From: an uncultured Chloroflexia bacterium
Lineage (GTDB): Bacteria; Chloroflexota; Limnocylindria; Limnocylindrales; CSP1-4
Direction: 5' to 3'
DNA length: 64,000 nt
Assembly: GCA_963748625.1 (NCBI GenBank)
Contig: CAVVJT010000004.1
Span: 256,001-320,000, forward strand
Positions within the stretch are counted from its first letter, which is position 1, and each line of letters opens with the position of its first letter. The position numbers and the translations under genes are program-made. The notes beneath the pieces were generated by a model. That model had not been told where the DNA came from, did no database searches, and worked only from the letters and a program-made list of their open reading frames with translations. Shown in pieces: positions 1-64,000 of this stretch.

Positions 1-264
1 GCTATTGGACCTGACCACGTTGGTGGCCGTCACGCCCGTGCCGGAGAAGGTGACCGAGTACGGGTTCCCCGAATTCGGGAAGTTGTTCGCCGGGCCGGCG
101 ATCGTGATCGACCCGCTCGCCCCTTGGTTCATGTTGTTCGGCGTCACGCTCGTGATCGCCGCAAAGGTGGACGCCGGGACGCCAAGTGAGGCAAGGATCA
201 GGGCTGCCTGGACGAGCGCCAGGAAGCGCCAGCGGCGCGTCGATCGGGTTGAGGTCGCGGGCAC
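1..264 (-). CDS. Secreted protein with signal peptide and IPT/TIG-like first domain (runs off window edge)
   Basis: Manual minus-strand translation from GTG 264: MPATSTRSTRRWRFLALVQAALILASLGVPASTFA/AITSVTPNNMNQGASGSITIAG..., i.e. a basic N-region, hydrophobic core and 'ITSVTP' IPT-like start. Not in the ORF track because no stop lies in the window. Confidence 0.7.
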   Translation of the reverse strand, partial: MPATSTRSTRRWRFLALVQAALILASLGVPASTFAAITSVTPNNMNQGASGSITIAGPANNFPNSGNPYSVTFSGTGVTATNVVRSNS

Positions 265-363
265 GTTGCACTCTTTCGGCTGAACGGCTTACCGGCGAGC
301 GACCCATAGGCGGGCCCATCCCGGAGATATGCCGTGAGCATCGCCGGTGACCGGTGGCGCGTC

Positions 364-382
364 GATGCACCACTGGTGCATC
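364..382. promoter_or_regulatory. Perfect palindrome GATGCACCA-C-TGGTGCATC; candidate operator or hairpin
   Basis: 9-bp perfect inverted repeat about 100 bp upstream of the secreted-protein start and downstream of the GNAT stop. Confidence 0.35.
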
Positions 383-415
383 AAAGGTGCCCCGATAGTC
401 CTATTCCAATCGCGC

Positions 416-1003
416 CTACGCGAGTGGCTCGAACGCCTGCGGGTAGCGGACGATGCCGCGCATCGCCTCGTCCCACGCCGGCAGCAGCCGCGCCATCCAG
501 GCCGCGTCGGGCCAGGCCGCAGCCGGCGGCATCAGGCCAACGGCGCGCGCCGGGACGAACCCGAACCTCGGGTAGTACTCGGGGTGCCCCAGGAGCACGA
601 GTGCGGGCACGGCACGGGCGATCGCCACCGCGACCGCGGATGTCATGAGCGCGGAGCCGACATGACGGAACTGCACGGCGGGATCCACCGCCACCGGCCC
701 GATCGCGAGCACCGTCGCGAGCATCGACCCGTCAGCCGCTTCAACGCGACAGGGCGACAGCAGCAGGTGCCCGACGATCACGTCGTCGAGCAGACTCCCC
801 GGCGCACCCACCGCCACGAGGGAGTGCCACCCGTCCGGCGCGTCGGCACGGATGGCATCGACGATCGCCGCCTCCTCGGGCCCCGGGAATGCGGCGAGGT
901 TGACATGACGGACCCCCGGCGCATCGCCGGGGGCCTCGAGACGGATGCGGATGGGGAGCGGGGGCGGCCCCGGGACCGCGAGGATGCCGGGGCCGTTGCT
1001 CAT
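416..1003 (-). CDS. GNAT N-acetyltransferase (YhbS-like)
   Basis: IGPVAVDPAVQFRHVGSALM acetyl-CoA motif and VLLGHPEYYPRFGF signature. Confidence 0.85.
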   Translation of the reverse strand: MSNGPGILAVPGPPPLPIRIRLEAPGDAPGVRHVNLAAFPGPEEAAIVDAIRADAPDGWHSLVAVGAPGSLLDDVIVGHLLLSPCRVEAADGSMLATVLAIGPVAVDPAVQFRHVGSALMTSAVAVAIARAVPALVLLGHPEYYPRFGFVPARAVGLMPPAAAWPDAAWMARLLPAWDEAMRGIVRYPQAFEPLA

Positions 1004-1022
1004 GGCGTGCCGGTGGTGCCGG

Positions 1023-2423
1023 TCAGCCGGCTGCGGCGGCCAGGGCGGCCGGGATCGGGCGGGAGACCGCGACGGGCTTGACGTACTTCGCCGTCATCTC
1101 CCTGGACCCGACCACCTTGAGCTGGTCGAAGAGGTACGCGATCTTGGCGCCCTGCGAAGCGAGGATCTCGTCCTTGGTGGCCAGGTCCCACAGCTGCCGC
1201 TTGAACGGGCCGATGGCCTTCTTGCGGGTGGTGTAGAGGAACTGGTCCTCGGTCTGGCCGTCCTTGCGCTCGTCGGCGGCATTGACCACCAGCCACGCGT
1301 TGATCTCGTCCACCAGCTCGGAAGGGAAGGCCGGATGCCCGTACAGCGCGTTCTGGAAGCCGGTCGCGAGGTGGATCTCGGCGGTCTCGACCTGCGGGAA
1401 GCGGTGGAAGAGGTCGTCCGGCAGCGTGGAGGCACCGTGCTGGACGGCGCCTGCCAGGCCGCGGGATCGGGCGTACTCGCCCAGCTTGGCGAGGACATCG
1501 AAGTCCAACTTGACCTCGGCCACGCCGCCCCCGGGGAGCGGTACGCCCCCGTGGCTGGTGCCCGTCTGGACCGAGACCTTGGACAGGCCCTTCGCGCCGG
1601 GGGCGAGCTTCGCCAGGAGGGCGTCGTAGCCGTCGAGATAGGCCGTGAGGTCAGCCACGGTCGAGTTGGTCTTGCCCACCTCGCCGATCTCGCCGCCGAC
1701 ACTGACCGTGACGCCGTCCGTCTCGAGCTCGCGGATGAGCGCGGTCAGCTCGGCCGCCTTCGTGTAGTTCTCCTTCTGCTCAAGGTCGAGCGTCGGCTGG
1801 GAGAGGTCCACGAGGGTGGAGCTGTCAATGTCGATGTTGCGGTAGCCGGCCTCGATTGCCAGCCTGCACGCGCGGCGGATCTCCTCGGTCATCGCCTCGG
1901 GATCGGCGGCGTACTTCTTGGCGTTGAACTGGTAGTGGTCGCCCTGGACGAAGACCGGACCCGTCCAGCCAGCGGCGATGGCGCCCGCGTACACGGACGC
2001 GGCGAAGTCCATCGGGCGCTGGAAGGTATACGTCTGCTCGGACCGGGCGATCTCGAGGATGAGGGCGCCGACGTCCTGCCTGGCGGCCGTCTCGTAGATC
2101 GTGCGCGCCATGTCGAACGTCTGGGCACGCAGGTTCATGGCCGGCACGGTGAAGCCACTGACCTCACCGCGGCTACGGGCCATGTAAAGGTCCTGGATGG
2201 AGGCGCTCATGACGCCCAGAGCCTGGGCGCCCTCCCAGATCAGCCAGCGGGCAGCCTCGGCCGTGTCGTCGTCCACGGTGAAGGCAGCGGTCCAGGCGAG
2301 ATCGGCGGCGAGCTCGGAGCGGAAGCGGGCGGCGTTCTCGACGACCAGCTTGCCGCCTTCGATGCGGGCGATCCCCTCGAGGCGGGTGACCAGGTCAGCG
2401 ACGGAGGTCGCGGTGTACGGCAT
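1023..2423 (-). CDS. Class II fructose-bisphosphate aldolase family protein (long form)
   Basis: QGDH, NIDIDSS, GGEIGEVG, GTSHGG and VQHGAST motifs; GGAG upstream of ATG 2423. Confidence 0.85.
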   Translation of the reverse strand: MPYTATSVADLVTRLEGIARIEGGKLVVENAARFRSELAADLAWTAAFTVDDDTAEAARWLIWEGAQALGVMSASIQDLYMARSRGEVSGFTVPAMNLRAQTFDMARTIYETAARQDVGALILEIARSEQTYTFQRPMDFAASVYAGAIAAGWTGPVFVQGDHYQFNAKKYAADPEAMTEEIRRACRLAIEAGYRNIDIDSSTLVDLSQPTLDLEQKENYTKAAELTALIRELETDGVTVSVGGEIGEVGKTNSTVADLTAYLDGYDALLAKLAPGAKGLSKVSVQTGTSHGGVPLPGGGVAEVKLDFDVLAKLGEYARSRGLAGAVQHGASTLPDDLFHRFPQVETAEIHLATGFQNALYGHPAFPSELVDEINAWLVVNAADERKDGQTEDQFLYTTRKKAIGPFKRQLWDLATKDEILASQGAKIAYLFDQLKVVGSREMTAKYVKPVAVSRPIPAALAAAAG

Positions 2424-2695
2424 CGGGTCCATGTCTCCTGCGGATGTCGCCATAGATGGTAGCCGCGGGCCCGAGACCGCAACGGTTGCCGTGGGGTTGC
2501 AGTCCACGGTGCGCGCGGCACGCCGGACGGGCGGCTGCCGACGGCGTCCCGGAGAGGATGCCCCACCGCGCTCGCGATCCCGAGTGCGCATCGTCGCCCA
2601 GCGTCCGGTCCTCGAGGGCGGGACGGCAGGTCACCTGGCCCCCGTCGGGGGGCCGGTTGGCGCAGCGCGAGCGCGTTCGGACGCGCCCGTGGCGA

Positions 2696-3172
2696 TCAGG
2701 CCGGGTTCATCACCATCGTGAACACGATCACCACGACGAGCAGCGTCATGATCATCCCGCCGATGCGCACCTTCTTGGCGGTCTTGGCCACCTCGGGGTT
2801 GGGACCCGAACCGGGAGCGGGAGGGGTGGACGTCAGCTCCACGAGCTTGCGACCGGCCGGCGCCTGGTAGGCCATCGCGACGACCACCGAGATGACGTAG
2901 AGCAGGATGCCCACCTCGAGCCAGTGGCCGCCCGCCGTCACGGCGCCCCAGCCGCGGACCACGATCATCCCGATGCCTGTGACCAGCATGGAGATCGCCA
3001 CCGGCGTGATGAGGTTGCGACCGGCCGCCACCTGGGTGCGGGCGTAGAAGTTCGCGTACTGCGGCTCCTTGGCCGCCATCGGACCCACGATCATCGCAGC
3101 GAAGCCGGGCCCGAACGCGACGATGGCGCCCATGATGTGCAGGTAGAGGAAGATGGTGAACAGGTCGAGCAC
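2696..3172 (-). CDS. DUF2269-like integral membrane protein
   Basis: LYLHIMGAIVAFG start, four hydrophobic helices and C-terminal MVMNP; GGGAG before GTG 3172. Confidence 0.7.
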   Translation of the reverse strand: MLDLFTIFLYLHIMGAIVAFGPGFAAMIVGPMAAKEPQYANFYARTQVAAGRNLITPVAISMLVTGIGMIVVRGWGAVTAGGHWLEVGILLYVISVVVAMAYQAPAGRKLVELTSTPPAPGSGPNPEVAKTAKKVRIGGMIMTLLVVVIVFTMVMNPA

Positions 3173-3320
3173 GCGTGACTCCCGAGGGGCTTGGGCAGGT
3201 GAGGCTTGGTGTCGTCCCGATCCTAGCAGCGCATCGCCCGGCACGGGTTCGACGTCCCGTGCGACCGCGAGTCGCTTGGCATAATCGGACTCCCGCGCCC
3301 ATTGCAGGAGCCCCTCCCTC

Positions 3321-4349
3321 ATGTCGTCCGACGCCGTCCCGTCCCCTGCCAGCGTGCCGGACGGCGTCCCCGCCACGAGCCCTGCGCGGACGAGTGTGGC
3401 CATCCTGGGGTCGTGCATCACGCGCGACGTCTTCAACAGGCGCTTCTGCCCCGACCACCATGCGCGGTACCGCATCGCCGCCAGCGGCTATCGCATCGCA
3501 CTTCCCAGCCTGATGGGGCGCCCCGTGCAGTTCGAGGACGCACTTCTCGAGGGACTGTCCGCCCAGGACCGCACGTGGGTGCGGAATGACGCCACCAAGG
3601 CCTTCCTTGACGACCTCGCGGCGGATCCTCCAGAGATCCTGCTGGTCGACCTCGCGGCAGATGTCCGCTTCGGCGTGCTCGACCTGGGTGGCGGCGCGTA
3701 TCTGACGGCCTTCCGCTGGATGTACCGGCGTACGGCCTGGTGGAACGGGCTCGACCCGGCTCGCCGCCCGCGCACGATCGCGCCGCTGATCAACCGCGCC
3801 GAGTACCTGCGCCTGTGGACAGGTGCCCTCGAGCGGCTGCGCGAGCACGTCGCCCGCGTTGCACCGGCGACCCGCGTCGTCGTCGTTCGGGCGCGCCAGA
3901 CACGCTGCCTCTGGCTGCCTGAGCAGACCCGGACGGTGCCACTACGCGACCACCGCTTCGTGCCCCCCGGCAGCGCGAGCCGATTTGATGCAGCGTGGGA
4001 CGAGCTCACCGGCCTAGCGCTCGCATCGACCGGCTGGAGGGCCATCGACATGCGGCCACGGGAGTACCCGACCTCGGACAGCCACCCGTGGCGAGCCGGC
4101 CAGACGCACTTCGCCCCGGACTACTACGAGGACCTCCTCGCGTCGCTCGATCGCCTCCAGGCCGACCCGTCCCAGGCGGCGGTGACGCAGGACGGCACGC
4201 GGCCGCCGGGACGGTCCTGGGATGGCGAGCCCGGCGCCAGCGAACCACGCCCGAGGCCACCTCGCCCCGCGCAGCTCGCCCGACGCCACCGCCCACTTCG
4301 GAAGCGGATCCACCACCGCCTCGGCCGGCTGCTCGGGAGCCGGGTCTGA
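3321..4349 (+). CDS. DUF6270-like (SGNH-related) protein
   Basis: N-terminal ILGSCITRDVF and C-terminal HPW...HFAPDYY motifs. Confidence 0.65.
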   Translation: MSSDAVPSPASVPDGVPATSPARTSVAILGSCITRDVFNRRFCPDHHARYRIAASGYRIALPSLMGRPVQFEDALLEGLSAQDRTWVRNDATKAFLDDLAADPPEILLVDLAADVRFGVLDLGGGAYLTAFRWMYRRTAWWNGLDPARRPRTIAPLINRAEYLRLWTGALERLREHVARVAPATRVVVVRARQTRCLWLPEQTRTVPLRDHRFVPPGSASRFDAAWDELTGLALASTGWRAIDMRPREYPTSDSHPWRAGQTHFAPDYYEDLLASLDRLQADPSQAAVTQDGTRPPGRSWDGEPGASEPRPRPPRPAQLARRHRPLRKRIHHRLGRLLGSRV

Positions 4350-4415
4350 CCCACCGCCGGTGCTCTGAGATCCGCCACCGAGTCCACGCCGACGAGAGCT
4401 TGCCGAGCCGACCCC

Positions 4416-5210
4416 TCAGCGCGCCAGCAGTGCCGCACGACGAGCCTGCTCGCGCTCGATGTCACGCGGGCTGCGTCCCGTGCGGCCCGCGAGGTCGTCC
4501 AGGACTCCCCAGGCGAAGTGATCCCACCGGTCGGCCTGCTCGTTCCAGGTGGCGAGCACCGCGGGCGGCAGCCGCTGCACGTGGCCGTGGGTGTCCAGCG
4601 CGACCGGTCGAACGTAATGGGCAGCGGCCACGCGAGCCCCCCTGCCTCCGGTGGGCGGTGCCATCACCAGCACCACGCCCAGCCGCGACCGCTCATCCTC
4701 GTCCGTTCCGATCGTGGGCGCGTGCAGCCGTTCGACGAGGTCGTCGAGGCCGTCGCCCGGCGCGGTGGCCAGCATCCCGTAGCCCAACGACAAGGCGCGG
4801 ATGACCAGGCGCGTCCGGTCCCCATCGAGGCCACCCGAATCGGGCTCGGCGAGTCCGCGCACCAGGAACACCCCCCGGTCCCCGCCGCCCGGCGGAGTAG
4901 CCTCACGCGAACGATCGGTGCGCCAGCCCAGCGTGTCGGCATCGGCCAGCCAGGCGAAGTCATCGTCAGGCGCGACCTCGAAGACCGTCGCCCCGGTGGG
5001 CAACGCGCCCGTCAAGGCGTCCGCGACCAGGGCGCGCCCTGAGCCTGCCCGGCCCGTTACCACCACCGGAGTGCCCGTCTCAACCAGTAGCCACAGCAGG
5101 GCGGCAAGCTCGGCGTCGAGCACCCTCGCGCGGACCAGGCCCGTCAGGTCGGGCGGAGGCGCATCAACGGATCTGGAAGCGGGCACGGGACCGGGAATGA
5201 CTGGCTGCAC
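4416..5210 (-). CDS. VirB11/CpaF-like P-loop protein with degenerate Walker A
   Basis: LVRARVLDAELAALLWLLVE...VVVTGRAGSGRA resembles type II/IV secretion ATPases; the Walker-A Lys is absent. Confidence 0.6.
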   Translation of the reverse strand: MQPVIPGPVPASRSVDAPPPDLTGLVRARVLDAELAALLWLLVETGTPVVVTGRAGSGRALVADALTGALPTGATVFEVAPDDDFAWLADADTLGWRTDRSREATPPGGGDRGVFLVRGLAEPDSGGLDGDRTRLVIRALSLGYGMLATAPGDGLDDLVERLHAPTIGTDEDERSRLGVVLVMAPPTGGRGARVAAAHYVRPVALDTHGHVQRLPPAVLATWNEQADRWDHFAWGVLDDLAGRTGRSPRDIEREQARRAALLAR

Positions 5211-5287
5211 GCCGACAGGCTACAGGCTCGGCATCGAGGCGGGACAATGGTCGCCACCGTAGGCCGTCCTTATCAGGGAGCACCTCC

Positions 5288-5635
5288 ATGACCATCGACC
5301 GCATCGATCCCGGCGTCCGCATGGCCGAGGGCGTCGCCTTCGGCAACCTCGTCTTCCTCGCGGGCCACGTCAGCGAGCTCGAAGGCGCGACCGTCGCGGA
5401 GCAGACCGCCGACATCCTGACCCAGATCGACGCCACGCTCGCCAAGGCCGGCACCGACCGCTCGAAGCTGCTGTCGGTGCAGATCTGGCTCACCGACATC
5501 GCCACCTGGGCCGAGATGAACACTGCCTGGGACGCATGGGTGGACGCGGCCAACCTGCCCGCCCGCGCGACAGTCGAGGCGAGGCTTGCCGCCCCGCGCT
5601 ACAAGGTCGAGATCGCGGGCATCGCCGCGCGCTGA
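5288..5635 (+). CDS. RidA/YjgF family protein (YoaB-like)
   Basis: AEMNTAWDAWV...PARATVEARLA...VEI; GGGAG SD. Confidence 0.9.
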   Translation: MTIDRIDPGVRMAEGVAFGNLVFLAGHVSELEGATVAEQTADILTQIDATLAKAGTDRSKLLSVQIWLTDIATWAEMNTAWDAWVDAANLPARATVEARLAAPRYKVEIAGIAAR

Positions 5636-5677
5636 CGTTGGGGTCGAGCCGTCCCACCGTAGCCCGGCCCGACCGGG

Positions 5678-6130
5678 TTAGGGCTGGCCATCACCGAAGA
5701 AGCCGGCGGCAGCGTAGACGAACTCGCGGTCGTACTGCTTCATGACAGACTTGCCCGCAATCCGGCTGATCTTGAGCCACTGGTCGCCGGACTCGCCGCA
5801 GCTTCCCGCGTCGTAGGCCGTGCCGGCGACCGTCTCGGCAACGCGGACCTTCGTGCCCTTGGCGATCCGTACGACCAGGCCCTCGTCGGATGCCGGGCCC
5901 TGGCGGACGGCGACATTGCCGCACGCCGCATACATGATCATGCCCGCCGTCACCGCAGTCGACGGCTCAGGGGTGGCCTCAGGCGCGCCCGTGAGGGGCG
6001 CCTCGGTGGCGATGGGCGCCTCGGTCTCGAGGGCCGCGCTGGGGGACGGGGTGGCCGAGCTGCCACCGCAACCGGCGACGATCACCAGCACGAGTGCAGC
6101 CGAGAATCCGGCGAGCGTGAGACGGCGCAT
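5678..6130 (-). CDS. Lipoprotein with SH3-like domain
   Basis: Lipobox VAGC, P/T/A-rich linker and NVAVRQGP...GTKV...WLKI. Confidence 0.65.
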   Translation of the reverse strand: MRRLTLAGFSAALVLVIVAGCGGSSATPSPSAALETEAPIATEAPLTGAPEATPEPSTAVTAGMIMYAACGNVAVRQGPASDEGLVVRIAKGTKVRVAETVAGTAYDAGSCGESGDQWLKISRIAGKSVMKQYDREFVYAAAGFFGDGQP

Positions 6131-6262
6131 CGTTCCGTGTCCCTCCATGCTGGCCCGTCGGATGGCGGGGTGCCCTGCAGGGAGGATAGTCGGGTCGGGC
6201 CGTTCCTGTCAGAGCCGGGCGGACCGTGATCCAGGCCCGGGCGCCTGCACGCAGCCGCTACC

Positions 6263-6574
6263 TCACGGGCGACGGTCGGCTGCGGCCTCACGTGATCGGG
6301 CGGCGATCCCGTCCAGGTAGAGGACGTCCGCCTCGTCGCGATGCACACCCGTGGAGCCGACGTGCTTGGCGCTGATCGTGGCACCGTTCCTGATCACGTG
6401 GACCAGGGCCATCGCATGGCCGCGTCCCAGGCCGAAATCCTCCTTGAGCCAGTCCACGATCTCGCCGGCCTTCGACGTCTCGCCGTAGCCGCGTTGATGC
6501 GCCAGCTCGATGAAGTCGCGCGGGGTCCGACCTGTCTCCCGCTCGATCGCGTCGAGATACGCCTGGAACGACAT
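6263..6574 (-). CDS. DUF4287 domain protein
   Basis: MSFQAYLDAIE...WLKEDFGLGRGHAMAL; GGAGG SD. Confidence 0.85.
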   Translation of the reverse strand: MSFQAYLDAIERETGRTPRDFIELAHQRGYGETSKAGEIVDWLKEDFGLGRGHAMALVHVIRNGATISAKHVGSTGVHRDEADVLYLDGIAARSREAAADRRP

Positions 6575-6763
6575 GTACACCTCCGGGGACCAGTGTCCTC
6601 GCCGCAGCGATGCCGGCCCCCTGGCCTTGTTGGTTCAGGATCTGGTGGCGGTGCCAGCTACCTGCCGGCTCCGCTCACCGACGGATCCTCCCATCTCCGC
6701 GACCGTCCCGCATTATGGAGGCCAGCACCGACCCGAAACCAGTTCTCACGTGAGGGCCGTCCG

Positions 6764-7342
6764 TTGGAGATCCGCCCGCTCGCCGCAGACACGTGGCCCG
6801 CCCTCGCCGAGCTGTTCGCAGCCGGCGGCGACCCCAAGTGGTGCTGGTGCCAGTACTGGCGCAAGCCCGGCGCGAACTGGTCGAACACGACGCCAGACGA
6901 CAACCGGGCCGACCTCGAGGCGCTGGTGGGCGCCGATCCTTCGCCCGGGCTCGTGGCGCTCCAGGATGGCGTCGCGGTCGGCTGGGTGGGGCTGGGGCCG
7001 CGCGAGGATTTCCCGAGGCTGGCCCGGAGTCGGACGATCCCGCAGCTCCCGGGCGAGCGCGTGTGGGTGGTGAACTGCTTCGTCGTGGCGAGGGCGGCGC
7101 GGGGGAGCGGGTTGGCCACCGCCCTGCTCGAGGCCGCGGTGACGTACGCGGCCGAGCACGGGGCGCGGCTGGTCGAGGGCTACCCGGTCCAGACCGGGGG
7201 CGAGCGGATGAGCTCCGCGTCGGCGTATACCGGGACGGCCGGAATGTTCGAGCGTGCCGGGTTCTCGGAGGCCGCACCGACCACGTCGAAGGCGGCGAAG
7301 GGGGTGCCCCGGGTGGTGATGCGCCGCGAGGTCGCCCGATAG
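6764..7342 (+). CDS. GNAT N-acetyltransferase
   Basis: WCWCQYWR, CFVVARAARGSGLATALL, VEGYPV and YTG...FERAGF; TTG start inferred. Confidence 0.85.
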   Translation: MEIRPLAADTWPALAELFAAGGDPKWCWCQYWRKPGANWSNTTPDDNRADLEALVGADPSPGLVALQDGVAVGWVGLGPREDFPRLARSRTIPQLPGERVWVVNCFVVARAARGSGLATALLEAAVTYAAEHGARLVEGYPVQTGGERMSSASAYTGTAGMFERAGFSEAAPTTSKAAKGVPRVVMRREVAR

Positions 7343-7393
7343 GGCCCGGCCTGCGGTCTGGCCTGGTCGCCTCGCCTGCCGCCTGGCGGACCC

Positions 7394-7507
7394 TGCGTGC
7401 AGAATCTCGCACAATTCAACCGCCCAGCGGGCACCAACGCTCGCCGAGGCCCGGATTCGGTCCCCATCTCCCGGCCAGCGGGCAGGGCGTGCAGGATTCC
7501 GCACGCA
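7394..7507. repeat. Intergenic element with 13-bp imperfect terminal inverted repeats
   Basis: TGCGTGCAGAATC (7394-7406) / GATTCCGCACGCA (7495-7507), 12/13 complementary; internal direct repeat CCAGCGGGCA; lies between convergent genes. Confidence 0.55.
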
Positions 7508-7574
7508 AGGCCCGCTGCGCGGCAGCCCAGGCCGTGGGTCCCGCGCCGGGTCTGGCCTGCCCGAACGTCGCCGG

Positions 7575-8487
7575 CTACTCGACGCCGAACACCTCGGCGC
7601 AGGGGTCCTCTCCTGCAACGATGGTCCGGACGGTGAGCCCGAACGTGGCGCTCGTCTCGGGGGTGGCGGTCCACTGGGTGAGCTGGTTCGCCTGGCCCAG
7701 TGCCTCGCCCATGGTGACCGCATCCTGGCCGGTGACCACGCCGCAGCGCTCGCTCCCGGACATGACCGGCGCACCGAACTCGTTCACCGGCGTGTCCAAC
7801 GGCCAGACCATGACATCGCCACCCATGCCCGGCTCAGGGGCCGGCGCCTGCCCGATCAGGATCGCGTAGCCGGCCGGCGTGTACGGGCCCTCGGGGCCCA
7901 GCTCCGTGTTGAGGTTGCCGGGCAGGTCGGCGAGCTTCCACCACAGTGACGAGAAGGCCGCGGGCGTGCCTGGAACCACGTCCCCGGCGACCGGCATCTC
8001 GCCGGGGATGCCCGTGAGCGTGACCAGGCTGCCATCCACCGTCAGCTCGATGCGCCCGGTGATCCCGCCGGGCATGCCGCCACCGCCGGTGAAGTCGGTC
8101 TCCCCGCTCGAGCAGCCCCAGCTCCTCGGCCCAGGCGAGGATCTCCGCCTTGCCGGCGTCGCTGACCTGGCGACCGAAGAGCGGATAGACGAGCGGACCC
8201 GGGAAGATCGCCGGCACCGCGCCGGGCAGCACGAGCACCCCGGTGCTGTCGATGACGGCGGTGTCCCCGACCCCGAACAGGTTCTGGGGCGGGATGGCCT
8301 GCCAGGTGGAGAGGCGCATCCAGTAGGTGGCATCGGCGGGGAGAGGCGAGGCGGTCGGGACCACGGGCGTCGGGTCGTCGGGACCTGGGGAAGCGGCCGG
8401 TGGGGCGGATGGGGAGCCGGTGCCGCCGCAGGCGGCGACGACCAGCAGCGCGAGGGTCGGGAGGAGGAGGCGACGGGCAGGATGCAT
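7575..8487 (-). CDS. Lipoprotein, hypothetical (frameshift near 8105)
   Basis: MHPARRLLLPTLALLVVAAC lipobox in ORF 7834..8646; C-terminal half continues in the frame of ORF 7575..10076. Confidence 0.65.
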
Positions 8488-8581
8488 GGCGGGCGGATTC
8501 CTCTCTGCTGGACGCGCAGCCGTGACGCCGGCGCCCCAAGCCGGGTTCCACAGTACGTCGTTTGTCCCACGCCCAAGGGGG

Positions 8582-8611
8582 TTGACCGGGCGCAACGGAC
8601 CGGCGTAGACT
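8582..8611 (+). promoter_or_regulatory. Sigma70-like promoter TTGACC-N18-TAGACT
   Basis: Consensus-like -35/-10 upstream of the leader peptide. Confidence 0.55.
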
Positions 8612-8666
8612 CCGCGGCGGTCGAGCAGGTCGCTCGGCATGTCCACCTGACGGAGGCGACGCGCAC

Positions 8667-8750
8667 ATGCTGCACACCGCCCTCACCTTCTCGCGCAAGG
8701 CGGCCCTCTGCGGCCCCGACCGCGGGAGGAGTGTGCCCACCAGCAGGTAG
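8667..8750 (+). CDS. Putative 27-aa leader peptide MLHTALTFSRKAALCGPDRGRSVPTSR
   Basis: GGAGG at 8652-8656, ATG 8667, TAG 8748-8750; followed by attenuator-like hairpins. Confidence 0.5.
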   Translation: MLHTALTFSRKAALCGPDRGRSVPTSR

Positions 8751-8756
8751 GACGCC

Positions 8757-8940
8757 GGAGCCAGGGGCTCCAGCAAGCGACCACCGAGCCGTGGGCCACC
8801 GGGCCCCCGGCTCTTTCGTTCTCCTAGGGCAGATCACGCCCGCAGAAGACGACCCGAGCCGTGAGGCCCCCGCAAGATGCCGGGCCCACGGCTCGTCCCA
8901 TGTCTGGGATCCGTGGACCGGCTCGTGAACAACTCGAGCC
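8757..8940 (+). terminator. Attenuator-like region of four GAGCC/GGCTC hairpins, including an intrinsic terminator at 8786-8820
   Basis: GAGCCGTGGGCC-ACCG-GGCCCCCGGCTC followed by TTTCGTT; other stems at 8757-8771, 8855-8895 and 8920-8940 share the same arms. Confidence 0.55.
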
Positions 8941-8969
8941 AGCTTCACCCATCCACGCAGGAGGGTCCC

Positions 8970-9863
8970 GTGACCACCACCATCGCGCCCGAACTGAAGA
9001 TCACCAGCCCGGCCGGCACGGCCGCCACGGCGACGACGCGCGCGACGGTCGCCGGGGCACCCGCCCTGCTCGTCGAGCACGTCACCAAGCGTTTCAAGGT
9101 CGACCGGCGCAAGCCCCCGGTCCTCGCGATCGACGATGTCTCGCTCCGCCTGGAGCGCGGCACGATCCACGGGGTCCTGGGCGCCAACGGCTCCGGCAAG
9201 TCCACGCTCATCCGCCTCATCTCGGGGTTGCTGACCCTGGACGAGGGCCGGGTTGAGGTGTTCGGCTTCGACGTTGAGCGTGACGAGCTCGCCGTGAAGC
9301 GGCTCCTCAACCGCGTCTCGGTCGATGCGGCCTTCTTCAAGAAGCTGAGCCCCATGGAGAACCTGCTGTTCGCCGCCCGCCTGTACGGCCTCGACGCCGG
9401 CAGCGCGAAGCGGGAGGCGACACGGATCCTCGCCAGGCTCGGCATCGCGGAGAGCCGCCTCGGCCGGCCGGTGGAGCAGATGAGCCGGGGCATGCAGCAG
9501 AAGGTCGCCATCGCGCGAGCCCTGCTGACCAGCCCCACGCTGCTGCTCCTCGACGAGCCGACCACGGGCCTCGACCCGCGCAGCAAGCTCGACGTCCAGG
9601 CCTTCGTGGAAGAGGTCAACGCGGCGCACAACGCCACGATCGTCCTCACCACCCACGACCTGGCCGAGGCGGAGCGCCTCTGCGAGCGGATCACGATCCT
9701 CGCCGGAGGAAAGGTGGTCGCCGAGGACACGCCCGATGGCCTCAAGCGCCTGGTTGCCGAGAAGTACGGCAAGGAGCCGACGCTCGAGGCCGTGTTCATG
9801 ACCTTCACCGGTCGCTCGCTCGATGACGACGACGTCGAGGGCGCGGAGACCGACACCGATTGA
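8970..9863 (+). CDS. ABC-2 exporter ATP-binding protein (DrrA-like)
   Basis: GANGSGKST, MSRGMQQK, LLLLDEPTTGLDP and LTTH; GGAGG before GTG 8970. Confidence 0.9.
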   Translation: MTTTIAPELKITSPAGTAATATTRATVAGAPALLVEHVTKRFKVDRRKPPVLAIDDVSLRLERGTIHGVLGANGSGKSTLIRLISGLLTLDEGRVEVFGFDVERDELAVKRLLNRVSVDAAFFKKLSPMENLLFAARLYGLDAGSAKREATRILARLGIAESRLGRPVEQMSRGMQQKVAIARALLTSPTLLLLDEPTTGLDPRSKLDVQAFVEEVNAAHNATIVLTTHDLAEAERLCERITILAGGKVVAEDTPDGLKRLVAEKYGKEPTLEAVFMTFTGRSLDDDDVEGAETDTD

Positions 9864-9885
9864 CACCACGAAAGGAGGTGCCGCG

Positions 9886-10173
9886 ATGACCAGCTTCGCC
9901 ACCAACCGCGACGCACGCCCCACGCGGGCCCACACCTTCACGCACGACTCCACGTTCCGAAAGGACACCCACATGTTCTCCGCCGAACTCCGGCTGGCGG
10001 ACATCCGGGAGCAGCACGAGCAGCACCGGTCCATCCGCCACGCCGAGCGCCACAGTTCCAGCCGTGGGCGCTCCATCCGTCACCGCCTCGGCGAGTCGCT
10101 CATGCGGCTCGGCCGCCGGATCGGTGGCGAGACACTGACCGACAACCTGACCACCCCGGCGTGGCAGGGATGA
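9886..10173 (+). CDS. Small His/Arg-rich hypothetical protein (alternative start 9973)
   Basis: Strong SD AAAGGAGGT before ATG 9886; C-terminal RHRLGESLMRLGRRIGG helix. Confidence 0.65.
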   Translation: MTSFATNRDARPTRAHTFTHDSTFRKDTHMFSAELRLADIREQHEQHRSIRHAERHSSSRGRSIRHRLGESLMRLGRRIGGETLTDNLTTPAWQG

Positions 10174-10254
10174 GCCCCACGCTCGTCCCCGCCACGTCCC
10201 CACCCCAGGCCCGGCACAGAGCCGGGCCGGGGGCCCTCCGCAAAGGATCGAACC

Positions 10255-11058
10255 GTGGCCTTGCTCACTCATGAGCTGAGGGCGTCCTACGCCTTCGTCG
10301 AACGCAACTTCTTCCTCACGCGCCGGTACTGGGGGTGGGAGCTGGCCTTCCTCGTCTACTCCGTCGCGGGCGCGCTCTCGATCAGCCTGATCGGCGCCGC
10401 GGAGGGGAACGAGCGGCTGCTGCTCACCCTCATCATCGGCGCGGTCTTCTGGAACTACCTCTCCGTCGTCTTCTCCTGGATCGCCGAGACGATCGCGGTG
10501 GAGCGCTGGGAGGGCACGCTCGAATACACCTTCATGGCGCCGGTCCGGCGCTGGACCCAGCTGCTCGGCTCCTGCACGTACGCAATGGGCTACGGCCTGG
10601 TCCACACGGCGGCGATGCTGGTCGTGCTCACGATCTTCTACCGGGGCCTGAACCTCTCGGTCGACAACGTGGCGACCGCGGCGGTCTTCGTGCTCCTTGG
10701 CTCCTTCAGCTTCGTCGGCATCGGGATGATGGCGGCCATCCTGCCGTTGCTCTACGTGGAGCGCGGCGCGCAGATGACGTTCGTCATCCAGTCCTGCCTT
10801 CTGCTCATCTCGGGGGTCTACTACCCGGTCGAGGTGCTGCCGCAGTGGATGCAGGTGCTGTCGGCGTTCTCACCCGCGACGTACGTCCTCGACGGCGTCC
10901 GGGCCGCCATGCTCGACGATGTGCCGCTCACGGCGCTCGTGGGCGACATCGTGCCGCTGATCGTGATGGGCTTCGTGTTCATCCCGCTCGGTATCTGGGC
11001 CTTCGGGCGGGCCGAGCGGTACGCGAAGCGCACCGGCAAGCTCAAGCGGGTCGGGTGA
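10255..11058 (+). CDS. ABC-2 permease
   Basis: ERWEGTLE and SGVYYPVEVLPQWMQ motifs, six TM helices; true start may be ATG 10170 with a frameshift. Confidence 0.9.
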   Translation: MALLTHELRASYAFVERNFFLTRRYWGWELAFLVYSVAGALSISLIGAAEGNERLLLTLIIGAVFWNYLSVVFSWIAETIAVERWEGTLEYTFMAPVRRWTQLLGSCTYAMGYGLVHTAAMLVVLTIFYRGLNLSVDNVATAAVFVLLGSFSFVGIGMMAAILPLLYVERGAQMTFVIQSCLLLISGVYYPVEVLPQWMQVLSAFSPATYVLDGVRAAMLDDVPLTALVGDIVPLIVMGFVFIPLGIWAFGRAERYAKRTGKLKRVG

Positions 11059-12194
11059 TGGCGACGATGCTCCCCCACCCCGCCCTCACCTCCCTCGGCT
11101 GGGACCCGCGCTGGGCCGCCGCCTTCGAGCCGTTCCACGCGGCCGGCTGGCGACCCGCCCGGGTCACCGCCGCGCACCGCGACCGCTGGGTCGTGGCGCT
11201 CCCGTCCGGTGATCGCGACGCCGTGATCTCCGGGCGCCTGCGCCACGACGCGCTCGGCCCGGGCGACCTGCCCGCCGTCGGCGACTGGGTGGCCGCGTCC
11301 GGCGCGGGTACCGGAGCCGATGACGGCGAGGCCTGGACCACCGTGATCCAGGCCGTCGTCCCCCGCCGCTCCGCGTTCCGCCGCAGCGCCGGAGAGGAAC
11401 GGCTGGCCGGGAACCTCTCGTCCGAGCAGGTCCTTGCCGCCAACGTGGATGTGGCGTTCGTCGTCGCGGGCCTCGACGGCGACTTCAACCTGCGGCGACT
11501 CGAGCGCTACCTCGCCGTCGCCTGGAGCGGCGGTGCGACGCCCGTGATCCTGCTCAACAAGGCCGATGTCGCGGACGACCCCGGCAGCCTCCGAGTGGCG
11601 GCCGAGGCGATCGCACCCGGCGTCGAGGTGCGGACGGTGTCCGCGCTCACCGGCGAGGGCGTGGAGGCACTCGGTGGGGACCACCTCGCACGGGGACGGA
11701 CCGCGGTCCTCCTCGGCTCGTCGGGCGTGGGCAAGTCCACCCTGGTCAATGCGCTCGTGGGTGCCGAGCGCCAGCGCACCGCTGCCGTCCGCGAGGACGA
11801 CGCCCGTGGCCGGCACACGACCACGCACCGCGAGCTCATCCGGCTGCCGGGTGGTGCGCTCCTGATTGACACTCCGGGTATCAGGTCGCTCGGTGTGGCG
11901 GGCGCCTGGGAAGGCATCGACAGCGCGTTCGCCGACATCGACAGGCTCGCCGCGTCCTGCCGCTTCGGCGACTGCTCACATGATGGCGAGCCAAGCTGCG
12001 AGGTCCGGGCCGCGCTCGACGACGGGCGCCTCGCCCCGGAGCGGTTCGCCAGCTACCGCAAGCTCGAGCGTGAGGCGGCCCACGTCGCGCGCTCCAATGA
12101 CGCGCTCCTGCGGATCGCCGAGCGCAAGAAGTGGAAGTCCATCCACCAGTCCGTGAAGATCCACATGGACCACAAGTACGGGAGCGAGCGATGA
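11058..12194 (+). CDS. rsgA: Ribosome small subunit-dependent GTPase A
   Basis: PAVGDWV, NKAD, GSSGVGKST, GRHTTT, DTPG and Zn finger CRFGDCSHDGEPSC. Confidence 0.93.
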   Translation: MATMLPHPALTSLGWDPRWAAAFEPFHAAGWRPARVTAAHRDRWVVALPSGDRDAVISGRLRHDALGPGDLPAVGDWVAASGAGTGADDGEAWTTVIQAVVPRRSAFRRSAGEERLAGNLSSEQVLAANVDVAFVVAGLDGDFNLRRLERYLAVAWSGGATPVILLNKADVADDPGSLRVAAEAIAPGVEVRTVSALTGEGVEALGGDHLARGRTAVLLGSSGVGKSTLVNALVGAERQRTAAVREDDARGRHTTTHRELIRLPGGALLIDTPGIRSLGVAGAWEGIDSAFADIDRLAASCRFGDCSHDGEPSCEVRAALDDGRLAPERFASYRKLEREAAHVARSNDALLRIAERKKWKSIHQSVKIHMDHKYGSER

Positions 12195-13210
12195 CCTCGA
12201 CCGTGATGCCGGCCCTGCCGCCGGCGGACGTGGCGCACTCGGTCGTCTACCGCCACTATCAGGGGCCGGGTGAGCTGCCCGGGATGATGGAGGCGAACCG
12301 GCGCCTGCGGACCCTGTGCGGGATCCTCGAGCCGATCGACATGGCGTCGATCGAGCACCGCTACAGCCACCTGGTCAACTCCGACCCGCTCGTGGACTGC
12401 ATCGTGGTCACGCGGGACGGCGAGACGGTGGGGTATGCGCGCGTTGAGTGGCACAACCTGGTCGACGGCGACCGCATGTACGACCACACCATGGTCGTGG
12501 CGCCGGACGCCTGGGGTCTGGGCATCACCGATGCCCTGCTCGAATGGTGCGAGGGCCGTCAGCGGCAGATCGCCGAGGGCCACATCGACGGCCGGCGCGG
12601 CTGGCTCTCGACGTTCCTGTTCAACGGCGACGTCGAGGGCCATGCGGCCTTCGAACGCACGGGTATGAGATCGTCCGGCTCGGCGCGGACATGCTCCGGC
12701 CGGACCTCGAGCGATCTGCCTCCGGTCGTCGTGCCGGACGGCTACGTGCTCCGGACACCGGCGGCCGAGGAGCTGCCAGCTGTCCACGCGATGAACCTCG
12801 AGGCGTTCCGCGATCACTGGGGCGAGCCGGAGGACCAGGGGGAGGACTCGCTTGGCGAGTGGATCGAGGATCCCCGCTTCGCACTCGACCTTGTCGCCGT
12901 CGCGTGGCACGCGGGACAGCCTGCGTGCATGGTGGGCGGCATGCTCGAGCCGCAGGCCGACGGGTCGATCCGGGGCTATGTCTCCTCGGTGGGGACGCAG
13001 CCGCAGCACCGGCGGCGGGGCCTGGCGCGGGCGATGCTGACCGAGGTGCTGCACCGCCTGCGGGACGCCGGTGCCACCAGTGCGTATCTCGGCGTCGACG
13101 CGCAGAATCAGCGCGCATTCACCCTGTACGAGGAGCTCGGCTTCCACAAGGAGGGCACCGAGACAACGTGGCGCAAGCCGCTCCGGGCCGGAGAGGGACC
13201 AATGGCATGA
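12191..13210 (+). CDS. Tandem-GNAT acetyltransferase (compensating frameshifts at about 12660-12710)
   Basis: VAPDAWGLG and VGTQPQHRRRGLARAML...LGVDAQN...LYEELGF; the expected GYEIVRLGADMLRPDL lies in a shifted frame. Confidence 0.8.
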   Translation: MTSTVMPALPPADVAHSVVYRHYQGPGELPGMMEANRRLRTLCGILEPIDMASIEHRYSHLVNSDPLVDCIVVTRDGETVGYARVEWHNLVDGDRMYDHTMVVAPDAWGLGITDALLEWCEGRQRQIAEGHIDGRRGWLSTFLFNGDVEGHAAFERTGMRSSGSARTCSGRTSSDLPPVVVPDGYVLRTPAAEELPAVHAMNLEAFRDHWGEPEDQGEDSLGEWIEDPRFALDLVAVAWHAGQPACMVGGMLEPQADGSIRGYVSSVGTQPQHRRRGLARAMLTEVLHRLRDAGATSAYLGVDAQNQRAFTLYEELGFHKEGTETTWRKPLRAGEGPMA

Positions 13211-14220
13211 GCATGGTGATCGACGGATCAGCCGTCACCTATCGGACGGGCACCGCGGCCGACTGGGACGCGATCGCCGCGATCGTCAACGCCGCGCGCA
13301 GAGCCGACGACCTCGCCGAGGTCCGCACCGGCGAGAGCATGGCCGACGAGTACCGGGACACGGACTTCTTCCGGCTGGCCCGTGACTCGTTGCTGGCTGA
13401 GATCGATGGCCGGGTGGTCGCCTGGAGCAGCGGGTACCTGACCGTGCGTGATGGCGTGCTGATGGGTGAGACGCACGGCGACGTGCATCCGGACTGGCGC
13501 CGGCGGGGTATCGGCGGGTCGCTGATGGACCGCCATCACCAGCGGCTTGCCGCGCTGGCGGCCGTCGACCCCCGGCCCGGCCCCCGTGAGCTCCGGACGT
13601 ACTGCATGGAGGTGGAGGCGGGCGATCTCGCGCTGCTCCGCAGTCGCGGGTACGTCCCGGTGCGGTTCGGGTTCGAGATGCGGCGGTTCCTCACCGGCGC
13701 CCTGCCGGAGATCCCAGTGCCCGACGGCCTGGTGGTGCGGCCACCCACGGAGGCCGAGTACCGGACCGTCTTCGACGCGGACGATGAGGCCTTCGGGGAC
13801 CACTGGGGCCACCGGGCTGCGGACGAGGCCGACTTCCAGGCCCGCTTCTACGGCGTCGAGATGGACCCTTCGCTGTACCTCGTGGCATGGGACGGCGACC
13901 AGGTCGCGGGCGTGGTGATGAACGCGATCTTCGCCGAGGAGAACGCGGAGATCGGCGTGCAGCGCGGCTGGCTGGAACACGTCTCCGTCCGGCGTCCGTG
14001 GCGGGGTCGGGGTGTCGCGAAGGCCCTGTGCGCGGCGTCCTTCCGGCTGCTCCGTGACAAGGGCATCGACGAGGCCTGGCTGGGCGTGGACGCGGCGAAC
14101 CCGACCGGCGCCCTGCAGTTGTACGAGGGCCTCGGGTTCGGCACGGTCAGGCGCTGGTTCGCCTACGGACGCCCGATGGACCGCGATGCGCCCGACGGCT
14201 GGCAGAGCGGCCAGCCCTGA
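13207..14220 (+). CDS. Tandem-GNAT acetyltransferase
   Basis: VHPDWRRRGIG and VRRPWRGRGVA...LGVDAANPTGALQLYEGLGF; ATGA overlap with the previous gene. Confidence 0.88.
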   Translation: MSMVIDGSAVTYRTGTAADWDAIAAIVNAARRADDLAEVRTGESMADEYRDTDFFRLARDSLLAEIDGRVVAWSSGYLTVRDGVLMGETHGDVHPDWRRRGIGGSLMDRHHQRLAALAAVDPRPGPRELRTYCMEVEAGDLALLRSRGYVPVRFGFEMRRFLTGALPEIPVPDGLVVRPPTEAEYRTVFDADDEAFGDHWGHRAADEADFQARFYGVEMDPSLYLVAWDGDQVAGVVMNAIFAEENAEIGVQRGWLEHVSVRRPWRGRGVAKALCAASFRLLRDKGIDEAWLGVDAANPTGALQLYEGLGFGTVRRWFAYGRPMDRDAPDGWQSGQP

Positions 14221-14243
14221 CGGGTGGACATGGAGGAGGAACC

Positions 14244-14627
14244 GTGAGCAGGACCGCCATCACTGCCGCCGGCGCCGTTGCCGTCGGCCCGTACTCGCAC
14301 GGGATCGCGAGCGGCGGGTTCGTCTTCCTGTCGGGCCAGACCCCGCTGGATCCCGCGACGGGAAGGCTGGTCGATGGGGACATCGCCGCGCAGACAGGCC
14401 AGTGCCTCGCGAACCTCGGGGCGGTGCTGGCGGGTGCCGGCCTGGACAGTTCCGATGTGGTCGAATGCCACGTGTTCCTGGTGGACATGTCGGACTTCGC
14501 CGCCATGAACGCGGTGTACGCCGAGCACTTCACCGAGCCCTACCCGGCCCGGACCACGATCGGCGTGGCGGCGCTCCCGCTCGGAGCCCGGGTGGAGATC
14601 AGGCTGGTGGCGCGGGCGCGCGCATGA
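14244..14627 (+). CDS. RidA family enamine/imine deaminase
   Basis: GPYSHG, SGQTPLDP, FAAMNAVY and PARTTIGVAALPLGARVEI. Confidence 0.9.
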   Translation: MSRTAITAAGAVAVGPYSHGIASGGFVFLSGQTPLDPATGRLVDGDIAAQTGQCLANLGAVLAGAGLDSSDVVECHVFLVDMSDFAAMNAVYAEHFTEPYPARTTIGVAALPLGARVEIRLVARARA

Positions 14628-14683
14628 GGCGCCGTGACACCGCTCCCGCCGGGCGCCCGCTGCGGGAGGGCCGCCGGTCTATT

Positions 14684-14886
14684 CCCGCGGGGATGAAATC
14701 GCCGATCTATCCGTGTGGGGATGGACCCGGGGGTGACCGTGCAGGGCTCGGACCATGAACCCGGGTTCGGTGCGTGACCCCTGCACACCGTGGGCGGATT
14801 TCATTCCCACGGGTGCTTGGATTGTTGGCCGATTCGATCCGCGCAGGAATGGATCGCGGGATCTAGCCACGCGCAGGAATGGATCG
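14684..14886. repeat. Inverted-repeat element plus related direct repeats
   Basis: CCCGCGGGGATGAAATC (14684-14700) / GATTTCATTCCCACGGG (14797-14813), 15/17; inner stem GTGCAGGG/CCCTGCAC; CGCGCAGGAATGGATCG at 14840 and 14870. Confidence 0.6.
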
Positions 14887-14919
14887 TGGAACCTGTCCCC
14901 GTGGAGCCTGTCGACGGCG

Positions 14920-15011
14920 ACGGTGTCGCCGGGTGGCGGCTGAACTGCGCCACCCGCAACCTGCTCAACCTCTGGCGCAGCCGCCTGGACCGCGGTCCTG
15001 ACAGGCCATGA
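14920..15011 (+). pseudogene. Transposase C-terminal remnant (IS1182-like)
   Basis: Translates GWRLNCATRNLLNLWRSR, resembling the EWxLxCxxHNLLKLWR tail of IS1182-family transposases (recognised from memory). Confidence 0.4.
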
Positions 15012-15115
15012 GGACCCGGGGTCCGGCGCTGGGCCGCAGGGCCGCAGCCGGCCTGAGGCCAGCGGGGTCGGACACCGAACCTCAAGCCGGGACGGAGCCC
15101 AGCCCGTCGTCCGGA

Positions 15116-15754
15116 TCAGAACGGGAGCCGGCGCTGGTCGCGGACCATCTCCATCCACTGGCGCTCGCGGCCGATCGTCGTCGGGGCGCCGTGCCCGGGC
15201 AGCACCTTCAGTGAATCGTCCAGGCGGGTGAGCCGCGCGATGGACTCCACCATCAGCTCCGGGGAGCCACCCGGCAGGTCCACCCGCCCCCACCCGTCGG
15301 GGAACAGCGTGTCGCCGCTGTAGAGCGCGCCGTTCTCGCGGTCGAGCAGGCAGACCGAGCCCTCTGTGTGGCCCGGCGTGTGCATGACCTCGAGGCGAAT
15401 GCTGCCGATGCGCACCTCACCGCCCTCGGCAAGCTCCACGGCGGGCACACACGCCGGGATATCGAAGGGTGAGAACAGCGGCTCGGGCTTGATGAGCCGG
15501 TAGGCGTCAGCAGGGTGGACGGCGATCTGCGCACCCGTGTGCTCGGCGAGGGCCGCGTTGTCGCCCATGTGGTCCCAGTGGCCGTGCGTGGTGACGATCA
15601 GCTTGAGCGTCCAGCCGCGCCGCTCCAGCTCGTCTGCGACCAGGGCGACGCACGGGATTGCGGTGTCGATCGCGATCGCCTCGCGGGTGGCCGGGTCCGC
15701 CAGCAGGTACAGGTTGGTCTTCAGCGGCCCGATGACCGCGCTGAGGTGCTCCAT
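15116..15754 (-). CDS. MBL-fold metallo-hydrolase (glyoxalase II-like)
   Basis: THGHWDH, HTPGHT, SGDTLF and PGHG. Confidence 0.9.
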   Translation of the reverse strand: MEHLSAVIGPLKTNLYLLADPATREAIAIDTAIPCVALVADELERRGWTLKLIVTTHGHWDHMGDNAALAEHTGAQIAVHPADAYRLIKPEPLFSPFDIPACVPAVELAEGGEVRIGSIRLEVMHTPGHTEGSVCLLDRENGALYSGDTLFPDGWGRVDLPGGSPELMVESIARLTRLDDSLKVLPGHGAPTTIGRERQWMEMVRDQRRLPF

Positions 15755-15881
15755 CGTCCGCGGAGTGTCGCACGGCCGCCCCAAATCGGGCCGGTTTCGA
15801 CGGAGGTCGCCTGAAGCGGGGACGTCCGGCCCTCGCACGAGCAGGAACACGCGTGCATGCTCCGCGATGGAGGTGGTCGCA

Positions 15882-16127
15882 ATGACGGCCCCAATTCGCA
15901 TCAAGGCCAGCATCACGCCCTGGGACGACACAGAGTTTGTGCGGACCTTCGAGCGGGCACGCGACGAGGTCCACCAGACGGCGGACCCGGACGGGCCGAA
16001 GGCCGGCGCGTTTGTCCAGCACCGGCTCCGCGAGGCAGGCTACGCCAACGCCACCGTTGACGTCATCCGCACCGTGGCCGAGGCGCTCGAGCACACGTCC
16101 CACTGGCTCGTCCGCCGCGACGGCTGA
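15882..16127 (+). CDS. Hypothetical protein (81 aa)
   Basis: GGAGGT SD before ATG 15882; protein-like composition. Confidence 0.6.
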   Translation: MTAPIRIKASITPWDDTEFVRTFERARDEVHQTADPDGPKAGAFVQHRLREAGYANATVDVIRTVAEALEHTSHWLVRRDG

Positions 16128-16277
16128 ACACCGCCCGCGCGCCACGCCGGACCGCCGTGACCGCGGTCCACTTCGGTGCGCCGCGATCCTCGCGGGGAAC
16201 CCGTCCGGATCAGCCCGCCTCGAGCTTGGCCCTGGTGCAGGCGGACGCCTGGCCGATCAGCCTGTCCGTGGTGCTGC

Positions 16278-17790
16278 CTACGGAGCCCCGAGGCGGTGGG
16301 ACGCGGTCTGGATCTTGCGCAGCAGGCGATCACCGCCACCCGATGCGGCCAGCAGGTTGAGCTGGGAGTTGTCCACCACCACGGTGGGCCGGAGCGAGAC
16401 CTGGACGAGATCACTGCCCACGAACGTGGCCTCGACCATGATCCCCTCCTGCGTGCGCTCGTCATGGTTCAGGTCGAACAGGAGGTCGCCCATCGACCAG
16501 ACGACGAGCCGGTCTCCCCGCCGCAGGTTCATGCGGACCCGCCCAGTGGGAGTGGTTGCCGAGGATCACGTCCACCCCGGCATCGAGCACCTCACGCGCG
16601 AACGTCCGCTGCTGGCTGGTGGTGCCGTCGATGTACTCCGCGCCCCAGTGCGGCATGACGATCACGACGTCAGCGCCCGCGATCCGGGCCGCCTGCACGT
16701 CGCGGCGCATGACCCGCACCGACAGCGGCGCCGCGCCGGCCGTGGTGGACGTTGCGTTGCCGGCTCCGATCCCGTTGTAGCCCAGGAGTGCCACGCGTTG
16801 CCCGGCCACCGTGAACCATGCTGGCCGCCGTGCCGCGGCGAGATCACGACCCGCACCGAAGTGCTTGAGGCCCACATCGTCAAGGTTCGCCACCGTCTGG
16901 CGGACGCCTGACGCGCCGCCGTTGCGGATGTGGTTGTTGGCGAGCGACACGGCGTCGAAGCCGGCGCGGTCGATACCCGGCAGGAGCCCGGGATCCATCG
17001 TGAACACGAGTCCATGCGGGTGCCAGGTGAAATTGTCGGGTGCTGGGCCCTCGAGGTTGGCCACCGCGATGTCCGCACCCTTCACGAGCGCCCGGACCGC
17101 GCCGCGAGTGCCGTCGATGGTCCGTGCACGCATGATCGTCATTCCCGGCCAGCCACAGCAGTAGCGGTCCACGACCTTCGCACGCCCGCCGTTCCACGGG
17201 TAGTCCGCGCCGCGACCCTTGACCACCGCCTCCTCGTAGACCGAGCGCTCCATGTTCAGGTCTCCGCCGGCCACGAGCGTCCACGTGGAAGCCGGCGCGA
17301 AGGATGAGGGCGCCGAACCTGGAGCCTGCGGCACGAGCAGCGGCCACGAGCCGAGATCGCGCAGGCGCTCTGTCCCGAAGAGCGCGACGCCGTTCACGCC
17401 GAGCGCGCGGATCTCCGGCCGGACATCGTCCGCCCGGAGGAGCCCGAGGGCGCCGGGATTGGCGGACACGCCGTCGCGGACGCCGGCGGCCGTCGTCCGG
17501 CGGACGTTCGGGCCGGGGATGACGCCCAGGAAGGCGGCGAGGGATGGCAGGTCCGCGGCGGTCACGTACAACCGCCGTGCGTTCGCTCCCGAGACGATCG
17601 AGCTGAGCGTGGCCCGGGCGATCGAGCGCTCGCTCGACCAGAAGCCGGTCACGGGGACGAGCGGAACCAGGGCCTGGTCGGCTGCCGCGACCGGGCGGGC
17701 CGGGGCGATGGCGGTCAGGACAAGGAACGCGACCACCACGGCTGCAAGCCGCGGACGGCGACGGGTTGGGCGGCGGTCAGGAGCAGGCAT
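16278..17790 (-). CDS. CapA family (PGA biosynthesis-like) secreted metallophosphoesterase; frameshift near 16540
   Basis: GGDLN, ANLEG, SLANNH, HWGAEY and GNHSH; WSMGDLLFD in the second frame. Confidence 0.85.
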
Positions 17791-17885
17791 GTCGCGGACC
17801 GTACCGTGAGCACGACTCCGGAGTGAGTGCCAAAGCGACCATGACCAGTCGACGGACTGCCGGACCCGTCCCCACGGCACCCGCC

Positions 17886-18740
17886 TCAGCGCCCGGGCAC
17901 GGTCCACGTCAGGATCCCCACCGATCCCGCCGGGGGCTGGACCAGCGTCCACCCGCCATCCCGGCGGGTGATCAGGTCGGGGAGGATCGCGCGGAAGTGG
18001 ATGTCCTTCTCGCGGCCCTCGACGATGAACAGCTGGCGCCGCAGCCACGACGTCAGCGCCTCGACCGAGTCGAACGTGCGCGGCGAGCGCTCCACCCGGA
18101 AGACCTCTGTCTGGCGGCCGCGTGCACGCAGCAACGCGACGAGCTCCGGGAGCGCGGGCAGCGGCACCCGCGACTCGCCGTGGACCAGCGGCCACAGTGG
18201 GTCCGCCACCGACGCCGGCGACACGTCGGTGAGCACGGCGAGGCAGCGGGTCCGCGCGGCCGCCTCCATGCCATCGAGGAACGGGCCGATCTGCTCGATG
18301 TCGTAGCCGACGTGGGCGATCATCGCGGTGTCGACCGCCGGCAGCGGGCCCAACTCCTCAAGCGCATCCGGCCACGCCAGCGGCACCATGCGCACGTTGT
18401 CGATCCCGTGCTCGGCCAAGGCCCGTGCGGAGGGCGCGGCGCATCCCCGACGACGGCTCCACCGCGATCACCCGCCGCACGTGGAGCGCCAGCGGCAGCG
18501 CATAGCGACCCGCCCCGGCCCCGATGTCGAGCCAGGACTCGTTCGGGTCGGCGAGCGCCAGCAGCGCGTCGAGTGTGGGCTCGCCGGTGCGGCGCGGATC
18601 GGCCACGAACAGGCCGGCCACCGGCCCGTAGAAGTCATTCACCTGCGTCTCGCGCATCCGCTCGGCTTGCTCGCGGTTGGCGCGCACACGCTCGGCCCAG
18701 GCCTCCTCCAGCGCGGGTGCCGTGGGTCCGACGTGGTCAT
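17886..18740 (-). CDS. Class I SAM-dependent methyltransferase (frameshifted)
   Basis: LDIGAGAGRYA...AVEPS; split over three frames. Confidence 0.75.
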
Positions 18741-19344
18741 GGTGTTCCCTCCCCCGCGGCGAGGAGGTCCGCGGGTGTGTCGATGTCGGGGTTGATGCCG
18801 TCCACATCGACGACGAGGACGAGTTCCGGGTGATCGGCGAGCAGGGGCCCGAGGCCTCGATCGCCGGCCAGAGCCCGGCTGCCAGCGCCCACGCAGAGCG
18901 GAGGACGAGGACGGGGTTGGGGGCAGCATCGGCGGCGTAGCGGGCGCGGACGATCGGCAGGTCGGACCCGGCGGTGCCCGAGGCCGCAGCGACGACCGCG
19001 CGCACGACCTCCGGCCGGAGCGCGGGCTGGTCGCCCAGGACGATGAACGCCGCGTCGGCCTGCGGGACCCATGCGGTCACCCCGTCGAGACCGACGCGCA
19101 GCGACGACGCGAGACCATCCTGCGGGCGCGGGTTGATGACCCGCCGCTCACCTCGCCAGGAGATCCCCGCCTCGATCTCGGCCGCGCTGTCACCCAGGAC
19201 GACGACCACGTGCTCGATTCCGGCTGCGGCAACCGCGTCCAGCACGTGCTGGAGGACGGGACGCCCGTCGAGCGGCGCGAGCAGCTTCTGGGAGCCGAAC
19301 CTGGAGCTCGCACCCGCCGCGAGGACGATGGCGGCAACCTTCAT
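18737..19344 (-). CDS. Molybdenum cofactor nucleotidyltransferase (MocA/NTP_transf_3); frameshift near 18870
   Basis: IVLAAGASSRFGSQKLL, LGDQP, GDRG and DIDTPADL. Confidence 0.85.
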
Positions 19345-20513
19345 GCCAGGCCCTTCGAGATGGCCTTGACCGGGGAAACGCGAGGCTCCTTCGGGCCCTG
19401 CGCCTGCTCCCGCTCCCGGGCAAGGTCCCGCATCGGCCGCCCGGAACCGCCACGCCGCTCGGCGACGATCTCGGCCATGATCGAGAGGGCCGTCTCGGCC
19501 GGGAGCCGCCCACCGAGATCCAGGCCGATCGGACCGCGGAGGCGGTCGACATCCTCGGGCGCAACGCCTGCTTCGATCAGCCTCGCCCGGCGGTCCGCCT
19601 GCGTCTTGCGCGAGCCAACCGCGCCCACGTAGCGGCACCCGCGGGCCAGCGCCTCGACGATCGCCGGCTCGTCGAACTTCACGTCGTGCGTGAGCACCGC
19701 CACGGCATCGGCCCCGCCAAGGCCGATCTCGTCGGCGAGCTCGTCCGGCCAGCCCACGAGGAGGCGGTCCACGTCCGGGAAGCGGGCATCGGTGGCGAAG
19801 GCGGCGCGTCCGTCGATGACGACCGTCTCGTAGCCCAGCTCCTTCGCGACCCGGACCAGCGGGCGTGCAACCTCCACCGCACCCACCACGACCAGGCGCG
19901 GGCGGACCGGGTACGCCTCAACGAACAGCTGTGCCTCGCCCAGGGTGACGGTCCGCGACACGCCCTTGGCAAGGCACTCGCGGGCGACCTCGACCAGGGC
20001 GGCGTCAAGGTCGGCCGCGCCCAGCGTCCCGTCGAGGCGCCCGTCATCGTGCACGACCAGTGGGTCGGCCGGTGCGGCGCCCGGACCCGGCTCGTGGCGT
20101 CCGAACACCGGGGGCGGCGCGTCGGCGGGCAGCCTGGTCACGATGGCCCGACCGTCTCCCCTGCCCTCCCGCGTCTCACGCGCGGCAAGCGCGGCCACCT
20201 CGGGCACGAGCGGCTCGATGAGCACGTCGATCGTGCCGCCACAGGCGAGACCGACGTCCCAGGCCTGCTCGTCGCTGATCCCGTAGCGGATCACCCGGCT
20301 CCGACCATCCTTGCGGGCGGTCCAGATCTCCTCGGCGGCCGCTCCCTCCACGCAGCCACCGGACACGGAGCCCGCAAGACGTCCGTCGTCGGTCACCAGG
20401 AGCACGGCCCCTTCCGGGCGGGGCGCGCTGCCGAACGTCCGGATGACGACCGCCCGGCCCACGCCCGCACCCTCGGCCCGCCAGGCGTCCAGCGTCTGCA
20501 GCAGCTCCTGCAT
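19341..20513 (-). CDS. xdhC: XdhC/CoxF molybdoenzyme accessory protein
   Basis: GSAPRPEGA, GSVSGGCVE, GLACGG, THDVKFD and GPIGLDLGG...PAETALSI. Confidence 0.9.
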   Translation of the reverse strand: MQELLQTLDAWRAEGAGVGRAVVIRTFGSAPRPEGAVLLVTDDGRLAGSVSGGCVEGAAAEEIWTARKDGRSRVIRYGISDEQAWDVGLACGGTIDVLIEPLVPEVAALAARETREGRGDGRAIVTRLPADAPPPVFGRHEPGPGAAPADPLVVHDDGRLDGTLGAADLDAALVEVARECLAKGVSRTVTLGEAQLFVEAYPVRPRLVVVGAVEVARPLVRVAKELGYETVVIDGRAAFATDARFPDVDRLLVGWPDELADEIGLGGADAVAVLTHDVKFDEPAIVEALARGCRYVGAVGSRKTQADRRARLIEAGVAPEDVDRLRGPIGLDLGGRLPAETALSIMAEIVAERRGGSGRPMRDLAREREQAQGPKEPRVSPVKAISKGLA

Positions 20514-20542
20514 GGTGCGTCTCCTCCTCCGGGTCCGGCCCG

Positions 20543-21924
20543 TCAGCGCAGCGGGCGCGCCTGGTCCGATGCGACGTTGCCGGCCTCCAGCGAACGTGGG
20601 GGTCCGGCCTCGGGCGCCGAGAGCCCCAGGGACGGCGCGACGGTCGTGGCATGGGTCACCGCGGTGCCGCGCCGGGACGAGGTCTTCGAGTTACCGGCGA
20701 GGACCTCCCCGAGACGCTCCAGCGAGGCGAGGGTTCCCGCGGGCAGGAAGTCGTCGATGAACGGGTAGGCGGCCCTCATCCCGGCCGCCAGCGGCTGGTA
20801 GCCCGGCGACGACGCCAGCGGGTTGAGCCACACGAGGCGATGGCAGTTGCGGCGCAGGCGCGCCGTCTCGGCCGCGACGAGCGCAGGATCGCCCCGATCC
20901 CAGCCGTCGGACACGATGATCACGACGCCCGACGAGCGCAGCGTCCGTCGTGCCCACGGTGGTTGAACTGCCGGAAGGATTCCCCGATCCGGGTGCCGCC
21001 CGCCCAGTCGGTCACGGCGTCGGCCACGCGCGCGAGCGCACGGTCACGATCACGGTCCTTCATGATGCGGGTCACCCGGGTCAGCCGCGTGCCGAACACG
21101 AACGATTCCGTACGGACCTCGTTGGTGCGCGCCAGCGCCTGGGCGAAGCGCAGCAGCAGGCGGGAATGCCGTTCCATCGAGCCGCTGATGTCGCAGATCA
21201 CCACGAGCTGGCGCGGCTCGCTCACCTGGCGCCGCCACACCCACTCGGTGAGCTCGCCGGTGGCCAGGTTCTGGCGGAACATCGCGCGGGGCGCAAGCCG
21301 GCGGCCATGGGGGTGGAGCTCGAACCGGCGGGTCTTGCGGCGTTCGAGCCTCGGGCGGAGGAGGTCCACGAACCGCTCAGCGTCGCGCAGCTCGGACGCC
21401 GTCATCCGGTCGAAGTCACGGTGGCGGAGGATCTCGCCACGGGACCAGGCATCGGGCGAGATGGTCTCACCCTCGAGCTCGCCGCCCTCCTCGGCGTCGC
21501 CCGCGAGCTGCACGCCCATGGTCGCGAGCTCCGTCAGGGTGGCGCCCGTTCCATCGGCCGGCTCCTCGCTCTCGCCCGGCTCCCCCTCGTCGCGGTCCGC
21601 GTCGGGCACGGCCTCGAGCCGGTCCGAGCTGGGCATCCTGCGCCCGCGCCGGCGCCAGAACTGGGCGAAGACCCGCTCGTAGACCTCGCGGTCGTCCTTG
21701 CGGCGCACGAAGACGGCGGCACCGGCGTCGCGCACCTGCTCGCGTCGTCCAAGGTCGATCAGCCCCAGGGCCCGCGCGAAGTCGATGGCGGCGGCCAGGT
21801 CGACCTGGAGGCCCGCCGACCGGAGCGCGCGCCCGAAGCCGACCGCTTCGGCGAGGAGGCGGCGACCGTCGACCATCTCGCCCGTGGCGGCAACCAGGAT
21901 CGGGGATGCGTCGGGGACGTTCAC
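20543..21924 (-). CDS. coxE: CoxE-like VWA protein (frameshift near 20950)
   Basis: DISGSM MIDAS, FGTRLT, WAGGTRIG, SDGWD and WLNPL. Confidence 0.85.
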
Positions 21925-21985
21925 ACGGGCACTGTGCCACGCTTCGCGACGAGGCGTCGCCGGGGCCCAGCAACGAACCGGACTG

Positions 21986-22411
21986 TCAATCAGGCAGCAC
22001 GCGGAACCCGAGGGCGGCCGCGTTGGACCGTACCGCTCGTCGAGGCTCAGGACATCGAGGTCGTACGGATCGCTGACCGTACGACCTCGGCTGTCGCCAG
22101 GTGTATGGCGTCGAGTGACCGGATGGCGTCATCCGGGAACGAACGTCGCGCACGGTCTACGACGGGCCGGCGATCGGCTCGATGCCCCAGCCAGCCGTCA
22201 GCTCATCGACTCGCTGACCGAGCAGATCGGCCGTGGATCTGTCGATGGCGCCGACCGCGACGTAGCGGTGGAGCGCCCGGTCGATCTCGACTTGCGTCAG
22301 AACGGATGTCACGACCATGTCGGCAGTCCCGAGCAGCTCAGCCACGGCGGCCCCGCGGGCCTCGCCCAGGAGCCACGCGAGCACCGCGCTGGACTCGACG
22401 TATCGCGTCAC
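21986..22411 (-). CDS. PIN-domain (VapC-like) toxin, with several frameshifts
   Basis: YVESSAVL...E; downstream frames read IRSLDAIHLATA, LSLDER and NAAALGFRVLPD-stop. Confidence 0.7.
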
Positions 22412-22710
22412 GCTCGGTCCTCGCGCAGGAAGTCGAGCATCTCCTTCGTGGATCTCCCTCCCAGGTCCACCGTGGGCAGCGGACGCCGGTACAGTTCAGG
22501 GTCGTTCCGGCGTGTCGGCAGGCGCAGACCGTCACGCCGGGCAAGCTCGAGAAAGCCGGGGTGCATGCCTGGGTACCCGGGCTGGCCGGGCGGCCTGAGC
22601 TCCGCCACGATGCGCCCGCGATCCGTGACGATGACGACGTCACCCGCCTCCACCTTGCGGACGTACTTGCTCAGGTGATTCTTGAGCTCCCTGATGCCGA
22701 CGGTCTCCAT
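22408..22710 (-). CDS. Phd/YefM family antitoxin
   Basis: METVGIRELKNHLSKYVRKVEAGDVVIVTDRG; overlaps the toxin start. Confidence 0.88.
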   Translation of the reverse strand: METVGIRELKNHLSKYVRKVEAGDVVIVTDRGRIVAELRPPGQPGYPGMHPGFLELARRDGLRLPTRRNDPELYRRPLPTVDLGGRSTKEMLDFLREDRA

Positions 22711-22718
22711 GGTCTGCA

Positions 22719-22740
22719 ATGTAGCCACATGTGGCCACAT
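22719..22740. promoter_or_regulatory. TA operator palindrome ATGTAGCCACATGTGGCCACAT
   Basis: Near-perfect 22-bp palindrome 8 bp upstream of the antitoxin ATG. Confidence 0.7.
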
Positions 22741-22786
22741 CGTCAACGGAACGTCGTCGCCGGAGCGTCGCCCACAGGGGCCAGGG

Positions 22787-23754
22787 TCAGACCTGGGAGG
22801 TCGCCTCCGACAGGTACTGGCGGGCCACCTGCCCGCGCACCTGCCGGATGTCTTCCTCGTACTTGAGGACGACGCCGAGGGTCTCGTCCACCAGGTCGGG
22901 CTCCAGCCCGACAGCCCCCAGGCTCAGCAGGGCGGCCGCCCAGTCGAGCGTCTCGGCGACACCCGGGACCTTGGTGAGGTCCGCGGCTCGCAGGCGATGG
23001 ATGAAGGCAACGACCTCCCGCGCGAGCTGGGCCGGCGCGTCGGGGACGCGAGTGGCCACGATCTCGTACTCCTTGGCCGCCGTCGGGTAGTCGATCCAGT
23101 GGTACAGGCAGCGCCGCTTGAGCGCGTCGTGGACCTCGCGCGTCCGGTTGGACGTCAGGATCACGCGCGGCGGCTTGTGCGCCCGGATGGTGCCGATCTC
23201 GGGCACGGTGATCTGGAAGTCGGACAGGATCTCGAGCAGGTAGGCCTCGAACTCCTCGTCCGCGCGGTCGATCTCGTCGATCAGGAGGACGGGCGCGACG
23301 CCGTCGTCCGCCTCGAGCGCCTGGAGCAGCGGGCGCTTGAGCAGGAACTCCGGGCCGAAGATGTCGTGGGCGCTGGCCTTGTCGATCTCGCCGCGCGCCT
23401 CGAGCAGCCGGATCTCCAGCATCTGGCGCGGGATAGTTCCACTCGTAGACCGCGGTGTTGACGTCCAGGCCCTCGTAGCACTGGAGGCGGATCAGGCGCG
23501 CGCCCAGGCTTGCGGCAAGGACCTTGGCCAGCTCGGTCTTGCCCACGCCGGCCTCGCCCTCGAGCAGCAGTGGCCGCCCGAGCTCCAGGGCGAGGAACAC
23601 GGTGGTGGCGATGCTGCGCTCGGCGATGTAGCCGTGGCTGCGGAACGACCTCCGTGATGCCCTCGATGGTGCGCGTCTCCTCGGGGCGATCGGCACGCGC
23701 TTCCGCACGGGACGCGGCCGTCGCCGTAGAGATCAGGGGCTGATCGGAGGTCAT
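22787..23754 (-). CDS. coxD: CoxD/MoxR AAA+ ATPase (two frameshifts)
   Basis: GEAGVGKT, RLQCYEGLD, LLIDEIDRADEEFE and HDALKRRC. Confidence 0.88.
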
Positions 23755-23835
23755 GCGCCGGATGCTACACCGGGGGTGGGGTTGCGAGTGGTGGCGGTGC
23801 CCGGGTCGTCAGGGTGGAACACCTCCGGTCCCGGT

Positions 23836-23982
23836 TGCCACTCCGGGCATATCTCAGGGTGCCAAGCGTGGCGCGGCCGACCCGATCCGACTCCGGCAAG
23901 GTCCTGGGCAGCGCCTCCGCAGCACCACGCACCCCGACCGCCCCGGCAGATCGCCGACCCGGCGCTGATGCCCGGAGTGGCA
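23836..23982. repeat. 147-bp element with perfect 15-bp terminal inverted repeats
   Basis: TGCCACTCCGGGCAT (23836-23850) / ATGCCCGGAGTGGCA (23968-23982); inner GCGTGG/CCACGC stem. Confidence 0.65.
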
Positions 23983-24131
23983 TCGTAGAAGCGGGTCGTC
24001 TCAGCGCGTGCGCGGAACACGATGCGTCCGGGGCCTCGCAGGCTCCTACTGTCCCGATCACGGTTCGCCCGCGGGTTGCGGACGGCCCCACGGGACGTCC
24101 TCGGCCGCGTCCTCGCCGCCCCGTGGGCGGA

Positions 24132-24264
24132 CACGCCTCCATCACCCCAACCCACGCCTCCATCCCCCAGCCATGGGGCGAAACGGGCCGGGGCCCACAG
24201 GGATCAACCCACGGATCGACAGTCTGGGCGTCCAGCCCAGCGTGGAGCCCCTCGTTCGCCCCAT
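24132..24264. repeat. Direct repeat CACGCCTCCATC x2 plus inverted repeat ATGGGGCGAA/TTCGCCCCAT
   Basis: Direct repeats at 24132 and 24153; inverted repeat at 24173-24182 / 24255-24264. Confidence 0.5.
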
Positions 24265-24341
24265 ACCTGGGGCGCCGCCGGGCGCGGCAGGGGCGCCACC
24301 GGGGCGGCGGGGTATCCGCCAGGCATTGGCGGGATGAGGCG

Positions 24342-25539
24342 CTAGGGCGGGTCGTCGGGCTGGGCTCGACCGTCGGCGTCGGGCCGGGTGTGCCGCTGCC
24401 GCCGGTGAGATCGCCGCTGGGGCTTGCGCTCGCCTGCGGGACGAGGACGGTCACGATCCGGCTACGCCGCAGGACACTGCCGTTGCCCCGCAGGGCGAGC
24501 ACCTGGACCTTGACCTCCACGACGCCTGCCGGCACGCGATAGCGCAGCGGGCGCTCGGGTGGGGCGGTGAACTCGCCGAGGATGCGCGGATCCGGGGTAG
24601 ACGGGATCGGGCGCCGGTCCAGTCCGCGAGACGGTCACGATCAGGAGTACGTCCTCGCGCGCCGGGTCTCCGTCCAGGTGACGGCGATACGCGGACCGGT
24701 GATGAGTCTGGCCCGTAGGCGGGGGCGCAGAATCGGCGGCGTAGGTGTCGGGGTGGCGGTGGGACTCGCGGTGGGCGTGGCCGTCGGGTCTGGACGGGGC
24801 GTCGGGTCTGGACGGGGCGTCGGGGGGGGCGTCGGCTCCATGGTGGCAGCCGTCGTCGACGTGGGGGCAGGCGTGCGGCCTGGCGCGAGCGTGGTCGTCG
24901 CCGTCGGGGCCGGTGGCGGCGATGGAGACCTCTCGTCGGCGGTGGTCGTGGGCTTCGGCGTCCGAAGCGATCCCGTGCCGCCGCCAGGACTCGTGGTCCG
25001 GTCGGGCAGGGACTCCGTCACCACACCCTCAGGCGAGTGCTCGACCACCACGCGGTCCTCCCCGACCGTGGCGATGTCGCCCGGGTCCGAGGAAGGTCTC
25101 ACCGATCCGCGCGGAACCTCCCTCCCCCACCCGCACGACAGCGCCGGGGGGCAGCAGCAGTCCGTCGGGGTCCTCGAGGACTTCGCCCCCAGGAAGGATC
25201 ACCTCCACGTGGACGGGTGCGACCAGGGCCGAGGCAGGCACTGGTGTCAGTTCGGGAGTGGGCCGGAGCGGGACCTGCGACCACGGCCAGGGCCAGCAGG
25301 GCCAGGGCGGCTCCAGCGCCTGCAGCCCACCAGCCCACGGCTGGGCGGCGGCGTGAAGGTGCGGATGTGGGTCTGGGAGCAAGCGCGGGGGCGGGGGCGC
25401 CTCCCGGAACGTCGGCCGCGGGAAGGCTTCCAGCGAGCGCGCGGAGACGCGTCTCCAGCCCGTCGGCAAACGCGGGGTCAACCAGCGGTGCCTGGCGGCG
25501 GCCGGCATCCTCGAGCGTGCGGCGGAGGTCGTCGTTCAC
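24342..25539 (-). CDS. Putative anti-sigma factor with TM helix, PT-rich linker and FN3-like C-terminal domain (several frameshifts; end approximate)
   Basis: GTGA overlap with the ECF stop; DPAFADGLETRLR N-terminus, TM segment, (TP)n linker, IAVTW...VQVLALRGNGSVL. Confidence 0.6.
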
Positions 25540-26135
25540 GATCCCTCCTCCGAACCCATCGTCTTGCGCAGCGCCCGCGTCGCCCGGAACACGACAACGG
25601 CCATCGTCGCCTTCGACGTGCCGAGGGCCGCCGCCGCCTCGTCGGGCGTCAGGCCGGCAAGGTAGCGCAACGCGAGCGCCTGCTGGTAGCGGGGGCTCAG
25701 ACGATCCATCGCGGCCAGCATCCCGGCGATGGCATCGCGGTCGCCCACCTCGTCGGCCGGGTCTCGCGGCGCCACGGCGGCCAGGCGGACCGCGGCGCCC
25801 GCGGCACGCGGCGAGGCATCACGACCCGATCGGCGGTAGTGATCGATGAGCTCGTTGGACACGATCCGGAACAGCCACGGGCCGAAGCCTCCCGGCTGCC
25901 ACGTGAAGGCATGGAGGTTGCGCAGGGCGCGCTCGAAGGCCGCCGAGGTGATGTCCTCGGCGACCTCGACGACGCCGGTCCGGCGGTACGCGAACGCGTG
26001 GACCCGGGGCAGGTAGCGGCGGTAGAGCTCCGCGAAGGCCGTCGGATCGACCTTCGCCTGCTCCACCAGCATCCGCTCGTCGCGATCCGTGTCCGCGCGT
26101 CCGTCCACCTGCACCAGTGTGCCGGTATCGGGCAC
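25536..26135 (-). CDS. ECF RNA polymerase sigma factor
   Basis: AFAELYRRY, AEDITSAAF, WLFRIVSN and region 4 LRYLAGLTPDEAAAALG. Confidence 0.9.
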   Translation of the reverse strand: MPDTGTLVQVDGRADTDRDERMLVEQAKVDPTAFAELYRRYLPRVHAFAYRRTGVVEVAEDITSAAFERALRNLHAFTWQPGGFGPWLFRIVSNELIDHYRRSGRDASPRAAGAAVRLAAVAPRDPADEVGDRDAIAGMLAAMDRLSPRYQQALALRYLAGLTPDEAAAALGTSKATMAVVVFRATRALRKTMGSEEGS

Positions 26136-26146
26136 GCCGGGCGCGG

Positions 26147-26884
26147 CTACTGCGCGGCGGCCGCCGCTTGGGCCGGGACGATCACGACGTCCGGCCCGCC
26201 GATCCCGACGACGCGTCCATCTGGGGCCAGGGCGACCACCGCATACCGGACGGACTGGCCGGCACTGAGGCTCTTGTCCCAGTAGGCTCGGACCCCGTTG
26301 AGCCGCGTGCGGTAGACCGCCTCACGGGCACCGCCATCGACCGAGCGGAAGAGCACGTAGCGCACGGCAGTCGGGCGGGTGGACGCGGCCCAGCGGCACT
26401 TCGCGCCGCTGGCATCACCGTCGATCACGTAGGCGCAGTTGAAGCCGAGTCTCTCGGGGGCGCGCATGAAGCGCACGGTCGCACGATCGCTGCTGCCCAG
26501 CCGGCTGCCATCGGTACCGATCGCGACCACCCGGTAGTGGTACGCGTGGCCCGGGGTGATGGTCCGATCGACGAACCGCAGGTCCTGGTCGGGCGTGACA
26601 CGGGCGATCCACTGGCGGGGCCTGCCGTCAACGGCGCGCCAGATGCGGTAGGCACGCACGTCGGCACCCGAGAACGCGGTCCAGCGGCACACGACGTACG
26701 GCTTGGCCTCGCTCATGACGGCGAGGTTGAGCGCACAGGACAGGTCGATGGCGGGCGTCGCCTCCGCGGCAGGCGTGAGCGAGGCGCTCGTGGCGGGCGC
26801 GCTTCCCGCCAGGGCGACAGTGGGCAGCAGGAGCGCCGCCATCAGGACGCCGCCGAGCAGCGAGACGAGGTTCGAACGTCGCAT
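26147..26884 (-). CDS. Secreted protein with two FN3-like domains
   Basis: Signal peptide (VALA); two repeats of C...CRW...Y.(I/L)(W/F)R.VDG...D....G....Y.VVA...DG; GGAGG SD. Confidence 0.75.
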   Translation of the reverse strand: MRRSNLVSLLGGVLMAALLLPTVALAGSAPATSASLTPAAEATPAIDLSCALNLAVMSEAKPYVVCRWTAFSGADVRAYRIWRAVDGRPRQWIARVTPDQDLRFVDRTITPGHAYHYRVVAIGTDGSRLGSSDRATVRFMRAPERLGFNCAYVIDGDASGAKCRWAASTRPTAVRYVLFRSVDGGAREAVYRTRLNGVRAYWDKSLSAGQSVRYAVVALAPDGRVVGIGGPDVVIVPAQAAAAAQ

Positions 26885-26923
26885 CGAGTTCCCTCCCGGG
26901 GTGTGCGGAATGTGGCACCCATG

Positions 26924-26951
26924 ACAACGAGGACCGCGCGCGTCGATTACA
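26924..26951 (-). promoter_or_regulatory. ECF-type promoter TGTAAT-N16-CGTTGT
   Basis: ECF-like -35 and CGT -10 upstream of the first gene of the cassette. Confidence 0.5.
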
Positions 26952-27117
26952 CCCGCGGCACCACGAAGGACCGGCCCGCGCACGACAGGTACTAGCCCGG
27001 TCTACTGGCGGCGCCGGGACCTTCGGGCCAGAACGGCGCGTGCTGGCACCACCCAGACTCCGTACCGAACGCGCCGGACATGGCGCTCAGGGGACATCAT
27101 CTGGAGGTCATCGCACA

Positions 27118-27603
27118 GTGCGCAGTCAGTTCAGCGGCCGCAAGCGGACTTCGGCCGCGCTCGGCGCCATCCTTGCCCTCGCCGTCGCGGGCGGCGCGCT
27201 CGCCTACTGGACCATCGGCGGCGGCGGCACGGGCTCGGCCACCGCGGGGAACGTCAACCCTGTGACCGTGACCCAGACGTCGACGGTTACCGGCATGTAT
27301 CCGGGCAGGACGCCGCAGCTGCTCGCCGGCGACATCACCAACCCGAACCCCGGCAAGGTGTTCGTGAGCTCGGTCACGGCCCTCGTTGAGCCCTTCTCCT
27401 CGACCGCCGTCGATGCCGGCAAGCCGGCATGCACGGAGGCGGATTTCGTGATCGGTGGTTCGGCCCCCGTCGGTGTCGAGATGGACCCCGGGGTCAACGT
27501 GGATGCGTGGTCGGGCCTGACGGTCGCCCTCACCGACGCGGCGACGAACCAGGACAACTGCAAGGGCGTCTCGATCCAGATCAACTACACGGCGAACCCG
27601 TAA
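27118..27603 (+). CDS. Secreted TasA/CalY-like protein with SipW-type signal peptide (putative major fibre subunit)
   Basis: GGALA/YWT processing motif, MYPG...ITNPN and C-terminal NQDNCKG; GGAGG before GTG 27118. Confidence 0.7.
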   Translation: MRSQFSGRKRTSAALGAILALAVAGGALAYWTIGGGGTGSATAGNVNPVTVTQTSTVTGMYPGRTPQLLAGDITNPNPGKVFVSSVTALVEPFSSTAVDAGKPACTEADFVIGGSAPVGVEMDPGVNVDAWSGLTVALTDAATNQDNCKGVSIQINYTANP

Positions 27604-27615
27604 CCAGGGCCGGCG

Positions 27616-27651
27616 GCCGGCGGGCGGGCGACCTGATCACCCGCCCCCGGC
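27616..27651 (+). promoter_or_regulatory. Intercistronic GC-rich hairpin after the first fibre gene
   Basis: GCCGG-C-GGGCGGG...CCCGCCC-CCGGC stem without a U-tract. Confidence 0.4.
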
Positions 27652-27683
27652 ACTCCGCGTCCTGAGCAGGATCGAAGCGGACG

Positions 27684-28253
27684 GTGCCGACGGTGAACAC
27701 ACCCGAACAGCCGGGCGCCGACGCCGGCGCCGCTGGGGCGACCGCCCTCGGGCGGCGACGTCTCCTCCAGCTCGCCGCGATCCTGCTGCTGGTCCTCCTG
27801 CTCGAGCTGGCGGGCCTGCTCCTCAGTGCACCGGACCAGGGTCAGCCTGCCGTCTCGGCCGCGTCGTACGGCCACACCGCCACCACGGGTGGCGACTTCA
27901 TCATCTCCGGCGAGATCGCGCCGCTCCCGGACTGTTCGGGCGTCGCGACCCTCGTTCCAGGCGTCGACCGGTGTCTCGTGTACACCGTCCGCAACCCGGG
28001 ACCCGCACCGATCGCCGTGACCTCGATCTCGATCTCGAAGGTCGGCGCTCCGGACGTGTGCCCCGTGAGCGTCCTCGATCTCGAGCGGACGACGTTCACG
28101 GGCACGCTCATGGTCGCCGCAGGTGGCACCGCGACGGTGTCCTCCGGGCGGATTGCCCTGCGTGACACGGGCGAGAACCAGGACGCCTGCAAGGGTGCCG
28201 AGTTCACCTTCACCTTCACCGGCACTGCCCGCCGTGGAGCGGGACCGACGTGA
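27684..28253 (+). CDS. Paralogous membrane-anchored or secreted TasA-like subunit
   Basis: N-terminal TM; LVPG...VRNPG and NQDACKG shared with the upstream protein. Confidence 0.65.
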   Translation: MPTVNTPEQPGADAGAAGATALGRRRLLQLAAILLLVLLLELAGLLLSAPDQGQPAVSAASYGHTATTGGDFIISGEIAPLPDCSGVATLVPGVDRCLVYTVRNPGPAPIAVTSISISKVGAPDVCPVSVLDLERTTFTGTLMVAAGGTATVSSGRIALRDTGENQDACKGAEFTFTFTGTARRGAGPT

Positions 28254-31200
28254 CCGGGAAGCTCCGTTTCGCCCGGATGCCGGTCGCCGTGGCGGTTGCG
28301 CTGAGCCTCGTGCTTGCCACCGCTGCCGTCACGCTCGCCTACTGGGCCGTCGGCGGGTTCGGATCCGCGTCGGCCTCGACGCTCGTCCTTGATCCCCCGA
28401 CTGCGGTCACCGCCACGTTCCCGAACCAGGCGTCGCGGACGGTCCGCGTGACGTGGACGGGACATGCCGCTCCCGGTGGCGGCAACCCAACCGGCTACTA
28501 CGTGCAGCGACTCGCCGGCGCGACGCCGAGCCCTGCATGCGGGTCGTCGCCCACCTCGCTCCTCTCGGGCGCGGCCGCCACCTGTGACGACCCGGGCGTG
28601 GCCTCCGGTACCTACACGTACGTGGTGACGGCAGTCTTCCGGACCTGGACGGCAGCGAGCACGCCCAGCGCAGCCGTGACCGTGCCGGTCCCCGCGCTCG
28701 CGTCGTTCTCGGTGGTCCCGTCCACCCTGGCCCCGACGGCGGGCTCGGGCATCACGCTCGCCGTGACCGCGATCGACCAGTACGGGGCCACGATGACGTC
28801 GTACGCTGGCGTCCAGTGCGTGACGCTGGGCGGCGCGCACGACGCACCTGGCGGCGCCGGCCCGACCTATCCGGCCGCGGGGAGCTGCGGCAGCGGAAGC
28901 AGCGTGACCTTCACGTCCGGCGCAGCGACCGTGCCTGTCACCCTCGTCGCGGCTGAGACCACGACGATCTCCGTGGTCGACAACGCCACGGCGAAGTCCG
29001 GCACGACCGCAAGCATCGCGGTTGGCCCCGGCGCCGCGAGCAGGCTCGCGTTCACGGTCAGCCCGTCGACCCCCACGGCCGCGGGCAGCGCGTTCGCGAC
29101 CCAGCCCCGCGTGACCGTGCAGGACGCGTACGGCAACACCGTGACCGGCGACACGAGCGCGGTCACCCTGGCCGTGACCGGCGGCGGGGCGCTGGTCAGC
29201 GGCTGCAGCGCGAACCCGGTCGCGGCCGTGGCCGGTGTGGCCACCTTCGCCGGCTGCCGGGTCACGACCGCGGGCACCTTCACCCTGGCCGCGACCGACG
29301 GCGCCCTCACCGGGGCGACCAGCGCGGGCTTCACGATCACCGCGGGCGCCGCGAGCAGGCTCGCGTTCACGGTCAGCCCGTCGACCCCCACGGCCGCGGG
29401 CAGCGCGTTCGCGACCCAGCCCCGCGTGACCGTGCAGGACGCGTACGGCAACACCGTGACCGGCGACACGAGCGCGGTCACCCTGGCCGTGACCGGCGGC
29501 GGGGCGCTGGTCAGCGGCTGCAGCGCGAACCCGGTCGCGGCCGTGGCCGGTGTGGCCACCTTCGCCGGCTGCCGGGTCACGACCGCGGGCACCTTCACCC
29601 TGGCCGCGACCGACGGCGCCCTCACCGGGGCGACCAGCGCGGGCTTCACGATCACCGCGGGCGCCGCGAGCAGGCTCGCGTTCACGGTCAGCCCGTCGAC
29701 CCCCACGGCCGCGGGCAGCGCGTTCGCGACCCAGCCCCGCGTGACCGTGCAGGACGCGTACGGCAACACCGTGACCGGCGACACGAGCGCGGTCACCCTG
29801 GCCGTGACCGGCGGCGGGGCGCTGGTCAGCGGCTGCAGCGCGAACCCGGTCGCGGCCGTGGCCGGTGTGGCCACCTTCGCCGGCTGCCGGGTCACGACCG
29901 CGGGCACCTTCACCCTGGCCGCGACCGACGGCGCCCTCACCGGGGCGACCAGCGCGGGCTTCACGATCACCGCGGGCGCCGCGAGCAGGCTCGCGTTCAC
30001 GGTCAGCCCGTCGACCCCCACGGCCGCGGGCAGCGCGTTCGCGACCCAGCCCCGCGTGACCGTGCAGGACGCGTACGGCAACACCGTGACCGGCGACACG
30101 AGCGCGGTCACCCTGGCCGTGACCGGCGGCGGGGCGCTGGTCAGCGGCTGCAGCGCGAACCCGGTCGCGGCCGTGGCCGGTGTGGCCACCTTCGCCGGCT
30201 GCCGGGTCACGACCGCGGGCACCTTCACCCTGGCCGCGACCGACGGCGCCCTCACCGGGGCGACCAGCGCGGGCTTCACGATCACCGCGGGCGCCGCGAC
30301 GGTCCTCGCCGTATCGTCGGGCGCCGGCCAGTCCGCGGATGTCGGCACCGCCTTCGGGAGCCCGCTCGTCGCGCTGGTCACGGACGGCTTGGGCAACCCG
30401 GTCTCCGGCGTCACTGTCACGTTCACGGCGCCCGGGTCGGGGGCGACCGGAGTGTTCCCCGGCCCCTCGTCCACCTCGACCGCGGTCTCCAACGCAGGCG
30501 GTCTGGCGTCGTCGTCCACCTTGACGGCGAACACGGTCGCGGGTGCCTGGTCGGTGTCGGCAAGTGCGAGCGGGACGAACACGACCGCGTTCGGGCTCAG
30601 CACCAGCCCCGGCGCCGCGAGCAGGCTCGCGTTCACGGTCAGCCCGTCGACCCCCACGGCCGCGGGCAGCGCGTTCGCGACCCAGCCCCGCGTGACCGTG
30701 CAGGACGCGTACGGCAACACCGTGACCGGCGACACGAGCGCGGTCACCCTGGCCGTGACCGGCGGCGGGGCGCTGGTCAGCGGCTGCAGCGCGAACCCGG
30801 TCGCGGCCGTGGCCGGTGTGGCCACCTTCGCCGGCTGCCGGGTCACGACCGCGGGCACCTTCACCCTGGCCGCGACCGACGGCGCCCTCACCGGGGCGAC
30901 CAGCGCGGGCTTCACGATCACCGCGGGCGCCGCGAGCAGGCTCGCGTTCACGGTCAGCCCGTCGACCCCCACGGCCGCGGGCAGCGCGTTCGCGACCCAG
31001 CCCCGCGTGACCGTGCAGGACGCGTACGGCAACACCGTGACCGGCGACACGAGCGCGGTCACCCTGGCCGTGACCGGCGGCGGGGCGCTGGTCAGCGGCT
31101 GCAGCGCGAACCCGGTCGCGGCCGTGGCCGGTGTGGCCACCTTCGCCGGCTGCCGGGTCACGACCGCGGGCACCTTCACCCTGGCCGCGACCGACGGCGC

Positions 31201-32053
31201 CCTCACCGGGGCGACCAGCGCGGGCTTCACGATCACCGCGGGCGCCGCGAGCAGGCTCGCGTTCACGGTCAGCCCGACGGGCTCCGTGCCAGGCGTGCCC
31301 TTCCCCGTCCAGCCGAAGGTCGCGATCCGGGACGCGTATGGCAACACGGTGACAACGGCGACCAACCCGGTCACCCTGGCCGTGACCGGCGGCGGAACGA
31401 CGGTCACCTGCACCGCGAACACGGTCGCGGCCGTCGCCGGGGTGGCGTCGTTTGCCGGATGCAGGATCAACGTCGTGGGCACCGGCTACACGCTCCGGGC
31501 GACATCCGGGGGCCTCACCGCCGGGACGAGCGCCGCATTCAACATCACCACGGCCCTCGCGCCTACCGGCATCGCGCTGGCGAACAAGCCGGGCGGCACC
31601 CGGGACCAGATCGAGCCCGGCGACCAGATGATCATCAGCTTTGCCGGCACGCTGAAGGCGAGCACCCTGTGCTCGACCTGGCCCAGCGACACGACGGCGT
31701 ACTCGGCGAGCGACGGCACCCTGACGCTGGTCGGCCAGGGCGGACCAGCCGGCGACGACGAGATCCTGTTGAGCACCAGCACGTCCTGCGGCGGTGCCCT
31801 CAACTTCGGCTACGTCGACCTTGAATCGACGGCCGTGGTCGGCGGCACGGGCTCCTACACGTGGAATGCAACGATCGCCTGGGACCCTTCCACCGACACG
31901 TTGACCGTCACCGTGGGTGCGCTGACCTCCGGCGCTCCTCCCGTCAACACCAGCGCCCGCATCAATCGGACCTACCACCCGAGCGCGACCCTCACCGACC
32001 CGCTGGGCATCCCGATCAGCGGCACCGCCACGAACCGCAGCCGCTTCTTCTAG
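28250..32053 (+). CDS. Large adhesin-like protein (1267 aa) with SipW-type signal, FN3-like domain and Ig-like repeats
   Basis: VTLA/YWA motif; 105-aa repeats (QPRVTVQDAYGNTV); one Big-1-like domain (VTDGLGNPVSGVTVTF). Confidence 0.85.
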   Translation: MTGKLRFARMPVAVAVALSLVLATAAVTLAYWAVGGFGSASASTLVLDPPTAVTATFPNQASRTVRVTWTGHAAPGGGNPTGYYVQRLAGATPSPACGSSPTSLLSGAAATCDDPGVASGTYTYVVTAVFRTWTAASTPSAAVTVPVPALASFSVVPSTLAPTAGSGITLAVTAIDQYGATMTSYAGVQCVTLGGAHDAPGGAGPTYPAAGSCGSGSSVTFTSGAATVPVTLVAAETTTISVVDNATAKSGTTASIAVGPGAASRLAFTVSPSTPTAAGSAFATQPRVTVQDAYGNTVTGDTSAVTLAVTGGGALVSGCSANPVAAVAGVATFAGCRVTTAGTFTLAATDGALTGATSAGFTITAGAASRLAFTVSPSTPTAAGSAFATQPRVTVQDAYGNTVTGDTSAVTLAVTGGGALVSGCSANPVAAVAGVATFAGCRVTTAGTFTLAATDGALTGATSAGFTITAGAASRLAFTVSPSTPTAAGSAFATQPRVTVQDAYGNTVTGDTSAVTLAVTGGGALVSGCSANPVAAVAGVATFAGCRVTTAGTFTLAATDGALTGATSAGFTITAGAASRLAFTVSPSTPTAAGSAFATQPRVTVQDAYGNTVTGDTSAVTLAVTGGGALVSGCSANPVAAVAGVATFAGCRVTTAGTFTLAATDGALTGATSAGFTITAGAATVLAVSSGAGQSADVGTAFGSPLVALVTDGLGNPVSGVTVTFTAPGSGATGVFPGPSSTSTAVSNAGGLASSSTLTANTVAGAWSVSASASGTNTTAFGLSTSPGAASRLAFTVSPSTPTAAGSAFATQPRVTVQDAYGNTVTGDTSAVTLAVTGGGALVSGCSANPVAAVAGVATFAGCRVTTAGTFTLAATDGALTGATSAGFTITAGAASRLAFTVSPSTPTAAGSAFATQPRVTVQDAYGNTVTGDTSAVTLAVTGGGALVSGCSANPVAAVAGVATFAGCRVTTAGTFTLAATDGALTGATSAGFTITAGAASRLAFTVSPTGSVPGVPFPVQPKVAIRDAYGNTVTTATNPVTLAVTGGGTTVTCTANTVAAVAGVASFAGCRINVVGTGYTLRATSGGLTAGTSAAFNITTALAPTGIALANKPGGTRDQIEPGDQMIISFAGTLKASTLCSTWPSDTTAYSASDGTLTLVGQGGPAGDDEILLSTSTSCGGALNFGYVDLESTAVVGGTGSYTWNATIAWDPSTDTLTVTVGALTSGAPPVNTSARINRTYHPSATLTDPLGIPISGTATNRSRFF
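29030..31276 (+). repeat. Six identical 315-bp intragenic repeats (4 + 2)
   Basis: Units start at 29030, 29345, 29660, 29975 and 30611, 30926; a diverged seventh unit follows from 31241. Confidence 0.95.
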
Positions 32054-32074
32054 CCAGGTGCCGCAGGACGACGG

Positions 32075-33139
32075 CTACCCTTCGGGACTGTCGAGGTCCC
32101 GGGCGAACGCGGGCAGCGCGTCCGGGGCGCTGGGCGCTACGTCCGGGCGCGGCCTCGATCGGGCGGGCATCGTCCGCCACGCACGCTCGTCGAACCCCGA
32201 CGCGATCGCCTCCTCGCGCGTCATCACCGCATAGCGCGCGGCCACCGCGAGCGCGTCGAGGGCCGCACGCGCCTCGGCCGGTGTCAGCGATGCAAGTGAC
32301 GAGGCATTCGCAAGGCCCACGCGCTCCAGACCCCGTCCGTTGATGGACGCCGCGTACTGGGCGGCCCAGACGAGCTGGGGCGACTGATCACCGAGCGGCC
32401 GGCCCGGCGCAGCCGCCAGGGCGGCGCAGACGACCCCGCGCGAGCCAGGGGCCTCCCGCACGAGGTACCAGTTGTCGGGCCCTTCGATCAGGTCCACCAG
32501 GACAGACGCATACGGAAGACCGAACACGGATGCACCGCCGAGGCCATGCGCGTCGCCGCCCGGGACAGCCAGCATCAGGTGGAGGTCCGCAGGCTCGCGC
32601 AGCAGGCGGCGGTGCGCTCGGATCCATCCATCCCGTGCCTGGGCCGCGCCGATCCCGGTCGCGGCCGGCTCATCGATGATCACGACAGCGCAACCGGCGG
32701 CCCGCAGCGCTGCCAGCTCGCCGGCAAGGGATGCTGCAAAGGCCAGGGCCTGCCCGTTGAGGACGGAGAGGTCCCCGCAGGCGCCCCCATCGCGCAGCGC
32801 GAGCGTGTACGGGCCCGGTACCACTGCGGCGACGGTCGCGTCGGTGAGCGCCGCAGTCGCATGGAACGTGCGCACCAGCATGCCGTCGGGACCGGTGTCT
32901 CCTGCGGCGAGCGCGCCAAGCAGTGCCGCAATGGGGTCGGCCCACGAGACCTGGCCGTCGGAGATGAGATCGAGACCAGCCTCGACCTGGGCGGTGACCG
33001 CCTCGGCCCGGAGCTCCGCCCGCGCGGCGGTCACCGCCTCGGGCGTGACCCGACCGGCCGCCGCCTCGGCCTCGAGCGCGGTCACATCGACCCCGGATGA
33101 CGTGACGCGGGGCCAGGCCCCGCGAAGCATGGCGAACAC
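32075..33139 (-). CDS. MetE-like (cobalamin-independent methionine synthase fold) single-barrel protein lacking Zn ligands
   Basis: GAWPR, AQVEAGLDLISDGQ, PGPYTLA and IIDEP; HxC and CG motifs are absent. Confidence 0.7.
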   Translation of the reverse strand: MFAMLRGAWPRVTSSGVDVTALEAEAAAGRVTPEAVTAARAELRAEAVTAQVEAGLDLISDGQVSWADPIAALLGALAAGDTGPDGMLVRTFHATAALTDATVAAVVPGPYTLALRDGGACGDLSVLNGQALAFAASLAGELAALRAAGCAVVIIDEPAATGIGAAQARDGWIRAHRRLLREPADLHLMLAVPGGDAHGLGGASVFGLPYASVLVDLIEGPDNWYLVREAPGSRGVVCAALAAAPGRPLGDQSPQLVWAAQYAASINGRGLERVGLANASSLASLTPAEARAALDALAVAARYAVMTREEAIASGFDERAWRTMPARSRPRPDVAPSAPDALPAFARDLDSPEG

Positions 33140-33326
33140 CTTCGGATCGTACCCTCCCATCCGCCGCGCCATGGGCTGCGAAGAGGGGGCGATGGACATG
33201 CTGCTCACTGGCCCGCTCACCACCCACCCGGCCGTCGCGTTCCTCCGTTCCTTCGCGCCCGTGCCCACTCGACCCGCCCTTGGGTATGATCGACCTGCCC
33301 GGCGGACGGGGGAAGTGGAGGATCGG

Positions 33327-33938
33327 TTGCGGCAGCCTGATGACGTGCAGGCGCAGCGGCGCGCGGAGGACGCGGCGCTGCTGGCGCGTATCGTCGACAA
33401 GGATGAGCGGGCCGTGGAGGCGCTGTATGCGCGCTACTCCGGGCCGCTCTACTCGCTTGCCTACCAGGTCACCCACGCCGAGCGCTTCGCCCAGGACGTC
33501 GTCCAGGAGGTCTTCGTCGCCCTCTGGCGCGATGCGAGTCGCTTCGACCCCGCCCGCGGCGCCGTCGCGCCCTGGCTCTTCTCGCTGGCGCGGCACAAGG
33601 CGATCGACCTCGTCCGTCGTGAGGCCAACGTCCGCAAGCACACCGCGGACGTGGACCTCGAGCTGCGTGAGGCCGACGATGACGTGGATCACGAGACATG
33701 GCTCCGGATCCGCCGCGAGCGCGTCCATGTGGCGATCGAGGAGTTGACGCCGGTCCAGCGCGAAGCGCTGGAGCTCGCCTTCTTCCAGGGCCTCACCCAC
33801 GTCGAGGTGTCGGAGCGCCTCGGTATCCCCCTCGGCACGGCCAAGACCCGGATCCGGAGCGCACTGCTCCGTCTCCGCGACGTCCTCGGTGACTCGGTCT
33901 CGGAGCTGCCTGCGGGTGCGGGAGCCCTCGAGCCATGA
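33327..33938 (+). CDS. ECF sigma factor (SigK-like)
   Basis: DVVQEVF, FDPARG, WLFSLARHKAID and LAFFQGLTHVEV...PLGTAKTRIR; start approximate. Confidence 0.9.
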   Translation: MRQPDDVQAQRRAEDAALLARIVDKDERAVEALYARYSGPLYSLAYQVTHAERFAQDVVQEVFVALWRDASRFDPARGAVAPWLFSLARHKAIDLVRREANVRKHTADVDLELREADDDVDHETWLRIRRERVHVAIEELTPVQREALELAFFQGLTHVEVSERLGIPLGTAKTRIRSALLRLRDVLGDSVSELPAGAGALEP

Positions 33939-34807
33939 TCCACGCCGAGGCCGAAGCACTCCTCGCCGCCGGTGCGGTCCTTGGCGACCTCGACCCTGAC
34001 GAGCAGGCCCGCTACGACACCCATCGCGCCGCCTGCGACGCGTGCCGGTCCCTTGAGGTCGAGCTCGACCACGTCCTCGCCGACCTGGCGCTCGTGGTCC
34101 CCGAACGCGTGCCGCCTCCGGATCTCCTCGACGGCATCCGGGCGGCGATCGCGGCCGACGGAGCACGCGCCGGCGGACCGGTGTCGAGCCCCGTCGACAT
34201 GTCAGCCGTGTCCCCGGGCCGCACGCCCGACGTGGCGCCTGTGGCTCCTGACGTGGAGCCCGTGACAGGCAAGGTCATCGCCTTCGATCCTGCACGCTCG
34301 CGCCGCTCACAACGCCTGCTCGTCTCCTCTCTCGGCCTCGCGGCCGTGCTGGGCATCGTGGCCGTCGGCCTCGGTGTCAGCAACCGCGGCCTGCAGCAGG
34401 ATCTCGCTGCGCAGACCGCACAGGTGACACGCCTGGAGGCAACGGTGGCGAGTGCCGGCAGCGCGATGACCGTCGCCCTGAATCCGTCACACGTCACGGT
34501 CGCCCTGCACGCCGAGCCGCTCGCGCCCGAGGCGGCAGCAGCGGTGATGTACCTGCCCGGATCGACGTCGTCGTGGATCGTTGTCGAGAACCTTCCGGCC
34601 ACACCCGCGGGCCACGGCTACCAGCTCTGGTATGCCGACGCGGCGGGGGTGCACGGCCTGCAGACGGTCGCCTTCGATGGTGAGGGCGCGTTCATGGCCC
34701 CGATCGACGCCGACCTGGCCGACGCGGCAGCCGTCATGATCACCCTCGAGCCGGACGGCGGCGCCACCGGAGAGCCCGGGCCGCAGGTGGTCTTCGGCGA
34801 GCTGTAG
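33935..34807 (+). CDS. RskA-like anti-sigma factor with zinc finger
   Basis: H...HRAACDAC, TM helix, YQLW and ITLEPDGG...PG. Confidence 0.88.
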   Translation: MIHAEAEALLAAGAVLGDLDPDEQARYDTHRAACDACRSLEVELDHVLADLALVVPERVPPPDLLDGIRAAIAADGARAGGPVSSPVDMSAVSPGRTPDVAPVAPDVEPVTGKVIAFDPARSRRSQRLLVSSLGLAAVLGIVAVGLGVSNRGLQQDLAAQTAQVTRLEATVASAGSAMTVALNPSHVTVALHAEPLAPEAAAAVMYLPGSTSSWIVVENLPATPAGHGYQLWYADAAGVHGLQTVAFDGEGAFMAPIDADLADAAAVMITLEPDGGATGEPGPQVVFGEL

Positions 34808-34810
34808 CGG

Positions 34811-36019
34811 CTACCCCGCCCAGTACGCAGCGCCCACGAACCAGAGCGCGACCATCGCCAGCCCGAGCAGTCCCACGCCCGCGAGGCGGATGCCGAACGT
34901 CCCAGCCGTGCCGAACACCGGCACGGTCGTACCCGGTGTGGTACCGGGGCGGCGCCACATCGAGCGTATGGTGGGAACCATCGTGGGCGCGAACAGCACG
35001 CCCAGCCAGAGGCCGGTGACGAGGCCGCCGGCATGCGCCCAGTTGTCGATGCCGGGCATCACGAACCCGTAGATCATGGTGATGGCCGCGGCGCCCACCA
35101 GCTGGCCGATGAACGCGCGGGACGCCCGGTCGATCATGGGCCGGTGGACCATCTCGGCCGCGATCAGCACCCCGAACAGGCCCATGATCGCCCCCGACGC
35201 GCCCACGCTCACCGCGGAGCTCGTGCCCAGCGCAAATGACAGGAGCGAGCCGCCAGCCGCCGCCGCGAGGTACAGGAGCAGGAAGTTGCGCCGCCCGTAG
35301 AGCTGCTCCACGAACGGGCCGGCCAGCCACAGCGCGTACATGTTGAGGCCCAGGTGGAGCAGGCCGCCGTGGACAAGAGTCACGGTCCACAGCCGCCAGA
35401 TCTCCCCGACCGCGACGAGCGGCTTGATGAGCGCGAGGAACTCGAACAGCAGCTCGCCGACCTGGGGCGCGAAGTCCACCGCCATCGAGGTGATCACCGT
35501 GACGCCGATCACGCCGAGCGCGAACGAGAAGCCCCGGTCGCCCCGGGCGCGCGCGAAGTAGCGGCCCGACGCTCCCTGGTCACCCAGCTCCTTCGACAGC
35601 CAGCCCATCCGGTTGGCGATCTCCGGCTTGTCCTCGCTCGGCGCGCGCCGGTCGGCCTCCTTGTAGGCGTCGAGCGCGCCCCGGAGGTTCCCCGCGCGCA
35701 CCCGTGCGGCGGCGACGTTGCGCCACGCGGCGTACGTGTAGTCGTTCTCGGCAAGACGCGTCGCGGCCTCCCACTCGGCGAGCGCCTGGGCGTCGTCGTC
35801 GAGCCGGTGGAACGCCTCGCCCAGGCCGATCAGGGCGGCCGACGTGAGCGCAGGGTCGTCGATCCCCACGATCCGCTGGTAGAGGCGGGCCGCATCCACG
35901 AAGTCCGCCGAGGCCATCAGCTCCGCGGCATGGGCCAGGGCGGCCTGCGCCTCTGCGCGACTCAGCGGCCCCTGGCGACCCATCGCCCCACGGTAGTCGA
36001 ACTCGGATGCGTCACTCAC
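34811..36019 (-). CDS. TPR-rhomboid intramembrane serine protease fusion
   Basis: N-terminal TPR-like helices; WR, HGGLLHLGLN, GASG and AHAGG. Confidence 0.88.
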   Translation of the reverse strand: MSDASEFDYRGAMGRQGPLSRAEAQAALAHAAELMASADFVDAARLYQRIVGIDDPALTSAALIGLGEAFHRLDDDAQALAEWEAATRLAENDYTYAAWRNVAAARVRAGNLRGALDAYKEADRRAPSEDKPEIANRMGWLSKELGDQGASGRYFARARGDRGFSFALGVIGVTVITSMAVDFAPQVGELLFEFLALIKPLVAVGEIWRLWTVTLVHGGLLHLGLNMYALWLAGPFVEQLYGRRNFLLLYLAAAAGGSLLSFALGTSSAVSVGASGAIMGLFGVLIAAEMVHRPMIDRASRAFIGQLVGAAAITMIYGFVMPGIDNWAHAGGLVTGLWLGVLFAPTMVPTIRSMWRRPGTTPGTTVPVFGTAGTFGIRLAGVGLLGLAMVALWFVGAAYWAG

Positions 36020-36045
36020 GCGAGGCAGGGTACCCGAGAAGCGTT

Positions 36046-36102
36046 GCCTAGGCCGTCAGGCAAGGCCCAGGCCGTCGGGCAAGGCCCGGGCCGTCGGGGC
36101 GT
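36046..36102. repeat. Three imperfect 19-bp tandem repeats in a divergent promoter region
   Basis: GCCTAGGCCGTCAGGCAAG / GCCCAGGCCGTCGGGCAAG / GCCCGGGCCGTCGGGGCGT. Confidence 0.6.
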
Positions 36103-36148
36103 CCGGCCGTCCTCCGCCGTCCGACGACCCGGGCGCTAGACTCGGCGA

Positions 36149-36880
36149 ATGTGCGGACGATTCACCCAGCAGCGCCCGACCTCTGACATCGCGGCCATCT
36201 TCGGCGCCGAGGACCTTGCCGACGATCCCGGCGGCCACTTCAATGTCGCCCCCACCGATCCGGCGGCCGTCGTGGTCCAGCGGGAGGATCGCCGGGCGGT
36301 CGTGCGCTACCAGTGGGGGTTCCAGCCGTCCTGGGCCACCGCCGGCAAGGACGGCCGCCCTCCCCAGCGTCCCTTCAACGCGCGAGCGGAGTCCCTCTCC
36401 ACGAGCGGGCTCTTCCGCGACGCCTTCCGCAAGCGGCGCTGCCTCGTCCCCGTCGACGGCTTCTACGAGTGGCGACGCGAGGGCAAGGCCAGGATGCCGC
36501 TCCACATCCATGACGCCGGCCGCAACATCCTCGCGCTGGCTGGCCTCTGGACCGGGCGCCAGGACGAGGTGACGGGCGAGTGGATCCGCAGCTTCACCAT
36601 CGTCACCACCCGCCCCAACGATTTCATGGCCTCGATCCACGACCGGATGCCGGTGGTGGTCCCACCCGAGTCGTGGGAGCTGTGGCTCGACCCCACCCCA
36701 AAGGACGCCGGCGAGCTGCGTGCGCTCCTGGAGCCAGGCGAGCAGATCGGCCTTGCCGCGTACGCGGTGGGCACGCTCGTCAACAACGCCCGCAACGACG
36801 GGCCCGAGTTGATCCTGCCCGCGGACTCCACCCCCGTGGCGGATGACCGGCCGGAGGACGCCAGCCTCCGCCTCCTCTGA
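36149..36880 (+). CDS. SOS response-associated peptidase (SRAP/YedK)
   Basis: MCGRF, NARAE, GFYEW and HDRMP. Confidence 0.93.
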   Translation: MCGRFTQQRPTSDIAAIFGAEDLADDPGGHFNVAPTDPAAVVVQREDRRAVVRYQWGFQPSWATAGKDGRPPQRPFNARAESLSTSGLFRDAFRKRRCLVPVDGFYEWRREGKARMPLHIHDAGRNILALAGLWTGRQDEVTGEWIRSFTIVTTRPNDFMASIHDRMPVVVPPESWELWLDPTPKDAGELRALLEPGEQIGLAAYAVGTLVNNARNDGPELILPADSTPVADDRPEDASLRLL

Positions 36881-36915
36881 CGCCCGATGGATCTGCGTCA
36901 CCTGCCTGGCGACGC

Positions 36916-37572
36916 TCAGAGGACCCTCCGCCCGGGGAGCATGCCCTCCGCCATCTCGGAGGCGGCAACGACGTGGCGCCGGTTGAGCAGAGCGAAGGGG
37001 TACCGGCTGATGATCCGCCGGTCGGCGAGTGACCTTGTGCGGACATCTGTGAGGGGGACGAATACGGGATCGGTGGACTCGACCAACGCCGCCAGGTCCC
37101 CGCCGTCCGGCCCATACAGCTCGCCGGTCAGCGTGTGGCCCGGCGTCACGTAGATCATGGCGTGGGTGATCTTGGGGATCCGGAACTCCCTGGCATCCGC
37201 GACGGCGGCGGCCGCCTCCAACTGGCCGAAGATCGTCACCTCCTCGGGGCTGACCCAGATCCGGGCGGCCGTGACCTTCGTCGGCTCGCCGTTGCGCCGC
37301 AGGATCGTCACGTCGTGAAGCGCGAGCATGCCGACGTGGTGGTTCATGAAGTCCGAGAGACGGCTGAACCGGCCGATGTCGAACGTGCCCGTCACCCGCA
37401 TATGCTGGCCCACGAGCTCCACCCGGACCGGGGTTGCCAGGGTCGGGACATGCGGGGCTGCGGCGACAACCTGACCGTCATCCACCAGGTCCTCGAGGTG
37501 GATGGAGACGTCGCCATCCGGGCGCTGGTCGGGGACGACGGCGAAGTCGCGCGCGGCCTCAGATTCGATCAT
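36916..37572 (-). CDS. Hypothetical protein with two DUF6812-like repeats
   Basis: Duplicated pattern G...RLSDFMN...LALHDV and G...LAALVE...FVPLTDV...LNRRHV. Confidence 0.55.
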   Translation of the reverse strand: MIESEAARDFAVVPDQRPDGDVSIHLEDLVDDGQVVAAAPHVPTLATPVRVELVGQHMRVTGTFDIGRFSRLSDFMNHHVGMLALHDVTILRRNGEPTKVTAARIWVSPEEVTIFGQLEAAAAVADAREFRIPKITHAMIYVTPGHTLTGELYGPDGGDLAALVESTDPVFVPLTDVRTRSLADRRIISRYPFALLNRRHVVAASEMAEGMLPGRRVL

Positions 37573-37737
37573 CGTGGGCACCTGGCTGGCATGGGGCTCT
37601 GACCCGGCCTGAGCCGGTCCCACGATGGTCGGGAGCGCTGGCTTACGAGCGCCATAACGCGGAGTTCCCAGCAGTCCCAGGTGGCCTTGCGCACGTGAAC
37701 CGACGCCCCACCGGATGCGGGGCTGTGCCAACCCGGT

Positions 37738-38388
37738 TCAGCCGTCGCCCGCGACAGGCTCCCAGCCGGCAGCACCCGTGGCGGCGCGCAGGGCATCCTC
37801 GGGCGCGAGCCCGCGATCCAGGCCTGCCGCGATCACGCCCACGAGCGCCCCGAACGCGCCGTCATCGTCTCCCGGCGACCCCAGGACGAGCGCGGAGGCC
37901 GGCACAGACGGCTGGTGCGCACCGTGGGCCAGGACCACGACCAGGCTCGCCCCCGCGAACGCAGCCGCGTCCACGGTGGCCGGGATCACATCCACGGGCA
38001 CCTCGTCTGTGACGACGAGGACGTCGAAGGCGGTGAGGTAGCTCAGGCCGAGGGCGACGTCCGCAGGCTCCAGGAGCGGACCCTCGCCGGCGGCCGAGCT
38101 GGGCGCCGTCGAGGCAGGATCGGCGAACGGATCCTCGTCGTCAGGCTCGGCGGGCAGCTGGCTTCGCCGGGTCGGGCGAACGGGGTCACGAAGGACGGCG
38201 GCGTGACCCACCGACGACCTGGCAAGCGCGATGAGCAGGGCGTTGCCTGCAGCGTCGTCGCCGATCCGGCCGACCAGCTCCACGCGCGCTCCGGCACCGA
38301 CTGCTGCAAGCGCGATCTCACAAGCGCGCCCTGCGGGACCCGACGGTTCCGACGAACGCCAGGCAGGCATCCCGACAACGGTGATCAT
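37738..38388 (-). CDS. PfkB/ribokinase-like short protein
   Basis: LVGRIGDDAAGNALL motif; the C-terminal GAGD motif is degenerate. Confidence 0.55.
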   Translation of the reverse strand: MITVVGMPAWRSSEPSGPAGRACEIALAAVGAGARVELVGRIGDDAAGNALLIALARSSVGHAAVLRDPVRPTRRSQLPAEPDDEDPFADPASTAPSSAAGEGPLLEPADVALGLSYLTAFDVLVVTDEVPVDVIPATVDAAAFAGASLVVVLAHGAHQPSVPASALVLGSPGDDDGAFGALVGVIAAGLDRGLAPEDALRAATGAAGWEPVAGDG

Positions 38389-38435
38389 GCCGACAGACTA
38401 CCCCTCACCCGGCATCGGGCGCGGGACCAACGCCG

Positions 38436-39230
38436 TCAGCGCGTGACTGCGTCGTTGTCCGGCGTAGGCGTCGCTTCGGGGTCAGGCGTGTCGGAGGGCC
38501 TCGGCGTCCGCGTCGGCTGGGGCGTGTCCGTCGCGTGCTCGTCGTCCTCGTCCGGCGTGGCCGTGGGCTTGGGGGTTGGCTTGGGGGTGGGCTTCCTCGT
38601 CGGCGAGGCAGTCTTGTTGTCACCCGAGGCGGAGCCGCCGCTGTCGTCGGTCTTGTCCTCGTCGTCCGGCGTCTCAGTCGGCTCGGGCGTCTCGCCCGGC
38701 TCGGCGGACTCGGACGGGGACGGGCTCGGGGACCACTCGGCGGACTCGGACGGCGAGGGGGACGGGCTCGGGGGCGCAGTCGCCTCGGGTGCCTCGCTCG
38801 GATCATCGGTCGCGGTGGGAACCTCGACCGGCGGGGTCGGGCCGCCATCGACAAGGCCGAGGGCGGCTGCAGCCCCGTACGTGACCCCCCCGCCAAGCGC
38901 GACTACCACCAGGACCACGGCGAGCGCTTGGACCCGGACCACGGCCGGGAACCCGCCGCTGAAGGTGACCCGGAAGGCATCGCGGATGGAGGCGAGGAGC
39001 GCGATCAGCGCGGCTGTGCGCAGCGCGTGCCCGGCGGCGCGCGCCGGCGCGGGCAGGGGCTCGGCGCCCACCGCAGCCATGACGCGGTCCGCGAAGCCCG
39101 GCGACGTGGCCACCGGGACGCGGCCGGCCACGGCCTCGAGCTCGCGTGCGAGACGGGCCTCGGCGGCCAGCTCGTCCGGCGTCATGCCCTCGGCACCGTC
39201 CAGCTCGTCAGGGCGGAACGGGCCGCTCAT
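38436..39230 (-). CDS. Putative anti-sigma factor with acidic P/T-rich extracellular tail
   Basis: ATGA overlap with the sigma stop; PGFADRVMAAV motif, TM helix and low-complexity tail. Confidence 0.7.
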   Translation of the reverse strand: MSGPFRPDELDGAEGMTPDELAAEARLARELEAVAGRVPVATSPGFADRVMAAVGAEPLPAPARAAGHALRTAALIALLASIRDAFRVTFSGGFPAVVRVQALAVVLVVVALGGGVTYGAAAALGLVDGGPTPPVEVPTATDDPSEAPEATAPPSPSPSPSESAEWSPSPSPSESAEPGETPEPTETPDDEDKTDDSGGSASGDNKTASPTRKPTPKPTPKPTATPDEDDEHATDTPQPTRTPRPSDTPDPEATPTPDNDAVTR

Positions 39231-39868
39231 TGCTCGGTCTCCTCGAGATTGCGCCGGAGGCGCGCGAGGCCGCGGTGCAGGTGGGTCTTCACGGTGCCGA
39301 GGGGACGGTCGGTCGCCTCGGCGATCTCGTTGAGCGAGCGCTCCGCGAAGAAGCGCAGCGCAACGACCTCGCGGTAGGGCTCATCCAGAGCGGCGACGGC
39401 TGCACGAAGCTGGGCGTCGCGCTCGGAGCGCAGGAACGAGTGGGCCGGATCGACCGCCTCGGTGGTCATCGTGGTCCGATAGCGCTCCTGGCCGGGCAGA
39501 TCTCCCTCGGCGGCAAGCGGGTCGAGCCAGGTGACCTGCTTGCGCTGCGAGGAGCGCCGGATCGCCAGACGGACGGCGATGCGAGTCAGCCACGCACCGA
39601 AGGCGCCGTCCGCGCGCCATGACCCCAGCGAGCGATACGCGATCACGAACGCCTCCTGGGACACATCCTCGGCCTCGGCACGATCGCCGAGGACTCGAGC
39701 ACACGCGGCGACGACCGATGGCGCTTCACGCTCCACGAGGAGGCGGAAGGCGTCTCGGTCGCCGGCGAGGACTGCATCCACGATCGTGCGGTCATCGGGT
39801 GTGGCCTCAGCGTCGCTGCGGACGCGCCTGGTGTCGATGGCTTGCGGTTCCTCCGTCCTGCGGGACAC
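39227..39868 (-). CDS. ECF sigma factor (SigW/RpoE-like)
   Basis: GDRDAFRLLV, AEDVSQEAF, WLTRIA and EIAE...PLGTVKTHLHRG; start approximate. Confidence 0.9.
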   Translation of the reverse strand: MSRRTEEPQAIDTRRVRSDAEATPDDRTIVDAVLAGDRDAFRLLVEREAPSVVAACARVLGDRAEAEDVSQEAFVIAYRSLGSWRADGAFGAWLTRIAVRLAIRRSSQRKQVTWLDPLAAEGDLPGQERYRTTMTTEAVDPAHSFLRSERDAQLRAAVAALDEPYREVVALRFFAERSLNEIAEATDRPLGTVKTHLHRGLARLRRNLEETEQ

Positions 39869-39953
39869 CGAGTATGCCCGGTGCGGGCTCCCGGTCGGTT
39901 CCCATCGCAGGACGGAGGTCATGCAGTCTGTCGGCGTTGGTGGCTGATCGCTG

Positions 39954-40577
39954 TCAGTTGCCCGGTGTGGGCTCGGACGTCGGCTCGGCGGTGGCGTCGT
40001 CGTCATCGTCGTGGTCGTCGTCATCGTCGTCGCCGCTGCCCGAGTGGTCGTCGGTCGGCTTCGCGGTGGCGTGGTCGTCATCGTCGTCGCGGTCACCGCC
40101 GTGGTCGTCGGTGGCGCCTGGTGAGGCGCTCGCGTCGTCGTCGTCCATGTCCTCGTCCGAGTCGTCGTCATCGTCGTCGCCGCTGCCCGAGTGCTCGTCG
40201 GTCGGCTTCGCGGTGGCGTCATCGTCCGAGGAAGCGTCGTCGCGGTCACCGCCGTGGTCGTCGGTGGCCTGCTCGGACTCCGGGGTGCCTGTGGGCTCCT
40301 CGGTGGCGTCGTCAGCCTCCGGGGACCCGGTCGGCTCCTCGGACTTGAGCTCGTCGGTCGCCTCGGGCGACCCGCTGGCCTCGGGGGACTCCGACTCGTC
40401 CTCGATCTCCATCGTGGCGTCGTCGGCCGGGTTCGTGGTGGAGGTCGACGCGGGGCTGTCATCGGTCGCGCGACCGCCGCTCACGAAGGTGCTGGTGGCG
40501 AACGTCGCACCGGCAACAAGGAAGACGGCGACAAGCGCAGTGCCGGCCGACCGGACCGTGGTGTGGGTGAGACGCAT
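39954..40577 (-). CDS. Secreted Asp/His-rich low-complexity protein (DDHGGD and HSGSG repeats)
   Basis: Signal peptide ending in ATFA; a unit of about 100 bp is duplicated at 40014-40115 and 40161-40267. Confidence 0.7.
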   Translation of the reverse strand: MRLTHTTVRSAGTALVAVFLVAGATFATSTFVSGGRATDDSPASTSTTNPADDATMEIEDESESPEASGSPEATDELKSEEPTGSPEADDATEEPTGTPESEQATDDHGGDRDDASSDDDATAKPTDEHSGSGDDDDDDSDEDMDDDDASASPGATDDHGGDRDDDDDHATAKPTDDHSGSGDDDDDDHDDDDDATAEPTSEPTPGN

Positions 40578-40637
40578 CCGTGAACCTGGCTCTCTGGGTG
40601 GTGTCGTGCGCGGCTCCCTCGGCCGCGTCACACCTCC

Positions 40638-40665
40638 TGAGGCAGTTGCGCGTGCAAAGGTTTCA
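40638..40665 (-). promoter_or_regulatory. ECF-type promoter TGAAAC-N16-GCCTCA
   Basis: TGAAAC -35 with a 16-nt spacer upstream of the first gene of the cassette. Confidence 0.45.
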
Positions 40666-41874
40666 GGCGGTCTCAGCAGGGTCGGCGGCGACCGGAGCTC
40701 GAGCCGGGAGCGCGCCCGATCCGGCCTCCAGACGGCGCAGCTCGGGCACGAGGACCGCGACCACCATCGTCACCAGCAAGGTGATGACGCACCCGATGAC
40801 CAGCGCGACGGTCGCCGTCATGTGCTCCGCCACCGCACCCGATGCGATGTTGCCGATCGGAATCAAGCCCCAGGACGTGAGGATGTACAGGCTCAGCACC
40901 CTTCCCCGAAGACGGCCGGGGACCAGGACCTGGAGCAGGGTGTTCGACGTGGCGTAGTAGACGACCTGGCACGCTCCAAGGACGGCGAGCGCCGCCATGG
41001 AGACGGGCAGCGACCGCGACACCGCGAACACGATCTCCGCGATGCACGCGATCACGAGGCCGGCCAGCAGGGATCGCCCGCTGCCCCCGGACGGCCGCAG
41101 GATGGCGAGACCGAGGGCGCCCGCGAGCGCACCCACGCCGATCGCCGCGGACAGCATCCCGAGGCCCGTCGCGCCGATCCCGAGGACGTCCCGCGCAAAG
41201 ACCGGCAGGAGCATCAGGTAGTTCAGCAGGAACAGCGCCGGCACACCCGCCAGGAGCACGAGTGTGGCCACGATGCGCCGGCTGCGGACGTAGCGCACGC
41301 CGTCCATGAGGTTCGCCCACAGGGAGGCCGCCTGGGTCCGCGAGGATGCCGACGCCGGGACCCGCAGCCGCCAGAAGATCGTCGCCACCGCGAGCAGGGC
41401 GAATGCGTTGGCCCAGAACGCGATCCCCAGGCCTCCCGCGGCGATGGCCGCACCCGCCAAGGCCGGCCCCAGGATCCGCGAGAGGTTGAACTGGGCGGAG
41501 TTGAGCGCCACCGCGGAGCCGATGGCCTCGCGCTCGACCAGGCTGGGCACGATCGCCTGGTAGGTGGGGTTCTGCATGGCGTTGGCGGTGCCCATCAGGA
41601 AGGCCAGGACCGCCACCTGCCAGAACTGGACGAGACCCGTGGTGACCAGGATCGCGAGCACGAGGGCGAGGGCGGCGCTGGTCAGCTGGGTGGACGCGAG
41701 GAGGCGGCGCCGGTCGAAGCGGTCCGCCGCCACGCCCGCCATGGGCGAGAGCAGCAGGACCGGCAGGATCTGGAGACCCGACACGACGCCCAGGGCCGCA
41801 GGTGAGTTCGTCAGCTCCAGGACCAGCCAGCCCTGGGCGGTCCCCTGCATGAACGCCCCGATCGAGCCGACCAT
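40663..41874 (-). CDS. MFS transporter (MFS_3/DHA3-like)
   Basis: QGWLVLELTNSP, GVAADRFDRRRL and AVALNSAQFNLSRILGP; the frame is open further upstream, so the start is uncertain. Confidence 0.9.
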   Translation of the reverse strand: MVGSIGAFMQGTAQGWLVLELTNSPAALGVVSGLQILPVLLLSPMAGVAADRFDRRRLLASTQLTSAALALVLAILVTTGLVQFWQVAVLAFLMGTANAMQNPTYQAIVPSLVEREAIGSAVALNSAQFNLSRILGPALAGAAIAAGGLGIAFWANAFALLAVATIFWRLRVPASASSRTQAASLWANLMDGVRYVRSRRIVATLVLLAGVPALFLLNYLMLLPVFARDVLGIGATGLGMLSAAIGVGALAGALGLAILRPSGGSGRSLLAGLVIACIAEIVFAVSRSLPVSMAALAVLGACQVVYYATSNTLLQVLVPGRLRGRVLSLYILTSWGLIPIGNIASGAVAEHMTATVALVIGCVITLLVTMVVAVLVPELRRLEAGSGALPARAPVAADPAETA

Positions 41875-41974
41875 CGCGCCCGCCAGGAACGACCGGAATG
41901 TGGGGTAGGCAAGCGCAGGGAAGCGCCCACCGGCGCCTCCGGATTGCGTGGACCTGTGCCCCTCGGACGTGGGT

Positions 41975-43378
41975 TCAGCCCTCCGCGGGCGGCACCGGAT
42001 CGGCGTCGCGGATCACGTCGAGCGGTCCCAAGGCGAGGCCATCGAGCTCCACGCCGAACGTGTCGTGATCCCCCACCAGGACGACCGCAGCCCGGTCGGG
42101 CCGGATGTGCTCCTGCGCGACGCGCTGGACGTCGGCGGTGGTCACCGCCTCGATGGCCTCGCGGTAGCGGGCGAGCTCGTCGTCGGGGAGGCGATGGACG
42201 AAGAGGCCCGCGAGTGACCCTGCCACGGGACCCGGGGTCTCGAAACGGAGCGGGAACACGCCGACCAGGAAGTCACGCGCGGCGCGCAGCTCGTCGTCCG
42301 TGACGGCGGTCTCGCGAATGCGCTCCAGTTCGGCGAAGAACTCCCGGAGCGCCGGCACCGTGGCCTCGGAGTTGACGGCCGCACGCGCGCTGAACGGGCC
42401 GGGGGCGCGCCGCAGGTCGAAGCCGGCACTGGCGCCGTACGTGTAGCCCTTCTCCTCGCGCAGGTTGCGATTCAGGCGGGAGTTGAAGAGACCGCCGAGG
42501 ATCATGCTCATGACCGACACGGCATGGAAGTCGGGGCTGCTGCGAGCGAGGCCCGGGTGGCCGATCCGGATCTCGGTCTGGACCGAGCCTGCCCGGTGGA
42601 CGACCCGCACGAAGCGCTCCGCCACGGCGCTCGTGGCGTCGATGGGCGCAGCATTGGCGGTGGGTCCGCCAGCCGGACCCTGCCACGCGCCGAGCAGCGA
42701 CTCGGCGATTCCCAGGGCGTCTTCGGGTTCGACGTCGCCGACGACCACCAGCGCGGACTGCGCAGGATGGAACGCGCGCTCGTGGACGGCCCGCAGGTGG
42801 TCCGGCTCAAGCAGGGCGACGGTCTCCGACGAGCCGCCCGCGGGACGGTGGTATGGGCTGGACGCGGCGTAGATCGAGGAGACGAACGCCTCCTCGGCAC
42901 GACGCCGCGGATCGGCCCTGGCCTGGAGCAGGTCGGTAAGACGCTCCTCCCGGAGGCGGTGCATCTCTGACTCGGGGAACGACGGACGGAGCACGACCTC
43001 AGCGAGGAGCTCCATGGCGGGTGCAAGGCGGCTGGCCGGAACGTCGAGCCCGGCGGACGTCGCATCCCAGCCGGCCTCGGCGTGGAGCGAGGCGCCCAGG
43101 CGCTCGGCAGCATCCGAGAGGGCGATGGCATCGTGGAGCTCCGTGCCCTCGGTGAGGCCGCGGGCGCCAAGGACCGTCGCGCCTCCCAGGGCGGACGGCT
43201 CGTCAGCGGCTCCGTTGCGGATCACGAGGGACGCGGTCACGAGCTCGCGGCCGGCCATCGGGGTCACCACGACCTGCAGGCCGTTGGGGAGCGCGGTGCG
43301 CACGGTGGCCGGGAACTCGTACGGCCGGGGGTCGCCCGGCACCGGGCGCGTGGTGATCATCGGACGCTCGGTGCTCAC
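41975..43378 (-). CDS. M16B peptidase, non-catalytic subunit
   Basis: LPNGL and ILGGLFNSRLNRNLREEKGYTY; no HxxEH. Confidence 0.9.
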   Translation of the reverse strand: MSTERPMITTRPVPGDPRPYEFPATVRTALPNGLQVVVTPMAGRELVTASLVIRNGAADEPSALGGATVLGARGLTEGTELHDAIALSDAAERLGASLHAEAGWDATSAGLDVPASRLAPAMELLAEVVLRPSFPESEMHRLREERLTDLLQARADPRRRAEEAFVSSIYAASSPYHRPAGGSSETVALLEPDHLRAVHERAFHPAQSALVVVGDVEPEDALGIAESLLGAWQGPAGGPTANAAPIDATSAVAERFVRVVHRAGSVQTEIRIGHPGLARSSPDFHAVSVMSMILGGLFNSRLNRNLREEKGYTYGASAGFDLRRAPGPFSARAAVNSEATVPALREFFAELERIRETAVTDDELRAARDFLVGVFPLRFETPGPVAGSLAGLFVHRLPDDELARYREAIEAVTTADVQRVAQEHIRPDRAAVVLVGDHDTFGVELDGLALGPLDVIRDADPVPPAEG

Positions 43379-44748
43379 GCCGCCTCCTCGTCGCCGGCTT
43401 CGCCGCCGCTCGCGTCCCCGCCGGTCCCGCCGGTCTCGCCGCCGCCGGTCCCGCCGTCGGCCGCAGTGTCACCCGCGGCGGCGGGCACGTAGGTCAGGAT
43501 CACGCGGTTGTCCGCGCGGAAGACCTCGCGCGCGGCATCGCGGACCTGCTCGGCGGTGACCGCGAGGTAGCGCGGCAGGAGTGTGTTGATCAGGTCGGGG
43601 TCGTCGAAGAGACCCGCGTACTCCGAGAGGCGGCGCGCGCGCTCCTCCACGCGGGCGAGCGAGCCCAGCTCGTCGGCCTCGGTGAGGGCCTTGGCGCGGG
43701 CCATCTCGTCCTCGCCCGGGACTTCGGCGGCCAGGCGCTCCAGCTCCTCGAAGAAGGCGGCCTCCACCTGCTCCACCGGCACGTCCGACTTGACCGTTGC
43801 CACGCCGAGGCACACCGACGACCCGCCGACGAAACCCCACGTGCCGAGCTCCACGTCCTGCGCGATCCGCTCGTCACGGACGAGGCGCTTGTGGAGGCGG
43901 CTGCTCCGTCCGCCGGTGAGGAGCTGGCAGCCCAGCTCGAGGGCGTCGAGCCGCTCGTCGCCGTAGACGGGTGCCCGGAACCCGATGTAGAGCCGCGCGA
44001 GCGGGACCCGGTCCTCGACGGTCTCGCGACGCTCCTCGCCCAGGAGGGCCGGCAGCGACATGTCGGGCAGCGGCGGGATGGCCGGGTTGGCGGGGATCGG
44101 CCCGAAGTACCGCTCGGCCCAGGCCATGACCTGGTCGTGCTCGCAGTCCCCTACCACGGCGAGCGTCGCGTTGTTGGGCGCGTAGTAGGTGGCGAAGAAC
44201 TCGCTGACGTCCTCGAGCGACGCGGCGTCGAGGTCCTCCATCGAGCCGATCGTGGGATGGTGGTACGGGTGGTCCTCGGGATAGAGGTGGCCGAAGAGCT
44301 TCTGGACCCAGCTGCCGTACGGGCGGTTGTCGTAGCTCCAGCGCTTCTCGTTCTTGACCACGTCGCGCTGGTTGTCCAGGTTCTCCTGGCTGAGTGCGTC
44401 GAGGAGGGTGCCCATCCGGTCGGCCTCCAGCCAGAGCGCGAGCTCCAGCTGGTGCGACGGCAGGGTCTCGTAGTAGTTGGTCCGGTCCAGCCAGGTGGTC
44501 CCGTTGAGCGTGCCACCGGCGGCCTGCACGAGCTGCATGTGCTCTGTCTTGCCGACGTTCGCGGAACCTTGGAACATCACGTGCTCGAACAGGTGCGCAA
44601 AGCCGGTCTTGCCTGGGACCTCGTGTTTCGAGCCGACGTTGTACCAGATGTGGACACCCACGACGGGCGCGAGATGGTCCTCGGCGATGATCACGCGGAG
44701 GCCGTTGGGGAGACGCTCGTCGGTGAACGCGACGACGGGAACGGGCAT
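43375..44748 (-). CDS. M16B peptidase, catalytic subunit
   Basis: GFAHLFEHVMFQGS, NGTT...TNYYE and YYAPNNA. Confidence 0.92.
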   Translation of the reverse strand: MPVPVVAFTDERLPNGLRVIIAEDHLAPVVGVHIWYNVGSKHEVPGKTGFAHLFEHVMFQGSANVGKTEHMQLVQAAGGTLNGTTWLDRTNYYETLPSHQLELALWLEADRMGTLLDALSQENLDNQRDVVKNEKRWSYDNRPYGSWVQKLFGHLYPEDHPYHHPTIGSMEDLDAASLEDVSEFFATYYAPNNATLAVVGDCEHDQVMAWAERYFGPIPANPAIPPLPDMSLPALLGEERRETVEDRVPLARLYIGFRAPVYGDERLDALELGCQLLTGGRSSRLHKRLVRDERIAQDVELGTWGFVGGSSVCLGVATVKSDVPVEQVEAAFFEELERLAAEVPGEDEMARAKALTEADELGSLARVEERARRLSEYAGLFDDPDLINTLLPRYLAVTAEQVRDAAREVFRADNRVILTYVPAAAGDTAADGGTGGGETGGTGGDASGGEAGDEEAA

Positions 44749-44863
44749 GCGGGCGGGGTTCCTCCGGTGGGGCGGGTACGGGGATTGTACGGGTCGCGGG
44801 CGTCGGCCCCCCGCGGAACACCCGCCGGCCGCCCACATCCGGACGGGGCCCGCCGTCGCCTTC

Positions 44864-44904
44864 TTGACAACGCCTCGGCTCGTGTTAGATGATCATCTAA
44901 CACG
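44864..44904 (+). promoter_or_regulatory. TTGACA promoter overlapped by perfect 24-bp palindrome CGTGTTAGATGATCATCTAACACG (likely ArsR operator)
   Basis: TTGACA at 44864-44869; palindrome at 44881-44904 covers the -10 region. Confidence 0.8.
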
Positions 44905-44925
44905 CGTTCGATCAGTCAGGATGTC

Positions 44926-45999
44926 ATGCGTACAGCCGCCAGGCCTACCCTGCCCGCTGCCCCCTCGCCGGCCCCGCTCCGCCGTGTCGGCGCGATGGCG
45001 GACCTTCCCGCGACATTCGACATCCGCACGGCATTCGACTTCGCGATCAGCCTTGCCGTGGAGGTGGGTGAGCACGACGAGCTGCCCGCCGAAGACCGCA
45101 CCTGGCTTGACCAGGCTCGTGGCTCACTCCCCGAGCGGGTCCGCGCCACCGTCGAGGACGAGCTGTGCATCTTCGCCGCCGGCCTCGTGGTCGATCATCC
45201 CGAGGTGACGGACGCTGCAGGCGTGGTGGACCTCCTCCGCGCCACAGCCGGCGCGACCTTCGCCCGGGCGATCCTCGCCGAGGGCCTGCGCGACCCCGAG
45301 CGCCAGGCGGACGTCGCGGCAGCGCTCGGCGGCGACCGCGACGCGATGGCCCGCGTGACCGACGCCTGGCCCACGTCCAAGCGGGACTGGGTCGGCCGGC
45401 TCGTCGATGATCCCGACAGCCTCGTGGGCGACCTCGTCGAGCTGCTGGACGCCTGGCTCCCTCGCTATCGGGAGATCGAGCCGAGAGTCCGCTCGATCAT
45501 CACCCGCGACGTCGAGCTCCGGGCCGCGGATCGCGCCGCGCTGCCGCCGGCCGAGCTCGTCGAGCGGACCACCAACGGCATCCGCTGGCTGTCCGAACCC
45601 GGCGTGCGACGCGTCGTGCTGGCGCCGTCCTACCTCGTGCGCCCGTACAACTTCACGTTCGCCGGCGGGGACTGGCGGCTCTTCGTGTACCCCGTCGCTG
45701 ATGCCGCCCTGGAGCCTCACGATCCTTACGCCCCACCGGTGGCCCTGCTCCGCCTGCACCGGGCGCTGGGTGACGAGTCGCGGCTGCGGATCCTGCGCCT
45801 GCTGCGGGACCGCGACTGCTACCTGACCGAGATCGCGGAGCGCATGGAGCTGTCCAAGCCCACGATCAAGCACCACCTCGCCCACCTGCGGGCAGCCGGT
45901 CTCGTGACCCTGACCGAGGAGGGCGGGCTCTCCTACTACAGCTTGCGACGCGAACGGCTCGACGACGCCTCGTCGGAGCTCAAGCGCTACCTGGCCTAG
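44926..45999 (+). CDS. ArsR-family regulator with long N-terminal domain
   Basis: C-terminal ALGDESRLRIL...EIAERMELSKPTIKHHLAHLRAAGLV. Confidence 0.9.
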   Translation: MRTAARPTLPAAPSPAPLRRVGAMADLPATFDIRTAFDFAISLAVEVGEHDELPAEDRTWLDQARGSLPERVRATVEDELCIFAAGLVVDHPEVTDAAGVVDLLRATAGATFARAILAEGLRDPERQADVAAALGGDRDAMARVTDAWPTSKRDWVGRLVDDPDSLVGDLVELLDAWLPRYREIEPRVRSIITRDVELRAADRAALPPAELVERTTNGIRWLSEPGVRRVVLAPSYLVRPYNFTFAGGDWRLFVYPVADAALEPHDPYAPPVALLRLHRALGDESRLRILRLLRDRDCYLTEIAERMELSKPTIKHHLAHLRAAGLVTLTEEGGLSYYSLRRERLDDASSELKRYLA

Positions 46000-46024
46000 C
46001 CGGCCATCAAGGAGGTCCACACCG

Positions 46025-46231
46025 ATGCCTGACCAGCTGAACATCAACGGCACCGACTTCCTCGCCCACGAGCGCGCGGGCGATCTGCGCTCGACGGCAC
46101 ATGAGCTTCACGGCATCCCGAAGCCCCAGGGACTTGCCCATGCCCACGGCGGCCGCGTGCAGCGTGTGCGTGCCACGCTCGGCCGCCGGCTGATCTCCCT
46201 GGGCTCGGCCGTGGCCGGCCACCACGACTGA
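46025..46231 (+). CDS. Small hypothetical protein (68 aa)
   Basis: AAGGAGGT SD; RATLGRRLISLGSAVAG helix similar to that of 9886..10173. Confidence 0.7.
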   Translation: MPDQLNINGTDFLAHERAGDLRSTAHELHGIPKPQGLAHAHGGRVQRVRATLGRRLISLGSAVAGHHD

Positions 46232-46270
46232 GGTGGCGCGCCGTGACGGTGACGCGGAGGCCGGAGACAG

Positions 46271-46696
46271 CTAGATCGGGAGCAGCACCAGCAGGACGGT
46301 GAACGGCAGGGCGAGCAGCAGCGAGTCGCGCGTGAGGCGCCCGGCCGCGGCAAGGTCTGCCTTGTGCGCCGCCGTATCAGCCACCGTCTGCATCGACACG
46401 TGGCCATCACCGAAGTTGCTGTTGCCCGAGATGGCGTAGCCGGCGCAGAAGCGGCGCCGGGCCTGGAGCCACGAGAAGAAGCCGCCCCACAGCGGGAACA
46501 GCACCAGCAGACGTGCCCAGGACGGGGCGCCGATGGCCAGGAGCACTCCGAACAACGCTGCCGCGGCCACAAACGCGACGATCGCGAACGCCCGCCGGCG
46601 GCGGATCTCCCACGGCCCGATGTTGCACGCCCCCGCCACGTACTCGTGACCCGGCACCGGCGCGATGGGGGTGATGTTGCTGGACAGGCCTGTCAT
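46271..46696 (-). CDS. Hypothetical membrane protein (CNIG...RRR and FC motifs)
   Basis: GGAGG SD; three TM helices. Confidence 0.7.
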   Translation of the reverse strand: MTGLSSNITPIAPVPGHEYVAGACNIGPWEIRRRRAFAIVAFVAAAALFGVLLAIGAPSWARLLVLFPLWGGFFSWLQARRRFCAGYAISGNSNFGDGHVSMQTVADTAAHKADLAAAGRLTRDSLLLALPFTVLLVLLPI

Positions 46697-46811
46697 GGAT
46701 CCTCCGGAACGGACGCGAACGCTTCCTATGTTCATGTTCGCGCATCGGGAACCGATGGATGGGAGGAGGCTCGCGCACGTCGCGGGCGATCCGCCGGTAG
46801 ACTCCCGGCCC

Positions 46812-47450
46812 ATGAACCGTCGCGTCCCCTTCTTCGCCGTCGCGCTTGGCCTCCTGCTCACGGCCGGGAGCGCCATCCCCGTCCTTGCCCACGCCGAGCT
46901 CGTGACGTCAGACCCGGAGGCGGGCTCCACGGTCTCCGATGTCACCGAAGTGACCCTCGCGTTCAACGAGGCGCTCAAGAGGAGCGTCTCGTCCTTCAAG
47001 CTGATCGGGCCGGATGGGACCACGATCGGCACGGGAACGATTTCCAGTCCCAGGAGGATGTCGTTGTCCGGCCTCTCCCTGGGCCCTGGCGAGCACACCG
47101 TGAAGTGGACAGCCGCGGGCCAGGATGGCCACATCGATCGCGCCAAGTTCACGTTCACCGTCGAGGCCTCGCCCGAGACCGAGCCACCCGCCGCTACCGA
47201 CGCGCCGGCGGCCGCCCCGGCGGCCGGGGTGCCGGTCGCCACCGCGACACCGGCGTCGTCGACCAACGCTCCCACCGCTGCGCCGACGACCTCCGCGCCG
47301 ACCGCCGCGCCGACCGCCGCGCCGAGCGCTGCGCCCGAAACCGCCCCCGCTTCGACGTCCGGCACGGATGTCCTCCTGCCGATTGTCGGCGGCCTCGTGA
47401 TCGTCGGCCTCGTTGGCGCCCTCGTGCTGCGCCGAAGCCGCGCGGCCTGA
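46812..47450 (+). CDS. copC: CopC copper-binding protein with C-terminal membrane anchor
   Basis: VLA/HAELVTSDP, LAFNE and VKW...DGH; linker, TM and RRSR tail. Confidence 0.85.
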   Translation: MNRRVPFFAVALGLLLTAGSAIPVLAHAELVTSDPEAGSTVSDVTEVTLAFNEALKRSVSSFKLIGPDGTTIGTGTISSPRRMSLSGLSLGPGEHTVKWTAAGQDGHIDRAKFTFTVEASPETEPPAATDAPAAAPAAGVPVATATPASSTNAPTAAPTTSAPTAAPTAAPSAAPETAPASTSGTDVLLPIVGGLVIVGLVGALVLRRSRAA

Positions 47451-47454
47451 CCGG

Positions 47455-48980
47455 GTGAGCACGGGTCCGCGCGCACTGGTCGCGCGCCTCACGGGAGCGT
47501 CGCTCGCGCTGCTCGCGATCATCGCCCTGCCGGCGACGGTCGCCGCCCACGGCATGTCGCCCGTGTACCAGAGCCCGCTGCCCCTCGCGGTCTACCTGGT
47601 TGGCGCGGGCGCAACCGTCGCGCTCTCGTTCGTGTTCATCCTCGCGCGCAACCTGCGGGCCGCCCCGTACCCGTCACCGGTCCCCGTCCGCGTGCCGCGC
47701 CTGGTCAGGGTCGGGCTACGCGCCCTGGGACTGGCGGCGTGGACCTGGATCATGGTCCAGGGCATCGTGGGCGGCAGCTCGACGGCGGCCGTCGCTCCGC
47801 TGTTCCTGTGGATCTACGGCTGGGTGGGGCTCGCGGTCATCTCGGCGCTCTTCCTGCCGGTCTGGGAGTGGCTCGATCCCTTCGCGACCCTCCACGACAT
47901 CCTCGCCTGGATCGTGCGGCGCATGGGCGTGAAGGCGTGGAAGCCTGCCGCCCTGCCGAGGAGGCTGCGCCACTGGCCGGCCACCATCGGATTCGCCTTC
48001 TTCGTCTGGGTTGAGCTCGTGGCCGCACCCGGAAGCTCCACGCTCACCATCGTGCTCGCGGCGTACACCCTGCTGACGCTGGCCCTCATGGCCCAGTACG
48101 GCCGGGACCGCTGGCGCGGCGAGGGCGAGGTGTTCACCGTGTGGTTCCGCACCCTCAACCGGCTGGCTCCACTCGGTGTGGCCCGACGCGATGCCGCGGG
48201 CGCCGCCGTGCCGGCACGCATCGAGGACACGCCGGATCCCGCGATCCTCGTGCGGAGCGTCGTTCGCCTCGGGCCTGCTCGATGCGGCGTGGACCCCGCC
48301 CGTGATCGTGCTGGTGGCGCTCGGGACGGCATCGATCATCTTCGACGGCGCCAGCCAGACCGTGGTGTTCGCCACCATCTTCGGAGCACCCTCGCTGCTG
48401 GCCAAGACGCTGCTGCTGCTGGCCTGGCTCGGCCTCGTCTCGCTGGCGGCGCTGTGGGTCGCGCGGGCCGTCAGCCCGGGGGCGATCGGCGCGGGTCTGC
48501 TGCCGATCGCGGTCGGCTACCTCGTCGCCCACTACCTGACCTGGCTCCTGATCGACGGCCAGACGATCGTGATCGCGGCCTCCGACCCGGTCCAGCAGGG
48601 CTGGGACCTGTTCGGGACGGCGTTCTACGAACCGTCAGCGGGCTGGCTGCCACCGGGCCTCGTGTGGACCATGCAGCTGGCCGCGGTGGTCGGCGGGCAC
48701 ATGCTGGGCGCGTGGGCCGGCCACGTCACCGCCCTGCGTGACCTCGAGGTGGTCGCGCCAGGCAACGGCAACGGGCACAACCACCGGGACCTCCGCGCAT
48801 CGCACGATCCACGACCCCGCTCCCCTGCCCTCGGCGCGCCACATCCGGGCGCGCGAGATCCCGCTGGCGATCGTGATGGTCAGCCTGACGGTCCTGACGC
48901 TGTGGTCCCTGGGACAGGCGATCGTGATGGATGAGGGCCTTGAAGCCCGCACCGACCCGGGGCTGGCGCTGCGCCGCTGA
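47455..48980 (+). CDS. Polytopic membrane protein with mature N-terminal His (frameshifts near 48250 and 48830)
   Basis: VAA/HG...PLPLAVYL, LLPIAVGYLVAHY, SDP...GWDLFGTA and GHMLG. Confidence 0.7.
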
Positions 48981-49067
48981 CCCAGGCGTGTTCCCTGGGC
49001 CGATCGGAAGCCGGCCCGGACCGGCGGCGCAGACAGGATCCGGCGGCCGGGACCGGACGCGGGCCGT

Positions 49068-49551
49068 CTACTCGGCGGTGATCCGGTCGAGATGGAGCTC
49101 CGCGTCGAACAGGTTCATGCCGCTGTCCACGAGGTCCAGCAGCGCGGCCATCGTCCGCTCCTCCTCCACCTGCTCCTCGATGAACCACTGGAGGAACTGG
49201 AGGCTGCGATTGTCCTGCGCCTCGCGGGCGGCGTTGCCCAAGCGCCTCGAACTGGGCGGTCACCTTGCGCTCGCTGGCCTGGGCGACCTCGATCGCGGCG
49301 CGGGCCGAGGCATACTCGGTGGGGGCACCGGGCACTGCGGGCAGGGAGAAGGTGACGTCGTTGTCGACGAGGAACTCGATGATCTTGGAGCCGTGCTCGG
49401 CCTCCTCGATCGACTGGTCGCGGAAGAGCTTCGCCCAGCCGTTGAGGCTCTGGCGGGTGAAGTAGATCGAGATGCCCAGGTAGACCTGGTGGGCCCCGAA
49501 CTCGCTGCCCACCTGGGCGATGAGGAGCTTGCGCGGCTGGTCGGCGATCAT
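49068..49551 (-). CDS. Ferritin (frameshift near 49245)
   Basis: E...Y, EEAEH and SE ferroxidase residues; FLQWFIEEQVEEE in the second frame. Confidence 0.88.
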
Positions 49552-49658
49552 CGGGAGCCTCACTGACGGTGCGTGTCCCCCGATGCTACGCCTGCCCGCC
49601 GATGTCGGCCCGCCGGGGGTCACTCCCGTCCCGCCGCCGCGACGCCAGCCCGAAGCTG

Positions 49659-52600
49659 TCAGACGGCCGGCGGCACCCACTCGGTGATCGGGCGGACCTC
49701 GGCGATCCCGTCCTGGATCGCGGGCTCCAACGCCTCGGCGGCAGCGATGCCGGTCTCGATCGCCGTCAGGCAGAGGATGCCCTCGTTGATCGTTGCGAGG
49801 CGGATCTCGGCGGCGTCGCGGACGGCGCCGGAGCGCGGCGTTGGCGTGTTGACCACCAGCCGGACCTTGCCGCCGGCGATCGCGTCGAGGATCGCCTCCT
49901 CGTCGCCCACGGGCGCCTCGCCCAGCTTGGCGACCGGCAGTGCGTCCAGCCCGGCAGCGGCCAGACTGCGCGCGCGTCCCCGGGGTCGCGGCCAGCCGGT
50001 AGCCGGCCCGATCGAGGGCCCGCGCCACCCGCAGGAGGCCCCACTTGTCACGGTCGGCGATGGACAGCAGCGCGACCGGCGCCTCCTCCCCCGCCCCGGC
50101 GCGCGGTGGGACCAGCGCGGCCCCGACCAGCGCCTTGGCCATCGCGACTCGCGGATCCACCGCGATCCCGATGACCTCGCCCGTGGACTGCATGAACGGG
50201 CCGACGGACGGATCGACGCCCTTGAGCTTCGCCGTCGAGAACGCCGGCGCCTTGACGGCGACGAAGGCCGGGGGCGGCATGTGCCCGCGGGCCCAGCCGA
50301 GCTCGCGCAGGGTGGCGCCCAGCGAGATCCGCACGGCCAGCTCCACCATCGGCACACCGGTGACCTTGGACAGGAACGGCACGGTGCGCGATGCGCGCGG
50401 GTTGACTTCGATCAGGTAGACGCCGTCATCGCGGACGATGAACTGGGCGTTGACCAGGCCCCTGGCGCCGAGCGCGAGACAGATGCGCTGCATCGTCTCC
50501 ACGATGAGCGACTGGTCCCCCTCGGACACGCTCTGCGGCGGGAACCACGCGATTGAGTCGCCCGAGTGGATGCCAGCCCGCTCCACGTGCTCCAGGAGCC
50601 CCGGGATCAGGACCTCGGTGCCGTCGCAGACCGCGTCGATGTCCACCTCGATGCCCTCGAGAAACCGGTCGATGCGCACGGGCCGGTCGGGATCGACGAT
50701 GGCGGCCGACGCGAGGTGACGCGCCAGGTCCTCGGGCGAGTAGGCGAAGTCGATGGCAAGCCCGCCGATGACGAAGGACGGACGGACGATGACCGGGTAG
50801 CCGATCCGCTCGGCCAGGGTCAGCGCCTCCTCGATGGTCTCGGCCATGCCACCCTCGGGCTGGGGAATGCCCAGGCGGTCCAGCAGCGCGGAGAAGCGGG
50901 TGCGCTCCTCGGCCTGGTCGATGGCTTCGAGGTCCGAGCCGAGCAGGGGCACACCGGTGGCCACCAGCGGCGCGGCGAGGTTCAGGGGCGTCTGCCCGCC
51001 GAAGGCGACGACTGCCGGTAGGGGGTCCGCCGCATCCGGGCTCTCGAACTCGATGATCGACCGGACGGACTCCACATCGAGCGGCTCGAAGTAGAGGCGG
51101 GTGGATGCGTCGAAGTCGGTGGAGACGGTCTCGGGGTTGGAGTTGACCATCACCGCCGACCACCCCAGGCGGCGGAGGGTGTCGGCCGCCTGCACGGCGC
51201 AGTAGTCGAACTCGATCCCCTGCCCGATCCGGACCGGGCCACTGCCGATGACCAGGGCGGCGGGCCGCAGGACGGGCGGCGCCTCGGGGGGCGAGCCTGC
51301 CGACGCGTAGGTGGAGTAGAAGTACGGGGTCTCGGCCGCGAACTCGGCGGCGCAGGTGTCCACCATGGCGTACCCGGGCCGCAGGCCGAGCGCGTGGCGG
51401 GCGCCGCGCACGGCGGCCTCGTGCATGCCGGAGAGCGCGGCCAGGTCCTTGTCCGCGAACGAGGCCCGCTTCACGGTCGCAAGGAGCGCGGCCGCCTCGC
51501 CATCCTCGGGGTCCACCAGCCGCGCGCCCATCGCCCGCACGTCCGCCTCCAGGCCGATGTTGCGGCCCATCTCGGCGAGGAACCAGGCATTGATCCCGGT
51601 CGCGCGGCGGACCACCTCCTGCGGCACGCCCCGGCGCAGCAGACCGAGGACCCGCCACAGGCGCGAGTCGGACGGCTCCAGGAACCGTCGCAGCACGATC
51701 GGTGCGGCCGAGCGCTGGGCGAGCCGGGTGCTCTCGCAGGCCTGCCCGTCGGCGTCGATCCAGCGGATGGGTGCATCCTCGATCGTGAGCGTGTCGAGCC
51801 CGCCCACGCCCACGCGGATGCCGTCGCCCTCGTCGTCGTGGGCCACCCCCCCGTAGACCCCGGCGAGGTAGTCGAAGGTCGGGCCCCAGGACGGGTCTTC
51901 GCCCATCGGCCCGGCACCCGCCTGCTCCAGGCCCCGGAGCGCCTTGTTGAGCGCGGAGCCGAAGGTGCGGTCGATCGCCATGACCTCGCCGGTGGCCTTC
52001 ATCTGGGAGCCCAGGCGGCGGTCGGCGGTCGGGAACTTGTCGAACGGGAAACGAGGCAGCTTGACCACGACGTAGTCAAGCGCGGGCTCGAACGCGGCGA
52101 CCGTCGTGCCCGTCACCACGTTCGGGATCTCGGCCAGGGTTCGGCCGGCGGCAATCTGCGCCGCGACACGGGCGATCGGGTATCCGGTGGCCTTCGACGC
52201 CAGCGCGGACGAGCGCGACACGCGCGGGTTGACCTCGATCACCGCATAGTCGGTCGAGTCGGGCGAGAGCGCGAACTGGACGTTGCAGCCGCCCTCGACA
52301 CCCAGGCCGCGGATGATCGCGAGCGCCGCGGAGCGCAGTCGCTGGTGCACGGTGTCCGTCAGGGTCTGGACGGGCGCCACCACGATCGAGTCGCCCGTGT
52401 GCACGCCGAGCGGGTCCACGTTCTCCATCGAGCACACGGCGATGCACGTGTCCTCGTGGTCGCGCATGACCTCGTACTCGATCTCCTGCCAGCCCGACAG
52501 GTAGCGCTCGATCATGACCTGCTTGATGGGGCTCGCCCGCAGGCCGGACCGGATGCGCTCCCAGTAGGCCTCGGCGGTGTCGACGATGCCGCCGCCGGTG

Positions 52601-53169
52601 CCGCCCAGGGTGAACGCCGGCCGGATGATCGCCGGCAGGCCGATGAGCTCCAGCGCCACCTGTGCAGAGGCATGCCGGGCCTCGTCATCGGCACCTTCCA
52701 CGATGGCCGACGGCGCGTACGGCTGGCCGAGACGGTCGAGGAGGTCACGGAAGGCCTCGCGGTCCTCCGCCATGTGGATCGCCTCGAGCGGCGTGCCCAG
52801 CAGGCGCACATTGTGGCGCTCCAGGACGCCGGCCTGGGACAGCGCCATCGCCAGGTTCAGCGCGGTCTGGCCGCCGAGGCCCGCCAGGAGCCCCTCGGGC
52901 CTCTCGCGCGCGATCACCGCCTCGATCGCGGGCACGGTGAGCGGCTCCAGGTACACGGCGTCCGCCACGGTCGGGTCGGTCATGATCGTGGCCGGGTTGG
53001 AGTTCACGAGGATCGTGCGAACGCCCTCGGCGCGCAGCGCGCGGCACGCCTGGGTGCCCGCGTAGTCGAACTCCGCCGCCTGGCCGATGACCACCGGGCC
53101 GGAACCCAGGATCAGCACGGACGCGGGCTTCGGCCGGTGGGCGCGCGCCGGAGGTTGCGGCAGCGTCAT
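49659..53169 (-). CDS. carB: Carbamoyl-phosphate synthase large subunit (frameshift near 49975)
   Basis: GSGPVVIGQAAEFDYAG, NSNPATIMTD, GVHTGDS, IEVNPRVSRSS, GQGIEFDY and MGS domain. Confidence 0.96.
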
Positions 53170-54335
53170 GCGCCGCCCTTCCCGGCCGTCCGGCAGGCAT
53201 CCACGAACCGGTCGAACACGGCGAGCGCGTCGAGCGGCCCAGGCGCGCCCTCGGGGTGGTACTGCACGGACTCGATCGGCTTGGTGGCGTGGCGGAGACC
53301 CTCGACGGAGCGGTCGTTGAGGTTGACCTGGCTCACGCGGAACCCGGACGCCGCCGGGAGCGAGTCCGCGATGACCTGGACCTCGTGGTTCTGCGCGGTC
53401 ACCTGCACGTACCCCGTGTCGAGGTCCTGGACCGGGTGGTTCGCGCCGTGGTGCCCGAACCGCAGGCGGCGGGTCTCGGCGCCGGCCGCCCGGCCGATGA
53501 TCTGGTGGCCCAGGCAGATGCCCAGGAGCGGGCGGCCGTCCTCGATGATCGCGCGCGCCAGCGCGACCGGGCCGTCGAGCCGGGCCGGGTCCCCGGGGCC
53601 GGGCGACAGCACGACGCCGTCCACGTCGGCCGCGAGGACCTCCTCGGGCGAGGACGTGTGGGGCAGGATCCGGACGCGCGCACCGCGACGGCGCAGGGAG
53701 TTGATGATGTTGGCCTTGAGCCCGAAGTCCACGATCGCGACGAGCGGGCCCTCGTCCCCCACCTCGCGCACGGCCGCCGGCGAGACCTGGGCCACGAAAT
53801 CCTGCTCCTCCCATGCGGGGAGGCTGCGTGCGCGCTCAACGGCAGCGGTGGCATCCGTGAAGCCGGGCTCCGTGATCAGCGCGCGCTGGCAGCCGGAGCT
53901 CCGCATGTGGCGGGCGAGGGCGCGGGTGTCCACACCGGCGATGGCCGGGATGCCGTTGTTGCGCAGCATGGTGGCGAGCTGGCGCGCGTCGTCGAGCACC
54001 GCGGCCGTCGCATGCGCGACCACCAGGCCCCGGAGCCAGGGCTGCTCGCTCTGGTCGTCCGCCACGAGCCGGCCGTAGTTGCCGATCAGCGGATATGTCA
54101 TGACCACAACCTGGCCCGCGTACGAGGGATCGGTGGCGATCTCCTGGTAGCCGGTCTGGGAGGTGTTGACCACGAGGTCACCGCCCGAGGCAACGGGCGC
54201 GCCGAAGGCGATGCCAGGGAACACGCTCCCGTCCTCGAGCGCGAGCAGCGCCGGACCGGCGTCACCGACCCGCGGGTCGACGAGCGCGTCGGCGCGCGGC
54301 AGCGGCGGTTGAGGAGACAGCGGTGGGATGGACAC
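53166..54335 (-). CDS. carA: Carbamoyl-phosphate synthase small subunit
   Basis: TGYQE..TDPSY, SPGPGDP, GICLGHQ and QYHPE. Confidence 0.96.
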   Translation of the reverse strand: MSIPPLSPQPPLPRADALVDPRVGDAGPALLALEDGSVFPGIAFGAPVASGGDLVVNTSQTGYQEIATDPSYAGQVVVMTYPLIGNYGRLVADDQSEQPWLRGLVVAHATAAVLDDARQLATMLRNNGIPAIAGVDTRALARHMRSSGCQRALITEPGFTDATAAVERARSLPAWEEQDFVAQVSPAAVREVGDEGPLVAIVDFGLKANIINSLRRRGARVRILPHTSSPEEVLAADVDGVVLSPGPGDPARLDGPVALARAIIEDGRPLLGICLGHQIIGRAAGAETRRLRFGHHGANHPVQDLDTGYVQVTAQNHEVQVIADSLPAASGFRVSQVNLNDRSVEGLRHATKPIESVQYHPEGAPGPLDALAVFDRFVDACRTAGKGGA

Positions 54336-54392
54336 TCAGGCCCCGGCGGGCTGCGGCGGGCGGGCGCCACAGGCGGGCATGCGCATGCGCAA
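54336..54392 (-). CDS. Putative 18-aa uORF (TTG start, MRMRMPACGARPPQPAGA) abutting carA
   Basis: AGGAGG 6 nt upstream of TTG; its TGA is directly followed by the carA GTG in the same frame. Confidence 0.45.
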   Translation of the reverse strand: MRMRMPACGARPPQPAGA

Positions 54393-54403
54393 GTTCGACC
54401 TCC

Positions 54404-54447
54404 TAGCCGGCCTCTCTGGACCGGTACGCCAGCCTCACGGGACCGGC
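54404..54447 (-). promoter_or_regulatory. Tandem PyrR-binding RNA hairpins
   Basis: GCCGGTCCCGTGAGGCTGGC and CCGGTCCAGAGAGGCCGG match the PyrR loop consensus RUCCNGNGAGGY, upstream of carAB. Confidence 0.8.
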
Positions 54448-54483
54448 CTTCAGGAACGGGCGAAGGGTACCACGCGACAGACG

Positions 54484-55899
54484 TCAGCCGGGCAGGATGT
54501 CAGGCGAGCCCGTGGGATCCGACGGTGCCGGCGGGAGCGTGCTGCGGGCGGCGGGAAGCTCAACGCGGAAGACCGCGCCACCGTCCGGGCGGTTCGCGAC
54601 GCCGATGCGCCCGGCGTGACGCTCGGTGATCCATGACGCGATCGAGAGGCCCAGGCCCGTCCCCCCGGACGGCGCGCCAGGTGCCCTCCAGAAGCGGTCG
54701 AAGACGTGGGCCATGTCCTCCGGGCGCACGCCGGGCCCACGATCCGCGACGTCGATCCAGGCGGTGGCGTTGGCCGCACGGACCGTCACCTCGACAGCAC
54801 TGCCCCGCGGGCTGTGCCGGACGGCATTGTCCACGAGGATCGTGATCAGCTGACGCAGCCGCATCGGGTCGCCCACGACCATCGCCGGCTCCGGGTCCAC
54901 CTGGACCGCCACGCCCCGGGTCTCTGCGATGCGTCCCAGCGCGGAGGCGGCCTCGAAGGCGATGTCGCCCAGGTCGAGCGGCACCCGGTCGAGGGCGATC
55001 GCACCGGAGTCCGAGCGCGCCAGCAGCAGGAGGTCGTCCACGAGGGTCGCGAGGTGGCCGACCTCGGCGTCGATGTCGTCGAGTGCCTCCTGCGACACGC
55101 GGACCGGCTCGTCACGGTGCCGCTGCAGGTGCTCCACCGACGAGCGGATGACGGTGAGGGGCGTGCGCAGCTCGTGGCTCGCATCGGCGGCGAACTCCCG
55201 CTGGCGGCGCAGGGCCGTGCGCTGGGCCGCGAGCGACTCGCGGATGGGCACCATGGCCCGGCGCGCGTAGAGCGTCCCGAACCCGACGGACACGATGATC
55301 ACGAGCAGGCCACCGACCACCAGCACGAGCAGCAGGGCGTCAAGCGTGGAGACCTCGGTTGAGCGGTCCTGGAGCACCTGCACGAAGTAGGTTGCCCCGT
55401 CGTGGCCCACCAGGCTGCGGGTCAGGATCCGGATCGGGACCTCGCGGGAGGTCTCACGCGACTCGATCACGAGGACATCGGTGCGCACGTCGCGCCCGTC
55501 AGCGCGGGCAGCGGCGATCCCTTCAGGCTCCGGCAGGCCGCGCGGGATGACGACCTGGCGCTCGCCCTGGATGGGGGTGCCGGCGTCGTCGAACAGGTAG
55601 AGCAAGGTGTTGCCGCCGCCGAACTCGAACCCGAACTCGGGGCGTCCGCCGGTCGGGTCCTCGACGAGTCGAACCACCTGCTCGGCGCGCTGGTCGAGCT
55701 GGGCGATCGAGGCGGCCGCCAGGGTGTTCGCCACCACCGCGTACAGGACCGCGGCGAGGACGAGCAGCACGAGCATGGTGGAGGCACCGCTCCACGCCAC
55801 CAGGCGCCAGCGGACACGCCTGAGCAGGGCGGCCTCACCGGCAAGCGCGGCCTGTTCAGGCCCGTCATCGGTGGTGGCGAGGCGGACCCCGTCAGCCAT
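54484..55899 (-). CDS. Sensor histidine kinase
   Basis: Two TM helices; FAADASHELRTP, LVDNA, DRGPG, FDRF and GTGLGL. Confidence 0.93.
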   Translation of the reverse strand: MADGVRLATTDDGPEQAALAGEAALLRRVRWRLVAWSGASTMLVLLVLAAVLYAVVANTLAAASIAQLDQRAEQVVRLVEDPTGGRPEFGFEFGGGNTLLYLFDDAGTPIQGERQVVIPRGLPEPEGIAAARADGRDVRTDVLVIESRETSREVPIRILTRSLVGHDGATYFVQVLQDRSTEVSTLDALLLVLVVGGLLVIIVSVGFGTLYARRAMVPIRESLAAQRTALRRQREFAADASHELRTPLTVIRSSVEHLQRHRDEPVRVSQEALDDIDAEVGHLATLVDDLLLLARSDSGAIALDRVPLDLGDIAFEAASALGRIAETRGVAVQVDPEPAMVVGDPMRLRQLITILVDNAVRHSPRGSAVEVTVRAANATAWIDVADRGPGVRPEDMAHVFDRFWRAPGAPSGGTGLGLSIASWITERHAGRIGVANRPDGGAVFRVELPAARSTLPPAPSDPTGSPDILPG

Positions 55900-56569
55900 C
55901 GGCCAGCCGGTAGCCCACCCCGCGCACGGTCTCGATCCGCGAGCCGGCGTCACCGAGCTTCGTGCGCAGGTAGTGGATGTAGGCGTCCACCGCGTTCGGG
56001 GTCACGGCCACGCTGAACGGCCACGCATGGTCGAGCAGCTGGTCGCGGGTGAGGACCTGGCCGACGTGGCGCAGGAGCGCCTCGAGGAGCGAGAACTCGC
56101 GCGGTGAGAGCTCCACGGTCCTGCCGTCCACCAGGACCCGGCGAGCGGCCTCGTCGAGGACGATCGGCCCGGCCACGAGCTGCGGAGCAGGCCGGCGCGG
56201 TCCGGTCTCCGCCCGGCGCCCGAGCGCCCGCAGGCGTGCCGCCACCTCGGCATAGGCGAAGGGTTTCACGACGTAGTCGTCGGCGCCGGCGTCGAGTCCC
56301 ATGACCCGGTCGTTCACGGTGTCGCGGGCGGTCAGCATCAGGATGCTGACGTCGATTCCCGCCGACCGGATACGCCGGGCCACGTCGAGGCCCGACATGT
56401 CCGGCAGCCCGATGTCGAGAATGACGGCGTCCAGACCTGAGATCGCCTGCGCCAGCTCGAGGCCGGTCCGGCCGTCGGGCGCGTGCTCGACGATGTGCCG
56501 GTCCTCCTCGAGGAGGCGGGTCAGCGCGCGGGCGAGCCGGTCGTCATCCTCGACCAGGAGCAGGTGCAT
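55892..56569 (-). CDS. OmpR-family response regulator (MprA-like)
   Basis: VEDD, LDIGLP, KPF and winged helix ending ETVRGVGY. Confidence 0.95.
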   Translation of the reverse strand: MHLLLVEDDDRLARALTRLLEEDRHIVEHAPDGRTGLELAQAISGLDAVILDIGLPDMSGLDVARRIRSAGIDVSILMLTARDTVNDRVMGLDAGADDYVVKPFAYAEVAARLRALGRRAETGPRRPAPQLVAGPIVLDEAARRVLVDGRTVELSPREFSLLEALLRHVGQVLTRDQLLDHAWPFSVAVTPNAVDAYIHYLRTKLGDAGSRIETVRGVGYRLADG

Positions 56570-56588
56570 GGGTGGGCCTCGGATGGCG

Positions 56589-57371
56589 TCAGGGTACGAC
56601 CGTCACGTCGCCGGCCGTGCCGAGCGTGATGCTTCCATCGTCGCCCCGGGTGACCTGGTCGGGCCGGACGCCCTCGCCCAGCTCCACCTGCACCGTCGAG
56701 CCCGCCTTGACGTCCGACGCGCTGGCGGCGACCTGCTGATGGTACGTCGTGGAGCCGTCGAGCCCGAAGGTCACGGTCTGGCCGTTGGCGAGCGAGACGG
56801 TGATCGAGTCCGCGTCCACCGCCGTGACCGTGCCGGTCAGGCCGCCCGGGCCGACGCCCCGCCCGAACCCGCGGTCGAAGCCCACGCCGTGGTCGGGGTC
56901 GCCCTCGAAGCCGCCGTCGCCATTGCCGTTGAGGTCGAAGCTTGCGCCCGGCCCACGACGCGTGAGCGGGCCACCCTGGCCGTTGCCGTCGGTGACGCCG
57001 TTGTCGTCGCCGTTCGAGACGCCCGACCCGGTGGTTGCGGACTCCGGCGAGCTGCTGGCGCGCCCCGCCGCGAAGGACACGCCGACCGCGCCCAACAAGA
57101 GAGCGCCGACCAGGGCGACCGTGAGCACGTTCGATGTGCCCTTGGGACCACCCTTCGAGATGGCGGCCGGCTGCGCCGCGTGGGCGGGTTCAGGGGCGAC
57201 CGGCATGAACGCCGGCGCGAGCTGAGGGGCCGGGGCCACACCTGGCACCGGTGCGGATGCTGCAGGCACGGGCGGGACGGGCGGCTGGGCTGGCGGAAAC
57301 GGCGGCTGGGCAACCGGTTCGGTCACGCTGCCGGGCTCCGGATCGACCGGCCGGAAGTCGGGATACGTCAC
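56589..57371 (-). CDS. Membrane-anchored Gly-rich protein with DUF5666-like OB domain
   Basis: Pro-rich N-terminus, TM helix and GTVTAVDADSITV...T...DVKAGSTV. Confidence 0.65.
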   Translation of the reverse strand: MTYPDFRPVDPEPGSVTEPVAQPPFPPAQPPVPPVPAASAPVPGVAPAPQLAPAFMPVAPEPAHAAQPAAISKGGPKGTSNVLTVALVGALLLGAVGVSFAAGRASSSPESATTGSGVSNGDDNGVTDGNGQGGPLTRRGPGASFDLNGNGDGGFEGDPDHGVGFDRGFGRGVGPGGLTGTVTAVDADSITVSLANGQTVTFGLDGSTTYHQQVAASASDVKAGSTVQVELGEGVRPDQVTRGDDGSITLGTAGDVTVVP

Positions 57372-57457
57372 GGGCGTCTCCTGTGGTGCCAAGGGGCGGC
57401 ACCACGCGCTTTCGATCGGGCTGGGCGGCACGCCGGGCAGGGACCTGGCGCGCCAGC

Positions 57458-57490
57458 ATCGTCGCCCGTGCTCGTGAGAACCCGCTGAGA
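57458..57490 (-). promoter_or_regulatory. MprA-box-like direct repeat promoter TCTCAG-N5-TCTCAC-N10-GACGAT
   Basis: Same architecture as 61254-61286. Confidence 0.65.
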
Positions 57491-57530
57491 GCGCCCGACG
57501 AGCGCCCTGCCATCCTCGGGCGCCCCTGCC

Positions 57531-58472
57531 TCAGGCGCCCTGGGCGCGGGCCTCGTCCACGAGCTCGAGGGCATCGCCGATCGGGATGGCGAACCCGAGC
57601 CCCTGCGCGATCGTCGAGACGGCTGTGTTGATCCCGATCACCGCTCCGGCGGCATCGAGCAGCGGTCCGCCGCTGTTGCCCGGGTTGATCGCGGCGTCCG
57701 TCTGGATCAGGTTGCGCAGCGTGACCGGGGATCCGCTGACCTCGTCGGTGACGGTGACCTCCCGCCCCAGGCCGGACACGATGCCCCGGGTCACGGTCTC
57801 GGTGTACGTGCCGAGCGGGCTGCCGATCGCGATCGCCGTCTGACCCACCTCCAGCATGTCGGACGTCCCGATCTGCGCTGCGGACAACCCTCGGGCCGTC
57901 ACCTTGACGAGTGCGAGGTCGTTCGAGGTGGACGCGTGGATGAGACGGGCGCTGAGCAGCTCGCCGGTGTGCAGTGCGACCGTCAGGGTCTGCGCACCCT
58001 CGATCACATGGCGGTTGGTCAGGATGTACCCGTCGGACGTGAGGATGATCCCGGAGCCGACGCCCTGGATCGGATGCCCGAATGGCAGGAACCCACCGGT
58101 GCTTGCGCCGTCGGCGGTGATGGTCACCACCGTCTCGCGCGCGTCAGCGACAACCTCGGTGAGGTCCACAGCCTGCACGGTGGTGCCCGCCGCGGTGGTG
58201 GTCGCCGTGGGCAGGGCGCGGACGGGGGCGATCGGCTCGGGAAGCAGCCGATCGACGGCGAACGCCGTGCCCGCCGATGCCAGCACTGCCGACAGGACAG
58301 CCGCGAGGAGGATGCTGCCGAGCCCGCGGGACGGACGATCCGGCGACGTGGACGCAGCCGCGGGGGCCACGGGCGATGCCGGCTCAGGGGCAGGCTCCGG
58401 CAGGGGCTCCACATCCGCTGCCTCGGGCATGGGCCACTCCGGCATGGTGGACGGATCGTGGGGGGCGGTCAT
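57531..58472 (-). CDS. HtrA/DegP-like serine protease without PDZ domain
   Basis: GSGIIL, TNRHV, DLAL and QTDAAINPGNSGGPL; N-terminal TM. Confidence 0.9.
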   Translation of the reverse strand: MTAPHDPSTMPEWPMPEAADVEPLPEPAPEPASPVAPAAASTSPDRPSRGLGSILLAAVLSAVLASAGTAFAVDRLLPEPIAPVRALPTATTTAAGTTVQAVDLTEVVADARETVVTITADGASTGGFLPFGHPIQGVGSGIILTSDGYILTNRHVIEGAQTLTVALHTGELLSARLIHASTSNDLALVKVTARGLSAAQIGTSDMLEVGQTAIAIGSPLGTYTETVTRGIVSGLGREVTVTDEVSGSPVTLRNLIQTDAAINPGNSGGPLLDAAGAVIGINTAVSTIAQGLGFAIPIGDALELVDEARAQGA

Positions 58473-58569
58473 GCGGAAGCTCCAGCCTGGACGCGACGCT
58501 GCTGCGTGTCCCAAGAGTGCCCCATGTCGGGCAGCCGCGCTTGCGAGCGCCCGGGAGGCACCACGGCAC

Positions 58570-59370
58570 TCATCCGGTCGTGCCCGGATCCAGGAGGTCG
58601 GCCAGCATCGGCGTCCAGACGATGCGCCCCTCATCGGTGATGCCGAGGGCGCCGAACCCGGGCTGGCGCGCCACCCAGCCGATCCCCGCCTCCCCCATCG
58701 CGAAGCCCGCCGTCGCGAACGCGTCGGTCGTCGCCAGGTCGGGCCCCACGACCGTCAGGCTGCGGAGCCCGGTCGGCGCGGACCCGCTGTGCGGATCGCG
58801 GATGTGGGCGCCCCGCTCGTACAGGCCCGATGTCGCGACCGCGAGGCCGCGCACCAGCAGCACGGCCGCCACGGCGCCCGCGTCGTCCGGGTGGCGCACG
58901 CCGACACGCCACGGCCGCCCTGGCTCGGGCTCACCGAGCGCGATGAGGTCGCCGCCGGCGACCACCTGCACATTGCGTGCACCGGCGACCCGGAGCCCGG
59001 CGATCGCCTCGTCGACCGACCAGCCCTTGACCACGCCCGTGGGATCCGGCCGGCCGTCGTCGCGGTGGCCACGCGGGTCGAAGTAGCCGTCCGTGCGCTC
59101 GCGCAGGCGGTCGGCGAGGGTGAACATCGAGCGGACGTCAGCGTCGGCGGCGTCGAAGGGAAGGTCGCCGCTGCCGACACGCGTGACCTGGCTGTCCTCC
59201 CGGTACGGCGAGAACCGCCGGTCCACGTCGTGGAACCACGCGATCGCCGCGTCGAGCGCGGCCTCGTCCACGAACGGGTGCCGGACGTCGATCGTGACCG
59301 TGGTGCCCATCACCGGCTCCACGCGCAACTGCCGCTCAGCCATCGGAACGGTCGTCCCGGTGCCGGCCAT
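58570..59370 (-). CDS. apbE: FAD:protein FMN transferase
   Basis: MGT, DPTGVVKGW, GGD, ATSGLYERG.HI.DP and DAFATA. Confidence 0.9.
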   Translation of the reverse strand: MAGTGTTVPMAERQLRVEPVMGTTVTIDVRHPFVDEAALDAAIAWFHDVDRRFSPYREDSQVTRVGSGDLPFDAADADVRSMFTLADRLRERTDGYFDPRGHRDDGRPDPTGVVKGWSVDEAIAGLRVAGARNVQVVAGGDLIALGEPEPGRPWRVGVRHPDDAGAVAAVLLVRGLAVATSGLYERGAHIRDPHSGSAPTGLRSLTVVGPDLATTDAFATAGFAMGEAGIGWVARQPGFGALGITDEGRIVWTPMLADLLDPGTTG

Positions 59371-59373
59371 GCG

Positions 59374-59817
59374 TCATGCCCCTGCCGAGTCGAGCGCGGC
59401 CTGGAGCGACCGGGCGTAGGCCGTGCTGGTGTACGTCGCGCCCGAGAGGCCGTCGATGCTGGCGCTCTGGGCGTCCAGGGCCTGGCTGCGGAGGACCGGC
59501 TCCACCCGCTGCGAGATCTGGAGCGAGCGGCGGTCACCGTCAGGCAGCTGGAGGGCGGTGACGTCGGTGATGGCGCCATCCTGCAGCGTGACGGACACCT
59601 GGACGACGCCCCAGCGGGTGGAAACCGCGGGTCCGGTGACCGTCTGTGTGGTGGACTCGTCCGTACCGCCCGCGGCGGGTGCACCGGCGATCGCACCGGC
59701 GCGATCGAGCGTGGTCGTCCCGGTCGCAGGATCAATGCCGCCCGGGTCGCGGAAATTGAGGAGCAGGACGAGCGCAAGGGCCGTCAGCGCGAGGGCGGTG
59801 GCTCCACGCTTCGGCAT
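59374..59817 (-). CDS. Extracytosolic FMN-binding protein
   Basis: IDGLSGATYTS flavinylation motif. Confidence 0.9.
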   Translation of the reverse strand: MPKRGATALALTALALVLLLNFRDPGGIDPATGTTTLDRAGAIAGAPAAGGTDESTTQTVTGPAVSTRWGVVQVSVTLQDGAITDVTALQLPDGDRRSLQISQRVEPVLRSQALDAQSASIDGLSGATYTSTAYARSLQAALDSAGA

Positions 59818-59873
59818 TGTGAGGACTCCTTTCGGGTGGCGGGCCGGGGGCAGGCGCAAGGTCGGGGGTGGGG

Positions 59874-61247
59874 TCAGAAGGTGAAGCGTTCGGCGTGCAC
59901 GTGGCGCGCCGGCACGCCGGCCTCGGCCAGCGAGCGCTCGACACGCGCCATGAAGTCATCTGGGCCGCACAGGAACACATCCTGGTCGGCGATGTCGGGG
60001 ACGAGGCTGCGGAGGGTGGCGGCGGTCATCGGGTCGGGCGGGACCTCCACTCCGCGCCTGCCCACGAGGTAGTGCACGGTGGCGCCGCGCGCCTGCGCGA
60101 GGAGGTCGATCTCCGAGCGCAGGGCAAGGTCCTCCACCAACGCCGCGCGGTAGAGCAGCGTGAGCTCTCCCGGGCGCGCCGCGAGCGACTCGAGGAGGGC
60201 CCGCATCGGCGCGATGCCGATTCCCGCGGCGATCAACGTCACGCGGGGCCTGGTTCGCACGGCGCCCGACAGGATGCCGTAGGGGCCTTCGAGGAAGGTC
60301 TTCGTGCCGACGGGGATCTCCCCGATCCGGGCCGAGTCATCCCCGAGCGCCTTGACCGTGAACCGCAGCCACTCGCCGTTGGGGGCGGACGAGATCGAGT
60401 ACGGGTGGGCCCGCCACCAGGTGCGCCGGGTCATGAACCGCACGACGAAGTACTGGCCGGAGCGGACCGCGAGCCGGTCGAGGTCACGTCCGCCGAGGTA
60501 CACGGAGGTCACGCCCGGCCCCTCGGCCACCACGGCGCTCACTCGCAGGTGGTGGCGCTGGTTGAGCACGACGGGCGCCCCGAACCGGAACACCACGACC
60601 AGGACGGCGGCGAGGATGTAGAGCGCGATCCAGTACAGGGCGGCCAGCGGGTCACGGGTGAAATCCGCACCGACGAAGAGCTGGTGGAGGAACGCGAGGG
60701 CGACGCCCAGGTAGGCGTACCAGTGCAGCCAGTACCAGGTCTCGTAGGAGACCCGGCGCCGCACGGCACGCATCGAGGTCACGCCCACCAGGAGGAACAT
60801 CGCGAACCCGACGAGCGCCCACAGGACGTACGGGAAGCTGCCAAGCAGGTCGGCCACCTCCGCGAGCAGGTCGCGCCCGTCGGCGAGCGCCCAGCCGGCC
60901 AGCGTGAACGACACGTGCGCGCTGATCAGCCAGACGGTGCCGAACCCGAGCCAGCGATGCAACCATGCGAGACGGTCCGGACCGAACGCCTCGTCAAACC
61001 AGGGGCTGCGACCCATGAGCACGAGCTGGATCAGGGCAAGGTACGTGCCGAGGAGCGCGGTCAGCTGGCCCGCCGCCGTCAGGACTCCCGCAGGCGTGCC
61101 GAGCTGCTCGAGCCCCCCGTGGCGGATCCACATCAGGACGATGAACAGCCCGTTCCCGGCAAGGAGCAGCCCGATGTCACGCGAGGTGACGCCCCAGTGG
61201 CGGGGCAGCGGTGCCGACCTGGGCCGGGCAGCGGGAGCGGAGGCCAT
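59874..61247 (-). CDS. Ferric reductase-like membrane oxidoreductase with FAD/NAD-binding domains
   Basis: Heme His residues (LHRWLG, LHWYAY), HPYSISS, EGPYG, GIGIAP, CGP and ERF. Confidence 0.9.
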   Translation of the reverse strand: MASAPAARPRSAPLPRHWGVTSRDIGLLLAGNGLFIVLMWIRHGGLEQLGTPAGVLTAAGQLTALLGTYLALIQLVLMGRSPWFDEAFGPDRLAWLHRWLGFGTVWLISAHVSFTLAGWALADGRDLLAEVADLLGSFPYVLWALVGFAMFLLVGVTSMRAVRRRVSYETWYWLHWYAYLGVALAFLHQLFVGADFTRDPLAALYWIALYILAAVLVVVFRFGAPVVLNQRHHLRVSAVVAEGPGVTSVYLGGRDLDRLAVRSGQYFVVRFMTRRTWWRAHPYSISSAPNGEWLRFTVKALGDDSARIGEIPVGTKTFLEGPYGILSGAVRTRPRVTLIAAGIGIAPMRALLESLAARPGELTLLYRAALVEDLALRSEIDLLAQARGATVHYLVGRRGVEVPPDPMTAATLRSLVPDIADQDVFLCGPDDFMARVERSLAEAGVPARHVHAERFTF

Positions 61248-61253
61248 GGGGCG

Positions 61254-61286
61254 ATGGTCGGGCGCCGCCATGAGAAGCCCCTGAGA
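61254..61286 (-). promoter_or_regulatory. MprA-box-like direct repeat promoter TCTCAG-N5-TCTCAT-N10-GACCAT
   Basis: The -10-like hexamer lies 6 nt before ATG 61247. Confidence 0.65.
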
Positions 61287-61296
61287 GCGACCCGGG

Positions 61297-63234
61297 TCAG
61301 CGGGCGCCCGAGCAGTCGTAGAGCTGGGCCGACACGCCGGCCACCGGGGAGCAGGCCGCCTGCACCCAGGCGGCACGCGCGCCGGCCGTGTTCCCCTGGC
61401 CGTCACCTCCGAAGAACCCACCGGGCCCTCCCCCGCCGAAGCCGCCCAGGAGGACGAAGCGGAGACGGCCGTCGGCCACGAAGCGCTGCAGCTGCTCGAG
61501 GGTGGGCGCCGGGTCGGAGCCCATGAAGCCGCCCATGGCCATGACCGGCACACCGGTTGCGAGCTGGAGGGGTCCGGCCTGGTTGGCCGACGCGACCGCC
61601 ACCAGCCAGGACTCGTCGCCGTGATTGGCGAGCAGGTAGGCCGCAACCCCGGGGTCGGCAGCGTCGCCCCAGAACCCGCCCGGGCCGCCCGGACCTCCCC
61701 CGAAGCGGGCGTCGCCCGGACCCGCGACCGGGTCGCCGCCCGCGATCGGACCGCTGATGGTCTCGGCTGCGTACAGCACGGGCCCCACGAGCATGGCACC
61801 AAGACCGATCGTGAGCGCCCACGCCCCCAGGCGCGGGGACCGCGGATCGCTCACGAACGCCGCCGTCACCAGCACGATCGACGCCGCGATCGCGACGGAC
61901 AGGGCGCCCAGCCCAGCGCCCGGCCAGAAGTCCGGCGTGCGCTCCAGCAGCTGCCAGCCGACCGCGGCGGACGCGACGATGATCAGCGCGAGCCCGATGC
62001 TGGCCCACGGCCGGCGATCCCGCAGGGCCCACAGCTCGGCGATCCCGCCGCCTGCCAGGGCTGCGGCGGCCGGTGCGATCGCAACCGCGTAGTACGGGTG
62101 CGCGATCCCGCTCATCAGCGAGAACACCAGGACATGGACGAGGGCCCACGTCCCCCACAGCAGGAACGCCGCACGACCTGGATCGGTGCGCGGTGCGCGC
62201 AACCGGCAGGCCAGTCCCGCCACGAGGCCGATCGCCGCAGCGGGCAGCAGCCACGCGACCTGGCCACCCCACTCCGCGTTGAACATGCGCAACAGGCCCG
62301 GACTGCCTCCGAAGCCACCAGGCCCGCCGGGTCCGCCACCGCGGCCGATCCCACCCGCCGCTCCCTCCCTGCCGAAGATGCGCCCGAGACCGTCGTACCC
62401 GAGGACCAGGTCGAGCGCGGTGTTATTGGTGCTCCCGCCGATGTAGGGCCTGGATGCCGCCGGCACGAGGTCCACCACGGCGACCCACCACGCCGAAGCG
62501 CCCACCACCGCGACCGCCGCGGCGGCCAGACCTCCGATCCGTCTGGTCACGCTCCCGGGCGCCGCCACGAGCCAGGCGAGCAGGAACGCCGGGAGCACCA
62601 GGTAGGCCTGGAGGTACTTGGTGAGGAACGCGAAGCCAACGAGCACGCCGGCCAGGACGGCCCAGCGGATCCGGCCCCGGTCAAGGCCCCGGACCACCGC
62701 CCATGCCGCCGCCACGAGGATGGCGACGAGGATGGCGTCGGGGTTGTTGTAGCGGAACATCAGGACGGCCACCGGCGTGAGCGCGAAGAACCCGCCGGCG
62801 AGCAGGGCGGCGAGCCGCCCCAGCTGGCGGCGGACCGCGTCCCACAGCAGCAGCACGGCCACCACGCCGCACAGGGCCTCCGGCACGAGGACCGATAACG
62901 GGCTCAGCCCGAACAAGCGCACCGACAACCCCATGAGCCAGAGCGAGACCGGGGGCTTGTCGACCGTGATGAAGCCCGCGGCGTCGATCGAGCCGAAGAA
63001 GAGGGCTCCCCAGTCCCGGGATCCGGCCTGCGCCGCAGCCGAGTAGTAGGTGTTGGCGTACCCGCTCACGTCGAGGTTCCACAGGTACAGCACCCCAGCC
63101 AGGACGGCGAGAGCGAACGGGACGAGGCGCCACGCTCGCTCGACGCCCGGGCGCTGGAGCGGGGCGGGCTCGGCGCCCGGACCGGCGCCCGGGTCCCCGG
63201 TCGATGCGGGTCCGGCGCTGGGCGGCTGGGTCAC
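61297..63234 (-). CDS. GT39/ArnT-like glycosyltransferase (YkcB-like)
   Basis: YANTYYSAA, ITVDKPP, NNPD, RPYIGGS and MGGFMGSDP. Confidence 0.88.
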   Translation of the reverse strand: MTQPPSAGPASTGDPGAGPGAEPAPLQRPGVERAWRLVPFALAVLAGVLYLWNLDVSGYANTYYSAAAQAGSRDWGALFFGSIDAAGFITVDKPPVSLWLMGLSVRLFGLSPLSVLVPEALCGVVAVLLLWDAVRRQLGRLAALLAGGFFALTPVAVLMFRYNNPDAILVAILVAAAWAVVRGLDRGRIRWAVLAGVLVGFAFLTKYLQAYLVLPAFLLAWLVAAPGSVTRRIGGLAAAAVAVVGASAWWVAVVDLVPAASRPYIGGSTNNTALDLVLGYDGLGRIFGREGAAGGIGRGGGPGGPGGFGGSPGLLRMFNAEWGGQVAWLLPAAAIGLVAGLACRLRAPRTDPGRAAFLLWGTWALVHVLVFSLMSGIAHPYYAVAIAPAAAALAGGGIAELWALRDRRPWASIGLALIIVASAAVGWQLLERTPDFWPGAGLGALSVAIAASIVLVTAAFVSDPRSPRLGAWALTIGLGAMLVGPVLYAAETISGPIAGGDPVAGPGDARFGGGPGGPGGFWGDAADPGVAAYLLANHGDESWLVAVASANQAGPLQLATGVPVMAMGGFMGSDPAPTLEQLQRFVADGRLRFVLLGGFGGGGPGGFFGGDGQGNTAGARAAWVQAACSPVAGVSAQLYDCSGAR

Positions 63235-63253
63235 GCGGGCGTTGGCTCCTGGC

Positions 63254-63995
63254 TCAACCCTGGCCGCGCGTGAGCTGCAGCTGGATCTCCAGGATCCCCT
63301 GGTCCTCCACGGACAGCACCATCATCGACTGGGGCTTCGCAATGCCGAAGTCCGCGAACTTGATCGGCAGCGAGCCCGCGACAGTGACGACATCCCCAGC
63401 CAGGCGGGCCTGGAGCGGGATCTCGACGGACTTGGTGACGCCGTGGAGCGTGAGGTCACCCGTCGCGGTCGCCTCGACCGTCGCCCCGTCGGCCGGCACG
63501 GAACCGAGATCGATCGGTGCCGTGAGCGTGAACGTGGCCGTCGGGAACCGGCCGGTCTCGAGCGCCTGGCCCTCCAGCTGCCCGTCGCGCCGGGAGTTGT
63601 CGCTCTTCAAGGTGGTCAGGTCCGCGGTGAACTCGGCAGCCTCGATGGTGCTGCCGTTGAGGGTGATGCTCCCCGTGACATCGGGTGTGCGACCCACGGC
63701 CTCGGTCGCGCCAATGTTGGCGAGCGTCTCCTTCACGCGGTAGCCGACAAAGGAGCCCGAGAAGTCCGAGAAGGAGCCGACCGACGGATCCACGGTCCAC
63801 ATGCCGTCAGCACCCTCCGCCGGAGGCGGTTCCCGGGGTGGCAACGGGCGCGGGCGTCCCGAGCGACACGGGGGCCGGTCCCGAAGGACGCAGGAAGAGG
63901 TACCAGAGGCCACCTGCCGCCACGAGGAGGACGGCGATGACCGCGACGATGCCGATGAGCGGCTTCCTGTTGGACGCGGGACGCTGGGTTGTCAC
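63254..63995 (-). CDS. YceI-family lipid-binding protein (frameshift near 63830-63910)
   Basis: N-terminal TM in ORF 63807..63995; SDNSRRD, FPTATF and GDLTLHGVT. Confidence 0.85.
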
Positions 63996-64000
63996 CTGGG

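Follow-up and report, generated by a model that had tools for sequence, protein, structure and literature searches.

Does a membrane-anchored anti-sigma factor carry, on its extracytoplasmic side, a likeness of the very protein that its operon exports? To our knowledge, the signal sensed by the anti-sigma factor is obscure for most ECF sigma systems, and a domain common to the sensor and the main product would narrow the search to that domain's binding partner. The question is raised by two loci within a 64,000-nucleotide stretch of an uncultured Chloroflexia genome (hereafter the window; positions 256,001 to 320,000 of contig CAVVJT010000004.1), for each of which an earlier note had proposed that the anti-sigma ectodomain is a copy of the operon's output. 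Both cassettes lie where that note placed them and in the gene order that it gave, their ORFs being read on the minus strand, and all of the peptide strings that it quoted were found in the ORF translations. The reading that we favour, and consider somewhat probable, is that of two vertically inherited, self-contained ECF operons, in which cassette 1 shows an RsgI-type mirroring of FN3 domains, the likeness in cassette 2 is compositional only, and the frameshifts that interrupt cassette 1 are assembly errors. Both cassettes run from a predicted ECF-type promoter through an exported protein (with two FN3 domains in cassette 1, acidic in cassette 2) and an ECF sigma factor to a putative single-pass anti-sigma factor:

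26923..26954, minus strand: predicted ECF-type promoter of cassette 1 (TGTAATCG, 15 nt, CGTTGTC)
26147..26884, minus strand: ORF for the exported tandem-FN3 protein (target 1), with a signal peptide and two predicted FN3 domains
25536..26135, minus strand: ECF sigma factor 1 (Pfam Sigma70_r2 and r4_2)
24342..25539, minus strand: putative anti-sigma factor 1, a three-frame reading, frame-broken in the assembly
24100..24341, no strand assigned: dispersed repeat element that adjoins the stop codon of anti-sigma 1
40636..40665, minus strand: predicted ECF-type promoter of cassette 2 (TGAAACCTT, about 16 nt, CTCAGG)
39954..40577, minus strand: ORF for an acidic Asp/Glu/His-rich protein (target 2), exported or membrane-anchored
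39227..39922, minus strand: ECF sigma factor 2 (Pfam r2 and r4_2; start codon uncertain)
38436..39230, minus strand: ORF for putative anti-sigma factor 2, with a 4-nt overlap with the sigma 2 gene

Both sigma factors are of the ECF (group 4) sigma-70 type, containing r2 and r4 only (Pfam Sigma70_r2 at 2e-17 and r4_2 at 2.6e-10 for sigma 1; 1.2e-15 and 3.9e-13 for sigma 2), with no r3 domain in either (Pfam, E 0.1 or better), and both pass the general NCBIfam model TIGR02937 (85.8 and 85.3 bits, respectively, cut-off 42.9). Neither exceeds the curated NCBIfam cut-off for BldN, SigW, SigE, SigK or SigM; assignment of sigma 1 to BldN and of sigma 2 to SigW was rejected in that these are the best subfamilies, yet score 99.5 bits versus a cut-off of 206.45 and 118.7 bits versus 209. 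The best PDB sequence match of sigma 1 is 6dxo_A (E 9.3e-22). Neither of the third genes matches any Pfam or NCBIfam family, anti-sigma families included, and their probable anti-sigma role therefore rests on position and topology, i.e. on their place in the operon, the overlap of start and stop codons (the GTG start of anti-sigma 1 overlaps the stop codon of sigma 1), a conserved N-terminal segment and a predicted transmembrane (TM) segment. The class I zinc-binding anti-sigma domain (zf-HC2) was considered and discarded, there being no HxxxCxxC motif and no Pfam match in either protein. A third sigma/anti-sigma pair in the window (33935-34807) does carry HRAACDAC.

All 13 of the other genomes with cassette 1 keep its three genes on one strand in the order exported protein–sigma–anti-sigma. 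For cassette 2 this order is kept at 10 of 13 other loci (11 of 14 with its own included), two of the three exceptions being loci cut by a contig end, and anti-sigma 2 itself was matched in 22 of the 24 other genomes of the genus. The promoters are likewise conserved: upstream of cassette 1, TGTAAT is unchanged in 12/12 orthologous regions, with CGTT(G/C)T lying 15-16 nt downstream of TGTAATC(G), and upstream of cassette 2 GAAACCTT is followed by a downstream CTCnGG in 11/11 loci. A loose cassette 1 pattern (GTAATC-N15-20-CGTT) has two matches in the 4.6-Mb assembly, one of them the cassette 1 promoter, and the strict cassette 2 pattern occurs once, at cassette 2; neither motif having a convincing further site elsewhere in the genome, no separate regulon is seen.

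To judge from modelling, target 1 is a protein of two tandem FN3 domains (D1 and D2). An AF2 model of its G006 orthologue has a pLDDT of 87.8, Foldseek returns tandem FN3 pairs (best E 1.1e-8), and the two domains align with one another at 99.6% in hhalign; the Pfam fn3 model scores 14 bits on the window protein (under its 25-bit cut-off) and 27.8 bits, over the cut-off, on the homologue P0121. Four cysteines (C45, C64, C148 and C161) are invariant, providing a conserved pair for each FN3 domain. Anti-sigma 1, of which eleven intact orthologues span 329-368 aa, opens with a cytoplasmic part of ~40 residues predicted by AF2 as two helices, which is followed by a TM helix and a 60-aa juxtamembrane beta domain; then come a Pro/Thr-rich spacer of ~85 aa and, C-terminally, an FN3-like domain (hereafter the sensor domain). 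The AF2 model (pLDDT 78.2 overall, 94-98 in the C-terminal domain) points to an FN3 fold for this last element, for which FN3 matches were obtained but no Pfam family, and the protein showed no similarity to any PDB chain outside the Pro/Thr spacer. The structural similarity anticipated for cassette 1 is supported at the level of prediction, both parts being predicted FN3.

The two are also kin at the level of sequence profiles. In separate hhalign comparisons the sensor and exported-domain profiles matched with probabilities of 78.4% and 91.0%, of 89.8%, and of 88.0% and 95.2%, the last three over 75-78 columns at about 26% identity; control comparisons run with the first two, using other parts of anti-sigma 1, gave at most 3.9%. 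The sensor profile matched D1 and D2 of the window at 82.6% and 71.6%. Pairwise BLASTP of target 1 against anti-sigma 1 gave no significant alignment, the best one (E 0.005) being out of register. Given that FN3 is among the commonest extracytoplasmic folds, two FN3 genes might share an operon by coincidence, neither having a ligand in common nor mirroring anything functionally; the low identity accords with this, as do searches run in the opposite direction, in which exported-domain profiles used as templates score four further FN3 domains encoded in this genome at 48-95% versus 15-28% for the sensor. The sensor profile, moreover, finds canonical FN3 repeat proteins world-wide: the repeats of one such protein, P0251, almost equal D2 (score 42.9 versus 47.1), many giant multi-FN3 proteins outrank the exported family in a search of 1.84 billion proteins, and the best 150 of those matches include nothing recognisable as an exported-type protein. 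A sensor domain lies no nearer to the exported protein of its own genome than to those of other genomes (mean 45.5 for own versus 47.8 for foreign pairs, permutation p 0.88, 11 genomes). We nevertheless think coincidence rather unlikely, since the neighbour is the top non-self match of the sensor domain among 40,836 six-frame ORFs (hmmsearch E 0.0014, next 0.022, although this value sums over two domains with weak individual E-values of 0.27 and 9.2), since none of the 14 FN3 domains that Pfam detects in this genome exceeds 3.2% with the sensor profile, against 72-83% for the neighbouring domains, and since the trio of genes stays together in every other genome that has it.

Taken at the level of profiles, the FN3 domains of sensor and exported protein 1 are real but remote relatives, joined by an old and weak link. 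What stands of the earlier claim for cassette 1 is the presence of predicted FN3 domains in both proteins, their profile-level kinship and the neighbour's place as best match in the genome; the description of the sensor as a copy falls away, given the identity, the four closer FN3 domains, the missing own-pair signal and the lack in the sensor of the two cysteines conserved in each exported domain. The suggested check of whether an ectodomain lies closer to its own neighbour than to other targets has, for cassette 1, a negative answer in the same 11-genome comparison.

In cassette 2, no folded domain and no Pfam or NCBIfam family were detected in target 2, whose orthologues keep an N-terminal hydrophobic segment and vary freely in the tail, even among close relatives, and anti-sigma 2 consists of a conserved N-terminal domain, a TM segment and a Pro/Ser/Thr/Glu-rich, disordered extracytoplasmic tail of ~135 aa. 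BLASTP with composition correction aligned the pair over 19 residues (E 0.017), and the DD[HNSG]GG motif occurs in 4/11 orthologues of the exported protein and 5/14 of anti-sigma 2. It had been set down in advance that a likeness no greater than among other linkers of this genome would speak against mirroring, and in a comparison with acidic or Pro/Thr-rich linkers the tail of target 2 takes 9th place of 15 for likeness to the anti-sigma 2 tail. Mirroring is therefore not supported in cassette 2, where the likeness is one of amino-acid composition only; acidic or Pro/Thr-rich tails resemble each other by composition.

Gene order, conservation (of the promoters too), predicted folds and remote homology are what the data show; how the anti-sigma factor holds its sigma factor and releases it, what ligand it senses and whether the operon regulates itself we infer as follows. 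Each operon would be transcribed from a conserved ECF-type promoter of its own, with the anti-sigma factor translationally coupled to the sigma factor. In cassette 1 the two-helix cytoplasmic clamp of anti-sigma 1 would hold sigma 1, the Pro/Thr-rich spacer would offer enough length to cross the wall, and the distal FN3 domain, as an old and diverged relative of both exported FN3 domains, would bind an outside polymer or surface that is a common target with the exported protein. Engagement of this domain may lead to loss of anti-sigma 1, either through proteolysis or because it is pulled apart; sigma 1, once free, would then drive more transcription of its own operon and hence more exported protein. 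Cassette 2 would be an ECF pair with a disordered anti-sigma ectodomain and an acidic, His/Asp-rich, disordered exported protein.

An alternative is that the first gene encodes an accessory sensor or co-regulator, as opposed to an output, which docks on the anti-sigma ectodomain and modulates anti-sigma stability, as RseB does on RseA and CnrX on CnrY. In cassette 1 one FN3 domain would dock on another; in cassette 2 docking would go through an acidic His/Asp tail loaded with metal, the tail of target 2 being abundant in Asp/His/Gly motifs. This would suit a gene that lies ahead of sigma, and is apparently co-transcribed with it, at every locus, and would also suit the want of a separate regulon noted above; the free variability of the cassette 2 tails between close relatives argues against it, as does the finding that no metal-binding domain family was detected (Pfam, NCBIfam), and we regard it as unlikely.

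For the favoured RsgI-type reading there are precedents in sigma-I/RsgI systems (PMC4711584, PMC9732909), although the earlier note knew of no described general system with this design. The Clostridium (Acetivibrio) thermocellum sigma-I/RsgI operon is autoregulated, and its RsgI proteins bear CBM3 or GH10 ectodomains of families common with sigma-activated cellulosomal proteins (CBM3 on RsgI1/2/4, CipA and Cel9V; the GH10 ectodomain of RsgI6 sharing its family with the GH10 xylanases; PMC4711584). Cassette 1 resembles this arrangement in having a membrane anti-sigma factor whose putative sigma-binding part is cytoplasmic, which has a segment that would span the wall, and whose distal module is of the same family as those of the secreted protein. 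It differs in that its sigma is a standard ECF factor (r2 + r4), in that the common module is FN3, which is neither a known carbohydrate-binding module nor a glycoside hydrolase one, and in that the mirrored protein is encoded within the sigma operon; membership of sigma-I/RsgI was rejected, no RsgI_N family being detected and the sigma being ECF. In Bacillus subtilis, the extracytoplasmic disordered regions of RsgI and PBP1 are interchangeable, with composition and not residue order mattering (PMC9732909). Cassette 2 is similar in having an anti-sigma ectodomain that ends disordered and a second disordered envelope protein, and by analogy this pair may serve as a model of cassette 2 as well as of the Pro/Thr spacer in anti-sigma 1; unlike RsgI, however, cassette 2 has no detected conserved juxtamembrane domain of ~140 aa, and unlike PBP1 its second protein is small, acidic and without an enzyme domain.

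Two further anti-sigma types, both described in PMC6101532, bear on the cytoplasmic region: the class II two-helix clamp, paired with an ECF sigma factor (CnrH/CnrY, NepR), and Streptomyces RsbN, a single-pass anti-sigma factor with a large ectodomain and a 117-residue, three-helix class III domain, whose Sigma-BldN has secreted surface proteins as outputs. With class II anti-sigma 1 has in common that its cytoplasmic region is short and modelled as two helices, in contrast to the domain of RsbN; the tie to Sigma-BldN / RsbN is that BldN is the best subfamily, below cut-off, for sigma 1. In sequence anti-sigma 1 matches neither CnrY nor NepR. CnrY, unlike anti-sigma 1, is not known to have a large ectodomain.

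As a compact, conserved example from a little-studied lineage of soils and sediments, cassette 1 would extend the principle of a sensor mirroring its output from Firmicutes sigma-I to ordinary ECF sigma factors. That ECF operons opening with an exported relative of their own sensor domain form a general, unnamed class of self-mirroring envelope sensors strikes us as doubtful; were it so, exported and tethered FN3 domains would compete for, or bridge, one wall or polymer site, sigma activity would report the occupancy of that site by the operon's own product, and cassette 2 would be a disordered-region version of the same logic.

The anti-sigma 1 gene changes frame at least five times in this assembly through one-base indels, most likely, from the comparisons that follow, as assembly errors. 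Short-read contigs from two runs, belonging to two studies, are without base 24587; one contig carries an additional base behind 24647, and one carries an additional base at 24349/24350, which yields a TAG stop at 24344-24342. Once the first two changes (24587, 24647) are made, the reading frame agrees again with the consensus of the orthologues. Near 25270 and 25078, no independent contig has a gap call directly across the frame break. The neighbouring MoxR-like gene is likewise frameshifted here and continuous in relatives. A decaying pseudogene with biological frameshifts, leaving sigma 1 unrestrained, would accommodate so many shifts of frame within 1.2 kb, the two TGA codons that lie in frame there and a repeat element abutting the 3' end, but is made very improbable by the absence of three of the indels from near-identical contigs of two runs, by the recovery of the consensus protein on removing two of them, by the break in the conserved MoxR-like neighbour, by similar breaks in some relatives' assemblies (e.g. 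G016 and G122) and by a third-position GC signal that remains in the expected frames. The abutting repeat (24100..24341) matches no Rfam family and has copies elsewhere in its own genome at 82-98% identity, for example at C10:272518-272724 (98%).

The two cassettes lie on the minus strand of the window (G+C ~72%), on contig 4 of a MAG of 10 contigs (4.6 Mb; completeness 98.3%, contamination 7.7%); proteins homologous to those of the cassettes are recorded under the source name "Candidatus Limnocylindrales bacterium". Both have the order described in the earlier note, in which an ECF-type promoter precedes genes for a secreted protein, a sigma factor and an anti-sigma factor:

26923–26954, minus strand: cassette 1 promoter, conserved
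26884–26147, minus strand: cassette 1 exported protein
26135–25536, minus strand: ECF sigma 1 (Pfam r2 + r4_2)
25539–24342, minus strand: anti-sigma 1, whose GTG start overlaps the sigma 1 stop
40636–40665, minus strand: cassette 2 promoter
40577–39954, minus strand: cassette 2 small acidic protein
~39922–39227, minus strand: ECF sigma 2 (Pfam r2 + r4_2)
39230–38436, minus strand: anti-sigma 2, overlapping the sigma 2 gene by 4 nt

We infer that the third genes encode anti-sigma factors from their position, their overlap with the sigma genes, a conserved N-terminal segment and a single membrane helix; neither of these proteins, nor the acidic protein, matched any Pfam or NCBIfam family. Among NCBIfam models, sigma 1 and sigma 2 lie above cut-off for the general ECF model only, and the best subfamily models (BldN and SigW) score far under theirs. 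PDB entry 6dxo may be the BldN complex. The two-helix N-terminus of anti-sigma 1 has the shape of the class II clamp described in PMC6101532, from which the string 6dxo is absent.

The frame of anti-sigma 1 changes near 25270, near 25078 and at ~24647, ~24587 and ~24350, and the gene also holds two in-frame TGA codons. We examined these positions by aligning public sediment-metagenome contigs to the window; no run contains more than 0.15 of the words sampled from this stretch, and the aligned reads therefore come from near relatives or cover parts only. A contig of 151 bases from one run (X2) spans 24557–24706 with one mismatch, lacks base 24587 and carries an additional A behind 24647. The match of a contig from a run of a different study (X1) ends at 24586, with loose letters that equal the window from 24588 on, such that base 24587 is absent here as well; at its other end, one additional A at 24349/24350 brings the TAG at 24344–24342 into frame. 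Scripted correction at 24587 and 24647 yields "...VTWTETRRARTYLLIVTVSRTGPAPDPVYPGSRILGEF...", which is the orthologue consensus, and two records whose alignments end at 25075 and 25080 hint at a fourth indel. Positions 24587 and 24647 both adjoin GATC sites, which attract long-read errors. Frequent one-base indel errors in the assembly are further supported by a MoxR-like AAA ATPase gene (22743–23708, minus strand), frameshifted between ...EWNYP and RQMLEIRLL... and unbroken in relatives. Because of the contig evidence, the restored consensus frame and this split neighbour, assembly error is the most likely cause of the breaks in a single gene at 25539–24342, in agreement with the coordinate of 24342 from which the earlier note had cassette 1 start. 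Directly behind the anti-sigma 1 stop sits a dispersed repeat of ~240 bases (24100–24341) that matches no Rfam family and has copies of 82–98% identity elsewhere in the genome (C10:272518, C3:42434, C7:209051, C4:239305, C10:1198528 and C4:184213; contig and position).

The AF2 model of the cassette 1 exported protein (pLDDT 87.8) is recognized by Foldseek as a tandem FN3 pair (6pok at E 1.1e-8; at least 460 matches at E 0.001 or better). Its two domains, D1 and D2, are clear duplicates (hhalign 99.6%), each with an invariant cysteine pair. Pairwise BLASTP between the exported protein and anti-sigma 1 is not significant; profile comparison relates it to the C-terminal FN3-like domain of anti-sigma 1 (the sensor), at 78.4% and 91.0% for the exported domains with 12–14 sequences per profile, at 89.8% for the exported protein with profiles of 62 and 67 sequences, and at 88.0% (D1) and 95.2% (D2; E 2.6e-8 over 75 columns) with domain-cut profiles. 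All of these matches keep register and extend from the tryptophan of strand B to the F–G hairpin, and control profiles from the juxtamembrane and N-terminal parts of anti-sigma 1 reach 3.9% or less.

Within the genome, D1 and D2 score 82.6% and 71.6% against the sensor profile, versus 3.2% or less for the 14 Pfam-detectable FN3 domains. Hmmsearch with the sensor HMM over 40,836 six-frame ORFs of at least 60 residues returns three broken pieces of its own gene, then the exported protein (E 0.0014, a score that adds up two weak domain matches) and then a match at E 0.022. In the reverse direction, with templates built from D1 and D2, the sensor ranks below four further FN3 domains of the genome. 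A search of 1.84 billion representatives with the sensor profile yields 448 proteins (E 0.001 or better); many are giant, and all five of the giant ones scanned have Pfam fn3. None of the exported type is recognizable in the best 150 of the 448, and the repeats of one giant FN3 protein score 42.9 against the sensor as compared with 47.1 for D2. In our reading, the sensor is an FN3 domain that has diverged and that has no closer relative in the genome than its operon partner.

The earlier note had proposed that the anti-sigma ectodomain carries a copy of its output, and had suggested testing whether each ectodomain is closer to its own neighbour than to other targets. For cassette 1 the FN3 relation stands (hhalign 78.4–95.2%) and the maintained copy does not: across 11 genomes (leaving aside L016, and L006 for its stops) own sensor/exported pairs score 45.5 versus 47.8 for foreign ones (p 0.88). 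Own pairs resemble each other no better than foreign ones, and nothing holds the two proteins matched; their likeness fits an old shared origin rather than a copy kept in step. Complex prediction for the sensor and the exported FN3 pair (score 0.01, mark 0.32) speaks neither for nor against contact. PDB sequence searches returned nothing meaningful for the juxtamembrane domain (E 1.4) and, for the full anti-sigma 1 profile at E 1e-3 or better, 8zvk_A only, within the Pro/Thr spacer.

One of the closest known designs is RsgI/sigma-I. In C. thermocellum, RsgI ectodomains are CBM3, PA14 or GH10 modules, and Sigma-I6, whose anti-sigma carries GH10, switches on GH10 xylanase genes and the CBM3-containing cipA (PMC4711584). 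The principle of a sensor that mirrors its output is therefore already published for sigma-I, which gives a precedent to a design that the earlier note did not know as a described system. For ECF systems, the literature covered, with most subscription journals outside it, holds no paper that pairs an FN3-bearing anti-sigma with an FN3 protein of the same operon. Cassette 1 offers a neat example from an unstudied lineage and lends itself to testing. We lean slightly towards an RsgI-like account of cassette 1, of which the anatomy alone is established. The two-helix N-terminus of anti-sigma 1 would keep sigma 1 at the membrane and the Pro/Thr spacer would bear the FN3 domain outward; binding of the sensor to an outside polymer or surface that the exported FN3 protein recognizes too would lead to loss of anti-sigma 1, and the freed sigma 1 would raise expression of its own operon.

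Cassette 2 adds no more than a usual ECF pair whose tails are disordered. Only the N-terminal hydrophobic segment of the acidic protein is conserved across orthologues; the remainder is an acidic low-complexity tail with His/Gly that varies freely even among close relatives. In anti-sigma 2, a Pro/Ser/Thr/Glu tail comes after a conserved N-terminal domain and membrane segment. Composition-corrected BLASTP aligns 19 residues of the two proteins (E 0.017). Within a background set of 16 acidic Pro/Thr/Ser-rich segments of the genome (each at least 100 residues), the best non-self partner of the acidic tail is the anti-sigma 2 tail (140, next 103); with the latter as query, eight other linkers (137–206) rank above the acidic tail (134). 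The resemblance of anti-sigma tail to target claimed for this cassette is thus exceeded by ordinary linkers, the outcome that the earlier note had itself set against the idea. Raw own-versus-foreign scores in 9 genomes, several of them close kin, favor the diagonal (114.9 vs 107.0, permutation p 0.008), and this vanishes on shuffle normalization (z 3.5 vs 3.3); L021 and L027 were left out for out-of-frame tails and the L033 anti-sigma tail is miscut, and we treat this test as giving no clear signal. The DD[HNSG]GG motif common to both tails was rejected as a cassette 2 signature (4/11 and 5/14 orthologues; 60 occurrences across six-frame ORFs totalling 7.5 million residues). A metal-related role for the Asp/His tail is an alternative. 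The disordered ectodomain of anti-sigma 2 recalls that of B. subtilis RsgI, where signaling requires the disordered region, which can be exchanged with that of PBP1 and still works when scrambled (PMC9732909).

Cassette 1 is found in 13 other genomes from three genera (DNA search of 41 relatives plus protein search of 151 family genomes); the first look of the protein search was stricter, so its tally of at least 7/151 is a lower bound. Gene order and single strand are the same in all 13, and anti-sigma 1 is intact in 11 (329–368 residues). One exported protein (locus L016, genome G125) has three FN3 domains, not two. At E 0.001 or better, wider databases contain 83 members of the anti-sigma 1 family and 136 of the exported family, almost all unnamed or "hypothetical", with some of the latter annotated fibronectin type 3. 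Of 24 other genomes in the genus, 22 have a match to anti-sigma 2, and the acidic gene lies upstream in 11 of 14 cassette 2 loci (our own included), contig ends truncating two of the three exceptions.

Upstream of cassette 1, TGTAAT is invariant in 12/12 loci, with CGTT(G/C)T 15–16 nt behind TGTAATC(G); upstream of cassette 2, GAAACCTT is invariant in 11/11 loci and is followed by CTCnGG. These boxes resemble the usual ECF AAC/CGT layout. A loose cassette 1 pattern matches twice in the assembly (once at cassette 1 itself) and a strict cassette 2 pattern once; no further regulon members are evident from the scan. Two looser cassette 2-like sites (TGAAACCTTCGGGC...CCTC) lie at C7:1083673 (plus strand), upstream of a multi-pass membrane protein gene, and C10:1233771 (minus strand); sigma 2 or one of its paralogues may act on them as well. 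Consensus scans inside the cassettes found no sigma-70 promoter and no terminator between genes, the sole terminator-like match being on the opposite strand within anti-sigma 2. The cassette 2 leader (~40578–40635, minus strand, promoter to start codon) holds a conserved block, CGGCnCCAGCGAGGnnGCCG, in 11 loci; we do not claim an RNA element there (weak RNAalifold structure, −3.1 kcal/mol, one compensatory pair). The whole window gave no Rfam match at gathering thresholds, and no public RNA run is listed as containing this stretch.

Between the cassettes lies a gene for a surface protein of 1267 residues (28250–32053, plus strand). The protein combines a hydrophobic segment at its N-terminus and a single FN3-like domain with at least eight Ig-like repeats, each 105 residues long and almost identical, and third-position G+C is close to 1.0; genes for two small secreted proteins (27040–27603 and 27684–28253, plus strand) precede it, apparently in the same operon. 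A putative third ECF pair follows on the plus strand (sigma ~33330–33938, anti-sigma 33935–34807); its anti-sigma contains HRAACDAC, an HxxxCxxC motif, and by eye looks RskA-like towards the C-terminus.
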